The position numbers were made by a program, and so were the translations under genes. Of a stretch of DNA of 50,084 bases, positions 1 to 50,084 are shown piece after piece. The stretch spans positions 1 through 50,084 of IMG/VR virus record IMGVR_UViG_3300032272_000019; one strand, written 5' to 3'. Within the stretch, counting starts at the first letter, position 1. Every line of letters begins with the position of its first letter. Origin of the DNA: a virus (Duplodnaviria; Caudoviricetes). The notes under the pieces are model-generated. The model ran no database searches. It saw only the letters and a list, made by a program, of their open reading frames with translations, and was not told the DNA's origin.

Positions 1-129
1 TCCCAGATTATTCAGTGTTTTTCAAGCTGATGATCTCGGCAAAATATTTGAAGGAAATCTGCACAGTCTTTGAAAAATATCAGGACAGTTGTGGCGTGAC
101 GCTTCACATCGATACATCAGGCGAGGTCA
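1..129. repeat. Terminal direct repeat of 49956-50084 (circular assembly overlap)
   Basis: 129 bp identical except position 16 (T) vs 49971 (A); an ORF reads through the junction. Confidence 0.95.
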
Positions 130-257
130 AGGCGTTGATAGTAACGACTGAGGACTATGACGGCAATAAAGCCGAGGCCGTGATCATGCCGCTTGGGGGT
201 AAGGATTCAGAAGAAGAGAAGTCCCCTGCAGGCACCGCGGGAGGTGAAAGCAGTTGA
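1..257 (+). CDS. 3' part of DNA polymerase III beta-clamp-like protein (joins 49532-49955; about 226 aa total)
   Basis: Frame continuous across the circular junction; C-terminal VIMPL motif typical of beta clamp. Confidence 0.6.
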   Translation, partial: PDYSVFFKLMISAKYLKEICTVFEKYQDSCGVTLHIDTSGEVKALIVTTEDYDGNKAEAVIMPLGGKDSEEEKSPAGTAGGESS

Positions 258-440
258 GCGGAGTAGATTTATATCCTGTGACATTTGAAACCCGCTAATT
301 GCCAGTAACCGTCCGAACTAACTGCCGTGGGAGTGGGTGGTGCCATCCCACACGAATTTAATGTTTTGCTCCGGTGTTGTCACTTAATAAATACTCAAGC
401 CTTTTCGGTACCTAGTGGGACCGGGCAGCACCGGGGCAAT
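250..440 (+). ncRNA. Putative structured intergenic RNA
   Basis: 16-bp G-U-rich stem 366-381/424-439; GTGGGA/TCCCAC hairpin; GCAGTT/AACTGC stem. Confidence 0.3.
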
Positions 441-448
441 GAATAATA

Positions 449-483
449 CCTCTCCCCTGGAGGGAGAGGCTAGGTGAGGGGGA
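449..483. repeat. REP-like palindrome CCTCTCCC..GGGAGAGG..GGTGAGGGGGA (family B variant)
   Basis: Near copy at 46685-46720. Confidence 0.8.
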
Positions 484-489
484 ATAGAT

Positions 490-654
490 GTGAGTGAAGA
501 AAAAGAAATCCACCGGGCGAAATTGGTTTCACAAAACGGGGATGTGTCACCACTATGCGCCGAAGTCCCGAAGGCACTAAACCTGAAAAAAGAGAGTTGG
601 ACTAATCGTGATGAAGCGGTGACCTGTAAAAAATGCCTGGAGTTAATGAAATGA
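490..654 (+). CDS. Small 54-aa protein with C-terminal CKKC (not in ORF track)
   Basis: GTG after GAGGGGG; MSEEKEIHRAKLVSQNGDVSPLC...VTCKKCLELMK; ATGA overlap with next gene. Confidence 0.6.
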   Translation: MSEEKEIHRAKLVSQNGDVSPLCAEVPKALNLKKESWTNRDEAVTCKKCLELMK

Positions 655-1304
655 GCCAAGCCCAATTGACATTACCAGCCGTCATTGTTCAAAAGGGCAG
701 TTTGTCACATGCCGAGTTGGTTGAGCGTGGGTGCAAGTGGGCGTTGGCTGCGGGTAAGTGTGTGTTTGCCGTACCAGAATTTAAAACCATTTACTCAACA
801 CAGATCCCCGATGTTTATGGATTCCGCAGAAACATGGAAACGCTTGAGATTGAATGCAAGGCCAGCCGATCGGATTTTCTGGCTGACAAGCGCAAGAAGT
901 CGCGGAAGTCAGGGCACCGGATGGCGCATCACAGATATTATCTTTGCGAAAAAAATGTGATCAATCCAGACGATCTAACAGGTACCGATTGGGGTTTGTT
1001 GTGGGTGAAGTCTAAAACCGCTTGTTCGGTCATTGTGACGCCAGTAACAGAGGCATGTGAGCGCAAGGATCTGAAAGAACTTCTCGGTCAGGAAGTTGTT
1101 GAAGGTGTCGAGGCTTCAGGTATGGATATTGCGGTGAACCTTTTACGTCGTGTTCAGTGGCGCGGACTGGTCGATCAAATAATAAGAAACCACGAGTTTG
1201 AAGGCGGTCGGAATTTACCCTTTTCCAAAAAGTATGTGCATGAAGAGATATTCGGGGGTTCTGGGTGGCCAAATTTTGGACCTAAATATATAGGTTCAAT
1301 ATGA
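651..1304 (+). CDS. PD-(D/E)XK nuclease-like protein (MmcB-like)
   Basis: IPDVYG...EIECKASRSDFLADKRK motif. Confidence 0.6.
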   Translation: MSQAQLTLPAVIVQKGSLSHAELVERGCKWALAAGKCVFAVPEFKTIYSTQIPDVYGFRRNMETLEIECKASRSDFLADKRKKSRKSGHRMAHHRYYLCEKNVINPDDLTGTDWGLLWVKSKTACSVIVTPVTEACERKDLKELLGQEVVEGVEASGMDIAVNLLRRVQWRGLVDQIIRNHEFEGGRNLPFSKKYVHEEIFGGSGWPNFGPKYIGSI

Positions 1305-1648
1305 ACAAGCCTGTCAGAGTTCAACGCAAACGCTCCAAAGGCTGGCGCATGCCGGAGAACACGGTCAATGTCGGCAGGCCCAGCGTATGGGGCAACCCGT
1401 TCAAGGTCGAGGGCAATAACAGGTTGAAGGCGGTCAGAAAATTCCGGCAGTTTATGAAAATGCCTCAATCAAAAATAGCTGAACAGTTCGGGATTAACGC
1501 CATGACCCTAATAGCCTTAAGAATTGAATTGATAAAAAGATTGCCAGAACTCAAAGGCAAGAACCTGGCCTGCTGGTGTCCCTTAGATCAGCCATGCCAT
1601 GCGGATGTGCTTTTAGAAATGGCGAACCGTAGAACCAAATCCCCCTAA
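1301..1648 (+). CDS. DUF4326 family protein
   Basis: RVQRKRSKGWRMP, VGRPSVWGNPF, LKGKNLACWC...CHADVLLEMAN. Confidence 0.85.
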   Translation: MNKPVRVQRKRSKGWRMPENTVNVGRPSVWGNPFKVEGNNRLKAVRKFRQFMKMPQSKIAEQFGINAMTLIALRIELIKRLPELKGKNLACWCPLDQPCHADVLLEMANRRTKSP

Positions 1649-1757
1649 CCCCTGTGGTGTTCGACCGGGGCTTTCATGCCCGGAACGGGTACTTCGTGGA
1701 AGGGGGGACCGAAAGGCTCCCTCTTTTTAAAGAGGGCTGGGGTGATTGACAACCAGG
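1633..1757. repeat. Composite REP-like element (family B) carrying micro-insert copy 1
   Basis: Matches 28039-28077 and 49154-49213. Confidence 0.85.
1653..1691 (+). mobile_element. Type-1 micro-element, copy 1 (39 bp)
   Basis: Removal restores the element at 28039-28075 with one loop mismatch. Confidence 0.8.
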
Positions 1758-1766
1758 GGTTTACTC

Positions 1767-1943
1767 ATGATCAAAAATTTATTCTGGAATATCTGGGCGC
1801 GGTTTTTTGAGATCGGTGAGTGCTTCATGTTTCTAGGGGGAATGATCATCATGCTTTTGTTCTCGCTGGTTCTTGCGGTGCCTGCTCTTCTGTTTAAAGA
1901 AACCGAGCATGATGGTAAGCCCGTTAGGTGGAACCACAGATGA
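1767..1943 (+). CDS. Small membrane protein
   Basis: Hydrophobic stretch FMFLGGMIIMLLFSLVLAVPALLF; flanked by repeats. Confidence 0.5.
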   Translation: MIKNLFWNIWARFFEIGECFMFLGGMIIMLLFSLVLAVPALLFKETEHDGKPVRWNHR

Positions 1944-2004
1944 ACACGGATCAAATCTGATAAGTGCGTTTTTAATCTCTGTTCATCTGTGTTTATCGGT
2001 GGTT
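1932..2004. repeat. Decamer-built palindrome (family A: AACCACAGAT-GAACACGGAT...ATCGGTGGTT)
   Basis: Inverted near-copy at 4630-4703. Confidence 0.85.
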
Positions 2005-2021
2005 AAGAAAGGAAGTGTTAA

Positions 2022-3215
2022 ATGTCAAAAACAAAAATTGAGTGGACTGACTTTAGCTGGAACCCGATCCGTGCCCGGCAGATATCGACCGGCAAGGTCG
2101 GGCACCACTGCACGATGATCGCGACCGGTTGCAAATTTTGTTACAGCCATGCCATGCAGAGTCGGTTCGGCGACAACTTTGGCATAGAGCTCCCTTACAA
2201 AAAAGAATCGCTCAACGATATCGAGTTCTTCATCGATGAAGACACGCTCAAACAACCGCTCGGGTGGCGTGAACCGAAGAAGGTTTTTGTCTGCTCGATG
2301 ATGGATTTGTTTCATCCATCAATACCTCTTGAACTGATCGACCAGGTGTTTGCTGTGATGGCAATAGCCTCAAAACACACGTTCATAGTGCTGACCAAAC
2401 GTCCACCGCAGATGCTCGAGTATTTGAATGGGTTTGCTAATGGCGATGATCCCACGATTGAAAGGGTTCTGCGGCTTAAAAATTACCAGAAATTCCATAA
2501 ACATTTTTCAGATTACCGCATGGGTGGGGCACTACCCAATGTCTGGCTGATGGTTTCAGGATCCAATCAGGACGATATTGACCGGAATGTGCCGATCCTT
2601 TTGGAATGTCCGGCCGTAGTGCGGGGTGTGAGCCTCGAGCCGATGACCGGGCCGGTGGACCTTGCGGCATGGTTGCCGCGATCTAATCCGGAATATGAAG
2701 AACAAGGAACGTCATGCTGGAACTGTGGCGGTGACGGGGGTTTTCATGATTGCGGTGAATGCGCATGCGTGTGTCTCGATAAAGAAGAGATCCACCGGCC
2801 TTGTGAGATATGTGACGGTGAAGGTGAATACATGCTTCCCGAATATTTGGATGGCCTCGACTGGGTGATCACCGGTGGTGAGACGGGGGAGGGGGCAAGG
2901 CCCGCACATCCTGACTGGTTTCGCAGCATCCGCGACCAATGCGAAAAATATAAAACCAAATATTTTCATAAGCAGAACGGGGTTTTTAAGCAGATCGGTT
3001 ATGACGATTGGCAGAAGGGTGGCGGCATCGTTCTCAGTGAGGATGGCCATGTCTTAATGAACCGGCAGAAAGGGCTAAATGCCCCAGCCTTGTTTCCCAT
3101 TTGCGATAGCGATGTTTTGTTGCGCAAAACCAATAAACAAACCGCTGGCCGGTTGATTGACGGCATTGAGCATAGTGAATTCCCCGCCACAAATAAAAGT
3201 GAGGTGAAAGGATGA
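2022..3215 (+). CDS. Phage Gp37/Gp68 (DUF5131) family protein
   Basis: TKIEWTD.SWNP, C..IATGCKFCY, VFVCSMMDLFH, LTKRP, VSLEP, LDWVITGGETG, FHKQNG. Confidence 0.9.
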   Translation: MSKTKIEWTDFSWNPIRARQISTGKVGHHCTMIATGCKFCYSHAMQSRFGDNFGIELPYKKESLNDIEFFIDEDTLKQPLGWREPKKVFVCSMMDLFHPSIPLELIDQVFAVMAIASKHTFIVLTKRPPQMLEYLNGFANGDDPTIERVLRLKNYQKFHKHFSDYRMGGALPNVWLMVSGSNQDDIDRNVPILLECPAVVRGVSLEPMTGPVDLAAWLPRSNPEYEEQGTSCWNCGGDGGFHDCGECACVCLDKEEIHRPCEICDGEGEYMLPEYLDGLDWVITGGETGEGARPAHPDWFRSIRDQCEKYKTKYFHKQNGVFKQIGYDDWQKGGGIVLSEDGHVLMNRQKGLNAPALFPICDSDVLLRKTNKQTAGRLIDGIEHSEFPATNKSEVKG

Positions 3216-3850
3216 ACTTAAGCCACTGCACGGAAGAACGGTTTTTGAATGATGTCAAAGAGCATGAACTAACTGTGGTCCATGATTCTGAAAATGGTCG
3301 GCATTTGAAATTCAGAAAACCGGGCACCATTTGTTATGGGTTTGACCTCATCACCTGGCCGGGGTTCTTGTCTATCACGGGGGATCTCGGTTGTTATGTT
3401 TTTTCGCGACTCCCGGACATGTTCGAGTTTTTCAGGATGGAGGAGGGAAGAATCTATCCTGTCGGGAATAAAGAGTTATCCATCAACCCTGGATATTGGG
3501 GACAGAAACTAAAAAGCATTTGCAAGATTGGCGGCTTCCAGGAATTTTCCGAGGTAAGTTTCCGCGCCGCCATCAAGGATCACTATGAAACTAATTGGGA
3601 ATATGAATCACCAAAGCAAAAAGGTGTGGTGTGGCGGGAACTCAAAGAGGAGATCCTGGACTACGCCGACGTGCGCGAAGTGGCCTTTCATCAAGCATAT
3701 AGTTTCAAGTCAAGCTATGGGCACAGGATCTATGACTGGGAGGCTGATTGTGAAGCGTTCACGTTCTCTTACATCTGGTGCCTGTACGCCATTGTCTGGG
3801 GGATATCTAAATACGATGAACTGAAAGCCGTGGCGGAGGTGAAATCATGA
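3212..3850 (+). CDS. Conserved phage hypothetical protein (paralog 1)
   Basis: FDLITWPG.L..TGD.G.YVF.R..DMF.FFR shared with next ORF. Confidence 0.8.
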   Translation: MNLSHCTEERFLNDVKEHELTVVHDSENGRHLKFRKPGTICYGFDLITWPGFLSITGDLGCYVFSRLPDMFEFFRMEEGRIYPVGNKELSINPGYWGQKLKSICKIGGFQEFSEVSFRAAIKDHYETNWEYESPKQKGVVWRELKEEILDYADVREVAFHQAYSFKSSYGHRIYDWEADCEAFTFSYIWCLYAIVWGISKYDELKAVAEVKS

Positions 3851-4512
3851 AAGAACGGCCATGCTCGGAAGAACAGTTTTTAAAAAACGTGAAGGATCAC
3901 AAGGCCATCATCATCCGTGATGATGATGAAAGGGCCTATCGCCATATCCGGTTCAGGCAGCCTAAAGATAGCAACATGTATTTTGATTTGATCACTTGGC
4001 CGGGGCACCTATGCTTCACCGGCGATATGGGCACCTATGTTTTCGAACGTGTTGAAGATATGTTCGGCTTTTTCAGGAACAACCACACCAAAGATAAGAA
4101 TATCGGGCTGTCGATCAATCCAGATTACTGGGGTGAAAAGTTGCTCTGCAGTGACAAGGTGAGCGGTTTTCAAAAGTTCTCGCCTGAAAGGTTTAAGGAG
4201 CGGGCTAGAGACCACCTTGAACGGTGTGAGTACGATGAGATTCTTCAGGAGCGTATCTGGAAGGAAGTTGAAGAAAGTGTTTTGTGTTATCTCGATGGGG
4301 ACTTTGATCAAGAGAACAGAGCTTATAGAAAAATTCAAGATTTCGTGTCAGAAGAAGAGCCTTCTTTCATCTTTCTAGATTTCTTCGATGGCGGGGGTAC
4401 GAACGAATACACCTATCGGTATATCTGGTGCCTCTACGCCATTGTCTGGGGGATATCTAAATACGATGAGGTCAGGGCGGAGAAAGAAAACACCACGGCG
4501 GTGGCGCCGTGA
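3847..4512 (+). CDS. Conserved phage hypothetical protein (paralog 2)
   Basis: Paralogous over full length to 3212-3850; ATGA overlap. Confidence 0.8.
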   Translation: MKERPCSEEQFLKNVKDHKAIIIRDDDERAYRHIRFRQPKDSNMYFDLITWPGHLCFTGDMGTYVFERVEDMFGFFRNNHTKDKNIGLSINPDYWGEKLLCSDKVSGFQKFSPERFKERARDHLERCEYDEILQERIWKEVEESVLCYLDGDFDQENRAYRKIQDFVSEEEPSFIFLDFFDGGGTNEYTYRYIWCLYAIVWGISKYDEVRAEKENTTAVAP

Positions 4513-4629
4513 TCGGATTCACTGAGCTCATTGTCGTCATGGCCATCTTGTTTGTGATTTATACCCCTTCGGGGCATGAAAGCTAATGAAGAGGTCATCA
4601 CATCCGGTCGGGCACTACCGAACCTGAGT
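4509..4629 (+). pseudogene. TatA-like mini-gene interrupted by micro-element
   Basis: IGFTELIVVMAILFVIY|SGRALPNL once about 40 bp are removed. Confidence 0.35.
4562..4602 (-). mobile_element. Type-1 micro-element, copy 2 (41 bp)
   Basis: Reverse complement TGTGATGACCTCTTCATTAGCTTTCATGCCCCGAAGGGGTA fits consensus. Confidence 0.75.
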
Positions 4630-4703
4630 AACCACAGATGGACACCGATGAACAGAGATTTAAAACCGAACTTATCAGATTTGATCTGTGTTTATCGGTG
4701 GTT
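4630..4703. repeat. Family A decamer palindrome
   Basis: Reverse-complement near-copy of 1932-2004 including spacer. Confidence 0.85.
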
Positions 4704-4728
4704 GACTAAACCTTAATGGAGAAACTTT

Positions 4729-5067
4729 ATGAACGCTGAAACCAAACCATCGGGACCGGTCAAGGTCAAGGGGCTGGGCAACCGTCTGCGCCAGTGGCGC
4801 AAAAGAAAAGGCCTGAAGCTGAAGGAACTGTCGGCAGTGCTGGGGGTGTCTCAAGGAAGCTTGTCGGATATTGAAAACGAAAAGTCTCTGCCCTCGGCGG
4901 ATACTTTGCTCTCGATCGAAATGAACACCGATCTGTGCATCCTCTATCTTTTGAGTGGCCGAGCCGACCGAGCGGGTCAAGAAAAAATATGGGACTACAG
5001 AGACGCACCGATAGTCATCAACCTGAAAGAACATGCCGGTGGTGTGTTGATCAAGTCGGGGGAATGA
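4729..5067 (+). CDS. XRE-family HTH protein
   Basis: LGNRLRQWRKRKGLKLKELSAVLGVSQGSLSDIENEKSLPS. Confidence 0.9.
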   Translation: MNAETKPSGPVKVKGLGNRLRQWRKRKGLKLKELSAVLGVSQGSLSDIENEKSLPSADTLLSIEMNTDLCILYLLSGRADRAGQEKIWDYRDAPIVINLKEHAGGVLIKSGE

Positions 5068-5648
5068 TGCTTCGAGAGCCTCAGCATGACAATAAACAAT
5101 CTGCCGCGAGTCGTTCATTGGATGCAACGTCACGTTGCCAGGTTCGTTTATTCAGAGATCCTACTCGAGGGGCGATGTTCTCGGCTGACAGGATCTATCG
5201 TTATCTTTTATGGCGGCGGTGGGACCCTGCTCAACGGCATGGGGTGTTCTTGATGCTCAACCCCTCAACGGCAGATGAGACGGTGAACGATCGCACGGTG
5301 GCGAAGTGCGAGAACTGGGCCCGACAATGGGGCTGGGGTGGACTTTATGTGCTGAACCTTTTTGCTTACCGGTCCACGGATCCGAAACTGATGAAGCTGG
5401 TGAAGGAACCGATCGGACCGGATAACGACCGTGTGATTCTGAAGATTTGCCAGCGGGCGCATTTAATTGTTTGTGCCTGGGGGAATGACGGAACGCATGA
5501 TGGTCGGTCGTACCAGGTTCAGCAGATGCTGGTGAAAAACGGGTGCATGACGAAACTGTTCTCCCTGCACCGAAATGAAGCGACGGGCGAACCGGGTCAC
5601 CCGCTGTATTTGAAGAACAGCACTGAACTGACACCGATGTTTGGCTGA
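5064..5648 (+). CDS. DUF1643 family protein (start inferred from ATGA overlap)
   Basis: YRYLLWRRWD, MLNPSTAD, NLFAYRSTDP, AWG, HPLY. Confidence 0.85.
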   Translation: MMLREPQHDNKQSAASRSLDATSRCQVRLFRDPTRGAMFSADRIYRYLLWRRWDPAQRHGVFLMLNPSTADETVNDRTVAKCENWARQWGWGGLYVLNLFAYRSTDPKLMKLVKEPIGPDNDRVILKICQRAHLIVCAWGNDGTHDGRSYQVQQMLVKNGCMTKLFSLHRNEATGEPGHPLYLKNSTELTPMFG

Positions 5649-5657
5649 TGGAATGGA

Positions 5658-6683
5658 ATGAGAATTAAAAAAGGTTGGCAAAAAGTAGACAACCAACTAC
5701 AGGACCCGGAGCACTGGGACGCGGTTCGCGGGATTGGTCCCAATGCCATGCAGCTATATCTCTATCTGGTGACCTGGATGGACGATGAAAAGCGTTATAT
5801 CGGCAGGAAGTATCAAACCATATACGAGGACACGGGGGTGCCTGTGCGGACTCTCAAGGAGTGGATGCGAAAATTGAAGAAAAACGGTTATGTCGAAGTA
5901 ACGAGGTTTGCTCAATCGATGGGGATTCATGTTGTTCCACTGGGCGTTCGGCATAAAAAGAGAAGTGCCAGTTCCGACACTTCCCCGGATGGCCGGGAGC
6001 CAGAAAGAACCGAGACCCATGAACCGGTTGAGGGTCGGCAAGAAGTCATTGAAGAAGTGCTGAACCCGGCACCACTTGAAGTGCAGGAAGTGGCCCCTCA
6101 TGCTGTTTTTTTGCCTAAAACAGAAGTGCCAGTTGAAGGTGAGAGAAGTGCCAGATCAGAGGGAGAGATGGGCCAGATGCCAGACAGTGAAGTGCAGGAC
6201 GTTGTAACAGGTGCAGAGAACAGCACTTCTTCAAGCGATGGATTTAAAAAGGAAAAACAGCCGACAGGTGCAACCTGTGGCCCATCGGATAAGAGTCTTT
6301 TAAAAAGATTTTCTGTTTTAGATTCTTTAAGGGAGAGGGGGGACAGTTTGGAAACGGAAGCTGAACTGTTTTGGGAATTAGCGTCACGGGTTCACAACAA
6401 GATTCACCACCTCCCCCTGTTGAATAAAAATATTGAGAAGGATCTGGAAAAGATTAAAACATTTTTCTCTGAGAACGTGATCGATTTCAACACTCTGCTC
6501 ATCGCCTATGTGAGTTTTTGCCGGTCACGAGACGATTATTTGCGGGGTCGGCCTCGCAACATCGCCATGTTCTTCGGCCAGGTTGATGACCATCTGGTTT
6601 GGGCTGGGCATAAACGCTGGGCAATGTCTGAACGACTGAAAGAACGGCGACAATCAATTTTAACCACCGATGGACACGGATAA
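5658..6683 (+). CDS. Putative replication initiator (N-terminal winged HTH)
   Basis: LYLYL..., TGVPVRTLKEWMRKLKKNGYVE; low-complexity linker containing iteron-like repeats. Confidence 0.6.
   Translation: MRIKKGWQKVDNQLQDPEHWDAVRGIGPNAMQLYLYLVTWMDDEKRYIGRKYQTIYEDTGVPVRTLKEWMRKLKKNGYVEVTRFAQSMGIHVVPLGVRHKKRSASSDTSPDGREPERTETHEPVEGRQEVIEEVLNPAPLEVQEVAPHAVFLPKTEVPVEGERSARSEGEMGQMPDSEVQDVVTGAENSTSSSDGFKKEKQPTGATCGPSDKSLLKRFSVLDSLRERGDSLETEAELFWELASRVHNKIHHLPLLNKNIEKDLEKIKTFFSENVIDFNTLLIAYVSFCRSRDDYLRGRPRNIAMFFGQVDDHLVWAGHKRWAMSERLKERRQSILTTDGHG
5961..6330. promoter_or_regulatory. Putative replication origin (GAAGTGC iterons plus AT-rich tract)
   Basis: GAAGTGC cores in repeats starting near 5961, 6053, 6078, 6122, 6144, 6189; inverted copy 6221-6234; AT-rich 6290-6330. 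Confidence 0.55.
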
Positions 6684-6723
6684 ACAGAGATAAATCTGAG
6701 TTCATCTGTGTGAATCTGTGGTT
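6662..6723. repeat. Family A decamer palindrome (3+3 units)
   Basis: AACCACCGAT GGACACGGAT AAACAGAGAT / ATCTGAGTTC ATCTGTGTGA ATCTGTGGTT. Confidence 0.85.
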
Positions 6724-6741
6724 TAAAAAAAGGAGTGGCAC

Positions 6742-7428
6742 ATGACTGAAAACGATAAAGGCATCATCGAAAAATATGACTGGTCGTGGAGTGAGGTAAA
6801 CGAGCGACACACTTTTTATAAAAAGGATGGCCTCAGACGTTACACCTATAAAAAACTGGAGTTCGCGCCGAAGAACTTTGTCACTGGCGAACTGCTGGAT
6901 ATTGACCCGGCAACCTGGGACATGTATCCGTTTCTGATCGATGAGCTTTCGACCTTGCGGATGAACAACGGTGCATCGGTGGTGATCCACCGCAACGGGG
7001 GGTTTTCGGTGGATGGTCACAGTGACCATTCGTTGCATTACGGGTGGCCGCGTTCACCCGTTCATGTGAAATTTTCAGATATAAGGCCGAATGAAACTCC
7101 GAGCGAAGAAATGAAGGATTTCCCAACTTGTATAGGATTGGCTGTCGATTTGACGGTGATGGACAGGCAGGGAAAACCTCGCCCGATCATTGACCAGGCG
7201 TTGATGGCTTACAAAGTTCTTCCTCCCGGATTCCGCATCGGTATTTATCCGTTCTGGAACCGGCCGGGACTGCACATTGACTACGCGAAGGGTACCGGGA
7301 AATCCGATTCCGTCTGGTTCAAGCCGAAAGAAGGGAAGCACCGGTTCTTTCCACGTTCAAAATTTTATGAGTGCATCGAGGAGTGCATTCTACACCTGAA
7401 CGAAATAGAAGAACAGGAAGCTGCGTAA
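6742..7428 (+). CDS. Peptidase M15-like protein (candidate endolysin)
   Basis: HS..SLHY...GLAVD...RIGIYP.W...LHID zinc-peptidase motifs; AGGAG RBS. Confidence 0.65.
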   Translation: MTENDKGIIEKYDWSWSEVNERHTFYKKDGLRRYTYKKLEFAPKNFVTGELLDIDPATWDMYPFLIDELSTLRMNNGASVVIHRNGGFSVDGHSDHSLHYGWPRSPVHVKFSDIRPNETPSEEMKDFPTCIGLAVDLTVMDRQGKPRPIIDQALMAYKVLPPGFRIGIYPFWNRPGLHIDYAKGTGKSDSVWFKPKEGKHRFFPRSKFYECIEECILHLNEIEEQEAA

Positions 7429-7799
7429 TGGATATCATCGTCAAATATTTAGAAGGCCAGACCAAACAGACAATTGCCCGGCACGGCAAGGGGTCAACTA
7501 TGTTCACGAACAGTTTTTATCTGAGCAAGGCCGGTCGGCCGTTGTTTGAAAAGGGAAAGTCGAACCGTGTTTTTCATTTGGAAGGTGATTTCCTCATTGG
7601 CTACAGCGTTCCGTGCGATAGGGGGATGATTTACAAAGGCCAGATCACGATTGAACGGTATGTTTCCGGATTTAAATGGATCGAGCCGATACCGTTCTGG
7701 GCAGGCATCAAACTGTATTACGAGTTTGTCGAAATGCCGGAGGGTATTGCGGACAACGTGAAATTACTGGTTGAGAATGTCGGTCACAAATCGACATGA
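7428..7799 (+). CDS. Hypothetical protein
   Basis: TAATG overlap with upstream gene. Confidence 0.6.
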   Translation: MDIIVKYLEGQTKQTIARHGKGSTMFTNSFYLSKAGRPLFEKGKSNRVFHLEGDFLIGYSVPCDRGMIYKGQITIERYVSGFKWIEPIPFWAGIKLYYEFVEMPEGIADNVKLLVENVGHKST

Positions 7800-7830
7800 G
7801 CAACCGTGCACAACTGAAAGGTTTGTAATT

Positions 7831-8070
7831 ATGGATTACTGTACGCCATCTCAGCATCAAGTTTATAAGGGGCAGATTGCCAGGCTGGAAGATCAACTGA
7901 GGGCAAAGGAAAAACAGATCGCCATGATGGGCGGCGATCATGTCTGCACTGGATGTGATGTTTTTCTGGATCCTAAAATGGATTGTGAAATTTTCAAATA
8001 CGCAAAGATGGCCAGAGGCGTCAAGCCCGACAAGTTCTCGTGTCGGTTCCACTCCGCGTGGGGCGAGTGA
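7831..8070 (+). CDS. Hypothetical Cys-containing protein
   Basis: Coiled segment then CTGC..C..C; start uncertain. Confidence 0.5.
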   Translation: MDYCTPSQHQVYKGQIARLEDQLRAKEKQIAMMGGDHVCTGCDVFLDPKMDCEIFKYAKMARGVKPDKFSCRFHSAWGE

Positions 8071-8077
8071 GACCCTT

Positions 8078-8389
8078 ATGGCGACTAAAAGTAAAAACCT
8101 TGTTCTCGTTTTGGATTATGAATATTTCGATCAGGTTGAGGCTGGAGAGAAACCCGAAGAGTACCGCGAGTTCAAACAGTACTGGGTCACCCGGTTGGTG
8201 GGCAGGAAGTACGAAAAAATTATTATAAGACGCGGGTATACGAAAACTCAACTCGAGTTCCCGTATAACGGCTATGAAATTAAAACCATCACCCATAAAA
8301 AGTTTGGCAACAAACCGAAGGTGGTGTTCGCAATACCTTTGGTCGCGGGGCCAGTGAAAACCTTAAAAGGAACCACAGATGAACACTGA
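8078..8389 (+). CDS. ASCH/PUA-like domain protein
   Basis: L.L..EYFDQV.AGEK.EEYRE...YW..RL. Confidence 0.75.
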   Translation: MATKSKNLVLVLDYEYFDQVEAGEKPEEYREFKQYWVTRLVGRKYEKIIIRRGYTKTQLEFPYNGYEIKTITHKKFGNKPKVVFAIPLVAGPVKTLKGTTDEH

Positions 8390-8460
8390 TTCACACAGAT
8401 TTTTGAATGTCATGCTGAGGCCCTCGAAGCATATCTGTGTTTATCTGTGTTTATCGGTGG
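8371..8460. repeat. Family A palindrome with nested family C unit (8408-8432)
   Basis: Three decamers each side; TGTCATGCTGAGGCCCTCGAAGCAT also inverted at 33126-33150 and 5067-5091. Confidence 0.85.
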
Positions 8461-8467
8461 ATAAAGA

Positions 8468-10975
8468 ATGAACTATCAAGAATTTTTAAAATCCAAAACC
8501 CGACTGGCACCCTCGAGCGGGTTTGAGGTGTCGAAAGAAGACATCCATCCACTTCTGCACCGGCATCAGCCGGACATTGTGCAGTGGGCTTTGCGTGGGG
8601 GGTGTCGTGCGATCTTCGCGGCGTTTGGGTTGGGGAAAACTCTGATTCAATTGGAGATCTTGCGGCTCATTGAATCTTTGAAGTATGGGTGCTGGCCATG
8701 CCTGATTGTTTTGCCATTGGGGGTCAAGCAGGAATTTCAGATTGATGCGGTAAAACTCGGCATGGATGTGCGGTTCATTCGAAAGAATTCTGAGATCGAG
8801 AGAGAGCACCATTTTTATATCACCAACTATGAGTCGGTGCGTGACGGCAAGGTAGACCCGAATTTGTTTCAAGCTGCCAGCCTGGATGAGGCGTCGGTGT
8901 TGCGCTCTTATGGGTCGGAGACTTACCAGAAGTTCCTCACCTTGTTTGATCAGGTGCCTTATAAGTTTGTGGCGACTGCTACACCATCGCCAAACCGGTA
9001 TAAAGAACTGATTCACTATGCTGGCTTTCTCGGCATCATGGACACGGGGCAGGCCTTGACCCGGTTTTTCCAGCGCGATTCGACTCAAGCCAATAACCTG
9101 ACCCTATTGCCGAGTATGGAAGAGGAGTTCTGGTTGTGGTTGTCGAGCTGGGCGGTGTTCATTCAGAAACCTTCTGATCTCGGGTACTCGGACGAAGGGT
9201 ATGACCTGCCGGAGCTGGAGGTGGTGACTCATGAAGTGCCGAGCAATTATAAGCAGGACGATACGGAGAAAGACGGGCAGGGGAAAATGTTCCGTGACAC
9301 GTCGATGGGAGTGCAAGAGGCCTCGAAGGAAAAGGCCGACACTATCGATATCCGCATCTCCAAAATGAAAGAGATCATTGATCAGGATCCCGATGACCAC
9401 ATGATTCTGTGGCACGACCTTGAGGCAGAACGCCGGGCGATCAAGCGGGAGGTGCCGGATTGTGTTGAGGTGTACGGCGCTCTTGATTTGGAAAAGCGCG
9501 AGGAACGGATTATCGATTTCAGTAATGGCAAATTTAAATACCTCGGCACCAAGCCGGTGCTGTCTGGGTCGGGTTGCAACTTCCAGCGTCATTGTCATCG
9601 GGCGATCTTCCCGGGCATTGGATTCAAGTTTCACGACTTCATTCAGGCGGTCCACCGGATTCTCCGGTTCATGCAGAAACATCAATGCCGCATCGATATC
9701 ATCTACACCGAAGCCGAGCGCGGCACCTTTGACATGTTGATGCGCAAATGGGAAGAGCATAAAAAGCTGGTGGCGAATATGCAGGCGTTGTTGAAAGAAC
9801 ATGGCCTGAATTCTCTCGACGATGATATTGCCCTGACCCGATCTATCGGTGTCGAACGGCAGGAGGTGACGGGCAAGAACTGGAAAGCCGTGAACAACGA
9901 CTGTGTTGTGGAGTCGGAGTCGATGCAGGAAAACTCGGTCGGGTTGATCGTCACGTCCATTCCGTTCGCCAACCATTATGAGTATACGGAGAGTTATAAC
10001 GATTTTGGTCACACCACAAACAATGGCCATTTCTGGAAGCAAATGGATTTCCTCACCCCGCAGATGCTGAGAGTTCTGCAACCGGGCAGGATCTATGCCT
10101 GCCATGTGAAAGACCGGATTAATTTCGGCAGTGTGACGGGCAAGGGAGTGCCAACATCAAGCCCATTTCACGCTGAAGCTATTTTTCACGCCATGGAGCA
10201 TGGCTTCGACTATCTCGGAATGATCACGGTGGTGACCGATGTGGTGCGTGAGAACAACCAGACTTATCGGCTCGGGTGGAGTGAGCAATGCAAGGATGGC
10301 ACGAAGATGGGGGTCGGGTCGCCTGAATATATTTTGTTGTTCCGCAAGCCCCAGACCGATCGTTCTAAAGGATTTGCCGATGTGCCGGTGGTGAAGTCGA
10401 AAGAAGATTATAGCCGGTCACGCTGGCAGGTGGACGCGCATGCGTTGTGGCGGTCATCGGGGGATCGACGCTTGACGGTCGATGAGTTCGCCGCGTGTGG
10501 TCCGGGTAAACTCGCGACGTTGTTCACAGCCGAGAGCCTGAAGCATGTTTATAACTACGAAGATCACGTCCGCGTTGGAGAGTCATTAGACAGCCGCGGG
10601 GCTCTCCCCGCTTCGTTCATGTCGTTGGCGCCGGGTTCTCATCACCCAAAAGTGTGGACGGATGTCAACCGCATGTTGACGATGAACGGTGAGCAGACCA
10701 GGCGGGGCCTGAATAACCATGTTTGTCCCCTGCAGTTCGATATCGTTGACCGCTTGATCACCCGGTATTCGAATGAAGGCGATGTGGTATGTGATTTTTT
10801 TGCTGGATTGTACACGGTGCCCTGTCGGGCCGTGAAGTTAAAACGTGTCGGCTGGGGGGTCGAGTTGAATACCGGATATTGGAAAGACGGCGGCTGGTAC
10901 CTGCGGGCAGAAGAAGCCCAGGTCGATATGCCGACACTCTTTAAGCTGGACTCACTAGCCGTGGAGGCATCGTGA
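8468..10975 (+). CDS. SF2 (SNF2-like) helicase fused to N4/N6 DNA methyltransferase
   Basis: FGLGKT, LDEAS, TATP, QAVHRI.RF; then VTSIPF, HVCPLQ, DFFAGL, GVEL. Confidence 0.9.
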   Translation: MNYQEFLKSKTRLAPSSGFEVSKEDIHPLLHRHQPDIVQWALRGGCRAIFAAFGLGKTLIQLEILRLIESLKYGCWPCLIVLPLGVKQEFQIDAVKLGMDVRFIRKNSEIEREHHFYITNYESVRDGKVDPNLFQAASLDEASVLRSYGSETYQKFLTLFDQVPYKFVATATPSPNRYKELIHYAGFLGIMDTGQALTRFFQRDSTQANNLTLLPSMEEEFWLWLSSWAVFIQKPSDLGYSDEGYDLPELEVVTHEVPSNYKQDDTEKDGQGKMFRDTSMGVQEASKEKADTIDIRISKMKEIIDQDPDDHMILWHDLEAERRAIKREVPDCVEVYGALDLEKREERIIDFSNGKFKYLGTKPVLSGSGCNFQRHCHRAIFPGIGFKFHDFIQAVHRILRFMQKHQCRIDIIYTEAERGTFDMLMRKWEEHKKLVANMQALLKEHGLNSLDDDIALTRSIGVERQEVTGKNWKAVNNDCVVESESMQENSVGLIVTSIPFANHYEYTESYNDFGHTTNNGHFWKQMDFLTPQMLRVLQPGRIYACHVKDRINFGSVTGKGVPTSSPFHAEAIFHAMEHGFDYLGMITVVTDVVRENNQTYRLGWSEQCKDGTKMGVGSPEYILLFRKPQTDRSKGFADVPVVKSKEDYSRSRWQVDAHALWRSSGDRRLTVDEFAACGPGKLATLFTAESLKHVYNYEDHVRVGESLDSRGALPASFMSLAPGSHHPKVWTDVNRMLTMNGEQTRRGLNNHVCPLQFDIVDRLITRYSNEGDVVCDFFAGLYTVPCRAVKLKRVGWGVELNTGYWKDGGWYLRAEEAQVDMPTLFKLDSLAVEAS

Positions 10976-11286
10976 AAGAGATAACCATCGAAGAGGCCGA
11001 AAAAATATACGGGGGTCGGCTTGACAGGCGACGGCTTTATGCGACTACCGATGATGGCAAACCCTGCGAATCAACCGGCTATAAAATTTTTTCACTCGGG
11101 AAATTTACTCAGTCTTGCAGTGGATGTTTTGAGACGGGGGACTATATGTCTGGTGCTGAAAACTACCCTTACGATGAAAAGAACCATTGCTATATCGGGA
11201 GCGGGTGCGATGAGTGTGGTTATACAGGAAAACGCCGAAATGTCATGTGGCTACCGCATTCTCAAAAAATGAAGGGGGGTGTATGA
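10972..11286 (+). CDS. Hypothetical protein with CxxC pairs
   Basis: CSGC...GCDECGYTGK. Confidence 0.6.
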   Translation: MKEITIEEAEKIYGGRLDRRRLYATTDDGKPCESTGYKIFSLGKFTQSCSGCFETGDYMSGAENYPYDEKNHCYIGSGCDECGYTGKRRNVMWLPHSQKMKGGV

Positions 11287-11495
11287 AGATATTTGATTAT
11301 CTTAATGGCAAAGACGTGTACGTGGAATATGAAAAAGGGAGGCTAGATGGCCTCCATGTGGTCGGGACTTGCAACCTGCATCACCCCTGCAAATCATTCA
11401 AGCAAGGCTTGTGCAATAACGAAAAATCAGACTTCCACGCACAGGATCAAATTTTTCCGCACGACAGTTGCAAACTTTGGGAGCCAAAAGAATGA
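11283..11495 (+). CDS. Hypothetical protein
   Basis: ATGA overlaps on both sides. Confidence 0.55.
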   Translation: MKIFDYLNGKDVYVEYEKGRLDGLHVVGTCNLHHPCKSFKQGLCNNEKSDFHAQDQIFPHDSCKLWEPKE

Positions 11496-11935
11496 GAGAA
11501 ATTAAGTTCAGGGCGTGGATTCCTGACATAAAAAGAATCTATCAGGTCATGAGTGTGGAGGTTGAGCCTCAAGATGGTCGGCAAAAATACATAATAGTGT
11601 GGGAGCATCCCTGCGTTAAGTCAGCAATTATAAAGCGCAAAGTTGGGAAGTTTCGCCTTGGCGATGGAGTAGTGCTATTGGAATACACTGGCCTCAAGGA
11701 CAAGAAGGGTAAGGAAATTTATGAGGGGCATGTATTAAGTATCCCGCTTGTTAAAAGCACATCAAAGCCGATGATGAGTACAAGAGTTGTTTCTTTTGTT
11801 GATGGGTTTTTTGGAACCGTCCATGAGCATGGCGGGCACACATATAAAACCGCATTAACAAGTTACGCCTTTTTTGATGAAGTGGAAATCATCGGCTACG
11901 AGTACGAGAACCCGGAGTTATTGGAGGTGACTTAA
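11492..11935 (+). CDS. yopX: YopX family protein
   Basis: MREIKFRAW, YTGLKDK.GKEIYEG, EIIG..YENPELLE. Confidence 0.9.
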   Translation: MREIKFRAWIPDIKRIYQVMSVEVEPQDGRQKYIIVWEHPCVKSAIIKRKVGKFRLGDGVVLLEYTGLKDKKGKEIYEGHVLSIPLVKSTSKPMMSTRVVSFVDGFFGTVHEHGGHTYKTALTSYAFFDEVEIIGYEYENPELLEVT

Positions 11936-11937
11936 TC

Positions 11938-12171
11938 ATGAAAACACGTTTTGAAATGCTAGAAGTTGCTGAAAAGTTTATAAAAGAACAAGCTGCGGTT
12001 AATAGCACTGTTCGCGCCTTCTTCACAATTGCCGAAAAATATGGTTTAGGCCGATGTGAACGTAATACCCTTATGTGTGAACAACTTATTAAAGATAACC
12101 AGAGGTTGTCTGAGTTGGCTGTGAAGTTGAAGGCTAATCAAATGGTTTTCCCAATAATCAAAGAGGGCTGA
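11938..12171 (+). CDS. Hypothetical protein
   Basis: GGAGG RBS; operon position. Confidence 0.55.
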   Translation: MKTRFEMLEVAEKFIKEQAAVNSTVRAFFTIAEKYGLGRCERNTLMCEQLIKDNQRLSELAVKLKANQMVFPIIKEG

Positions 12172-12827
12172 TGATGAGACTGCTGATTTTAATTTTTCTG
12201 TTTACTCTGAGCACCCCAGCCCATGCAGGGCAGGTGATACCTGGTCCGGTACTGGCCGATGTAGGTGAGGTGCTCGATGGAGACACGATAGACGTTAGTG
12301 TTTCACCGGCGCTTCATAAAAAGCAAGTGGGTGATGCTATCTGGGTGTATTTAACTCTTAAAAAAATTGCTGACCGTAAAACATTTAAAGGAGAGACAAA
12401 AAAGTCTCTCATTGCCGAGAAACTCGCGATTACAAAACGCACCGTGCAGCGCCATTTTAAAGTATTGCGTGACAAAGGCTATATTTCGACCCGTCAAATT
12501 AAACACGGTTTTGAGTTCGAGATACTAAAGCCGGTTGACCTGACCGTCCATTACCGGATCCGCATTGTGGGGGTGAACACGCCGGAAACGAGAACAAAGT
12601 GCATCCCTGAAAAAACAGCGGGGCTGGCCGCGAAGGAATTCCTTAAACAGCAGTTGCAGGGTAAACAGGTTTATTTGATGGATATTCAGGATCTGAAGTT
12701 CGCCGGTCGCAAGGGTGCCCGTGTTTACATTGCTGGTACTCATATCGACCTGACCGACCTGATTATAAAAGCCGGTCACGGCACCTTATACGCTGGTGGC
12801 CCGCGCAGTGGCTGGTGTGACCAATAA
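12171..12827 (+). CDS. Signal-peptide thermonuclease (SNase) with inserted winged-HTH domain
   Basis: AHA signal site; VLDGDTI, RIRIVGVNTPE, KFAGR; HTH-like insert 12306-12533. Confidence 0.75.
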   Translation: MMRLLILIFLFTLSTPAHAGQVIPGPVLADVGEVLDGDTIDVSVSPALHKKQVGDAIWVYLTLKKIADRKTFKGETKKSLIAEKLAITKRTVQRHFKVLRDKGYISTRQIKHGFEFEILKPVDLTVHYRIRIVGVNTPETRTKCIPEKTAGLAAKEFLKQQLQGKQVYLMDIQDLKFAGRKGARVYIAGTHIDLTDLIIKAGHGTLYAGGPRSGWCDQ

Positions 12828-12833
12828 AAGAGA

Positions 12834-13187
12834 ATGATGAATAAAAACAACTCACAGGTCGTTGAGAACACTGATTCCGTAGTTATAGATGAGCCGGAGC
12901 ATTATGAAGCCGTGGAATGGGAAACGGTGAATGATGTTATGAAGCGTACTAAGCTATGCCGCAAACTCATCTATGCTGAGATAGAGGCCGAACGACTGTC
13001 TGCGCATAAAAAAGGAAAGAAATGGTTGATGAATCCTGTAGATGTTGATACTTGGATATATTCTCAAAAAATGACAGAGGAAGAACGTGACCAAATGGAC
13101 GATATCGCTAAGAAATTAATTGGTAAATCCCAATTAAAAAGGCATAATTCGGTCAGGGAAACTCGTTCCGGTCATGGACAGGAGTAG
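12834..13187 (+). CDS. Excisionase-like HTH protein
   Basis: TVNDVMKRTKLCRKLIYAEI...L.A.K.GKKW; directly upstream of integrase. Confidence 0.7.
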   Translation: MMNKNNSQVVENTDSVVIDEPEHYEAVEWETVNDVMKRTKLCRKLIYAEIEAERLSAHKKGKKWLMNPVDVDTWIYSQKMTEEERDQMDDIAKKLIGKSQLKRHNSVRETRSGHGQE

Positions 13188-13189
13188 AT

Positions 13190-14311
13190 ATGTACAATCG
13201 TGACGGGAAATGGTGGACAAAAATCACTCGCCCTATGAAGGACGGGAAGAAACAAAAGCCGCTTTATTTTAACCTGAGCAATTCAGGTCTCACCAAAAAG
13301 TCCGACCTGCTGAACCTCGAGAAGAAACTTAAAGCGGAAAACCGGCCCGGGGGGTTGCTCTTTGACAACCGAATAAAAGATGAGTGTTTGACGGTTAGTG
13401 GGATGTTCGATCTGTTCTTCGAAAACTCTTATGCTAAAGCGGCAAAGGGAAAGAAGCTGGTTTCAACTGTTGAAGGCGAGAAAGACCAGGTCTCTGACCT
13501 TCTGGATGATCTGGGTGATTTGCTTTTACCGGATGTGACCGCTGGAGTTTTAGAGGACCGGATGGCGAGAAGGTTGTCGCAGCGGTCACATGTTACCGTT
13601 GGTCATGAGATGGCATTAATGCGCCGGGCGTTCAAGTATTTGCGGGAAGTTTTGGAGATCACCAACCTGAATCCGTTCAGGAATATTGAGATCCCATCGA
13701 GAGATAATCCCCGCGACTGTTTCCTTTTTGAGGGGCAGGCCCGTGCTTTATTGAATGCGTATAAACGATCTCAATGGCCTTGGTTGCATGATCTGGCCAT
13801 CGTTGCCAGAGAGACCGGGTTCAGACGATCGACTCTTTGCAAGCTTAAACCTCACCACCTGGATTTCAAAGAGCGGGCGATTTATATCCGCCGCGATGAG
13901 ATCAAAAACAAGAGGTCGATATACAAACCCATGTCCCCAAAGGTTTATAAAATCTTAAAGGGGTTGATGGGTGAAAAGGTTGTTGGCTTGGATTATGTTT
14001 TTAAGGTGGGAGGCAAACCTATCAATCCGAACTTCATAACCCAGAGTCATCTGGCGGTCAGGAGGGAGCTGGCTGCGAGAGTTCCACGCTGGGCCGAAGT
14101 TTACAACCGGTTTGTCTTTCATGGCTGGAGGCATCAGCACAGTTCGGATCTGGCTCAGTCTGGCGCAGATCTTCAGGACATTGCAGAGGCGAATGGTCAG
14201 AGTGATTTGAGCACGGCTAAGAACTACACCCACTTGCAGATCGCTCGGAAGCGTGACGTAATCAACCAGGCTTTTGGCGAAGATGGCTACAAAGTGGCTA
14301 CAGAGCAATAA
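13190..14311 (+). CDS. int: Tyrosine integrase
   Basis: TGFRRSTL, KNK, FHGWRH, NYTH catalytic motifs. Confidence 0.92.
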   Translation: MYNRDGKWWTKITRPMKDGKKQKPLYFNLSNSGLTKKSDLLNLEKKLKAENRPGGLLFDNRIKDECLTVSGMFDLFFENSYAKAAKGKKLVSTVEGEKDQVSDLLDDLGDLLLPDVTAGVLEDRMARRLSQRSHVTVGHEMALMRRAFKYLREVLEITNLNPFRNIEIPSRDNPRDCFLFEGQARALLNAYKRSQWPWLHDLAIVARETGFRRSTLCKLKPHHLDFKERAIYIRRDEIKNKRSIYKPMSPKVYKILKGLMGEKVVGLDYVFKVGGKPINPNFITQSHLAVRRELAARVPRWAEVYNRFVFHGWRHQHSSDLAQSGADLQDIAEANGQSDLSTAKNYTHLQIARKRDVINQAFGEDGYKVATEQ

Positions 14312-14569
14312 ATAATATCATGTCAAAACACCCACAACTCCTTGTATTCAAATGGTCGGGATGGGGAGATTTGAACTCCCGACCCCTTGACCCCCAGTCG
14401 ATTAAAATCAATTCCGACTATTCTTGGGGCAAGCCTTTAAATATCACTAAACATTTGATTTGGAATGAGTTTCCCTGTTTTCAGACAAGGGGTGATGTGG
14501 GTCTGATTCTGCCTGTATTGGGCAGTTTTGGGTTGTTTTGGGTTGTTATGGCTACAAATTGGCTACAAA
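14284..14569. promoter_or_regulatory. attP region with Int arm-type direct repeats TGGCTACAAA
   Basis: Tandem pairs at 14284/14295 and 14549/14560 flank the tRNA-derived core; GTTTTGGGTT tandem at 14525-14544. Confidence 0.8.
14353..14399 (-). other. attP core: 3' half of tRNA-Pro(GGG)
   Basis: Reverse complement GACTGGGGGTCAAGGGGTCGGGAGTTCAAATCTCCCCATCCCGACCA: anticodon loop, T arm, CCA; 5' half absent. Confidence 0.88.
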
Positions 14570-14591
14570 TATCTTATCTCGAGGTTTCATC

Positions 14592-15194
14592 GTGAGAAAG
14601 AAAAAGCTTGGAGATTGTGAAGTTCGCAAGGTTAAGCTGAGTTCATTAAAACCTGCCGAGTATAACCCTCGAAACATTACCGACGATGCAAAGACTGGAT
14701 TAAAGGCCAGTATTGAAAGGTTCGGGGTTGTTCAGCCCATCATATGGAATGAGCAGACAGGGAACATCGTTGGCGGTCACCAACGATTCTATCTCCTCAA
14801 GGAAAAGAAGGTTAAACAGACCCAGGTTGTTGTCGTTGATCTTGATCAGGCGGAAGAAGTCCAGCTCAACTTGACGCTGAACAATACAAACAATGCTGGG
14901 TATTTCACAAATGAACTGCTCGACCTTCTGCAAGCCACCGAAGAGAACGACCCCAATGCCTACGATGCCTTGTGCATGGATGGTCTTAGAGATTTATTAC
15001 CCGCCCAACCTAAACAACCTGATTCAGATGTCAAGACAACAGGCACCAGTGAGCAGGTTGAGTTCGTCATGGGCGACCTAAAGTTCTCAGTGTCCATCGG
15101 TAAGTACAATGACTGGCTTGCTCAGTTAAGGCAGGAGGTGGGAGAGACTGACCGCGCAGTCATCACCATGGCAAAGGCGAGGCTCAGGCTATGA
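14592..15194 (+). CDS. ParB N-terminal domain protein
   Basis: LKPAEYNPR, SIERFGVVQPIIWN, IVGGHQR. Confidence 0.85.
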   Translation: MRKKKLGDCEVRKVKLSSLKPAEYNPRNITDDAKTGLKASIERFGVVQPIIWNEQTGNIVGGHQRFYLLKEKKVKQTQVVVVDLDQAEEVQLNLTLNNTNNAGYFTNELLDLLQATEENDPNAYDALCMDGLRDLLPAQPKQPDSDVKTTGTSEQVEFVMGDLKFSVSIGKYNDWLAQLRQEVGETDRAVITMAKARLRL

Positions 15195-15260
15195 AAAGGT
15201 ACTGTGAGCGCGGAACGTGTATACGGGTACGCAAGGCGCGAAAGCGCGCTAGTTGTGAAT
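15195..15260. other. Candidate cos/packaging site
   Basis: GC-rich GCGCG-AAAG-CGCGC segment in non-coding DNA upstream of the small terminase; mostly positional inference. Confidence 0.3.
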
Positions 15261-15403
15261 TTTCAAAAAATGGATTTCGTTTCGGTTTGGCAACCGGGCA
15301 CGATGTTTAGTTGTTGGTAACTCTTAAAATGAATTCTTTAACTTGATAAATGGTTTAAGTATTTGAAAGGAAAAATAAAAATGAGCAGAAAGGACTGGAA
15401 GCC

Positions 15404-15613
15404 ATGCAATTGAAAACTAAAAATTTTACTAGGTTACTGGAGCACCAGCGCAGAAAAATTAGCGAAATGGCCCAGGGTGGTGAGTTGAAGATTTTCAGCA
15501 AAGAACGGATGCAGCTACAGTTTTCAGATACGGGTGGAAATCCTCCAGGTTATGACAGTTTTATTCGAGAACAACTCAGGTCAATTGCGGGCGCGTTTGG
15601 TCCAAAAAAATAA
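15404..15613 (+). CDS. Hypothetical protein
   Basis: ORF only. Confidence 0.4.
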   Translation: MQLKTKNFTRLLEHQRRKISEMAQGGELKIFSKERMQLQFSDTGGNPPGYDSFIREQLRSIAGAFGPKK

Positions 15614-15644
15614 TGGTGGGAATGTGGGATGTTGATAAAGGGTT

Positions 15645-16277
15645 ATGGCTACGAAAAAAAAGGCGGTAAAGAAAAAGGTTGTCAAGAAAACCGCCGTGAA
15701 AAAGAAGGCCGCGAAAAAGGTCGTCAAAAAGAAGGTTGTTAAAGCCAAAGCCCAGCCCAAAAAAACCGAGGTGCCCGAACCGACACCACCGCCAAAGCCT
15801 GCGGTTAATTTAAAACGGCCGTTGCTCCCTGTGGGTTTTATTGCTACTGCTTTGAACCTGACTGATCGCCGGGTTCAACAACTGGCCAGTGAAGGGATCA
15901 TCCCGAAAGCGGAGCGGGGGAAATATGACTTGATCCCAACGGTTCAGGCCTATGTCAAATATCTTCAGGAACAAAACCTCGGGCAAACCGGTGGCAGTGA
16001 AAAGATCAAAAACTATAAAGAGGAGCTGCAGAGGTTGAAGGTTGAGGGGATGCAACTCGACATCGATGAGAAAAAAAAGATCCTTGTCCCGGTCGAGGGA
16101 GTGAAAGAACTGCTCAGTCGCATGGTGGTGATGACAAAAACCAAAATGCAGGAAATCCCTGCAAGACTTTCACCGGTACTGTTAAACAAAAAAACGGTGG
16201 CGGAAGTTCACACGTTATTGAAAACCAATATCCAAAGAGCTTTAAACGAATTGAAAAATGATATCGGCGACACTTGA
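15645..16277 (+). CDS. terS: Terminase small subunit (Nu1-like) with Lys-rich N-terminal tail
   Basis: IATALNLTDRRVQQL..EGIIP..ERGKYDL..TVQAY wHTH; upstream of large subunit. Confidence 0.85.
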   Translation: MATKKKAVKKKVVKKTAVKKKAAKKVVKKKVVKAKAQPKKTEVPEPTPPPKPAVNLKRPLLPVGFIATALNLTDRRVQQLASEGIIPKAERGKYDLIPTVQAYVKYLQEQNLGQTGGSEKIKNYKEELQRLKVEGMQLDIDEKKKILVPVEGVKELLSRMVVMTKTKMQEIPARLSPVLLNKKTVAEVHTLLKTNIQRALNELKNDIGDT

Positions 16278-18201
16278 AGAATTGGAAGCTGAATATCCCG
16301 CCCTGATGGAAGCCCGGCTGAGAATCGCCGATCTCTTTGAGGTGCCACCGGATATCCCCACCTCGCAATATGCTGAAGAAAATGTCGTTCTGACTTCCGA
16401 GTCTTCAGCCGAAGTCGGACCCTGGAGCAATTCGCGTACACCGTTCCTAGTCGAGATCATGGACAGCATGTCGGATCCGACCGTGCGCCAGATCACTCTG
16501 ATGTTCAACTCGCAAAACGGCAAGACCTCCTCATTTTTAAATTCCCTGCAACGCGATATCGATTTAGAACCCGGCCCTTTCATGTACGTGATGCCGACAC
16601 TCGCGCTGGCGAAAGCATTCTCCAAAGAACGACTGGAAACGATGCTTCGCACTGCGACAAACCTGATCGGGAAAATTAATAATTCGAAAAGCCGGGATGG
16701 TGCGAACGAGATCCTGCACAAGAAATTCCTCGGCGGGTACCTGGTGCTGGGCGGGGCGAATTCGCCATCCTTCCTGACCTACCGTTCAGCAAAAAAAGCC
16801 TATCTCGATGAGGTTGATAAATATGGAATGCGCGGCGGGTTCAGCGGTCAGGAGGTCATCGCTAAAATCAAAAAGCGGTTGGGGACGTTTTTGCTGTCCC
16901 AACTTGTTATAGCAAGTACTCCGGAAATCGAAGGCCTGTCGGCGATCACTGAAGAGTATGAGAAATCCAACAAAGGCAAGTTTCATTTGCCATGTGTTCA
17001 TTGTGGGGTGATGGACTGGTTGAAGTTCCGCACGAATTTGAGATGGGAAGAAGGCAAGCCCTGGACCGCAAAATATTATTGTGACTCGTGCAGCAAGTTG
17101 ATCGACCATGTTGAAAAAACATGGATGATGGACAACGGCAAATGGATCTATGAAAAACCGCATATCACGGAGCATAAAGGATTCTGGTTGAATGAGATGT
17201 GGAGTCCGTGGGTCACCTGGGGCCAGATGGCAACGGAGTTTGAAAAAGTGAAAACAGATCCCGAAAAGTTGAAAGTCTTCGTCAATGAATCGCTGGCCGA
17301 GCCGTGGAAAATTAAAGGTGAGGCTCCGGACTGGGAACGGCTTTATGAGCGGCGGGAAGATTATAAAATCGGCATCGTTCCCAATGATGCGACTCTGCTG
17401 GTTGCCGGGGCCGATGTGCAAAAGGATCGCATCGAGGTCGAGATCGTTGCTTACGGTAAAAATCTGGTGAGTTGGTCGGTGGAATATCTGGTGATCTACA
17501 CGGGCCCAACGGATGACAATTTCAAAACAGAACTCGACGCACTGATGAATCGGACCTGGAACCACGAGTCAGGTACCAAGATGTCGTTGCAGGGGTTTGC
17601 CATTGATGCCGGTTATGAGCAGAACGAGGTTTGCGGCTGGGCGCGGGAGTGGAGACACGACAGCCGGGTCATGGCCATCCGGGGTGTGGACCGTCTCTGG
17701 CAGTACATTGGACAACCTAAAAAGGTCGATCTCGATTTTGGCGGCAAGCCGATGAAGTCAGCCTGCAAACTCTGGCCGGTCGGCGTCTCGAAAATGAAGG
17801 AAGAACTTTACCGCTTCCTCCAGCAGAAGGGCCCGAAGGATGGAGACCCAGATCCACGCGGTTATTGTCATTTCCCCAGATACGATGAGAATTATTTCAA
17901 GGGCTTGACGGCAGAACAACTCATCACCCGCAAGGTCAAGGGCTACCCGAAAACCGAATGGGAGAAGATTTTTACCCGCAATGAACCGCTCGATTGCCGC
18001 AACTACGCACGGGCCGCCGCCTTCCGGCTGGGGATGGATCGCTGGGACGATGCTCGCTGGGATGAATGGCGCCGAGAAGTGGGCATTATGACCCTTGAAA
18101 AAAATTTGGAATCAGATGTTGATTATTCCAGCAAATCTGATAATATTCGAGAAGGTTCGAAACCGAGACGGACGCATAGCAAGCATGTGACAGGTCAATG
18201 A
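16258..18201 (+). CDS. terL: Terminase large subunit (lambda gpA family)
   Basis: SQNGKT, LDEVDKY, ASTP, AGADVQKDRIE, RNEPLDCRNYA. Confidence 0.95.
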   Translation: MISATLEELEAEYPALMEARLRIADLFEVPPDIPTSQYAEENVVLTSESSAEVGPWSNSRTPFLVEIMDSMSDPTVRQITLMFNSQNGKTSSFLNSLQRDIDLEPGPFMYVMPTLALAKAFSKERLETMLRTATNLIGKINNSKSRDGANEILHKKFLGGYLVLGGANSPSFLTYRSAKKAYLDEVDKYGMRGGFSGQEVIAKIKKRLGTFLLSQLVIASTPEIEGLSAITEEYEKSNKGKFHLPCVHCGVMDWLKFRTNLRWEEGKPWTAKYYCDSCSKLIDHVEKTWMMDNGKWIYEKPHITEHKGFWLNEMWSPWVTWGQMATEFEKVKTDPEKLKVFVNESLAEPWKIKGEAPDWERLYERREDYKIGIVPNDATLLVAGADVQKDRIEVEIVAYGKNLVSWSVEYLVIYTGPTDDNFKTELDALMNRTWNHESGTKMSLQGFAIDAGYEQNEVCGWAREWRHDSRVMAIRGVDRLWQYIGQPKKVDLDFGGKPMKSACKLWPVGVSKMKEELYRFLQQKGPKDGDPDPRGYCHFPRYDENYFKGLTAEQLITRKVKGYPKTEWEKIFTRNEPLDCRNYARAAAFRLGMDRWDDARWDEWRREVGIMTLEKNLESDVDYSSKSDNIREGSKPRRTHSKHVTGQ

Positions 18202-18389
18202 GCTATACGGAGTCTGATCGCGCCAACCTAAAGCAAGCTCTTTCCAGCGGGGAATTGGAAGTCCAGTACCAGGACAAAAAGGTCCGGTTCCGGTCAATAA
18301 CCGAAATTCAAAAAGCCCTTGCAGTGGTTAGCGCAGAGTTGGACCCAGACACCCAGCCCGTTCGACAAGTTCGCATCACCTCCTGCTGA
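18198..18389 (+). CDS. Head-tail joining protein gpW-like
   Basis: LKQALSSGELEVQYQDKKVRFRSITEI. Confidence 0.85.
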   Translation: MSYTESDRANLKQALSSGELEVQYQDKKVRFRSITEIQKALAVVSAELDPDTQPVRQVRITSC

Positions 18390-18394
18390 TCTTA

Positions 18395-19939
18395 ATGATT
18401 AAGCCGTTTTCGGCCCTTAAAAATTTCACTGGAAGACTGGCTATTGGCGTCGGCACCTTCGGCGTTAAAATGCTGGCCAGCGATTTCCAGAACACTGCCG
18501 CCGGTCGCCACATGCGGTCCATGCTCACCACGGGCAAGGGACCGCTTTCCCTGCTTAAATCCAACCTTTCAAAACTCATTCGGCAAAGTCGCTCTGTTCT
18601 GCGCACGAATATTCATGCCGTCACCACCAAAGAAGCTGTGGTGGCCAACACAATTGGCACCGGCATCCAGCCGCAGTCCGAACATCCGGATGAAGAAGTG
18701 CGGGAAAAACTCGACGATCTGTTTGAAGACTTTTGTGTTGAAGCAGATCCCGAGGGGATGCAGAGCTATTTCGGTTTGCAGACCCTGGCCTGTCATGAAT
18801 TTGTAGAGGCCGGGGGGTGTCTGGCCCGGTGGCGACCTCGAAGGCTTTCCGATAACTTGCGGGTTCCCCTGCAGTTGCAGTTATTGCAGATCGAACATCT
18901 TGACCGCGAGAAGATCTTCACGAAAAACAAGAACCGCATTGTCAACGGCATTGAATATAACCCGCGTGGTCAGCGTGTGGCTTATCACGTTTACCAGAAC
19001 CATCCCGGCGACCCGAACTTTCAGGCACCGATGAATCAGAGTGTGCGCGTCAAAGCCGAGAACATGCTGCATGTGTTCCGACCCGTTTGGGCAGGGCAGA
19101 ATCAGGGCCTGCCGCTTTTAAGCCAGGCTTTGTTCACGCTGGACCAGTTAGAAAAATATGGCACGAACGTCATGCTGAAGCAGAGTCTCTCGAACCTGTT
19201 CATGGCTTTTATAAAGCAGGATCCGGAGAGCAAGAAAAAAAATCCTATTATTCCCAACGCTACAAATAATCAAGACGGCACAGCAGATGCTTCCATGGAA
19301 CCTGCAATCACGCAATATCTGGAGCATGGCGAAGAGGTGACCTTCAGCAATCCGCCCGGTGTCGGTGTAGATCACGACCCTTATGTGCGTTCCCAGCTTG
19401 CGGCTGTTTCGTCCAGCGCCATGATGCTCTATTACCAAATATCCGGCGACCTGCGAAACATCAATTTCTCCTCAGTTCGTGCTGGCATCATCGAGATGAA
19501 ACGCAAGATCGAGGCCGTGCAGCATCACGTTTTTATTTTTCAGTTCTGCCGACCGGTGTGGGAGCGGGTGATCAAAACCGCAGTGATATCCGGCGCTATC
19601 GACCTGCCGGGTTATATAGAGAATCCGAGACCCTTCCATCAGGTTGCCTGGGTGCCACAGGGTCGAGAGTGGGTCGATCCGTTGAAAGACGCACAGGCCA
19701 ACGCTCTGGCCGTGGCTAACCGTTTCACATCGGTGACGCGGGTGGTTCGTGGGCAGGGTATTAATCCCAGAAAACTATTTGCCGAGATCGCACGGGAACA
19801 AAAAAAGTTTAAAGAACTAGACATCACACCCGGCGAAGTGATTGGCAAGCTCGAAGAAATTGCCAGTCAAAGAGAGAACGAAGAAACCGGGCAGGATATC
19901 GAAGAGGAAAAAGAGGAGAAAATTTCCAATGTCGCATGA
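18395..19939 (+). CDS. Portal protein, lambda family
   Basis: PLQLQLL, GIEY...G.RVAYH, NFSS.RAG, WVDPLKD. Confidence 0.95.
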   Translation: MIKPFSALKNFTGRLAIGVGTFGVKMLASDFQNTAAGRHMRSMLTTGKGPLSLLKSNLSKLIRQSRSVLRTNIHAVTTKEAVVANTIGTGIQPQSEHPDEEVREKLDDLFEDFCVEADPEGMQSYFGLQTLACHEFVEAGGCLARWRPRRLSDNLRVPLQLQLLQIEHLDREKIFTKNKNRIVNGIEYNPRGQRVAYHVYQNHPGDPNFQAPMNQSVRVKAENMLHVFRPVWAGQNQGLPLLSQALFTLDQLEKYGTNVMLKQSLSNLFMAFIKQDPESKKKNPIIPNATNNQDGTADASMEPAITQYLEHGEEVTFSNPPGVGVDHDPYVRSQLAAVSSSAMMLYYQISGDLRNINFSSVRAGIIEMKRKIEAVQHHVFIFQFCRPVWERVIKTAVISGAIDLPGYIENPRPFHQVAWVPQGREWVDPLKDAQANALAVANRFTSVTRVVRGQGINPRKLFAEIAREQKKFKELDITPGEVIGKLEEIASQRENEETGQDIEEEKEEKISNVA

Positions 19940-21266
19940 CGCATTTTTAGCCCAGAAACTCTTTAATAAAGAATTGATGATCGACCCGGCAAAGCTGGAG
20001 GTCATCGTTAAAGCATTGGGGCCTAAATACGGGGTGCAGTTTGCCCGTATCGGTGATGTGGAAATCGATCTTTCCGATGCTGAAAAAGACAAGATCAACG
20101 CTCAGTCCGGGAGCTTTGAAACCGTTTCCGAGCCGCTGGAAGAACAGACGACCATCGCAGTACTCCGCATCGGAGGAACACTGGTCAATCGCCGTCACGG
20201 ACTGGATGCCATCAGTGGGTTGACCAGTTACGAAACCATCACCGCCGACTTGAAATCTGCGCTGGCCAACGATGATATTTCCGGGATCATTCTTGATCTC
20301 GATTCGCCGGGTGGTGAAGTCGATGGTGTTTTTGATCTTGCTGATCTGATTTATGAATCCCGGGCCGAGAAACCTATCTGGGCGTTTGCCAATGGCATGG
20401 CGTTATCGGCCGCTTACATGATCGGTTCAGCAGCAGAAAAACTCTTTGTCACTCAGACGGCAGATACCGGCTCGGTCGGTGTCATTGCGATGCACATGGA
20501 TCAGAGCAAGTTCAACGAAAACATCGGGGTCAAGTTCACCGCCATTTTTGCCGGGGCGCATAAAAACGATCTCAGTCCGCATGAAGAACTGGGGAAGGAA
20601 ACCCACGCACGGCTTCAAACTCGCATCGACCAGGTTTATACGATGTTCACCGATCGAGTGGCGCAGAACCGTGGCATGTCCACATCTGCTGTGCGCGGTA
20701 CCGAGGCCGATTTTTATATGGGGAAGGCAGGTGTCGATATCGGTTTTTCCGATGGTGTCAAGACCCGTTCCCAATTGATTGAAGATTTTACCAAACGAAT
20801 TGAAAACAAAACCAGCGGCATCAATGCCGCGCAACCGTCGGCAGCGGCCGACAGCGAACTTAAAACCATGACGGAGGAAACCATGACAGGTAAAGAAAAA
20901 CCAAAAGATAAAGCTACGACCGACACGCCAGAAGAAACGGCAGAGCAGACCAGTAAAGTTGTGAACCTCGACGCCGCCCGCGATGAAGGCGCAGTGGCCG
21001 AACGCGAGAGAACGACAGAAATCATGGGCCTGTGCACCCTGGCGGGTTATCCCAATAAAGCGCAGGATTTTATTGCGTCTGGCGCAAGCGTGAAACAGGT
21101 GCAGGCAAAACTCACTGAGCTGAAAGCACAGGATGATACTGAGGAGATCAATGGCACACAGTCCGACTCCATGCAGCAGGGTACTAATGAAAAACCTGTC
21201 GGGAGCGGGATTATCGGCGCCTGTGAAAAACTGGCGGAGCAGACGCTGAAGAATACCGGTCGGTAG
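19929..21266 (+). CDS. S49 head maturation protease/scaffold (gpC-like)
   Basis: LDLDSPGGEV, ALSAAYMIGSAA, GSVGV, AGAHK.D. Confidence 0.92.
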   Translation: MSHDAFLAQKLFNKELMIDPAKLEVIVKALGPKYGVQFARIGDVEIDLSDAEKDKINAQSGSFETVSEPLEEQTTIAVLRIGGTLVNRRHGLDAISGLTSYETITADLKSALANDDISGIILDLDSPGGEVDGVFDLADLIYESRAEKPIWAFANGMALSAAYMIGSAAEKLFVTQTADTGSVGVIAMHMDQSKFNENIGVKFTAIFAGAHKNDLSPHEELGKETHARLQTRIDQVYTMFTDRVAQNRGMSTSAVRGTEADFYMGKAGVDIGFSDGVKTRSQLIEDFTKRIENKTSGINAAQPSAAADSELKTMTEETMTGKEKPKDKATTDTPEETAEQTSKVVNLDAARDEGAVAERERTTEIMGLCTLAGYPNKAQDFIASGASVKQVQAKLTELKAQDDTEEINGTQSDSMQQGTNEKPVGSGIIGACEKLAEQTLKNTGR

Positions 21267-21293
21267 GGGTTAAGCCACCCCGCCGCTTTGCAG

Positions 21294-21418
21294 AAGCGAG
21301 ATTCTTCTACCCCTTCGGGGCACGAATACTTTGGATGGGGATACCACGACCGTTCAGAATGACAAGAAGAGCCATTTTGTCATCCTCGAGGAGCCAACGG
21401 CGACGAAGGATCTCGGGG
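21294..21418. repeat. Paired family C element, filled by micro-insert
   Basis: Direct repeat of 26182-26267 apart from the insert. Confidence 0.88.
21308..21348 (-). mobile_element. Type-1 micro-element, copy 3 (41 bp)
   Basis: Absent from the otherwise matching 26182-26267 copy. Confidence 0.82.
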
Positions 21419-21467
21419 TAAAAGTTTTAAAAAATTAAATCAAACATCCTCAACAGGAGATAGAAAT

Positions 21468-22472
21468 ATGAGTGAAGCTATTGCCAAACCAAGATTGAGT
21501 GATTTTCTTCAAACAGAAATGCAATCCATGCAGAGCCGCAAAGAGGTGATCCTGCTGGCTGGATCTGGTTCTGACAGGATTCTTGATGTCGGTACTGTGA
21601 TGGGTATGCGCACAAAAGGCGCTTTGAGCAATGCCGCCGATGGCGGTAACACCGGTGACGGTGTTGTGAGTGCTGATTCTCTCGGACCTAAAGCCAAAGT
21701 CGGGGATTATGTCGCGGTCTGTATCGCCGCATCCGCCAACGCCGGGACATTTGAATTGTCCGATCCAGATGGCAATGTCATCGGTCGGGCCACCGTCGCT
21801 GTGGCGTTCGCGCACTCGCAGATCAATTTCACCATCGGTGATGGTGCTACCGACTGGGCAGTGGGGGATAAAATTACTTTCACCGTTGCCGCTGGGGATA
21901 ACAAGCTGGTGTCCCTTGCACCACCTGTTTCTGCAACCGGGTCCTTGCAGTTGGATGCTGTGCCGACCGCCACCAAGGTGATCGTTGTCAACGGCAAGTC
22001 TCTGGCCTTTGTTGCAGCCACACCGGGAACTGATGAAATCCTCATCGGTGATGACGTGAGCGATAGCATGGACAACATCGTTGCGGCGTTGAACGCGCAT
22101 GTCGATACCGGCATCGATGATGCCACCTACAGCCGCGATGATTACAATAAAATCATCATCACACATGACACCCCAGGCACCGGCGGTAACGCCTTCACCC
22201 TCACTACAGATGACACGAACATTGTGCGCAGCGGTGCAACTCTAGCTGGTGGTGCAGCCACGGCTGTTGATGGTTCGCAGGATTTCTACGGCATTCTCGG
22301 CGACAACGTCACGGTACCAGATGGCACGGATAAAAAGTCCTGGGCCATTCTAAGAAATGCGGTGGTTGGTAAATCAGGACTCATCTGGACGACCGGTGTT
22401 TTGCAAGCGCAGAAAGATGCTGCGCTGGCAGATATGGAGAAACAGGGAGTGCTCGCCCGTACGCAGGTTTAA
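21468..22472 (+). CDS. Head decoration protein (gpD-like) with inserted domains
   Basis: SRKEV...GTVMG N-terminus; DGSQ...GIL...QGVLAR C-terminus; between protease and capsid. Confidence 0.8.
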   Translation: MSEAIAKPRLSDFLQTEMQSMQSRKEVILLAGSGSDRILDVGTVMGMRTKGALSNAADGGNTGDGVVSADSLGPKAKVGDYVAVCIAASANAGTFELSDPDGNVIGRATVAVAFAHSQINFTIGDGATDWAVGDKITFTVAAGDNKLVSLAPPVSATGSLQLDAVPTATKVIVVNGKSLAFVAATPGTDEILIGDDVSDSMDNIVAALNAHVDTGIDDATYSRDDYNKIIITHDTPGTGGNAFTLTTDDTNIVRSGATLAGGAATAVDGSQDFYGILGDNVTVPDGTDKKSWAILRNAVVGKSGLIWTTGVLQAQKDAALADMEKQGVLARTQV

Positions 22473-22530
22473 ACCGGGATTGAACGAAGTTTAAATTCAA
22501 CATTAACTTTTAATTTAAGGAATAAAAATC

Positions 22531-23547
22531 ATGTTCCCAGACATATTTAATCCAAACGAACCCGCGTTCACGATGACGGAGCTGACCCTGGCCATCGAAA
22601 AATTTCCCAACCTTTATGGTCGGGTTGAAAAGATGAACCTGATGCCCGATGACGGGGTGACCACGACCACCGTGCTCGTGGAAGAGAAGGAGCATACATT
22701 AGCCCTTTTGCCGACTGCCGAACGCGGTACACCCGGGACAAAAGGAAAGACCGGAACGCGAAAGGTGATCAGTTTTCCAATCCCTCACATTCCGCATGAA
22801 GACACGGTCAAGCCTGAAGATGTGCAGGGCATTCGCGGTTTCGGAGAGGAGACCGGCGCAGAAACTGTAAACCAGAAGATTGCTGAAAAACTTCAAAATA
22901 TACACAACAACCAGGCTATCACGCTGGAGTACATGCGGATGGGTGCGTTAAGAGGTAAGGTCCTCAATGCTCAGGGTGAAGTTGTGGTGGATTTCTATAA
23001 AGAGTTTAAAAAGCAGAAAAAAGTCATCAACTTCAAACTCAACGTTGCAACCACAAATGTCAAATCCCTGGCCCTGGAATTAAAAACCCATATCGAACTC
23101 AACCTTATGGGTGAGATCTATGGCTACATTCACGTTTTATGTTCTCCTGAATTTTTCAGGGCGCTTATTGAACACGCAAAAGTCGAGACTGCTTTCGATA
23201 GGCAGAGTGAGGGGAGATTTCACCGTGAAGATCAGCGAGCCGGTTTTGAATTTCCCACAGGCGTCGTCTGGGAAGAGTACAACGGCCAGGCCTCAGATCC
23301 AGATGGAAAATTAAAACGATTTATTCCTGAAGGTGAAGCCATCGCTTTTCCTGTAGGCACGATGAAAACTTTTAAAACCTACTTCGCGCCTGCAAGCATG
23401 ATCGATACCGTGAATACGAGAGGACGGAGGATCTATGTCAGCCCGAAATGGCTGGATCATGGTGAAGGTGTGGAGTTTAAAAGTCAGTCGAATCCACTGC
23501 CATTCTGCGCACGGCCAGAAGTTCTCGTAAGCCTAAAATCGCAATAA
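22531..23547 (+). CDS. Major capsid protein (lambda gpE family)
   Basis: FTMTELTLAI, IPHIPHED.V.PEDVQGIR, TLEY.RMGAL.G, QSNPLP.C.RP. Confidence 0.95.
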   Translation: MFPDIFNPNEPAFTMTELTLAIEKFPNLYGRVEKMNLMPDDGVTTTTVLVEEKEHTLALLPTAERGTPGTKGKTGTRKVISFPIPHIPHEDTVKPEDVQGIRGFGEETGAETVNQKIAEKLQNIHNNQAITLEYMRMGALRGKVLNAQGEVVVDFYKEFKKQKKVINFKLNVATTNVKSLALELKTHIELNLMGEIYGYIHVLCSPEFFRALIEHAKVETAFDRQSEGRFHREDQRAGFEFPTGVVWEEYNGQASDPDGKLKRFIPEGEAIAFPVGTMKTFKTYFAPASMIDTVNTRGRRIYVSPKWLDHGEGVEFKSQSNPLPFCARPEVLVSLKSQ

Positions 23548-23550
23548 GTC

Positions 23551-23862
23551 ATGTCTTTCGCGCAAAAGGCCGTTGATGCCGCGTTTCGAATGTTTGGTGT
23601 TGACGGCCAGTATGTCCAGCAGGGGGTCGGGACTCCGGTCCCGGTTCGTCTTTTGGAAAAACGCGGCGATGGGGTGATTGAGTGGAGTGGAAGCAATCAC
23701 AACACTGAAACCCATGTCGCCGAAGTCCGGGTCAGTGAGGTTGAGAAGGTGAAAAAGAATGATGAGTTTGTCATCGACGCAGAGACCTTCAAGGTCATCA
23801 ATGATCCGAAACGCGACTCAGACCGTCTGGTCTGGGTCGGGATTGAATTGAATAAGAAATAA
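23551..23862 (+). CDS. Head-tail joining protein (gpFII-like)
   Basis: EVRVSEV, P.RD..RLVW; synteny. Confidence 0.75.
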   Translation: MSFAQKAVDAAFRMFGVDGQYVQQGVGTPVPVRLLEKRGDGVIEWSGSNHNTETHVAEVRVSEVEKVKKNDEFVIDAETFKVINDPKRDSDRLVWVGIELNKK

Positions 23863-23863
23863 A

Positions 23864-24481
23864 ATGAAAGCCATCTACATAAACGGAATCAACACCACAC
23901 ATGAGGAAGCTGAGGCCCAGGCCGCAGTTCTGAATCAGATGCTCGATTGCAAAGTCGTGCTTTGCTATAACCCGACGTTTTCAGAGAAAGTCAAATATGT
24001 CGGCGTGGTGGTGGACCTGCTCGAGTCTGCCTATAACCGTTTTCTTCCATGGGCTCCGAACTTACCGGTGACGCGCAAGCTGCTGGCGATGATTAACAGC
24101 GAAGTCAAAGAGCAGCGGGATACGGTCATCATCGCTCATTCGCAGGGCACGGCCATCGCGGCCAAAGCCATGGACAGCCTGGAAAAAGTTTATCGAACTT
24201 ATGTGCAGGCGCATTTCTTCGCCAACGTCAACAGCTTTGAGCCTCAAGGTTTTTGGGGCGAATTGTTTGTCAATGATGATGACCCGGTGCGTGACGGCAT
24301 GGTGGTCAGTAATCGGGTGATCCGTCTTTGCAATTGGCTGCGGAAACCTGAACGCAAATGGAAGCAATACACCCGCACCGGAAATGTCCATGGATTTATC
24401 TCCGGGCATTTGAACCGACTGAGCGAGTTCACGGGATTCAGTGAAAGCCATTTTTATCACTTGATGAAAAAACAATATTAA
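23864..24481 (+). CDS. Alpha/beta-hydrolase-like protein
   Basis: YINGI.T, IIAHSQG nucleophile elbow, N..DPV, H. Confidence 0.7.
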   Translation: MKAIYINGINTTHEEAEAQAAVLNQMLDCKVVLCYNPTFSEKVKYVGVVVDLLESAYNRFLPWAPNLPVTRKLLAMINSEVKEQRDTVIIAHSQGTAIAAKAMDSLEKVYRTYVQAHFFANVNSFEPQGFWGELFVNDDDPVRDGMVVSNRVIRLCNWLRKPERKWKQYTRTGNVHGFISGHLNRLSEFTGFSESHFYHLMKKQY

Positions 24482-24509
24482 CCACAGATAAACACGGATG
24501 AACAGAGAT
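24480..24509. repeat. Family A half-element (3 decamers)
   Basis: Spans stop of upstream gene and ATG of downstream gene. Confidence 0.8.
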
Positions 24510-24825
24510 GGGTGAAAAAAGAAACTGCAACGCAAAGGTTGTCACGGACATTTGGCCTAAAGATGCAGAGGCTGTTGTTCCGGGGCATATCCAGTTCAAC
24601 GAAACAAAAAACGGATTGCAGGTTTTATTCGGGTGCCCTTGCGGATGCGGCGATATGCGTTGCGTTGATATTTACCAGAACGGAGAAAAACCACCATCGC
24701 CTTCATGGCTTTGGGACGGCAATAAAGAGAATCCAACTCTTTCGCCTTCGTTGCTTTTATACAAAGACAATCATCAAGAGCATTGGCATGGGTATCTAAG
24801 AAACGGAGTGTTTGAGGAATGCTGA
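24508..24825 (+). CDS. DUF6527-like protein
   Basis: FGCPCGCG, W.WDGN.E.PTLSPS, HWHGYLRNG. Confidence 0.7.
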   Translation: MGEKRNCNAKVVTDIWPKDAEAVVPGHIQFNETKNGLQVLFGCPCGCGDMRCVDIYQNGEKPPSPSWLWDGNKENPTLSPSLLLYKDNHQEHWHGYLRNGVFEEC

Positions 24826-24845
24826 ATACGGATGGCCGTGTGCCA

Positions 24846-25004
24846 ATGAAAATCAAGATCACCACACTGATCTTATTTGTTTTTATTCAAGGTTGCGCGG
24901 CTATCCCCATTGGAATGATGGCGGCGGGCGCGGCCTGCAATTACTACCCTGAATGTGCGGCGGCAAAGGTAGTCGTGAAACAAGTTAAAAACAGGAGGCC
25001 ATGA
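24846..25004 (+). CDS. Small lipoprotein
   Basis: MKIK-hydrophobic-IQGC lipobox. Confidence 0.55.
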   Translation: MKIKITTLILFVFIQGCAAIPIGMMAAGAACNYYPECAAAKVVVKQVKNRRP

Positions 25005-25450
25005 TGTGGCAATTTGAATGGTTTAAAGACATGGAAGAACCCAGCATCTCCGATCTTGCTTTTAAGTGGTTGGTCATCCTCATTATTATTTTGTTCTTCG
25101 GCGCGGTCGGCTGGCTTGCTGCCGAGGCCAGTCCGTTCCCGGACGGGGAAAATTTAAAATCAGGGTTTCAAGAGCCATCGCTGGACCGTCTGCAAAATTG
25201 GGAGCCGACCCGTGACCGTAACGTCATTCTTAAATTTCGGGGGCGTTCGTTCAAGCACGAGATCCTTTCCGTGCCCACGCCTGTGCCTCAATGCGGGGGT
25301 GTTCAGGTCAAAGGGCGGGAACTGTGGCTGCTGACTCAGGAGCTCAATCCAGTTCTTTATATCATCGCCAAAGAACCGAACGCCTGGCAGAAACCGGGGG
25401 AAGTGGACTGGACAGGGCTTACTGAAAAAACTTTTTTCCCAATAGATTAG
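25001..25450 (+). CDS. Membrane-anchored hypothetical protein
   Basis: WLVILIIILFFGAVGWLAA hydrophobic segment. Confidence 0.6.
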   Translation: MMWQFEWFKDMEEPSISDLAFKWLVILIIILFFGAVGWLAAEASPFPDGENLKSGFQEPSLDRLQNWEPTRDRNVILKFRGRSFKHEILSVPTPVPQCGGVQVKGRELWLLTQELNPVLYIIAKEPNAWQKPGEVDWTGLTEKTFFPID

Positions 25451-25478
25451 ATATTTTTAACACAGCGCCAAAGGCACT

Positions 25479-26177
25479 TTGATGATTATCACCGGAAACA
25501 TTCAGGGAAGTTTCAGCCGGATCATGAATGCCGAGCTGGTTGCGGCTCGTAAGGGCGTGACCGTTGGTATCAGGAAAGCCACTGAAGGGCTCAAGCTCGA
25601 CTGGCGTCGTGTTGTTATCGCGGTCGGTCTTGGACGCCGTCTGGGGAATACCATCCGAGGACAGGTCTACCCACGCGGGAAAAACAGCACCGGTGCGGCC
25701 GGTCTTGTTTTCACCAAGGCGCCGAAACTGATCGGACTGTTTTCTCAAGGTGAAACGATTAGAGCCCGCAGCAAAAAGTATTTGGCGATTCCGACCGATG
25801 AAGCGCCGAACAAACCGGGCAGTCGGCGCAGCAGTACTCGGAAAATTTCTCCGAGTGAATGGCCGGAAAGCCTGGGTGAACTGCGACCGGTAAAAGTTCC
25901 GGGTAAACCGTTGATGCTGGTGGCCGACCTCAAAGCCAATAGAGCAGGGTCCCGTGCGCGGGGGTTGACTGCAAACCAGCAGGCCCGTGAAGCCAAAGGT
26001 CGAACCGTTAAAGGCAAGGTTTCAGTCGTTATGTATTTTCTGGTACCGCAGTCGCGGATCAATAAAAAATTTGATTTCGATCGTCTCACCCGTAAATGGC
26101 AGAACCAGGTACCGCAATTGATTGTGGCGAACTGGCCGGACGCGAAAGTCGGCAGCGGCCGAGGGCGGGCATCGTGA
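25479..26177 (+). CDS. DUF6441-like tail completion protein
   Basis: GLK.DWR..V...GLG.RLGNTIR..VYP, YLAIPT, FLVPQ. Confidence 0.75.
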   Translation: MMIITGNIQGSFSRIMNAELVAARKGVTVGIRKATEGLKLDWRRVVIAVGLGRRLGNTIRGQVYPRGKNSTGAAGLVFTKAPKLIGLFSQGETIRARSKKYLAIPTDEAPNKPGSRRSSTRKISPSEWPESLGELRPVKVPGKPLMLVADLKANRAGSRARGLTANQQAREAKGRTVKGKVSVVMYFLVPQSRINKKFDFDRLTRKWQNQVPQLIVANWPDAKVGSGRGRAS

Positions 26178-26181
26178 TGAA

Positions 26182-26267
26182 AAGCGAGATTCTTCACTGC
26201 GTTCAGAATGACAAGAAGTGCCGTTTTGTCATCCTCGAGGAGCCAACGGGGACGAAGGATATCGGGT
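26182..26267. repeat. Paired family C element (empty site)
   Basis: GAGATTCTTCACTGCGTTCAGAATGAC...GTCATCCTCGAGGAGCC..GACGAAGGAT. Confidence 0.88.
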
Positions 26268-26295
26268 CTCTTCGTGGAAAAGGAAGCCAAAGATT

Positions 26296-26739
26296 ATGAG
26301 TAAACGCGAACAAGTACTTTCCGCACTTGAAACTTTGATCAAGGCCATTGCCGACGGTGATCCTGATATCGGTTTTGAACGCAACCCGGTCAAGGAAGGC
26401 GATGTGCCAAACAAAGGATTGATCGAGATGTTCGATGGCGAGGCCGGTGATCCGGAAATTATTCTCAGTCCACCCCATTACACCTACGACCATGGGGTGC
26501 AGTTCCATCTCGTGTTTGCAGGGTCCGACCATGATGCGCGGATGGCAGGCATTGAGACGTTGATTGACTTGTTCCGCATACAGGTGGAGTCAGATCCAGA
26601 TCTCGGGGGTTTGCTTGAAGAAGAGCTCGAACCGGAAATGCCTGAAGTGGAGCACCCAGAAATCACAGGCGGGGTCACTGACTCGATTGCGGTCTTTAAA
26701 TTATTTTGCATGTATTCCACTGACAACCCACTTAAATAA
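26296..26739 (+). CDS. Tail terminator-like protein
   Basis: MSKREQVL.AL, ERN, DG..G.PE..LSP..Y.Y.H, Y.T.NPL. Confidence 0.75.
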   Translation: MSKREQVLSALETLIKAIADGDPDIGFERNPVKEGDVPNKGLIEMFDGEAGDPEIILSPPHYTYDHGVQFHLVFAGSDHDARMAGIETLIDLFRIQVESDPDLGGLLEEELEPEMPEVEHPEITGGVTDSIAVFKLFCMYSTDNPLK

Positions 26740-26753
26740 AGAGGAGTCCCACC

Positions 26754-28037
26754 ATGGGCACCACTGCTACAGGAAAAAAAGTACAGGTACTTTGGAAAAA
26801 AGAAGCGGTTTATGGAGAGCAGGAAACCGGAAACTTCCGGTTGATGCCGATTTTTACTGCCGACCCTGGCATCGAACAACCTTTGGAACAGGACAACATC
26901 CTTTCCGCTGGCACGGGCCGCGACCCTTCTGATCCGGATCTCGGCGTCAAGGATGGAAAGGGCACACTCTCAGTTCCTGCGGACGTTCGTTATTTCGGGC
27001 ATTGGCTACAACAGTTGATGGGCGATGCGGTGACCTTAGATGCAAAGTCGAACGGAACCATTAAGTTCTCACGCAATCCGGTGGATGCAGACACCATCAC
27101 CATCAATGGTGTGGTTTTCAATCTCAAGGATACCCCGGTAGGAACGGACATCCAGATCGGTGCCGATCTCAAAGCCACGCTGGATAATATTGTCAACGCG
27201 CTGAATGCCAGTGTCGATGTCGATGTTGATGACGCGACCTATTCCGAAAACGGCCTTGACAAACTGGTGGTCGAGCACGATGTCGTTGGATCCGGGGGTG
27301 ACACGTTCACCCTTGCTGCATCGGCAGCTACGGTCAGTGGTGCGACCTTGTCCGGCGGTACCAGTAAAAGCCATGTGTTCAGCAGTGGCGGTGAAGACCT
27401 ACCCAGTTCTAATATTGAAATGGGGCATTCTAAAGTTTCCCGTTACAACCTCAACACCGGTGTCCAGGTCAACTCGGCAGCTTTGGAAATCACTCGCGGC
27501 GGATCACTCAAGGCAACCCTTGAGTTAATCCTTCAGGATGAAATCAAAAACACATCCACTCAGGGCGGAACACCGCAGACCTATACGCTGACAAAATTTT
27601 CCAATAGTAAAGCGCAGTTGATGATCGATGACGAAGTTGCAGGGAACATCACTTCTGGTCGATTCACATTCGGAAACCAGTTGGAGATTGAAGATCAAGT
27701 GGGGCGAGAAGATGGTTTGATAAATGGAACCAATGAAGGCGAAACTCTGATCAACGGCAACATGACTGCCCGAGTTGCCAACAACACTAAATATCTGCTG
27801 GACAAATCGGACACGACACCGCCAACGCCGGTGAAGCTGGGATTCAAATGGGAGAACAATCCAGGTGAAAAAATGGTCTGGACGTTCCCGCGTGTGTTCG
27901 TTCCGAGGCGGAAAGAATCCGTTTCCGGTCCTGGTGGCATTGTGGTCGATTTCGCGTTTCAGGGTAGTTACGACTCGGTCAACGCAGCTCCTGCTGCCAC
28001 GGTCCAGCTTATTAATGATGTGGCGGCTTATAACTAA
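26754..28037 (+). CDS. Major tail tube protein with inserted domain
   Basis: E..YG, GTGRDP, FG.WL..L.G, V.GPGGI...F.FQ, L.NDVA.Y. Confidence 0.85.
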   Translation: MGTTATGKKVQVLWKKEAVYGEQETGNFRLMPIFTADPGIEQPLEQDNILSAGTGRDPSDPDLGVKDGKGTLSVPADVRYFGHWLQQLMGDAVTLDAKSNGTIKFSRNPVDADTITINGVVFNLKDTPVGTDIQIGADLKATLDNIVNALNASVDVDVDDATYSENGLDKLVVEHDVVGSGGDTFTLAASAATVSGATLSGGTSKSHVFSSGGEDLPSSNIEMGHSKVSRYNLNTGVQVNSAALEITRGGSLKATLELILQDEIKNTSTQGGTPQTYTLTKFSNSKAQLMIDDEVAGNITSGRFTFGNQLEIEDQVGREDGLINGTNEGETLINGNMTARVANNTKYLLDKSDTTPPTPVKLGFKWENNPGEKMVWTFPRVFVPRRKESVSGPGGIVVDFAFQGSYDSVNAAPAATVQLINDVAAYN

Positions 28038-28038
28038 A

Positions 28039-28128
28039 AACCAAATCCCCCTAACCCCCTTCGAGGAAGGGGGGATTTACAAACCAGCACCTGGATCGCC
28101 ACACGACCTTCGGTCGTTCGCGACGACG
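28039..28128. repeat. Family B hairpin (empty site) plus family C unit; likely terminator/processing site
   Basis: AATCCCCCTAACCCCCTTCGAGGAAGGGGGGATT; CTGGATCGCCACACGACCTTCGGTCGTTCGCGACGACG. Confidence 0.8.
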
Positions 28129-28151
28129 AAATATTTAACAAAGGAAAAACC

Positions 28152-28670
28152 ATGATCAAACTGAACATAAAAACAAAACCGTTTTGGATGAAACTTGACA
28201 CGGACTACGATTTTAAGGTTCGGCCATTGTCCCCGGTTCTTTACAACTCCGCAAGTCAGTTCGCAGTACGCAAGTTGACCTTGCTTGATGCCCTGCGTCA
28301 GCAGGAACTGGAAGATAACGGGGAATCTACTCTGCCCGACTTGACGGATCCAGATATCCGCATCGGATACATCCAGGACTATATGGCAAAAAAACTGGGC
28401 GAGATGGGCATCATTGAATGGAAGGGCATCGGCGATGCCGAAGGTAAAACCGAACAGCCAGTGACGAAGGAAAATATTGAACTGGCCATGTCTATCCCCT
28501 GGCTGGCGAAAATTTTCTATCGAGAATACACCAGTTCAACGGATCAGGTCAGTACCGAGGGAAACGCATCCGGCTCCTCGCCCGCTGGCACTTCCAGCGA
28601 GACGGTGGGGCCGAATACTGCAACGGATGCCGGGAAGAACAACTCGAATGCGCTCGAGGAGAAAGTGTAG
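28152..28670 (+). CDS. Tail assembly chaperone (gpG-like)
   Basis: MIKLN..., IIEWKGIGDAEG...PVT.ENI; position. Confidence 0.8.
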   Translation: MIKLNIKTKPFWMKLDTDYDFKVRPLSPVLYNSASQFAVRKLTLLDALRQQELEDNGESTLPDLTDPDIRIGYIQDYMAKKLGEMGIIEWKGIGDAEGKTEQPVTKENIELAMSIPWLAKIFYREYTSSTDQVSTEGNASGSSPAGTSSETVGPNTATDAGKNNSNALEEKV

Positions 28671-28927
28671 ACGGGGAGTACTGCCCATATGTTGAACACG
28701 AATTGCAAACCCTTGAAGGGCTGGAGTTCTGGGAATTCATTGTGATGAATCAGAACCAGGTCCATCGTGGAGCGAATGGTCGCATGACCGGACTGGATTT
28801 TAAAACACTGTTGGCCGTTGCCGACGCCATGGGAGGCGACAAAAGGGCGACGGCATTTTTTTTACCTTATGCAGAGGCCGGGATTCTTGAGGCGTTGAGT
28901 CCCGATAACAATAACGATGGAGAATAA
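28559..28927 (+). CDS. -1 frameshift extension (gpGT-like)
   Basis: Slippery G GGA AAC at 28559-28565; -1 frame open: KRIRLLARWHF..GGAEYCNGC..CPY..QTLEG..GLDF. Confidence 0.8.
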   Translation, partial: GKRIRLLARWHFQRDGGAEYCNGCREEQLECARGESVDGEYCPYVEHELQTLEGLEFWEFIVMNQNQVHRGANGRMTGLDFKTLLAVADAMGGDKRATAFFLPYAEAGILEALSPDNNNDGE

Positions 28928-29141
28928 ACCCACAGCAGAAGAGGCACGGGAAGGTTTCAAGAGGCTGAGAGAGGCCTGCAAAAAGACATCGGATAGCATA
29001 GAGAAATTTGACGACAAGGTGCAACTCGCCGCAGAAAGTTTCGCGCAAATCCTCGGCGACTTTGAAGGCTCGGCAGTTCTCCATATTCAAAACGGAAAAG
29101 TTAGAAAGGCAGACGTTACCAGGGCTTATCGATTTAAATAG
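28917..29141 (+). CDS. Small protein with YezD/DUF2292-like C-terminus
   Basis: FEGSAVLHIQNGKVRKADVTRAYRFK. Confidence 0.5.
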   Translation: MENKPTAEEAREGFKRLREACKKTSDSIEKFDDKVQLAAESFAQILGDFEGSAVLHIQNGKVRKADVTRAYRFK

Positions 29142-29181
29142 TTAATTTTTTAAAGTAGTTATAGAGCTATCAGAACGAACT

Positions 29182-29231
29182 GACGCTCGGTTTCGCAGGA
29201 ATCTTTCCTGTGGCACCGGGCGTTTTTTTTT
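29182..29231 (+). terminator. Intrinsic terminator
   Basis: GACGCTCGGT...ACCGGGCGTT stem with inner CAGGAA/TTCCTG, followed by T9. Confidence 0.75.
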
Positions 29232-29248
29232 GGGGCAGGGTCGAAAAA

Positions 29249-32242
29249 ATGGCAACTAAACGAGTCAGTGTCCGGCTGGGCATGGACGGCGGAAAGAAAT
29301 TCCAGTCCGATATGGTTGAGACCGGAACGAAGTCCGACCAGGCACTGAAGAAAATAGATGATCGTTTGAAGGAGCTCACCCGCGACTCCAAACAGTCTGC
29401 GGCGGGGGTTCAGGTTCTTGAGACGAACAGCAATAAACTCAATCGAACATTCACACGCCTGTCAGGGCTGGCCGGTGGTATCTCCTTTGCCTTCCTCAGT
29501 CGGGAAGCCATTGGCACGATCGCGGATTTTGAACAGAAGATGGCCGGTGTTGAAGCCGTCACCAGCGCGAACCGGGAAGAGTTTGCGTCTTTAAGAGAAA
29601 CCGCCCGCGACATGGGTGCGGTCACGAAATTTGCTGCCGGGGAAGCTGCAGAAGGAATGGAGTTTCTCGGTCGTGCCGGGTTCAACGCCAAAGAAATCAT
29701 CGAGGCTATACCGGCAACGCTCAATCTTGCCGCTGCGGCTGAAGAGACACTCGGTCTTGCTCGTGCTTCTGATATTGCCTCTAATGTGGTCAGCACTTTC
29801 CGCAAAGAAGCCAGCGAAACCGGCAACGTTGTCGATATCCTCGCGTTCACATCTGCCAATGCCAATACCAATGTAGAACAACTTTCTGAAGGCTTGAAGC
29901 TGGCGGGTCCGATCGCCGCTGAGTTCAAGGTCGATCTCGAAAGCGTTGCTGCTGAACTCGGCGTGTTGTCGAATTCCGGCTTACAGGCCACTCTCGGCGG
30001 TACTGGGTTGCGTCGGGTGATCAAAGAGTTGGCGAATCCCTCAGAAGAACTCAAACGCCATATGGGCGGTCTGACCCTTGAACAGGATGGTCTGATCAAA
30101 GTGATGGATCAACTGAAAAAGTCCACCATATCCGGAGGTGAGGCGTTTGATATTTTTGGCGATCGAGGCGCACCTGCATTTCTGGTTTTGCGCACCGGCG
30201 CAGATATCGCCGCGCAACTGGATGAAGAACTGCGAAAAGCCGATGGGTCGGCACGGAAAATGGCAGACATCCGCATGGACACCATCACCGGCCAGTTCAC
30301 CCGATTGAAGAGTGTTGTGTCTGACCTGACTATTGGGGTGGGTGATAAAGGGCTGGGGGGAACGATCAAAGAAACCACCAGCTATTGGGCTGATTTCTTT
30401 GAGGCATTCAGCAAGGCCGATCGGATCAATTCCCGGCTTTCCAAAGGCACGACTTTGCAGGATCGGTTTATCAAAACCAATGTCGAGCTGGATAAATTAA
30501 GAACTCAACTGAAAGATTTCCCCACACTGGACTCAAAGACAACTTTAGCCAATGACAGGACAGGCCTGTTCCGTGCTCGGCTAAGAATTGTCACCCAGAT
30601 AGAAGAAAAAGAAACTCAGGTGGCGCGGATCCTGAAAGTCATTCTCGGGGATCTGGCAAAAAAACGGCAACTGGAAAAAGGCAAATCAGATGAAGACCTG
30701 AAAGCCGAGCTTGAAAATGCCAAACGCTTTGCAGAGATCCGCAAGGTCACTCTGGATGTAGAGAAACAACTCGCAGGCCTGGGGGATACCCGAGCCAAAG
30801 ACATTTTTGATGAAGAGAAAAAACTGCTCGAGAGCCTTGGTTCGTCCAGGGAGGGGGCCGGGGGTGAGGCTCTACAGGCGATTGCAAAAGCAGAAGCCGA
30901 GATCCGCAATCTCACCAACGAAAAACTGTCGAAACTGAACGATGAGCTTTTAAAGCAGGATGAAAAATCACTGGCCTCCAACGCCAAGTTTGTCGCGTCC
31001 TACTCCGACCGGGTTGCTGCGTTGGTCAATTCGAATGAAGAGACGTTCGTGGCCGGTGAGTTGGCGAAACTGAATGCCGATGCCACTGCCGAGCAGCGCA
31101 AGGAAGTCGATGCGTCGGCTCGGGCGTTCTTCAACTTCCAGGAGCAGGTCAAGGAAGCCGCGAAAGCGGAAAAAGAGCTGGATAAAAACCGAACATCGGA
31201 TGACAAGTTCATTGATGATCTGGAACGCCAGGTCAATCTCATTGGCGCTACCAATGAGGAGATTGAAAAGAGCTTGCTCCTCTCAAAACTTTCTGCTGAT
31301 GCAACCCCTGAAAGAATAGATGAAGTTAAAAGAATTATTGAGCAGATGCAGGTATTAAAGCGTGAAAACAAAAGAGATGAAGAATTCCGGGGACGGGCAA
31401 AAGATATCTTTGAGGGCACTCGGACGCTGGATGAAAACCTGAATCGTGATCTCGATGAGTTGGACCAGTTATTAAATCAAAATCTCATCACTGCCGACAC
31501 CTTCACCCGGCAGACAGGAATTCTTTTTGAGCAATACCGGGAAGACTTGAAAAAAGCCAAGGGCGATACCTCTGATTTTGAAAAGGATGTTCTGAAGTCT
31601 GTGGACAACGTAGCCAGCGGTTTTCAACGCGATCTGACTGACAGCATTGGCGAAGCTCTGGACGGCGCGGGGAACGAGTTTGACAGCTTTATAAATGTCC
31701 TGAAATCTTTCCGCAACGAAGTGATACGTCTTTCAATTGCCAAACCGGTGGCAAGTTTCTTCACAGATGCGGCGGGCTCACTGGTAAAAAGCTTTTTCAA
31801 CTCATCTCCTGCCACTTCGGATCCGGTTGATGGCCTTCTCGATGATCGGGAGTTTTCTTCCAAGGGCAACGCTTTCGATCGCGGCCGGGTGCAACAGTTC
31901 TCAAAAGGGGGGATTCAGGATTTCCCGTCATTTTTCCCGATGGCCAAAGGCATTGGATCCATATCTGAAGAACGGCCGGAAGGCATCTTCCCACTGGTGC
32001 GCCTCACCAATGGTGATCTCGGAGTGCAGGGCCAGAACGGCGGTGCGCCGGTGTTCAACCTGACCGTCAACAACAACACACCGGCGCAGGTGCAGTCACG
32101 GGAGACCCAAAACGGTTCCGGGGGTCTTGATATTGAATTGACCATCCTGCAGGCGGTGGCAGATGACATTAACGGGGGTGATGGCCCGGTGACAGATGCA
32201 CTGGGCACAACCTTTGGACTTCAACAACAATTACCGAGTTGA
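29249..32242 (+). CDS. Tail tape measure protein (TP901-type core)
   Basis: FEQKMAGVEAVT, TKFAAGEAAEGME.LGRAGF, NTNVEQL, GT.LR; C-terminal E..PE.I.PL.R...G.LGV. Confidence 0.93.
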   Translation: MATKRVSVRLGMDGGKKFQSDMVETGTKSDQALKKIDDRLKELTRDSKQSAAGVQVLETNSNKLNRTFTRLSGLAGGISFAFLSREAIGTIADFEQKMAGVEAVTSANREEFASLRETARDMGAVTKFAAGEAAEGMEFLGRAGFNAKEIIEAIPATLNLAAAAEETLGLARASDIASNVVSTFRKEASETGNVVDILAFTSANANTNVEQLSEGLKLAGPIAAEFKVDLESVAAELGVLSNSGLQATLGGTGLRRVIKELANPSEELKRHMGGLTLEQDGLIKVMDQLKKSTISGGEAFDIFGDRGAPAFLVLRTGADIAAQLDEELRKADGSARKMADIRMDTITGQFTRLKSVVSDLTIGVGDKGLGGTIKETTSYWADFFEAFSKADRINSRLSKGTTLQDRFIKTNVELDKLRTQLKDFPTLDSKTTLANDRTGLFRARLRIVTQIEEKETQVARILKVILGDLAKKRQLEKGKSDEDLKAELENAKRFAEIRKVTLDVEKQLAGLGDTRAKDIFDEEKKLLESLGSSREGAGGEALQAIAKAEAEIRNLTNEKLSKLNDELLKQDEKSLASNAKFVASYSDRVAALVNSNEETFVAGELAKLNADATAEQRKEVDASARAFFNFQEQVKEAAKAEKELDKNRTSDDKFIDDLERQVNLIGATNEEIEKSLLLSKLSADATPERIDEVKRIIEQMQVLKRENKRDEEFRGRAKDIFEGTRTLDENLNRDLDELDQLLNQNLITADTFTRQTGILFEQYREDLKKAKGDTSDFEKDVLKSVDNVASGFQRDLTDSIGEALDGAGNEFDSFINVLKSFRNEVIRLSIAKPVASFFTDAAGSLVKSFFNSSPATSDPVDGLLDDREFSSKGNAFDRGRVQQFSKGGIQDFPSFFPMAKGIGSISEERPEGIFPLVRLTNGDLGVQGQNGGAPVFNLTVNNNTPAQVQSRETQNGSGGLDIELTILQAVADDINGGDGPVTDALGTTFGLQQQLPS

Positions 32243-32245
32243 CCG

Positions 32246-32593
32246 ATGGCGAATCCAACATGGCCCGCAACATTACCCGATGGACCTCTTGTGCGGGGTT
32301 ATAGCGAAACTTTCCCCGAGCTGGAGTTGCGGACTGCGATGGATAAAGGTCCGGCCAAAGTCCGCAAAGAGATTTCTGCCAATGTCACACCTGTGACTTA
32401 TAACTTCAGCCTGACCAAAGCCCAGGTGATTATCTTAAGAGATTTTCACAAGACTACAGTCGGCAAACGGTTTGACTGGACCGAGCCGTTGAGCGGTTCG
32501 ACCGTCGAGTTCCGTTTTGTCGGGGCCCCAAAAGTTTCCGGGAAATCACGCCTGAAATTCATTGTCAGTGTTCAGTTGGAGATCATGCCGTGA
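32246..32593 (+). CDS. Distal tail protein
   Basis: WPATLP, LRT.MD.GPAKVR, F.WT.P, V..QLEIMP. Confidence 0.75.
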   Translation: MANPTWPATLPDGPLVRGYSETFPELELRTAMDKGPAKVRKEISANVTPVTYNFSLTKAQVIILRDFHKTTVGKRFDWTEPLSGSTVEFRFVGAPKVSGKSRLKFIVSVQLEIMP

Positions 32594-33072
32594 CCAATTT
32601 TTCCAGCACGTTTAAAGAGGCGTTGTCGTTGCCGGAAACGGATGAGGTGATTATTGTGTTGATCACCATCGACCACTCGACGTTCCTGTCCCCGATCCGT
32701 GTCAGTTCCGATGGTGTGGACACGTTAAGTCGCGGTGATACCTATGTCAGCTTCCCGTTTGATCTGAGGTTGCCGAGGGATGCTCCGAACGGGGTCTATC
32801 GGGCGCAGTTGACCGTCGACAATATTGACAAGCAGATTGTCGAGGCCCTGCGGTTGATCCCGAAAGGTGCTGCCGAACGCCCAATGGTGACGATGGAAAT
32901 TGTTCTGCATTCTGATCCCGATCATGTCGAGGCATCGATGCCGGATTATATTCTCAGCGCAGTTAGCTACAACAAATTGACGGTGACCGGCGACTTGAGT
33001 GTAGAGAAATTTTTAAATATGGGGTTTCCCCACAAGATGATCACGCCGGGGAATTTCCCGGCTGCTTTTTAA
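32590..33072 (+). CDS. DUF1833 minor tail protein
   Basis: LITIDH...PIRV, FPFDL.LP, L.VDNID, TP.NFP..F. Confidence 0.85.
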   Translation: MTNFSSTFKEALSLPETDEVIIVLITIDHSTFLSPIRVSSDGVDTLSRGDTYVSFPFDLRLPRDAPNGVYRAQLTVDNIDKQIVEALRLIPKGAAERPMVTMEIVLHSDPDHVEASMPDYILSAVSYNKLTVTGDLSVEKFLNMGFPHKMITPGNFPAAF

Positions 33073-33225
33073 CCACTCGGCGTGGGGCCAATTAAACCCT
33101 ATGACATGGATGCGAATAAACACAGATGCTTCGAGGGCCTCAGCATGACAGCAACCCCCTCAATCCCCCTTGTCAGGGGGAAGTTATTAGCTCCCTCTTT
33201 TTTAAAGAGGGCTGGGGTGATTAAC
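33071..33225. repeat. Composite repeat cluster (families A, C, B plus 37-bp insert)
   Basis: Each unit matches copies elsewhere in the window. Confidence 0.85.
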
Positions 33226-33238
33226 CTTAAGTGAACTT

Positions 33239-33682
33239 ATGAAACCTTTTGACATTTCACCTTATATCGGTGTGCCCTTTCTCGAGCATGGCCGTGACCC
33301 GAACGGCTGGGATTGCTGGGGGTCTTTTTATTACCTGCGCAAAGTCGGTGGTGAGCCGGTGCCGTGTTATTCGGGCCGATACGACGATGTGCGCGATCGT
33401 GAACAACTCGATCACCTGATCAGTAATGAGATGTCACCGTGGGAAAAAATTGAGATCTATCAAGCGGGATTCGGTGATGGGGTGCTTTTGAAAATTGAGA
33501 ACCTGCCGGTTCATATTGGGTTCTATCTTGGGAATAAACAGTTTCTGCACGTTCATGCAGGAATTGAAACGACCGTCGAACGGTTGGACAGTCTGTTCTG
33601 GAAGAGACGGGTTGAAGGTTTGTATCGGCAACGTGACGTTGCATCCAATGAAAATCCTCAAAGATATAGGGGTGAGGCATGA
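33239..33682 (+). CDS. NlpC/P60 tail-associated peptidase
   Basis: YIGVPF...GRD..G.DCWG, HIG.Y, FLH. Confidence 0.9.
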   Translation: MKPFDISPYIGVPFLEHGRDPNGWDCWGSFYYLRKVGGEPVPCYSGRYDDVRDREQLDHLISNEMSPWEKIEIYQAGFGDGVLLKIENLPVHIGFYLGNKQFLHVHAGIETTVERLDSLFWKRRVEGLYRQRDVASNENPQRYRGEA

Positions 33683-36600
33683 CTGAGGTTTTAAAACCTG
33701 TCCGGCCGACATCGGCCCTCATAGTTCACGCTGCGCCGAACCCGTTCACCAATGAACGGACGGAATATGTTTTTGATCGCGGTATGACGGTTTTACAGAT
33801 TCTGTTTTCGATCACCGGTGACAAGATTTTGCAACGTCACGCCCATGTTTTCATCGGTGATATTCATATTCCAAAACATATGTGGAGCCATGTTCGTCCG
33901 AAACCCGGATCGATCATCAGCATCCGCATCGTGCCACAGAATCCGGGTGGAGGCGGAGGCGGTGGAAAGAAAGATCCGTTCCGCACCATTCTATCGATCG
34001 CAGTTATCGCTGCGGCCGCTTATGCCGGGCCCGCGATAGGTGGAGCATTCAAACTGACCGGCACGGCTTTGAAAGTCGGGTCGGCTTTGGGGTCGGCTGT
34101 TGTGGGTGTGGCCGGGAACCTGGTGTTGAATGCCATCGCACCCCCCTCTTCACCATCTGCGCGGGGATTAACGCAGCTTTCCGGTGTGCAGGGGGTGAAG
34201 GACAGTCCGACCTATTTAATCCAAGGGGCTCGAAACACGCTCCGGCCTTATGCGCCGGTTCCTATCATTCTCGGAAAGCATCGCGTGGTGCCGGCATTGC
34301 TGGCGAAGACCTACACCGAACTGGTGGGCGATCAGCAATGGTTCCGCATGGCGTTGTTGGTCGGCAGTGGACCGCTTGATATTTCCGACATCAAAATTGG
34401 CACGACTGCACTTGCTAATTTCGAGCACGAGGTCGAGATATTACAGGGATACGACGCCGACCCGGCACCGACCTTGTTCACCCAGAATATAACGGAGGTA
34501 ACTCCGGACATAGAGCTGAAACAGTCGGAAGGCTGGCAGGTTCAAACTACGGAACTTGATATTGATGAAATCAGTGCCGACATTCAGTTTAAAAAAGGCC
34601 TTGCCCAGTTCACCTCCAATACTGGAAAAAGTTCGCGCACGGTCACGGTCGAGCTGGAGTATTCCCCTGCAGGGGCTGATACCTGGACAGCGGTGCACAC
34701 TTTTACAATCACCGGAAAACAGTCCAATGCGTTATTGCGCGGTCATCGGTGGAAGGTCGCGACCGGCCAGTATGATGTGCGCATGCGTAGAACGACAACC
34801 CATTCCAGCAACGTCAATATCGTTGATGATGTGTGGTTCAGTACCCTGCGTTCGATCAAATGTGAGAATCCCATCAATGACACCAATGTCGCAGCAATCA
34901 TTCTGCGTATTCGCGCCACTGGAAAACTCAACGGACTGGTCGATCAGCTCAACTGCCTGGCGCAGACGATCTGTAAGGACTGGGACAGTGGCACCCAGAC
35001 CTGGATTGAACGAATCACCAACAACCCGGCCAGTCTATATCGCTATGTGTTGCAGGGTCCGGGCATTGCCAAACCGGTACTGGATTCACGCATCGACCTT
35101 GAGGATCTGCAGGCTTTTCACGACCGTAATGTTTCACGCGGATTCGAATTCAATATGGTGGTTGATTTCAAGTCCTCAGTCGGTATTTCGATTGACGATA
35201 TCTGTTCCTCGGCACGGGCCTCGAAAGCGTTGCACGATGGCAAGTGGGGGGTGATTCTCGACGACACGAAAACCGTGCCGGTGCAGATGTTCACCGAGCG
35301 CAATAGCTGGGGGTTTGATTCGCGCATTATTTTTGATGAACTTCCGCACGGCTGGCGGGTGCGATTCGCCAATGAAGAGCAGGACAATAAGCAGGATGAG
35401 ATGATCGTCTATGCCGATGGGTTCGACGAAAACAATGCCACCCAACTTGAGAACCTCAGTTTAAACGGCATCACCAAACCCGATCTCATCTGGAAGAACG
35501 GGCGTTATCATTATGCGGTGGCGCAGGAAAGGCCGGAGGCTTACACGATTTTTACCGATGTGGAGAATGTAGTTTGTCGGCGGGGGGATTTCATCCGTTT
35601 GAATCACGAGATCGCGTTGATCGGTGAAGGATCCGCAAGAATAAAAGTGGTTCAGAGTAATGGTACCCACGCCACCGGTGTGACGCTTGATGATGCGGTG
35701 ACGATGTTGGCGGGTAAGACCTACAACATTCGAGCCCGCCATAAAGATATGACCCAGACGGCCATTGCTGTGGTGAACACTGAGAACGAAACCTTCTCCC
35801 TCACATTTGTCACGCCGATTCTATTGGCCAGTGCTCCCAAGGTTCAGGACCTGATCGGGTTCGGGCAAGTGGCGAAGGAGACCGGCGATATGATCGTGAA
35901 ACGCATTGATCCGGGTCCGAACCTGACCGCGAAACTCACCGTGCTCGATCTGGCGCCGCAGATCCAGAGCGCAGATTCAGGGACGATCCCGACCCACACT
36001 TCCAATTTAACCCAGGCGACAGGGATCAATATCCCACTGGTCCAGCAGGTGCGTTCAGACGGAACGGTTTTGCTGGATGCTCCGGACGGTTCTTTCATCA
36101 CAAGGGTGCTCATCGGTTTTCGGGTGCCTTCAGGAATCCAGAGCGACATCACCGGCATTCGTGCGCGGTTCCGCCCGAAAGACTCTGAAGGACCGTGGCT
36201 GTTCTCGACGGTGCAGGATGTGGAGACCGGTGAAATGTCTATTCTTGAAGTCGATGACAGGCAGGAAATCGAGTTCCAGTTGCAGTACATCACCAAGGAT
36301 GGCGAAGAGGGGGACTTCAATACACTGACCACTCACACCGTCATAGGTAAAGACGGCAAACCCGCAGACGTTTTGGATTTCAGTGCCCAACAAAATGGCA
36401 ACAACGTCAATTATCGCTGGGGCAAGCATCCGGAGAAAGACATCAAGGGCCATGAGTTGCGCTATATGCCGCAGGGCATTGACTTCGACTGGGCCTCTGC
36501 GAATTTTCTCACTGACAAGACCGGCGGTACTTTGATCTTGAACGGCGGTCTGCCGCCTGGAACCTGGACTGTTGGAATCAAGGCGCAGGATTTCTCAGGA

Positions 36601-37314
36601 AATGAATCGGTCAACCCGACCCTGTTCAACATAACTGTGGTGAATTTTGGCAATGAGATTTTATCTCGGGAAGAACAACCCACCTGGCCGGGCACGAAGA
36701 TCAATTTTATTTTGCATGAAATTTCCAACAAACTCATTCCTCGTTCAAAGGATACCGATTCACTCGCTGATGATGTGTTCGATGTTTTTATTCCCCGACC
36801 TGAAGAGGAATGTATTTATCAGGGGCCGGAACTGGACCTCGGTTTCGATGCCAAAGGCGCAAGGGTTTGGGGCGAGTTGACGGCCAGACTGGGACCGGGC
36901 GAGACGGTTGGTGCTGCCGACCCGAAACTTGAAATCGATTTTAAACCACAGGGCGGGTCGTATTCAGGGTTCATCCCCTGGGACATCGGCGAGGTCGATG
37001 CGCAATTTATAAAATGCCGGGCGAAGATAGACAACACCTCTGGTGTGACCGTTTTAGAAAAATTCAAGGAAGTTGCAGACGTGGCGGACATCACGGACGG
37101 GGACACCGGCGTGGTTATCCCGATCGGAGGTAAAATTATTTCCTTCAATAAAAACTTTCATCTCACCCCACGGGTCGAGGTTTCGGCGCAGGGCAGTACC
37201 GCGTTGATCGCAACTTTCGACCTGGTAAACACGACAACCTTTAAAGCTTTTGTTTTTAACACATCAGATGAAGATGTCGGCGGCACCATCAACTGGGACG
37301 CTATCGGAGCGTGA
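33679..37314 (+). CDS. Tail tip/host specificity protein (gpI-gpJ-like fusion)
   Basis: N-terminal Ubl-like/gpI region (PVPIILGKHRV.P), gpJ motifs (T.NPA, GKWGV), FN3-like segments. Confidence 0.9.
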   Translation: MTEVLKPVRPTSALIVHAAPNPFTNERTEYVFDRGMTVLQILFSITGDKILQRHAHVFIGDIHIPKHMWSHVRPKPGSIISIRIVPQNPGGGGGGGKKDPFRTILSIAVIAAAAYAGPAIGGAFKLTGTALKVGSALGSAVVGVAGNLVLNAIAPPSSPSARGLTQLSGVQGVKDSPTYLIQGARNTLRPYAPVPIILGKHRVVPALLAKTYTELVGDQQWFRMALLVGSGPLDISDIKIGTTALANFEHEVEILQGYDADPAPTLFTQNITEVTPDIELKQSEGWQVQTTELDIDEISADIQFKKGLAQFTSNTGKSSRTVTVELEYSPAGADTWTAVHTFTITGKQSNALLRGHRWKVATGQYDVRMRRTTTHSSNVNIVDDVWFSTLRSIKCENPINDTNVAAIILRIRATGKLNGLVDQLNCLAQTICKDWDSGTQTWIERITNNPASLYRYVLQGPGIAKPVLDSRIDLEDLQAFHDRNVSRGFEFNMVVDFKSSVGISIDDICSSARASKALHDGKWGVILDDTKTVPVQMFTERNSWGFDSRIIFDELPHGWRVRFANEEQDNKQDEMIVYADGFDENNATQLENLSLNGITKPDLIWKNGRYHYAVAQERPEAYTIFTDVENVVCRRGDFIRLNHEIALIGEGSARIKVVQSNGTHATGVTLDDAVTMLAGKTYNIRARHKDMTQTAIAVVNTENETFSLTFVTPILLASAPKVQDLIGFGQVAKETGDMIVKRIDPGPNLTAKLTVLDLAPQIQSADSGTIPTHTSNLTQATGINIPLVQQVRSDGTVLLDAPDGSFITRVLIGFRVPSGIQSDITGIRARFRPKDSEGPWLFSTVQDVETGEMSILEVDDRQEIEFQLQYITKDGEEGDFNTLTTHTVIGKDGKPADVLDFSAQQNGNNVNYRWGKHPEKDIKGHELRYMPQGIDFDWASANFLTDKTGGTLILNGGLPPGTWTVGIKAQDFSGNESVNPTLFNITVVNFGNEILSREEQPTWPGTKINFILHEISNKLIPRSKDTDSLADDVFDVFIPRPEEECIYQGPELDLGFDAKGARVWGELTARLGPGETVGAADPKLEIDFKPQGGSYSGFIPWDIGEVDAQFIKCRAKIDNTSGVTVLEKFKEVADVADITDGDTGVVIPIGGKIISFNKNFHLTPRVEVSAQGSTALIATFDLVNTTTFKAFVFNTSDEDVGGTINWDAIGA

Positions 37315-37340
37315 AGAAAATTATTATTAAATTTAAATCC

Positions 37341-37418
37341 AACCCGCCCTCTCTCCCTCCCTATGAAGGGAGGGATGCAATTTACTTCCCCCTTGACAAG
37401 GGGGGATTGAGGGGGGTT
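37341..37418. repeat. Family B double hairpin
   Basis: TCCCTCCCTATGAAGGGAGGGA; TCCCCCTTGACAAGGGGGGATTGAGGGGGGTTG. Confidence 0.8.
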
Positions 37419-37450
37419 GCTTTGCTTATAAAACTTAACAGGAAACCATC

Positions 37451-39283
37451 ATGACAGTACCATTCAGACAAACTAATTTTGCCGACGATGAACCTGCGAA
37501 AGTTAAAACCCTGATCGACAACGCCATGTCAGTGTTGTCAGCAAAGGGGGCATCGTTCGCGCCTTATGCAGGCATTACCATTGATCTCAAACCCGCCGAT
37601 ATCGACTTTGCCGGTAACCTCATCAAGAAAAAAGGTCATAACTTTATTGTCGATGACGTGGTCAACTTCACCACCAACGGCACGTTGTTCGCCCCGGTTG
37701 TTGCGGGTACTGATTATTGGGTTATAGCCAGTGGGTTGACCGATGACGCATATAAAATCTCCGCAACGCAGGGCGGGCCAGAGATCGATTTCACCGATGG
37801 TGGGGTGGGCTTGCATGTCTGCACTTTGAAAGCCGTGATGCAGTGCCGGTCGCATCCTGGGAAAATTCCGGTTGTTGATGCTATGCCGACAAAACAAGGC
37901 ACACAGAGATCGTTGGTGTTGGTGGCACCGGTGACCGACCCACGCAACGATATCATGGTGATCGACAGTAGTACGGGTGTGCTATCAGTCATCGCCGGTG
38001 CCGAAAACGCATCACCGGTAGACCCGGCCATCACCAGCGGTAAGTTACCCATCGGGCGGATAAAAATGTACGTCGGCATGACGGCCATCACCAATAACGA
38101 CATTGATGAAGATTTACGGGAAGACCTGAAGACGGCCAGTAACCCAGCCAGCGCAAGCGAAACGGCGGAGGGTTTGATAGAGATTGCAACGCAAACAGAA
38201 ACCAATACTGGAACAGATAATGACAGGGCTGTCACCCCCTTAAAGCTTAAAGCTAATTTAGCAAGCCCCCCTCCAATTGGATCGGTTGCTGAAAATACGG
38301 GCAAGTTTACCTCTATCGAATCTACAACTACTTTACAGCTTGCAAATGGAACTACTGCCAATGAAATTTCAATTGATGGGACGTTTGGGGGGAACAGTGA
38401 CGATGCGGTGCCTACAGAAAAAGCTGCTAAAACTTTTATAGCCGCTCAAATTGCCGCTATCGACACCTCCCCTGCAGACGGTTCTATTTCCCAAGCAAAA
38501 TTAAAATCGACCACGGCTGACAATACCAAGGCCGCGAACGGTATCACAATGGCGACCTTAACAGGCGGTGAATATTCTTTTTGGATAACTGTTAAAAACA
38601 GCACCACCCAGAATAACGACTTTTCCGTTGCTCCTGTTTTGGGCGTTATTGATAATGGTTCCAGCCAAATAAGTACATCTAATAACCTAACGACCACTCT
38701 AACCTCAAGGATAACAATGTCGGTTTACGGCGGTGGTGGAACCATGACCGTAAGACACAGATATATTCAATCTTCGCCTCCTTACGACCTAGGTGATGGA
38801 GAGGTTCAGGGGTTCATTCAAGCACTTATTGAAAACGGAACTGGTAAAATTCTTGCTATGTCACATGGCGACGATCCGGTGTGGGCGAACAATGGCCCCA
38901 CCTGTATTAATCCCGAGTACGTGAGGGATGGGAAGTTTTACAGGAAAAGATGCGTGATTGATCGACTAAAGGATTTTGAGAACCCGGAAAGGTATTCGTC
39001 CATAGAACAGGAAATTACGCCGACTTTTAAAAATTCTGATATGGCTCTAATTCCCCATCCTTTCCTTGGTAACGACTTAACGGGGCAGTCAGTTATTATG
39101 ATTGATCCGAACGACCCTATCGTGGAGCGCGCTAGAATAATGAGGAACGCGGGGGAGTCCGCACTTGTGGAACTTTTCCATAACGACTATGTTCGATTCG
39201 GCAACACCCACCTAAGCGGACGTAAAACACCATCGTCTGAAATAATGGTGGTAAAGCCGACCTGGAAAAACACAGGAATTTAG
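37451..39283 (+). CDS. Tail fibre/receptor-binding protein
   Basis: ASET..G.IEIATQ.E...GTD..RAVTP fibre motif; D.AVPTEKA; position after gpJ. Confidence 0.8.
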   Translation: MTVPFRQTNFADDEPAKVKTLIDNAMSVLSAKGASFAPYAGITIDLKPADIDFAGNLIKKKGHNFIVDDVVNFTTNGTLFAPVVAGTDYWVIASGLTDDAYKISATQGGPEIDFTDGGVGLHVCTLKAVMQCRSHPGKIPVVDAMPTKQGTQRSLVLVAPVTDPRNDIMVIDSSTGVLSVIAGAENASPVDPAITSGKLPIGRIKMYVGMTAITNNDIDEDLREDLKTASNPASASETAEGLIEIATQTETNTGTDNDRAVTPLKLKANLASPPPIGSVAENTGKFTSIESTTTLQLANGTTANEISIDGTFGGNSDDAVPTEKAAKTFIAAQIAAIDTSPADGSISQAKLKSTTADNTKAANGITMATLTGGEYSFWITVKNSTTQNNDFSVAPVLGVIDNGSSQISTSNNLTTTLTSRITMSVYGGGGTMTVRHRYIQSSPPYDLGDGEVQGFIQALIENGTGKILAMSHGDDPVWANNGPTCINPEYVRDGKFYRKRCVIDRLKDFENPERYSSIEQEITPTFKNSDMALIPHPFLGNDLTGQSVIMIDPNDPIVERARIMRNAGESALVELFHNDYVRFGNTHLSGRKTPSSEIMVVKPTWKNTGI

Positions 39284-39298
39284 AAAGGAGCCTGGGCG

Positions 39299-39610
39299 AT
39301 GCCCGTAAAAGGTCTTGAATATATTGATGCGGCGATTGAGTGGGTGAAGCTGATCGGTAGTTTGATTTTGGGGGTGATCGCTATGATCTGGACCTCGCTC
39401 CGGAACGATAACAGCAAAGCCCATAAACGCATTGATGCTCTGCAAGAAGACAACTGCACCAAAAAGGATCTGGAGGCCGGACTAAAACCCATCCATGACA
39501 CCCAGCAGCTTATCTTGAATAATATGCTCGAGCACAGAAAAACTGAGCTGGTTGGGGCCGACCCGGTGGCGGAGGGTGAACACCGAGATCCTTCGACAGG
39601 CTCAGGATGA
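39299..39610 (+). CDS. Single-TM holin-like protein
   Basis: LIGSLILGVIAMIW then coiled coil; AGGAG RBS; end of late operon. Confidence 0.45.
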   Translation: MPVKGLEYIDAAIEWVKLIGSLILGVIAMIWTSLRNDNSKAHKRIDALQEDNCTKKDLEAGLKPIHDTQQLILNNMLEHRKTELVGADPVAEGEHRDPSTGSG

Positions 39611-39743
39611 CAATTAAAAACCTTGAAAGCAAATCCCCCTAACCCCCTTCGGAGAAGGGGGGATTAAATGAACCCCCTCTTCCTCGAAATACCCGTTCCG
39701 GGCACGAAGGCCAGGGTTAAGTACCACGAGGGCTGGGGTGATC
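39584..39743. repeat. Repeat cluster (family C plus two family B units) between convergent operons
   Basis: GAGATCCTTCGACAGGCTCAGGATGACA; AATCCCCCTAACCCCCTTCGGAGAAGGGGGGATT. Confidence 0.85.
39690..39728 (-). mobile_element. Type-1 micro-element, copy 4 (39 bp)
   Basis: Interrupts a CCCTCTT/AAGAGGG stem like that at 48629-48664. Confidence 0.8.
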
Positions 39744-39769
39744 TGGTTTCCCGGTTGCCATTTATAAAC

Positions 39770-40261
39770 TCAATTAGCCTTGCGGATTCTGACAGCTTCC
39801 TCGACTGCGTTTTCCAGGTGCTCGGAGATCCAGGCATATCTTTCCTTGCTGTTATCACCTTTAGGGTTGTAGCATTTTACGATGGGCGATAGTTCTACCC
39901 CGTCGACCGTGATGTGATTGAGCGGATTGCCGCCCATCTTTGCGATATACCCATCCAGATTTTTCAGGCCGTGGATCCGGATGCAGACCACGCCCATTCC
40001 GGCTTCCCAGGATTTTACAATTTCATGGGTGATCCATTTCCGGGCAGCCGTTTTTTCTCCAACAAGAACCACAGTGCAGGTCCGGCCGTGCATTTGGTCT
40101 TTGATCCATTTCTCAATTGCGGCGTCTCCCTTGCCGGTGACGGTTTCCCAGTCGTTGTCGGAGACGGGGGTGTTGCCCTCAAGCACGCCTATGTTGCGGA
40201 CCTGCCCGGCTCGTGAATTGTCGGGTTTGTAATGAAAGCTGTAAAAACATTTTCTGGCCAT
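39770..40261 (-). CDS. TIR domain protein (ThsB/MTH538/DUF1863-like)
   Basis: MARKCFYSFHY..D..RA.QVRNIG, CTVVLVG..TA.RKWI..EI..S. Confidence 0.9.
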   Translation of the reverse strand: MARKCFYSFHYKPDNSRAGQVRNIGVLEGNTPVSDNDWETVTGKGDAAIEKWIKDQMHGRTCTVVLVGEKTAARKWITHEIVKSWEAGMGVVCIRIHGLKNLDGYIAKMGGNPLNHITVDGVELSPIVKCYNPKGDNSKERYAWISEHLENAVEEAVRIRKAN

Positions 40262-40278
40262 GGGGGGAACTCCTTATT

Positions 40279-40692
40279 TTAAGAACAAGATTTTAAGAAC
40301 ATAACTATGACGATGGTGCCGGTCAGCACACCATGAAATGGAATGAGTGTCTGTGACATCACTACTGAAAACCATGTTCCGGATTTCTTCTTTACATCCG
40401 GAACGAGCGTAGTGTTCATAGAGAAATCGATATCGGCATTATCCAATTTGCGAACATGGTCGTAGAGCGCCCGAAACTTTTTTTCTTCCCATAAAAAATA
40501 ACCATCCAGCCCCCAGAACATGATGGCCGGAATGTATGCCAGAAAAATAAATGCAGGATTGGAATTTGCAGAAGACAAGGCGAATAGCGCAGAGATCAGG
40601 ACCACGCTCCAACCTTTCAGTAAAAATGAGTTGCTGGCCATGCGGGTGATGACAGCCTGTATAAACTCCAGATGTTTTAATTTTTGTTCCAT
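40279..40692 (-). CDS. Small multi-TM protein, candidate TIR-linked effector
   Basis: KHLEFIQ.VI.RMA.NSF.LKGW, FW.LD.YFL..E..FR.LY; about 3 hydrophobic segments. Confidence 0.8.
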   Translation of the reverse strand: MEQKLKHLEFIQAVITRMASNSFLLKGWSVVLISALFALSSANSNPAFIFLAYIPAIMFWGLDGYFLWEEKKFRALYDHVRKLDNADIDFSMNTTLVPDVKKKSGTWFSVVMSQTLIPFHGVLTGTIVIVMFLKSCS

Positions 40693-40725
40693 TGCTTACG
40701 TGCTCCGAATGGGTAGAACCAGAAC

Positions 40726-40755
40726 CTGGATTGCTTCACTGCGTTCGCAACGACG
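40726..40755. repeat. Family C unit
   Basis: CTGGATTGCTTCACTGCGTTCGCAACGACG. Confidence 0.75.
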
Positions 40756-40781
40756 GGCAGCTTTTCACGTTGGCCGGACGC

Positions 40782-41855
40782 CTAGTCACGCATCTCCGGC
40801 GTCAACGGCCGACCGTTGGCTTTTTTCTGTTCGATTTCTTCGACGGCTTTTTCTAGCGCAAGAAACCGTTTCGCGGTCGAAGGGTGGGTGGAGCCTTTCA
40901 GGTTGATGGCGTTCGGGTGGGCACTGGCCATGCGGCGCCACAGACCTGCAGCCATTTTGCAATCGTTCCCGCTCTGTTCAGTGTAATAGCAACCTACATA
41001 ATCCGCTTCGGCTTCAAATTCCTGCGAATAGGCCATGCCTGCCGCCTGGGATATTGAGGTACCTGAATAGACCCCTCCGGATGCCACGATCAACACGGCA
41101 TCGAGCAAAAACCCTGCCATGCGGTTGCCCAGTTTACTGAGCGAGTGGCCCATGGTGTTATGCGCCATTTCATGTCCGATGATCAGCGCCAGTTCGTCGT
41201 CACTCTCAATAAATTTCATCATGCCGGTGGTGATCATGATGTTCGACCCATCGGCGAAGGCGTTGACGGTGTCGGTCTCCTGAATGACCACAGGGGCATA
41301 ACAGGCCTTCATTCCTTCAATGGTGATGTCATGATGTTCAGTGCCGCGCAGGATCCTTAGTTCTAAATTTTTGTTGTCGCCCTTGCTCCAGTTGGTGATT
41401 TTTGCGCCGAGGTTTGAGAATAAACTTTTCTCTTCACCATTCACGAGCAGGATCTTGTCACGCACTTGCAGTCCGCTCCGGTCGGCCGGGGAGCCAGGTA
41501 AAACAGAAAAAACCGTTAGTTTGTCGTCAACCCCATAGAGATTGTTCCAGGCTTCTTTGCCGATTTCGTCGGCAGTGCCATAAGTTCGGTTATGGAATCC
41601 TGCGTACCAGGTGGCATCGTCTCCACAGGCTTTGGAGTTTTTAGAAAGAACCGGCAAGGCCACACGGTCGAGCCGGTTACGCATGCTGACCTTTTCACTG
41701 ATGGCCGTCTGCATCTGGCGCAGGGCTTCGGCGTGGGCATCTTCTGCGCTGATGGTTGGGGTCTGAGTCTTTGGGGCACACGCGGCCATGAGCATGGCTG
41801 TACAGAATATTGTCATTCTGAATGGAGTGAAGAATCTCGCAGTTCCGGTTTCCAT
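40782..41855 (-). CDS. M48 metalloprotease lipoprotein with PDZ domain
   Basis: MAAC lipobox, V.PGSPA..SGL...D.I..VNG PDZ, NAFA, ELA.IIGHEMAH, E.EAD, STHP. Confidence 0.9.
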   Translation of the reverse strand: METGTARFFTPFRMTIFCTAMLMAACAPKTQTPTISAEDAHAEALRQMQTAISEKVSMRNRLDRVALPVLSKNSKACGDDATWYAGFHNRTYGTADEIGKEAWNNLYGVDDKLTVFSVLPGSPADRSGLQVRDKILLVNGEEKSLFSNLGAKITNWSKGDNKNLELRILRGTEHHDITIEGMKACYAPVVIQETDTVNAFADGSNIMITTGMMKFIESDDELALIIGHEMAHNTMGHSLSKLGNRMAGFLLDAVLIVASGGVYSGTSISQAAGMAYSQEFEAEADYVGCYYTEQSGNDCKMAAGLWRRMASAHPNAINLKGSTHPSTAKRFLALEKAVEEIEQKKANGRPLTPEMRD

Positions 41856-42032
41856 AGCGCACCCAAATAATTTAGGAATGCCTGATGTTAGCTTGATAAT
41901 TCGATTTATGCTATATTTTTTTTCTCGGGTTTAAATTAGGCGATCCGGGCAATTATATGGACCCCTTCCGCACGACCACCGGGCGGAGGGGGTTTATTGT
42001 GGCGTCACGTTGCAACTGATTTTAAAGGAAAG

Positions 42033-42395
42033 TTAATTCAGGTTTTCGTTGGGCGGGATTACTTTGTCAAAATTCAGGATACGGGGGAAATCCAACTTCA
42101 CGACCACCTCAGAACCCGGCTCGATACTCTCCGCACGGACAACTTGTCCGGCCTTAAATTCATAACTGTATTCCCTGAAATCGGTACCTTGACCATTGCA
42201 AAGAATCATGTGCCCGTTAAATGGGAATATGTATCGAGGATCTCCATCGTAATACGGCTCCTTGTAGAGCTCACCATTTTCGATGGAGTAATCTTCAAGG
42301 GCGCCGCCAAGCTCATAGGTCTGGAAACCGCGATAATTCGGCTCCCACCCGTCCGGCAGGGGGTCTTTGATTAGAACTGTGTCATAGCTGGCCAT
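42033..42395 (-). CDS. Conserved hypothetical protein
   Basis: M.SYDTV....PLP, FQT..L...L..Y.I..G.L. Confidence 0.65.
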   Translation of the reverse strand: MASYDTVLIKDPLPDGWEPNYRGFQTYELGGALEDYSIENGELYKEPYYDGDPRYIFPFNGHMILCNGQGTDFREYSYEFKAGQVVRAESIEPGSEVVVKLDFPRILNFDKVIPPNENLN

Positions 42396-42399
42396 AAGC

Positions 42400-42777
42400 T
42401 TAAGAAGGAATGAGGCTGATATAAGTCGATGGAATTGCATGAATGACATCGTCCGGGTCTTTACGTTCGACCAAATCTACAGAACCGCGCAGGTCATGCC
42501 AAGATGATTCGTTAATTTTAATACCAATTCTGTCGAGGAACACTTTGACCTGGATATGAAATAAAGTTTTTTTTCCATCGTGAATGACCCAGTCGGAATC
42601 CTCCGGGTAAACGATCTCAAAAGGGAAAGCCTTAAACCTTTCGCCACAAGAATCGATATCGGCAGTGCCATTGACAAGGCGAACCGGTGAGCTGAGAAGC
42701 GGATGCGTGATTGTTAAAAGTGTGAGGATACATTGGCCGTCCTCAATAGCTTTTACAAGTTTTTCAGCTTTATTCAT
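42400..42777 (-). CDS. Second, divergent DUF1833-like protein
   Basis: LLTITHP.LSSPVRLVN...I.S.G..F.AFPFEI..P.D aligns to 32590-33072. Confidence 0.7.
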   Translation of the reverse strand: MNKAEKLVKAIEDGQCILTLLTITHPLLSSPVRLVNGTADIDSCGERFKAFPFEIVYPEDSDWVIHDGKKTLFHIQVKVFLDRIGIKINESSWHDLRGSVDLVERKDPDDVIHAIPSTYISLIPS

Positions 42778-42796
42778 TAGGAAACCTCTTGATGTG

Positions 42797-42866
42797 AATC
42801 ACCCCAGCCCCTCTTTAAAAAGAGGGGTCCATATAACTCCACCTGATAAGGGGGATTGAGGGGGTT
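42797..42866. repeat. Family B double hairpin
   Basis: Inverted counterpart of 33153-33222. Confidence 0.8.
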
Positions 42867-43071
42867 AAAGGTCTTGACGTTTATCATTTATGAGATCGTT
42901 TAAAGATTCTTCAAGCGTGACCCTGGTGGAACTTGCACGTTTTTTTGCCAACTCTATTTCTTCATCAGTCGCGCCGAAAAAGCGCAATTCCTGATTGATC
43001 TTATCAAACCGTCTGCGTAAATTATTGTAGGGATCAAAAAGAAAAGCTGCATATAAGTTAGATGGTTTCAT
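42865..43071 (-). CDS. Hypothetical protein
   Basis: ORF bounded by repeats on both sides. Confidence 0.5.
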   Translation of the reverse strand: MKPSNLYAAFLFDPYNNLRRRFDKINQELRFFGATDEEIELAKKRASSTRVTLEESLNDLINDKRQDL

Positions 43072-43075
43072 ACTC

Positions 43076-43182
43076 AACCCCCTCAGTCCCCTGTGGTGCC
43101 AACTCCAAAGCCTTCATGCCCGGAACGGGTACTTGTCAGGGGGAAGTTTTAAATCTGCGTTCATCGGTGTTTATCTGTGGTT
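43076..43182. repeat. Family B (filled) plus family A half-element
   Basis: Matches 33153-33185 after insert removal; decamers at 43153-43182. Confidence 0.85.
43092..43131 (+). mobile_element. Type-1 micro-element, copy 5 (40 bp)
   Basis: Removal restores 33152-33185 with one mismatch. Confidence 0.82.
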
Positions 43183-43675
43183 AGATGCCCGTCTGTTGTG
43201 CGGTGGCCATGAGTGGATCATGCCCGGCATCTTGCACCAGTTGGCGCCATGCTTTGGCGAACCCGATCAAGGGTAATTCAGACACCTTGCCATCGATGCG
43301 AAACTTTAAGGTCTGACCGGTCAGCATCTCACTCACCAGGTGCCGCGAGGCTTCACCGTTTAAATCATCCTGATCGAACCTGAACGGCCTGTTCCGGTCT
43401 ATGCGGATTTCTATTGGTGTGCGGGAGCCCAGCCGGGTTCTCTCTGCGTTGATATAAAAAAGAGCCTTGATATTATTGTCCTTGATTAACAGTGCCGCAC
43501 CGTTGATTTTCAAGTTATTGCTTGTGGACCCTGTAAATTCATGCGCCCCTACCGAGCATCGTTTCTCATCGGTGAACGAATCTGTGGTGCAATCGAATTT
43601 CCAGCCATCGAATTCAGCAAATACTGTACTCGTTGAAAAAACAAAAACCAGTAAAAGCATGAATATTTTTTTCAT
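43181..43675 (-). CDS. Secreted hypothetical protein
   Basis: MKK-hydrophobic-VFA signal; W...C.TD.FTD.K.C; L.GF.KA. Confidence 0.75.
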   Translation of the reverse strand: MKKIFMLLLVFVFSTSTVFAEFDGWKFDCTTDSFTDEKRCSVGAHEFTGSTSNNLKINGAALLIKDNNIKALFYINAERTRLGSRTPIEIRIDRNRPFRFDQDDLNGEASRHLVSEMLTGQTLKFRIDGKVSELPLIGFAKAWRQLVQDAGHDPLMATAQQTGI

Positions 43676-44052
43676 GATTTGTCTCCAGTTTGTTTTCGAT
43701 ATCTAATTATGGATTCAAGTTCGGCCACCCTTCCTACCAGTTCCAGGCGTTCCTTTTCCGTGCCGTTATTCAGACAATAGATGAATCGGGAGACGGCTGC
43801 AACATGTTTTGCGCCGCCGGGTTTGCCCGGCTCAATGTTCATTCGGCAGTCTGATGTGAACTCGTCGAAGTCCAAACCCTCGTTATGGCAAAAAACCTTA
43901 ACCTGTTCGATGGGTGTGGAGTTGCGGGTGCGACGTTCGCGCACTGCCGCGGTAGACATGCCCAGCAGCTTGCCCACTTCTGTGTCGGTGCGCACTTTTT
44001 TATAAAAGCAAATTTTCAGAAAAAGCCTGGCAAAATCGATGTCCATCGGCAT
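43672..44052 (-). CDS. CI-type HTH protein (186/P2 CI-like N-domain)
   Basis: TDTEVGKLLGMSTAAVRERRTRNSTP. Confidence 0.7.
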   Translation of the reverse strand: MPMDIDFARLFLKICFYKKVRTDTEVGKLLGMSTAAVRERRTRNSTPIEQVKVFCHNEGLDFDEFTSDCRMNIEPGKPGGAKHVAAVSRFIYCLNNGTEKERLELVGRVAELESIIRYRKQTGDKS

Positions 44053-44135
44053 GTATGAAATTCAAGCAATTGTTAGGGTTAATCACAGATTATAGGTGAT
44101 ATGCGGGAATTATCAATAAATATTTTGGAAAACTA

Positions 44136-44534
44136 TTATTCCTCTTTATCAGGCAGGTGGAAACGGGGGTGTTGTCGTCTTCGGATTTTACTGTAGGTCG
44201 TCTCAATGTTATCGAACACTTTGCCCTTGAGTTCCAGGTCCGGGTCGGCAGAGATCACCTTCAGCATATCCAGCCGCTGGAGAAACTTTTCTGTGTCTTC
44301 CGGTCCATAAAGTTCGCTGGCCTCTTCAACGGTCATGTCGTGGTAACCCAGCAGTGTTGGGACCTGGACGTTGAGTGCCGCGGCAATGGCTTTGACGGAC
44401 TTCTCACCCAGGTTGTCGCTCGACTCAATTTTATAAACGTGGTTGGGTGAACAGCCAACGCGATCGGCAAACTGTTGAACAGACCAGCCCGCCGCAAGCC
44501 GAAACTGCTTAATTTTTTTTCCCCATAAATCCAT
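44136..44534 (-). CDS. XRE repressor (candidate immunity repressor, no peptidase domain)
   Basis: GKKIKQFRLAAGWSVQQFADRVGCSPNHVYKIE; divergent from Cro-like gene. Confidence 0.8.
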   Translation of the reverse strand: MDLWGKKIKQFRLAAGWSVQQFADRVGCSPNHVYKIESSDNLGEKSVKAIAAALNVQVPTLLGYHDMTVEEASELYGPEDTEKFLQRLDMLKVISADPDLELKGKVFDNIETTYSKIRRRQHPRFHLPDKEE

Positions 44535-44654
44535 GTAATAACGCCCGTTGCGGTTTTAGTATCATCGCCCTTCCAAATTTAATGTTGACTTTTAAAGCAA
44601 ATACTGTAATTTATCGTCAAATTATCCATACAAGAAAATTGAGGGCATTGACAT
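44535..44654. promoter_or_regulatory. Divergent promoter/operator region
   Basis: AT-rich; TTGACT at 44585 (+) and TTGACG at 44620 (-). Confidence 0.45.
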
Positions 44655-45245
44655 ATGAGTCAAGCAATCTTCGGAGGACTCGTTACCGAGGTCCGGGAAG
44701 AAAAAGGCATCAGCCGGTCCAAGCTCTGCGAGATCATGGGTTACAAAACCTCTGGTGCAGTGACCCGGCTTGAGCAATCTGACAACCCGACGCTGGAACA
44801 AATCAGGAAATCAGCTCAAGCGCTTGAGGTTCCTGTGTCCCGTCTGATTCCAGAGCTTGCCGAAAAACCCGCGCAGAATGTCACCCGGCGTTTTTCAAAA
44901 GCCTTCCTCGCGGTCCTGGTTTTTTTAATAGCAGGCATTTTTACACTGGGACTCTATGCGGTCAATGTAAAAAATTCGGCAATTCGGAAACAATCTGACC
45001 TTTTATTCGGAATGGGAGCGAAATATTACCCTTCCGTAGAGGCCAAAATAGAACCGGAAGGAGCGCGGCAGTGTTTCGGCCGGCTCACTGAAGCCGAGCA
45101 GATGCAGGCGAACAGCAATCTTTTTGCTTACCTCCGGCATGTTAAACGCGTGCGGGAGGGGGGCTTTATCCAAAGCTATAAACAGATTTCAACATGGTAT
45201 TGCAAGAGCTGGCGGAATAGTTATCCGATAAAAACAGACGGCTGA
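44655..45245 (+). CDS. Cro-position XRE HTH protein with transmembrane helix
   Basis: REEKGISRSKLCEIMG..SGAVTRLE; AFLAVLVFLIAGIFTLGLYAV. Confidence 0.75.
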   Translation: MSQAIFGGLVTEVREEKGISRSKLCEIMGYKTSGAVTRLEQSDNPTLEQIRKSAQALEVPVSRLIPELAEKPAQNVTRRFSKAFLAVLVFLIAGIFTLGLYAVNVKNSAIRKQSDLLFGMGAKYYPSVEAKIEPEGARQCFGRLTEAEQMQANSNLFAYLRHVKRVREGGFIQSYKQISTWYCKSWRNSYPIKTDG

Positions 45246-45266
45246 ATAATTCGAGGAGGCTGTGGC

Positions 45267-45443
45267 ATGAAAGATTTATTGCATCACGAAAACACGCAGT
45301 TAAAAACGGACATGGAGGTCCTCGTGCGCCACATCACAGGCGAGCTGGATGAAATCGGTTTGAACGAGGGCCACGTTTTTCAGGTTCTTCAACGCCACAC
45401 CAAAACAGAGATAGAACTTTTGGCGGAGTGTCCGCATGGTTGA
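45267..45443 (+). CDS. 58-aa hypothetical protein (not in ORF track)
   Basis: GAGGAGG RBS; MKDLLHHENTQLK...ECPHG. Confidence 0.6.
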   Translation: MKDLLHHENTQLKTDMEVLVRHITGELDEIGLNEGHVFQVLQRHTKTEIELLAECPHG

Positions 45444-45936
45444 TCCGACGCAAAAGGATGAAAATGTAATCCGCTTTTTCATTGCCGGGGATCCTGTTCC
45501 GCAACAGCGCCACCGTGACCGGAAGCCGGTGCGGAGCAAGAAAGGGAAACTCTTCACACCGAAATACGATCCGTCGGCTACCGCCAAACAACAGTTTCTT
45601 TTGCAAGCCAAATCGAAAGCACCCGAACGGGTGTGGACGGGTCCGATTCAGATGGATTTGATTTTCGTTTTTCCCATCCCGAAATCCCGCAAAGACCTGA
45701 ATCCGGGGGATTACCACATACAAAAACCCGATCGCGACAATTTGATGAAGTTTGTCAAGGATGCGCTTGGTGAGATACCTGCAAAAGGGCGCAGGGCAAA
45801 GGTGCCGTCGCTGTTCTATAAAGACGACTGCCAGATCTGCGCCGGGCCAACTCATAAAATTTACGGAGCCCCAAAACATGTCGGGGTTCACGTCACTTTA
45901 ACGAGGTTGAGCTACCCCTCCGGGGCACGAATTTAA
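45436..45936 (+). CDS. rusA: RusA Holliday junction resolvase
   Basis: G.PVPQ.R.R, KPDRDNL.K.V.DAL, YKDDCQI. Confidence 0.9.
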   Translation: MVDPTQKDENVIRFFIAGDPVPQQRHRDRKPVRSKKGKLFTPKYDPSATAKQQFLLQAKSKAPERVWTGPIQMDLIFVFPIPKSRKDLNPGDYHIQKPDRDNLMKFVKDALGEIPAKGRRAKVPSLFYKDDCQICAGPTHKIYGAPKHVGVHVTLTRLSYPSGARI

Positions 45937-45952
45937 TGAAAGAGATATCACG
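45913..45952 (-). mobile_element. Type-1 micro-element, copy 6 (40 bp)
   Basis: Reverse complement CGTGATATCTCTTTCATTAAATTCGTGCCCCGGAGGGGTA. Confidence 0.78.
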
Positions 45953-46175
45953 AATAGCTGAGTGTGATGGGGGTTTGAATAATTCATCAAGCACAATTCC
46001 CGGTTACAGCAAAGCGTTACGGCTCGAAGACCTTGAAGGCCTGACCTTTGAAGAATTGCAGCTACTGATTTTTGATCTCGACCATGAAAAACGCGAACTG
46101 GAAGGAAACCTCAAACGCACCCGCGACCAACTCAACCAACTATCTGCAGGATTAACGAGGGTGTTAGAACAATGA
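45936..46175 (+). CDS. Small coiled-coil protein (start uncertain)
   Basis: Leucine heptads; annotated ATG lies within the micro-element. Confidence 0.5.
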   Translation: MKEISRIAECDGGLNNSSSTIPGYSKALRLEDLEGLTFEELQLLIFDLDHEKRELEGNLKRTRDQLNQLSAGLTRVLEQ

Positions 46176-46564
46176 AAACTGCTTTGCCTGACCGGCGTTT
46201 CAGCGAACAGCAGAAAGTCAAGATCGGCGGGAGGTCGGTGTTCATCACCTGCGGCGATTATCCGGATGGGCGTCTGGGGGAATTCTTCCTCGACCTCGAC
46301 AAGGAGGGGGCGACACTCAGGGCCATGGCCAATTGTTTTGCCATGTCTGTGAGCACAGGACTGCAACACGGGGTCCCGTTGGCAGAATATGTGGATTTGT
46401 TTTTGTTCTCGAAGTTCGAACCGGCCGGAATGGTGCAAGGGCATCCGGAGATTGCAAGCTGTGCCTCGATCATCGATTACCTGTTCCGGCATCTGGCGAT
46501 CAAGTATCTCGATCGGAAAGATTTAAATCAAAAAAGTGGCGATGGCGCCACAGCCAATGGTTAA
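46172..46564 (+). CDS. Stand-alone TSCPD domain (class II RNR C-terminal domain)
   Basis: LP.RR....QKV.IGG, G.Y.DGRLGE.F, S.GLQHGVPL, FEPAG.V, C.SI.DY.FR.L. Confidence 0.88.
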   Translation: MKTALPDRRFSEQQKVKIGGRSVFITCGDYPDGRLGEFFLDLDKEGATLRAMANCFAMSVSTGLQHGVPLAEYVDLFLFSKFEPAGMVQGHPEIASCASIIDYLFRHLAIKYLDRKDLNQKSGDGATANG

Positions 46565-46684
46565 AAAAATGTTTCCACCCGAAAGGAACCTGCTGGAGAA
46601 CGGTCCACCTCCTGGCCGATTGGTATCTCCGGCGGGTTTCTTTCTAACTACTCGGCATAGGGCCAAATTTAAAATAATAATTTT

Positions 46685-46720
46685 CCTCTCCCCGCCGAGG
46701 GAGAGGCCAGGTGAGGGGGA
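46685..46720. repeat. REP-like palindrome, copy of 449-483
   Basis: CCTCTCCCCGCCGAGGGAGAGGCCAGGTGAGGGGGA. Confidence 0.8.
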
Positions 46721-46746
46721 TTGATGGCTGAACGACAACATTTAGA

Positions 46747-47019
46747 CTACTTGCCTTCGCCTGCCCTTTTCTTCGCGCACACTATGAGGGCGTCGTTAAG
46801 CATATTATCGATACTGTCTATGCAGATGCCTTTTGTGCGGAAGCTGTGCTCTTGTTCTAATTTGTCTCGAACCCCTTGTAATAATGCCGCCGTCCGTTCG
46901 GTTTCTGGGTGTAGGTCAATCACCATGTGGAGCAACATCTTTAATAACAATTGGTGCGAATGTACCTGGGCGCTGAGTTCTTCTACCTGGCCGCTGAGTT
47001 CTTCTAAAGTTTTGCTCAC
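46747..47019 (-). CDS. Lone reverse-strand hypothetical protein
   Basis: CAGGAG RBS before GTG; helical sequence. Confidence 0.6.
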   Translation of the reverse strand: MSKTLEELSGQVEELSAQVHSHQLLLKMLLHMVIDLHPETERTAALLQGVRDKLEQEHSFRTKGICIDSIDNMLNDALIVCAKKRAGEGK

Positions 47020-47075
47020 TATTTTTTCTCCTGTTTGGGTGGGTCGATCAGCCGATTATAACACGGGGGTGCTAA

Positions 47076-48611
47076 ATGGCTGACCAAGTTCACGAGCTTA
47101 TTATCGACAATTTCGCCGGGGGTGGGGGTGCCAGTGTTGGCATTGAAGCCGCTATCGGTCGCCCGGTCGATATCGCTATTAACCACGACCGCGAAGCCGT
47201 GGCCATGCACAAAGCCAACCACCCAGACACTAAACATTATTGTGAAGACGTTTTCCATGTGGATCCGGTCGAGGCATGCGCCGGTCGCAAGGTCGGACTG
47301 GCGTGGTTCAGTCCGGATTGCACCTTCTTTTCCAAAGCGCGGGGGGATAAACCCCACCGCGATAAAAAGAAAGCCAATAAACGCCGTGGGCTTGCCAACG
47401 TGGTGATCAAATGGGCGAAGTTGGTCAGGCCCAGAATCATCATGCTGGAGAATGTTGAAGAGTTCCAGAAATGGGGGCCGCTGATATGGGATGCAGTGAA
47501 AGGGAAATGGAAACCTTGCCCGGCCCGTCAAGGTCTATCGTTCCGCCGTTGGGTGAAGGCACTCAGAAACCTCGGCTATAAAGTGGAGTGGCGCGAACTT
47601 CGCGCCAGTGAATACGGAGCCCCGACAATTAGAAAACGATTATTTTTAATCGCCAGGTGCGACGGTCTGCCCATCGTCTGGCCGGCACCGACCCACGGTA
47701 AAGGACTCAAGCCGTTCCGCCCCGCCGCCGAGTGCATTGACTGGTCAATTCCAGCCCCTTCAATATTTGAACGCAAAAAGCCGCTGGCAGAAAACACCTT
47801 AAGAAGAATCGCGAAAGGGATTTTCCGTTATGTCATCAACGCGCAGGAACCGTTCATAGTTACTTATTACGGGCCGAAAAAAGAAAACGATTTTAGAGGG
47901 CAAAGCGTTAAAGAACCCCTGGCAACTCAAACAACCGAAAACCGCCACGCTATAGTCGTCCCGCATATTCAACGGCAGTTCGGCACTGGCGTCGGGCATT
48001 CTGTAGAAGAACCCACCCGAACGGTCATGTCTGAGGGTTGCGGCAAAAGTGCGCTCGTTTCTGCCTTTCTCACCGAACACGCCAACGGTTCACAACAACG
48101 CGTCTTTAACATTATGGACCCGCTGCGTACTCAGTGCGCCGAGGTCAAGGGCGGGCATTTCGCGCTCGTGTCTCCATTTCTGGCGAAGCATTACACGGGG
48201 GTGGTGGGGCAGAGCGTTGATAGCCCACTCGGTACCGTCACCGCAAAAGACCACAGTTCTTTGGTCTGCGCCCTTCTGATTAATTATTACTCACAAGGCA
48301 GTGGCGAAACGGGGGCATCTTTAAAAAATCCCTTACCCACCATCACCACAAAAGAGCGCATGGGGCTGGTTATTGTTAAAGGGGTGGAATACAAGATCGT
48401 CGATATTGGCATGCGCATGCTGCAACCGCGCGAACTTTATAACGCGCAAGGGTTCCCGGTCGATTATGAAATTTTTCCACAGTTCAACGGAAAACCATTA
48501 ACAAAAACCGCGTCAACCAGAATGTGCGGCAATAGCGTGTCGCCCAACCCGGCAACGGCATTGGTGAACGCAAACTATCAACCTGTCTGCGTTAATCAGG
48601 CAGTCGCCTGA
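47076..48611 (+). CDS. DNA (cytosine-5) methyltransferase
   Basis: DNFAGGGG, FSPDC, ENVEEF, YGAPT.RKR, GNSV. Confidence 0.95.
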   Translation: MADQVHELIIDNFAGGGGASVGIEAAIGRPVDIAINHDREAVAMHKANHPDTKHYCEDVFHVDPVEACAGRKVGLAWFSPDCTFFSKARGDKPHRDKKKANKRRGLANVVIKWAKLVRPRIIMLENVEEFQKWGPLIWDAVKGKWKPCPARQGLSFRRWVKALRNLGYKVEWRELRASEYGAPTIRKRLFLIARCDGLPIVWPAPTHGKGLKPFRPAAECIDWSIPAPSIFERKKPLAENTLRRIAKGIFRYVINAQEPFIVTYYGPKKENDFRGQSVKEPLATQTTENRHAIVVPHIQRQFGTGVGHSVEEPTRTVMSEGCGKSALVSAFLTEHANGSQQRVFNIMDPLRTQCAEVKGGHFALVSPFLAKHYTGVVGQSVDSPLGTVTAKDHSSLVCALLINYYSQGSGETGASLKNPLPTITTKERMGLVIVKGVEYKIVDIGMRMLQPRELYNAQGFPVDYEIFPQFNGKPLTKTASTRMCGNSVSPNPATALVNANYQPVCVNQAVA

Positions 48612-48628
48612 CCACTGCGCGGGTTGTT

Positions 48629-48664
48629 AATCACCCCAGCCCTCTTTAAGAAAGAGGGGGTTTT
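48629..48664. repeat. Family B unit (empty site)
   Basis: AATCACCCCAGCCCTCTTTAAGAAAGAGGGGGTTTT. Confidence 0.8.
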
Positions 48665-48689
48665 TAAACCTTAAAAGAGAGGAAACAAA

Positions 48690-48986
48690 ATGCCTGAATC
48701 ATCATTTTCAGCAAGATTACAGATTAAATGTGAAGACGTGCGCGATGCCGGGAACGGTAACGACAAGGTGAAACTGAACGGAGGGTTCGACGATCGGGAT
48801 CCTGATCTGCTCAATTCTGAACTCAGCAACACCTTTCCCTCAGTCAGTCTCGGGTTGCTGTTTCCCGCTGACCATAAAGGGCCGAAACCTGAAGCCGGGA
48901 AGCATTACCTGCTCGAGATGATCGAGATTGAAGGTCCGGCCAATGATGACATGAACGACGATCGGGAACCTGACGACGCTGCGTGA
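48690..48986 (+). CDS. Hypothetical protein
   Basis: GAGAGG RBS; acidic tail. Confidence 0.65.
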   Translation: MPESSFSARLQIKCEDVRDAGNGNDKVKLNGGFDDRDPDLLNSELSNTFPSVSLGLLFPADHKGPKPEAGKHYLLEMIEIEGPANDDMNDDREPDDAA

Positions 48987-48987
48987 T

Positions 48988-49150
48988 TTTCATTGCCCCT
49001 ACGGCTAGTAGTGGGGAGGGTGCCGCCTGTTAGTTCGTGTCGGCTTCGAACCTGGTGCTCAAATGGGCGGTGCCTGACCCTCTCACCCGTTTCAAGCGTC
49101 CTTGAAGGGACGGTTGAAAGGGTGGGGCACAACTAACTGCGGGGCGAAAG
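48988..49150 (+). ncRNA. Putative three-way-junction structured RNA
   Basis: Closing stem 48993-49013/49128-49148; hairpins 49018-49075 and 49082-49126 with many G-U pairs. Confidence 0.45.
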
Positions 49151-49153
49151 TTA

Positions 49154-49213
49154 AACCAAATCCCCCTAAGGCTCCCTCTTTTTTAAAGAGGGCTGGGGTG
49201 ATTCACAACCAGG
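49154..49213. repeat. Family B element, internally deleted version of 1633-1757
   Basis: Shares both ends AACCAAATCCCCCTAA and GGCTCCCTC..GGGGTGATT.ACAACCAGG. Confidence 0.8.
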
Positions 49214-49223
49214 AATAATAACG

Positions 49224-49535
49224 ATGTTTCATCATGTGAAAGTGTTTGACAGTCGTGGTCAGTTAAAAAAGATCATCACACCAAAACAATTGAAGGTCCG
49301 TGATGATCGATTGTTTTCTGAAGGGTCCGGAACGGTGAGTATGAATGGCGGCACGGGGGTGCGAAATGAACCGGTGAAGTTCCCTTGTGCCCGACCGGGA
49401 TGCAACAACATCGGTGAGTCGTGGTCTACCCGTGGCGGTAAATATTGTTCACCGAGTTGCGGGAATACCCATCGCAAAGCCCTCAAGCGGGCCGCTGATA
49501 AAAAAACAAATATAAATAACGGAGATGCACCGTGA
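49224..49535 (+). CDS. Hypothetical protein with Zn-finger (CxxxxC..YCSPSC)
   Basis: CARPGC...KYCSPSC. Confidence 0.65.
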   Translation: MFHHVKVFDSRGQLKKIITPKQLKVRDDRLFSEGSGTVSMNGGTGVRNEPVKFPCARPGCNNIGESWSTRGGKYCSPSCGNTHRKALKRAADKKTNINNGDAP

Positions 49536-50084
49536 GCCTGACAAACCTGTACACGAAACGACAACTTGAGATTGTGAAATTTTGCGCCACCGGGAAGGAG
49601 GCCTCTGAAAAAATAAAAGGTCTGCGGTTTGAGGAGGGTGTCACCGTTGCGACAAACGGTCATCTTATGGTCCGTGTTCGAGCAGAACAGATTCAGGGTG
49701 AAGTCTGGCCCGCCAACACCATCAAGTGGTGTAAGGGCAACAAACCCTTCACCATCTGCAGTCAGGCAGTGTCGCGGGCACTGGTTTCGATGCCGCCCTA
49801 TAAAGAAACGGAAGGCCTGCCGGTACTGAAAAAGATTGTCGCAGGGCGTACTGGTGACGGAGGCAAAGCCGTTTTGCAATCGACCGATCTTGAAATCACT
49901 GTCGATACAGAAACCGTTTTGGGCAATCAGGAATATCCCGAATACAAAAAAGTGATCCCAGATTATTCAGAGTTTTTCAAGCTGATGATCTCGGCAAAAT
50001 ATTTGAAGGAAATCTGCACAGTCTTTGAAAAATATCAGGACAGTTGTGGCGTGACGCTTCACATCGATACATCAGGCGAGGTCA
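49532..50084 (+). CDS. 5' part of beta-clamp-like protein (continues to 257)
   Basis: GTG start; VATNGH and EYPEYKKVIP resemble beta-clamp VATDGH and YP.Y..VIP. Confidence 0.6.
   Translation, partial: MSLTNLYTKRQLEIVKFCATGKEASEKIKGLRFEEGVTVATNGHLMVRVRAEQIQGEVWPANTIKWCKGNKPFTICSQAVSRALVSMPPYKETEGLPVLKKIVAGRTGDGGKAVLQSTDLEITVDTETVLGNQEYPEYKKVIPDYSEFFKLMISAKYLKEICTVFEKYQDSCGVTLHIDTSGEV

Follow-up and report, generated by a model that had tools for sequence, protein, structure and literature searches.

A 39–41 bp gene-less repeat of Nitrospinota and of a phage, with covarying ends that suggest movement as a small single-stranded circle

The window analysed in this study (50,084 nucleotides of a phage of the Caudoviricetes; IMG/VR record IMGVR_UViG_3300032272_000019) contains six copies of a sequence of only 39–41 bp. 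The first base of the element pairs with a base at the foot of its terminal hairpin, and the three forms of this end pair suggest movement as a tiny single-stranded circle. This mechanism is testable by breaking and restoring the end pair.

Six copies in the phage and their targets

A search with the hairpin pattern, allowing up to two mismatches, yielded exactly six matches in the phage and none in 100 shuffles; the coordinates and strands of the original prediction were all correct. Copy 1 (1653–1691, + strand; 39 bp, T-A type, CCCG/CGGG hairpin), copy 4 (39690–39728, − strand; 39 bp, C-G type) and copy 5 (43092–43131, + strand; 40 bp, T-A type) are each located within a C-rich hairpin repeat, and copy 3 (21308–21348, − strand; 41 bp, C-G type) is located within a repeat resembling the Ssn-related motifs. 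Copy 2 (4562–4602, − strand; 41 bp, T-A type, CCCC/GGGG hairpin) is intergenic. Copy 6 (45913–45952, − strand; 40 bp, C-G type, GGA loop) occupies the final codons of a RusA-like ORF, which comprises 166 aa with the element and 161 aa without it. The first base agrees with the R position of the hairpin foot in all six copies, and both hairpin variants described earlier were found. A possible degenerate seventh copy (40673–40715, + strand) has a hairpin with three mismatches and a decayed left end.

Excision of copies 1 and 5 generates sequences that align without gaps and with one mismatch each to uninserted paralogues of the respective repeats at 28039–28075 (+ strand; 28038–28075 on excision) and 33152–33185 (+ strand). 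Excision of copy 3 generates the repeat at 26182–26267 (− strand), except for 2 nt immediately to the left of the joint. The joints of these supposed empty sites are as predicted, but the sites are paralogous repeat copies and not pre-insertion alleles. The 2 nt missing from the left flank of copy 3 are at −4/−3, and both are present in all 158 copies of the repeat that have no insertion. A search by capsid protein among viral contigs, meant to supply true empty alleles, yielded no relatives of the phage, and neither copy 1 in a phage collection nor copy 2 in a plasmid collection found a match. Contigs of one DNA sequencing run (possibly the source of the phage record), which lose rare variants, exhibited no joint skipping copies 4–6.

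The target of copy 1 is also filled in four Nitrospinota loci (L052, L090, L330 and L161; 1–3 mismatches over 20 nt). For copy 4 the closest element (L068, 3 edits) is in a similar target, and for copy 2 the closest element is that of L050 (2 edits), with no counterpart of its target among the Nitrospinota loci compared. At least one phage copy probably came in within a ready-made host repeat, and it appears plausible that the phage gained its copies in a Nitrospinota host. The phage protease had only matches of 38–39%, in two of 120 Nitrospinota genomes. As noted before, the ORFs of the phage that were scanned yielded no transposase.

A Nitrospinota family with fixed and covarying ends

The consensus search across related genomes that had been proposed revealed a large family, with the element being found in 38 of 120 Nitrospinota genomes, most of them incomplete. 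It abounds in marine Nitrospina-type bacteria, and the G001 chromosome alone has 453 hairpin matches. No match was found in Rfam, and no description of this family in the main texts of the literature searched. It is, as predicted, a non-autonomous micro-element without genes and with polar ends. The boundaries, which had been given to within 1 nt, are in fact fixed, with the first Y (or A) at one end and GGGTA at the other, as nested insertions and repeats with known empty forms show. Each element has a single hairpin reaching its final base, with a GNA loop in 444 of 467 hairpins and a nearly invariant G·T wobble in the stem (436 of 467). It also has a 20-nt unpaired arm, and its left arm contains no covarying pairs. 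The conserved information sits entirely around the end-to-end junction, the core being variable and pyrimidine-rich.

The first base and the hairpin-foot base are Watson-Crick partners in 324 of 356 distinct elements. The covariation proposed from the phage copies survives in this set of hundreds of copies, and it predicted a third pair type: in addition to T-A and C-G, A-T was newly found, with ten of ten hairpins that have T at the R position beginning with A. Among 161 non-redundant 39-mers the MI-APC value of the end pair (0.58) equals that of the covarying pair in the hairpin, the next best value being 0.21. The 40- and 41-mers, which mostly have one pair type, exhibit weak signals (0.21 and 0.18). 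In a count of 55 the end pair was Watson-Crick in 46, and 0 of 500 shuffles were as high. Four cores are each found, unchanged, together with two pair types, and in adjacent pairs of unlike Watson-Crick type the first base of the follower fits its own R in 27 of 27. The 32 discordant elements among the 356 include 22 of C-A type. Recently copied elements were concordant in 12 of 12 cases and the rest in 291 of 322, a difference that is not significant (P = 0.61).

The joined junction folds into an 8-bp stem in all six phage copies, with better folding on the top strand. Its energies of −5.5 to −7.1 kcal/mol compare with values between −3.1 and −3.5 kcal/mol when the hairpin is folded by itself. 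The end pair had been thought possible only with joined ends, but a linear copy also allows it, by forming a helix of 2 bp next to the hairpin. The covariation of the ends, being as strong as that of the hairpin in 39-mers, supports an end-joined single-stranded DNA intermediate; since the linear 2-bp fold-back yields the same covariation, end joining is favoured without being the sole reading. Taken together, we consider such an intermediate, moved in trans, to be probable, though by no means certain. In the mechanism proposed here the ends would meet in single-stranded DNA, most simply in a mini-circle, and the junction would form the 8-bp stem C-R-T-G-C-C-C-S, GNA loop, S-G-G-G-T-A followed by the first two bases of the element. 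The cut would fall within the 3′ arm of this stem, 2 nt from its foot, with the variable core acting as a spacer, and a host enzyme would break the junction in trans and rejoin it with the target strand without duplication. Many copies would later have multiplied passively, as parts of larger host repeats and of IS elements.

Targets, tandem runs and nesting

The absence of target duplication was borne out in the phage excisions, in orthologues and in nested insertions, the evidence including precise empty orthologues or reading frames restored by removal of the element. The 37 orthologous comparisons comprised one precise empty site, 11 filled and 25 rearranged sites. As terminal inverted repeats are absent as well, the element is not a conventional MITE with target duplication. 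The target bias is weak: G is favoured at −5 and a purine at −3, and A is avoided at −2. The search for tandem copies, suggested earlier, uncovered end-to-end junctions, including a run of 14 identical units (L324), and the element also nests within itself; both would follow from the fit of its own right end to the target bias. The left flank was altered at −4/−3 in 15 of 20 loop-nested cases. It is also noted that tandem runs may equally stem from slippage or assembly.

The idea that the element tends to land in hairpin stems was not confirmed, with only 10 of 116 independent targets having z below −2. The element often lands in repeats, not specifically in stems, and 20 of 37 single-copy targets were within repeats versus 14% of random non-coding sites. 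Nor do the bases at the hairpin foot appear to act as guides, as no guide-target base pairing was found: neither stem nor core covaried with the flanks, the S base of the left stem arm did not covary with −6, and G was not enriched at −4. A core serving as a programmable guide was likewise rejected, with complementarity or identity to the flanks not being in excess at 88 independent targets, as was a target in the form of a GNA hairpin with the cut lying 2 nt beyond the loop (−6/−2 pairing 32 observed, 28 expected). Within 2.0 of the 2.68 Mb of G002, neither the copies (86 of 158) nor the target families (30 of 64) showed a lagging-strand or replichore bias, although such a bias might be obscured by rearrangements and passive amplification.

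Many copies are passengers within larger composite host repeats, and an IS3 element carries the element in 12 of 12 copies. These passengers might suggest that the family is no longer mobile and that a few ancient insertions, multiplied within larger repeats, were then mixed by gene conversion, with the covariation recording lineage history. The occurrence of the same target with different cores fits this idea, as does the C-A excess, which would be expected of chimeras of tandem pairs. Yet 105 unrelated targets were counted, identical elements stand behind unrelated flanks in 12 cases, and one insertion is in phage coding DNA; moreover, the end pair is far above every neighbouring core position in 39-mers and both of its bases switch together on identical cores, so that this explanation is very improbable. 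By its insertions the element shapes Nitrospinota and phage genomes, as it changes gene ends, builds arrays and receives an IS110, which uses it as landing site in 18 of 18 copies.

Candidate enzymes and related repeats

The most likely agent of an end-joined intermediate is a strand-transfer enzyme of the HUH type, although we rate this candidate class somewhat below even chances. A Y1/HUH gene bounded by or adjoining the element, as had been anticipated, was not present at any of 30 Y1 loci, which are a subset of the Y1 matches. Y1 was found in 13 of 38 element-bearing and 24 of 82 other genomes (not significant), and no intact Y1 was found in G001–G003. When the phage, 400 kb of G001 and 2.0 Mb of G002 were searched with a Y1 profile derived from 27 loci, only a remnant and one weak match emerged. 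A stand-alone clade of Y1 proteins offers a weak lead, and the subclass 2.1 Y1 of L140 would be the first candidate enzyme. The view of a single-stranded element mobilised in trans by a host enzyme gains support from the end covariation and the arrays, but not with regard to an HUH partner, a lagging-strand bias or a guide. Y2 transposases, which would be expected for an IS91/Helitron-like element, were counted in 3 of the 38 element-bearing and 9 of the 82 other genomes (not significant). No recurring ORF family was found near copies in genome loci, tandem-junction metagenome loci and 2.0 of the 2.68 Mb of G002; for GxxExxY, four-helix and DUF559 matches the flanks covered were those in G002. 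Matches to a four-helix bundle protein (6 of 38 versus 20 of 82 genomes) showed no significant association. The IS110 and IS3 of G002 were rejected as movers, as their ends are unrelated to those of the element.

Small GIY-YIG proteins were found in five of five element-rich genomes, several of their genes being flanked by repeats in which the element lands. It is conceivable, albeit unlikely, that such a small hydrolytic nuclease (Ssn GIY-YIG, DUF559, GxxExxY) or damage opens the target and that host repair polymerases copy the folded or circular element into the gap, with the end pair only setting where copying starts and stops. The frequent location of targets in repeats and the runs of identical units are compatible with this, and the −4/−3 changes of loop-nested cases and of copy 3 might be made by resynthesis. 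However, the ends are base-exact and lack homology to the target, even in coding DNA, the Ssn-type repeat, found in 18 of the 38 element-bearing and 39 of the 82 other genomes, is distributed independently of the element, and neither DUF559 (25 of 38 versus 39 of 82; P = 0.08) nor GxxExxY (10 of 38 versus 29 of 82; not significant) co-occurs with it significantly.

Integron integrases perform a single strand exchange using a folded attC site. In a similar manner a tyrosine recombinase or topoisomerase-like host enzyme might recognise the junction stem, once folded, as a duplex site where it performs one strand exchange with the target. A cut within a base-paired stem, the lack of target duplication and the tyrosine integrase encoded by the phage would fit, and the G·T wobble could mark recognition, but the stem has merely 8 bp and the element shares no core sequence with its targets, which makes this route quite improbable. 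RNA-templated synthesis also gives exact ends and tandem runs, and the pairs, G·U included, are compatible with an RNA structure of a circular or folded transcript that is reverse-transcribed into the target. Movement as RNA is nevertheless hardly to be expected, as reverse transcriptases occur in 10 of the 38 genomes with the element and in 15 of the 82 without it (not significant), the orientation relative to flanking genes is unbiased (12 sense, 8 antisense), Rfam offers no match, and GNA triloops are a motif stable in DNA.

One system for comparison is the IS200/IS605 family, with IS608 and the non-autonomous derivatives (PMC3201880, PMC5027513). The element resembles IS200/IS605 in its polar ends, the hairpin near the right end, the lack of duplication, the pairing of hairpin-foot bases with bases at the cut and the target bias 5′ of the insertion point. 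Unlike IS608 it has one hairpin and is cut inside the stem, whereas IS200/IS605 elements have subterminal hairpins at both ends and are cut at a distance; it also differs in having no fixed target word (4–5 nt there), no guide-target pairing, no lagging-strand bias and no autonomous partner (0 of 30 Y1 loci). With REP, REPIN and BIME sequences and their RAYT (PMC3116915, PMC3733652, PMC8266576, PMC6006769), it shares hundreds of intergenic hairpins per genome, mosaic clusters and targeting by an IS110 element. In contrast to these, neither a GTAG nor a CGTC tag stands at the foot of the hairpin in the alignment, the unpaired arm is present, pairs are head-to-tail instead of inverted, and no Y1 gene (TnpA-REP) is flanked by the element. 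The Ssn-related motifs, described as hairpin repeats around small SsnA GIY-YIG nuclease genes (PMC11893778), are found in Nitrospinota genomes as well as in the phage. The element often lands in them; they are its hosts and not the element itself. IS110/bridge-RNA elements insert scarlessly via circles, often into REP-like repeats, and require a shared core and a specific target (PMC11208160). The ends of the element are not shared with the IS110 that targets it.

The closest known kind are the small dispersed repeats (SDR) of cyanobacteria of the Nostocaceae, reportedly described by Elhai et al. in 2008 (Genome Res 18:1484). SDRs form tandem and nested copies and are confined to one lineage, as is the element, and we know of no enzyme that moves them. 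An account of how they move was also not found in the literature searched. SDRs are reported to be very small and gene-less and to insert precisely without duplication (PMC5861425, PMC4390886, PMC3116915, PMC2884548). Correspondingly, the element is a gene-less repeat of less than 100 bp with many copies and precise insertion, but it is about twice as long (39–41 bp versus 20–27 nt), occurs in another phylum, has no fixed target such as HIP1 and has an end-to-end pair in three types. SDR-like repeats have been called mobile since 2008, and this pair provides a concrete handle on their movement that defines a 26-nt junction stem-loop as the likely substrate. More tentatively, and with some doubt, it may be proposed that a 40-nt single-stranded DNA circle is all there is to the element, and that a so far undescribed class of host strand-transfer enzymes recognises and cuts it at the junction stem, needing no other site. 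The element would insert singly or as rolling-circle multimers into almost any target, sometimes rewriting two target bases 3–4 nt from the junction, and the same class would be behind enzyme-less bacterial micro-elements including SDRs. If one enzyme indeed joins such a circle scarlessly to nearly any target, this would be a new recombination activity and the enzyme a possible insertion tool. By inspection, the element is unrelated in sequence to the 21-mers inserted into HIP1 in a Nostoc plasmid, and joining the ends of these gains no stem. The Nostoc 21-mers do, as the element, have a GNA-loop hairpin at their end (5 of 14 matches).

Pairing between the ends of the element

The covariation between the first base of the element and the R of the CRTG motif at the foot of its terminal hairpin, which the original prediction had described from six phage copies, holds in the larger collection, where the two bases form a Watson-Crick pair in 324 of 356 distinct elements (384 before mis-called left ends were dropped). 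These comprise 210 T-A, 103 C-G and 11 A-T pairs; the discordant ones are 22 C-A, 6 T-G and 4 others. A first set had already exhibited T-A or C-G in 112 of 125 distinct elements, and a variant whose R position holds T carried A as first base in 10 of 10 copies. These A-T copies, most of them within one host repeat, may represent a single lineage. Among 161 non-redundant 39-mers the end pair reached an MI-APC of 0.58, a value shared with the variable pair of the hairpin itself, with the next best pair at 0.21. It was only 0.21 in 40-mers and 0.18 in 41-mers, both of which are mostly T-A. A formal count over 55 sequences yielded 25 C-G, 17 T-A, 4 A-T, 3 T-G and 6 other pairs, and none of 500 shuffles scored as high, this control ignoring relatedness and using a structure derived from those same sequences.

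Four cores (the variable middle of the element) occur with two pair types on an identical sequence. Where adjacent elements have Watson-Crick pairs of unlike type, the follower agrees with its own R in 27 of 27 cases. For each of the six phage copies, computed folding of the joined junction produced a single 8-bp stem, with a gain of 2.4-3.6 kcal/mol, and the 2-bp extension was absent from three linear copies folded alone. Given the conserved pairing, the core switches, the matching followers and the junction folding, the end pair is functional and intramolecular. A circle is the simplest reading of the pair; a linear strand folded back and held by a protein is equivalent in geometry. The element is real and abundant and offers a sharp mechanistic clue, with the circle and the enzyme as unproven candidates.

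Copies in the phage and in Nitrospinota

All six copies were recovered at the predicted positions, 1653-1691(+), 4562-4602(-), 21308-21348(-), 39690-39728(-), 43092-43131(+) and 45913-45952(-), and the 19-nt hairpin pattern gave six matches at up to 2 mismatches, compared to none in 100 shuffles. Excision of copies 1 and 5 leaves in each case another phage repeat with one mismatch, and the repeat matching excised copy 3 is longer by 2 nt left of the junction, both as proposed. Copy 6 falls within the final codons of a RusA-like ORF. Copy 1 probably entered the phage as a composite, as four host loci are filled at the identical repeat position; copies 2, 3 and 6 matched no host locus with the same filled repeat position.

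The consensus, searched across genomes, was found at no fewer than 132 loci (at least 132) in the genome collection, and 121 of the matches listed are titled Nitrospina, Nitrospinales or Nitrospinota. The chromosome of one Nitrospinota genome, G001, contains 453 hairpin matches at up to 1 mismatch (reversed control: 0), and exact matches occur in 38 of 120 Nitrospinota genomes, with 1 to 303 per genome. Full elements were present in two other viral contigs (two of seven loci), with no further such contig among 29 loci. As the phage and 2.0 Mb of a second genome, G002, have 22 blocks of at least 20 nt in common, nearly all of them short repeats, sequence comparison makes a Nitrospinota host likely. 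No close prophage relative was found in the 120 genomes. In other phyla, arrayed hairpin-only units of about 20 nt share the right end and vary in their stems (L016, L039, L097, L116 (Firmicutes); L009, L107), and similar units lie within tRNA-derived repeats in this locus set.

Insertion sites

An alignable empty-like match was available for 157 of 260 element contexts, and for 125 of these the best match was free of indels around the junction, some being trivial matches inside tandem runs. Orthologous evidence for mobility is thinner: the expected filled and empty alleles were borne out by one precise empty site in 37 comparisons, the others being filled (11) or rearranged (25), and three more precise cases come from reading by eye. 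One IS3 of G002 (e.g., C1:696215; L103) has spread to at least 12 copies, and 12 of 12 carry the element inside orfA. Removing the element restores a normal end to orfA; empty copies of this IS3 were not seen in G002, and six copies are additionally hit by IS110. The tandem copies that had been sought are common as end-to-end junctions, the pattern matching in 77 metagenome loci, some by chance. One locus (L324) contains 14 identical units in one run, and elements nest in one another on both strands.

Among 105 unrelated targets, G occupies -5 in 63 and -3 in 44, and A occupies -2 in only 3, a bias to which the element's own right end conforms. Pairing of core or stem with the flanks was tested and none was found. 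The proposed tendency to land in hairpin stems is not supported, since the targets in their empty form show no unusual degree of structure (median z -0.39, with 10 of 116 below -2). Another repeat is touched by 41 of 64 G002 target families, and by 20 of 37 single-copy targets as opposed to 14% of random non-coding sites. In 15 of 20 loop-nested insertions, AGCC stands in place of CCCC as the four bases immediately left of the junction (L056, L085, L119, L150, L245 and others). The change spans 14 outer and 11 inner element variants, no uninserted hairpin with the AGCC form was seen, and copy 3 lacks its 2 nt at the matching offsets (-4/-3). AGCC could reflect either rewriting at insertion or a single event spread by conversion.

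The G002 IS110-family element is a parasite of the micro-element: each of the 18 copies inspected (e.g., L486, L487; within C1:1-2,000,000) is inserted inside the micro-element hairpin. Its 5′ non-coding end includes sequences matching both halves of the hairpin target and in this resembles the bridge RNAs of IS110 elements described in PMC11208160.

Candidate enzymes, related systems and other phage features

In agreement with the prediction, no transposase family appeared among the scanned phage ORFs (58 ORFs against Pfam, 35 against PHROGs and 29 against NCBIfam). A host HUH gene bounded by the same ends is not supported, as the hairpin is absent from all 30 Y1 loci, and searches of G001-G003 turned up no Y1 match. 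Across the 120 genomes, Y1, Y2, RT, GxxExxY, four-helix bundle and DUF559 families did not track the element, nor did the Ssn-type repeat. G004 carries an intact 325-aa Y1 that fits subclass 2.1 in the scheme of PMC6006769; in G001 this gene has an internal deletion, and the orthologous G002 site lacks it. The G001 remnant (C1:1324664-1324790; L155, L206) is a MITE-like derivative of the gene that L140 carries intact. Of the 38 element-bearing genomes, 7 have full-length relatives (at least 65% identity) or the remnant, as against 0 of the 82 others (P=2e-4), a comparison in which the threshold is post hoc and the query's own genome is counted. As kinship also confounds it and 31 of 38 carriers lack the gene, this Y1 is only a lead. 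Unlike IS608-type elements, which prefer the lagging-strand template according to PMC5027513, the element shows no preferred orientation relative to replication across 2.0 of the 2.68 Mb of G002 (86 of 158 copies; 30 of 64 target families).

Tested for membership, the element does not qualify as an IS200/IS605 derivative, a REP/RAYT sequence or a MITE, and no description of its family was found in the literature searched. Its mode of action may nonetheless be that of a pared-down single-strand transposon. In behaviour it resembles the small dispersed repeats (SDRs) of cyanobacteria. HIP1-inserted 21-mers on a Nostoc plasmid (five examples, by inspection) likewise end in a GNA hairpin, but only the element gains a stem on joining.

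The phage itself is a temperate tailed phage genome of 50,084 bp with a 129-bp terminal repeat, and a Pfam scan of its ORFs identified lambda-like head genes and one tyrosine integrase. It is unusually rich in host repeats. A second dispersed family of about 35-47 nt, often in inverted pairs between genes, occupies 1929-2021, 4627-4720, 6659-6740, 8368-8479, 24477-24511 and 43146-43199. Two further host-type hairpin families lie at 1715-1750, 33190-33225, 42793-42827, 48625-48659 and 49171-49206, and at 5066-5091, 8408-8432, 33125-33150 and 39587-39612, respectively. A perfect 26-nt inverted match connects two coding regions 28 kb apart (5114-5139 and 33627-33652), and adjacent phrog_4657 paralogues (3212-4512) have a 50-nt repeat in common at 96% identity. 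Accessory genes beyond the tail module encode a Thoeris ThsB-like TIR domain protein (39770-40261, minus strand) and a PDZ domain-containing M48 peptidase (40782-41855, minus strand).
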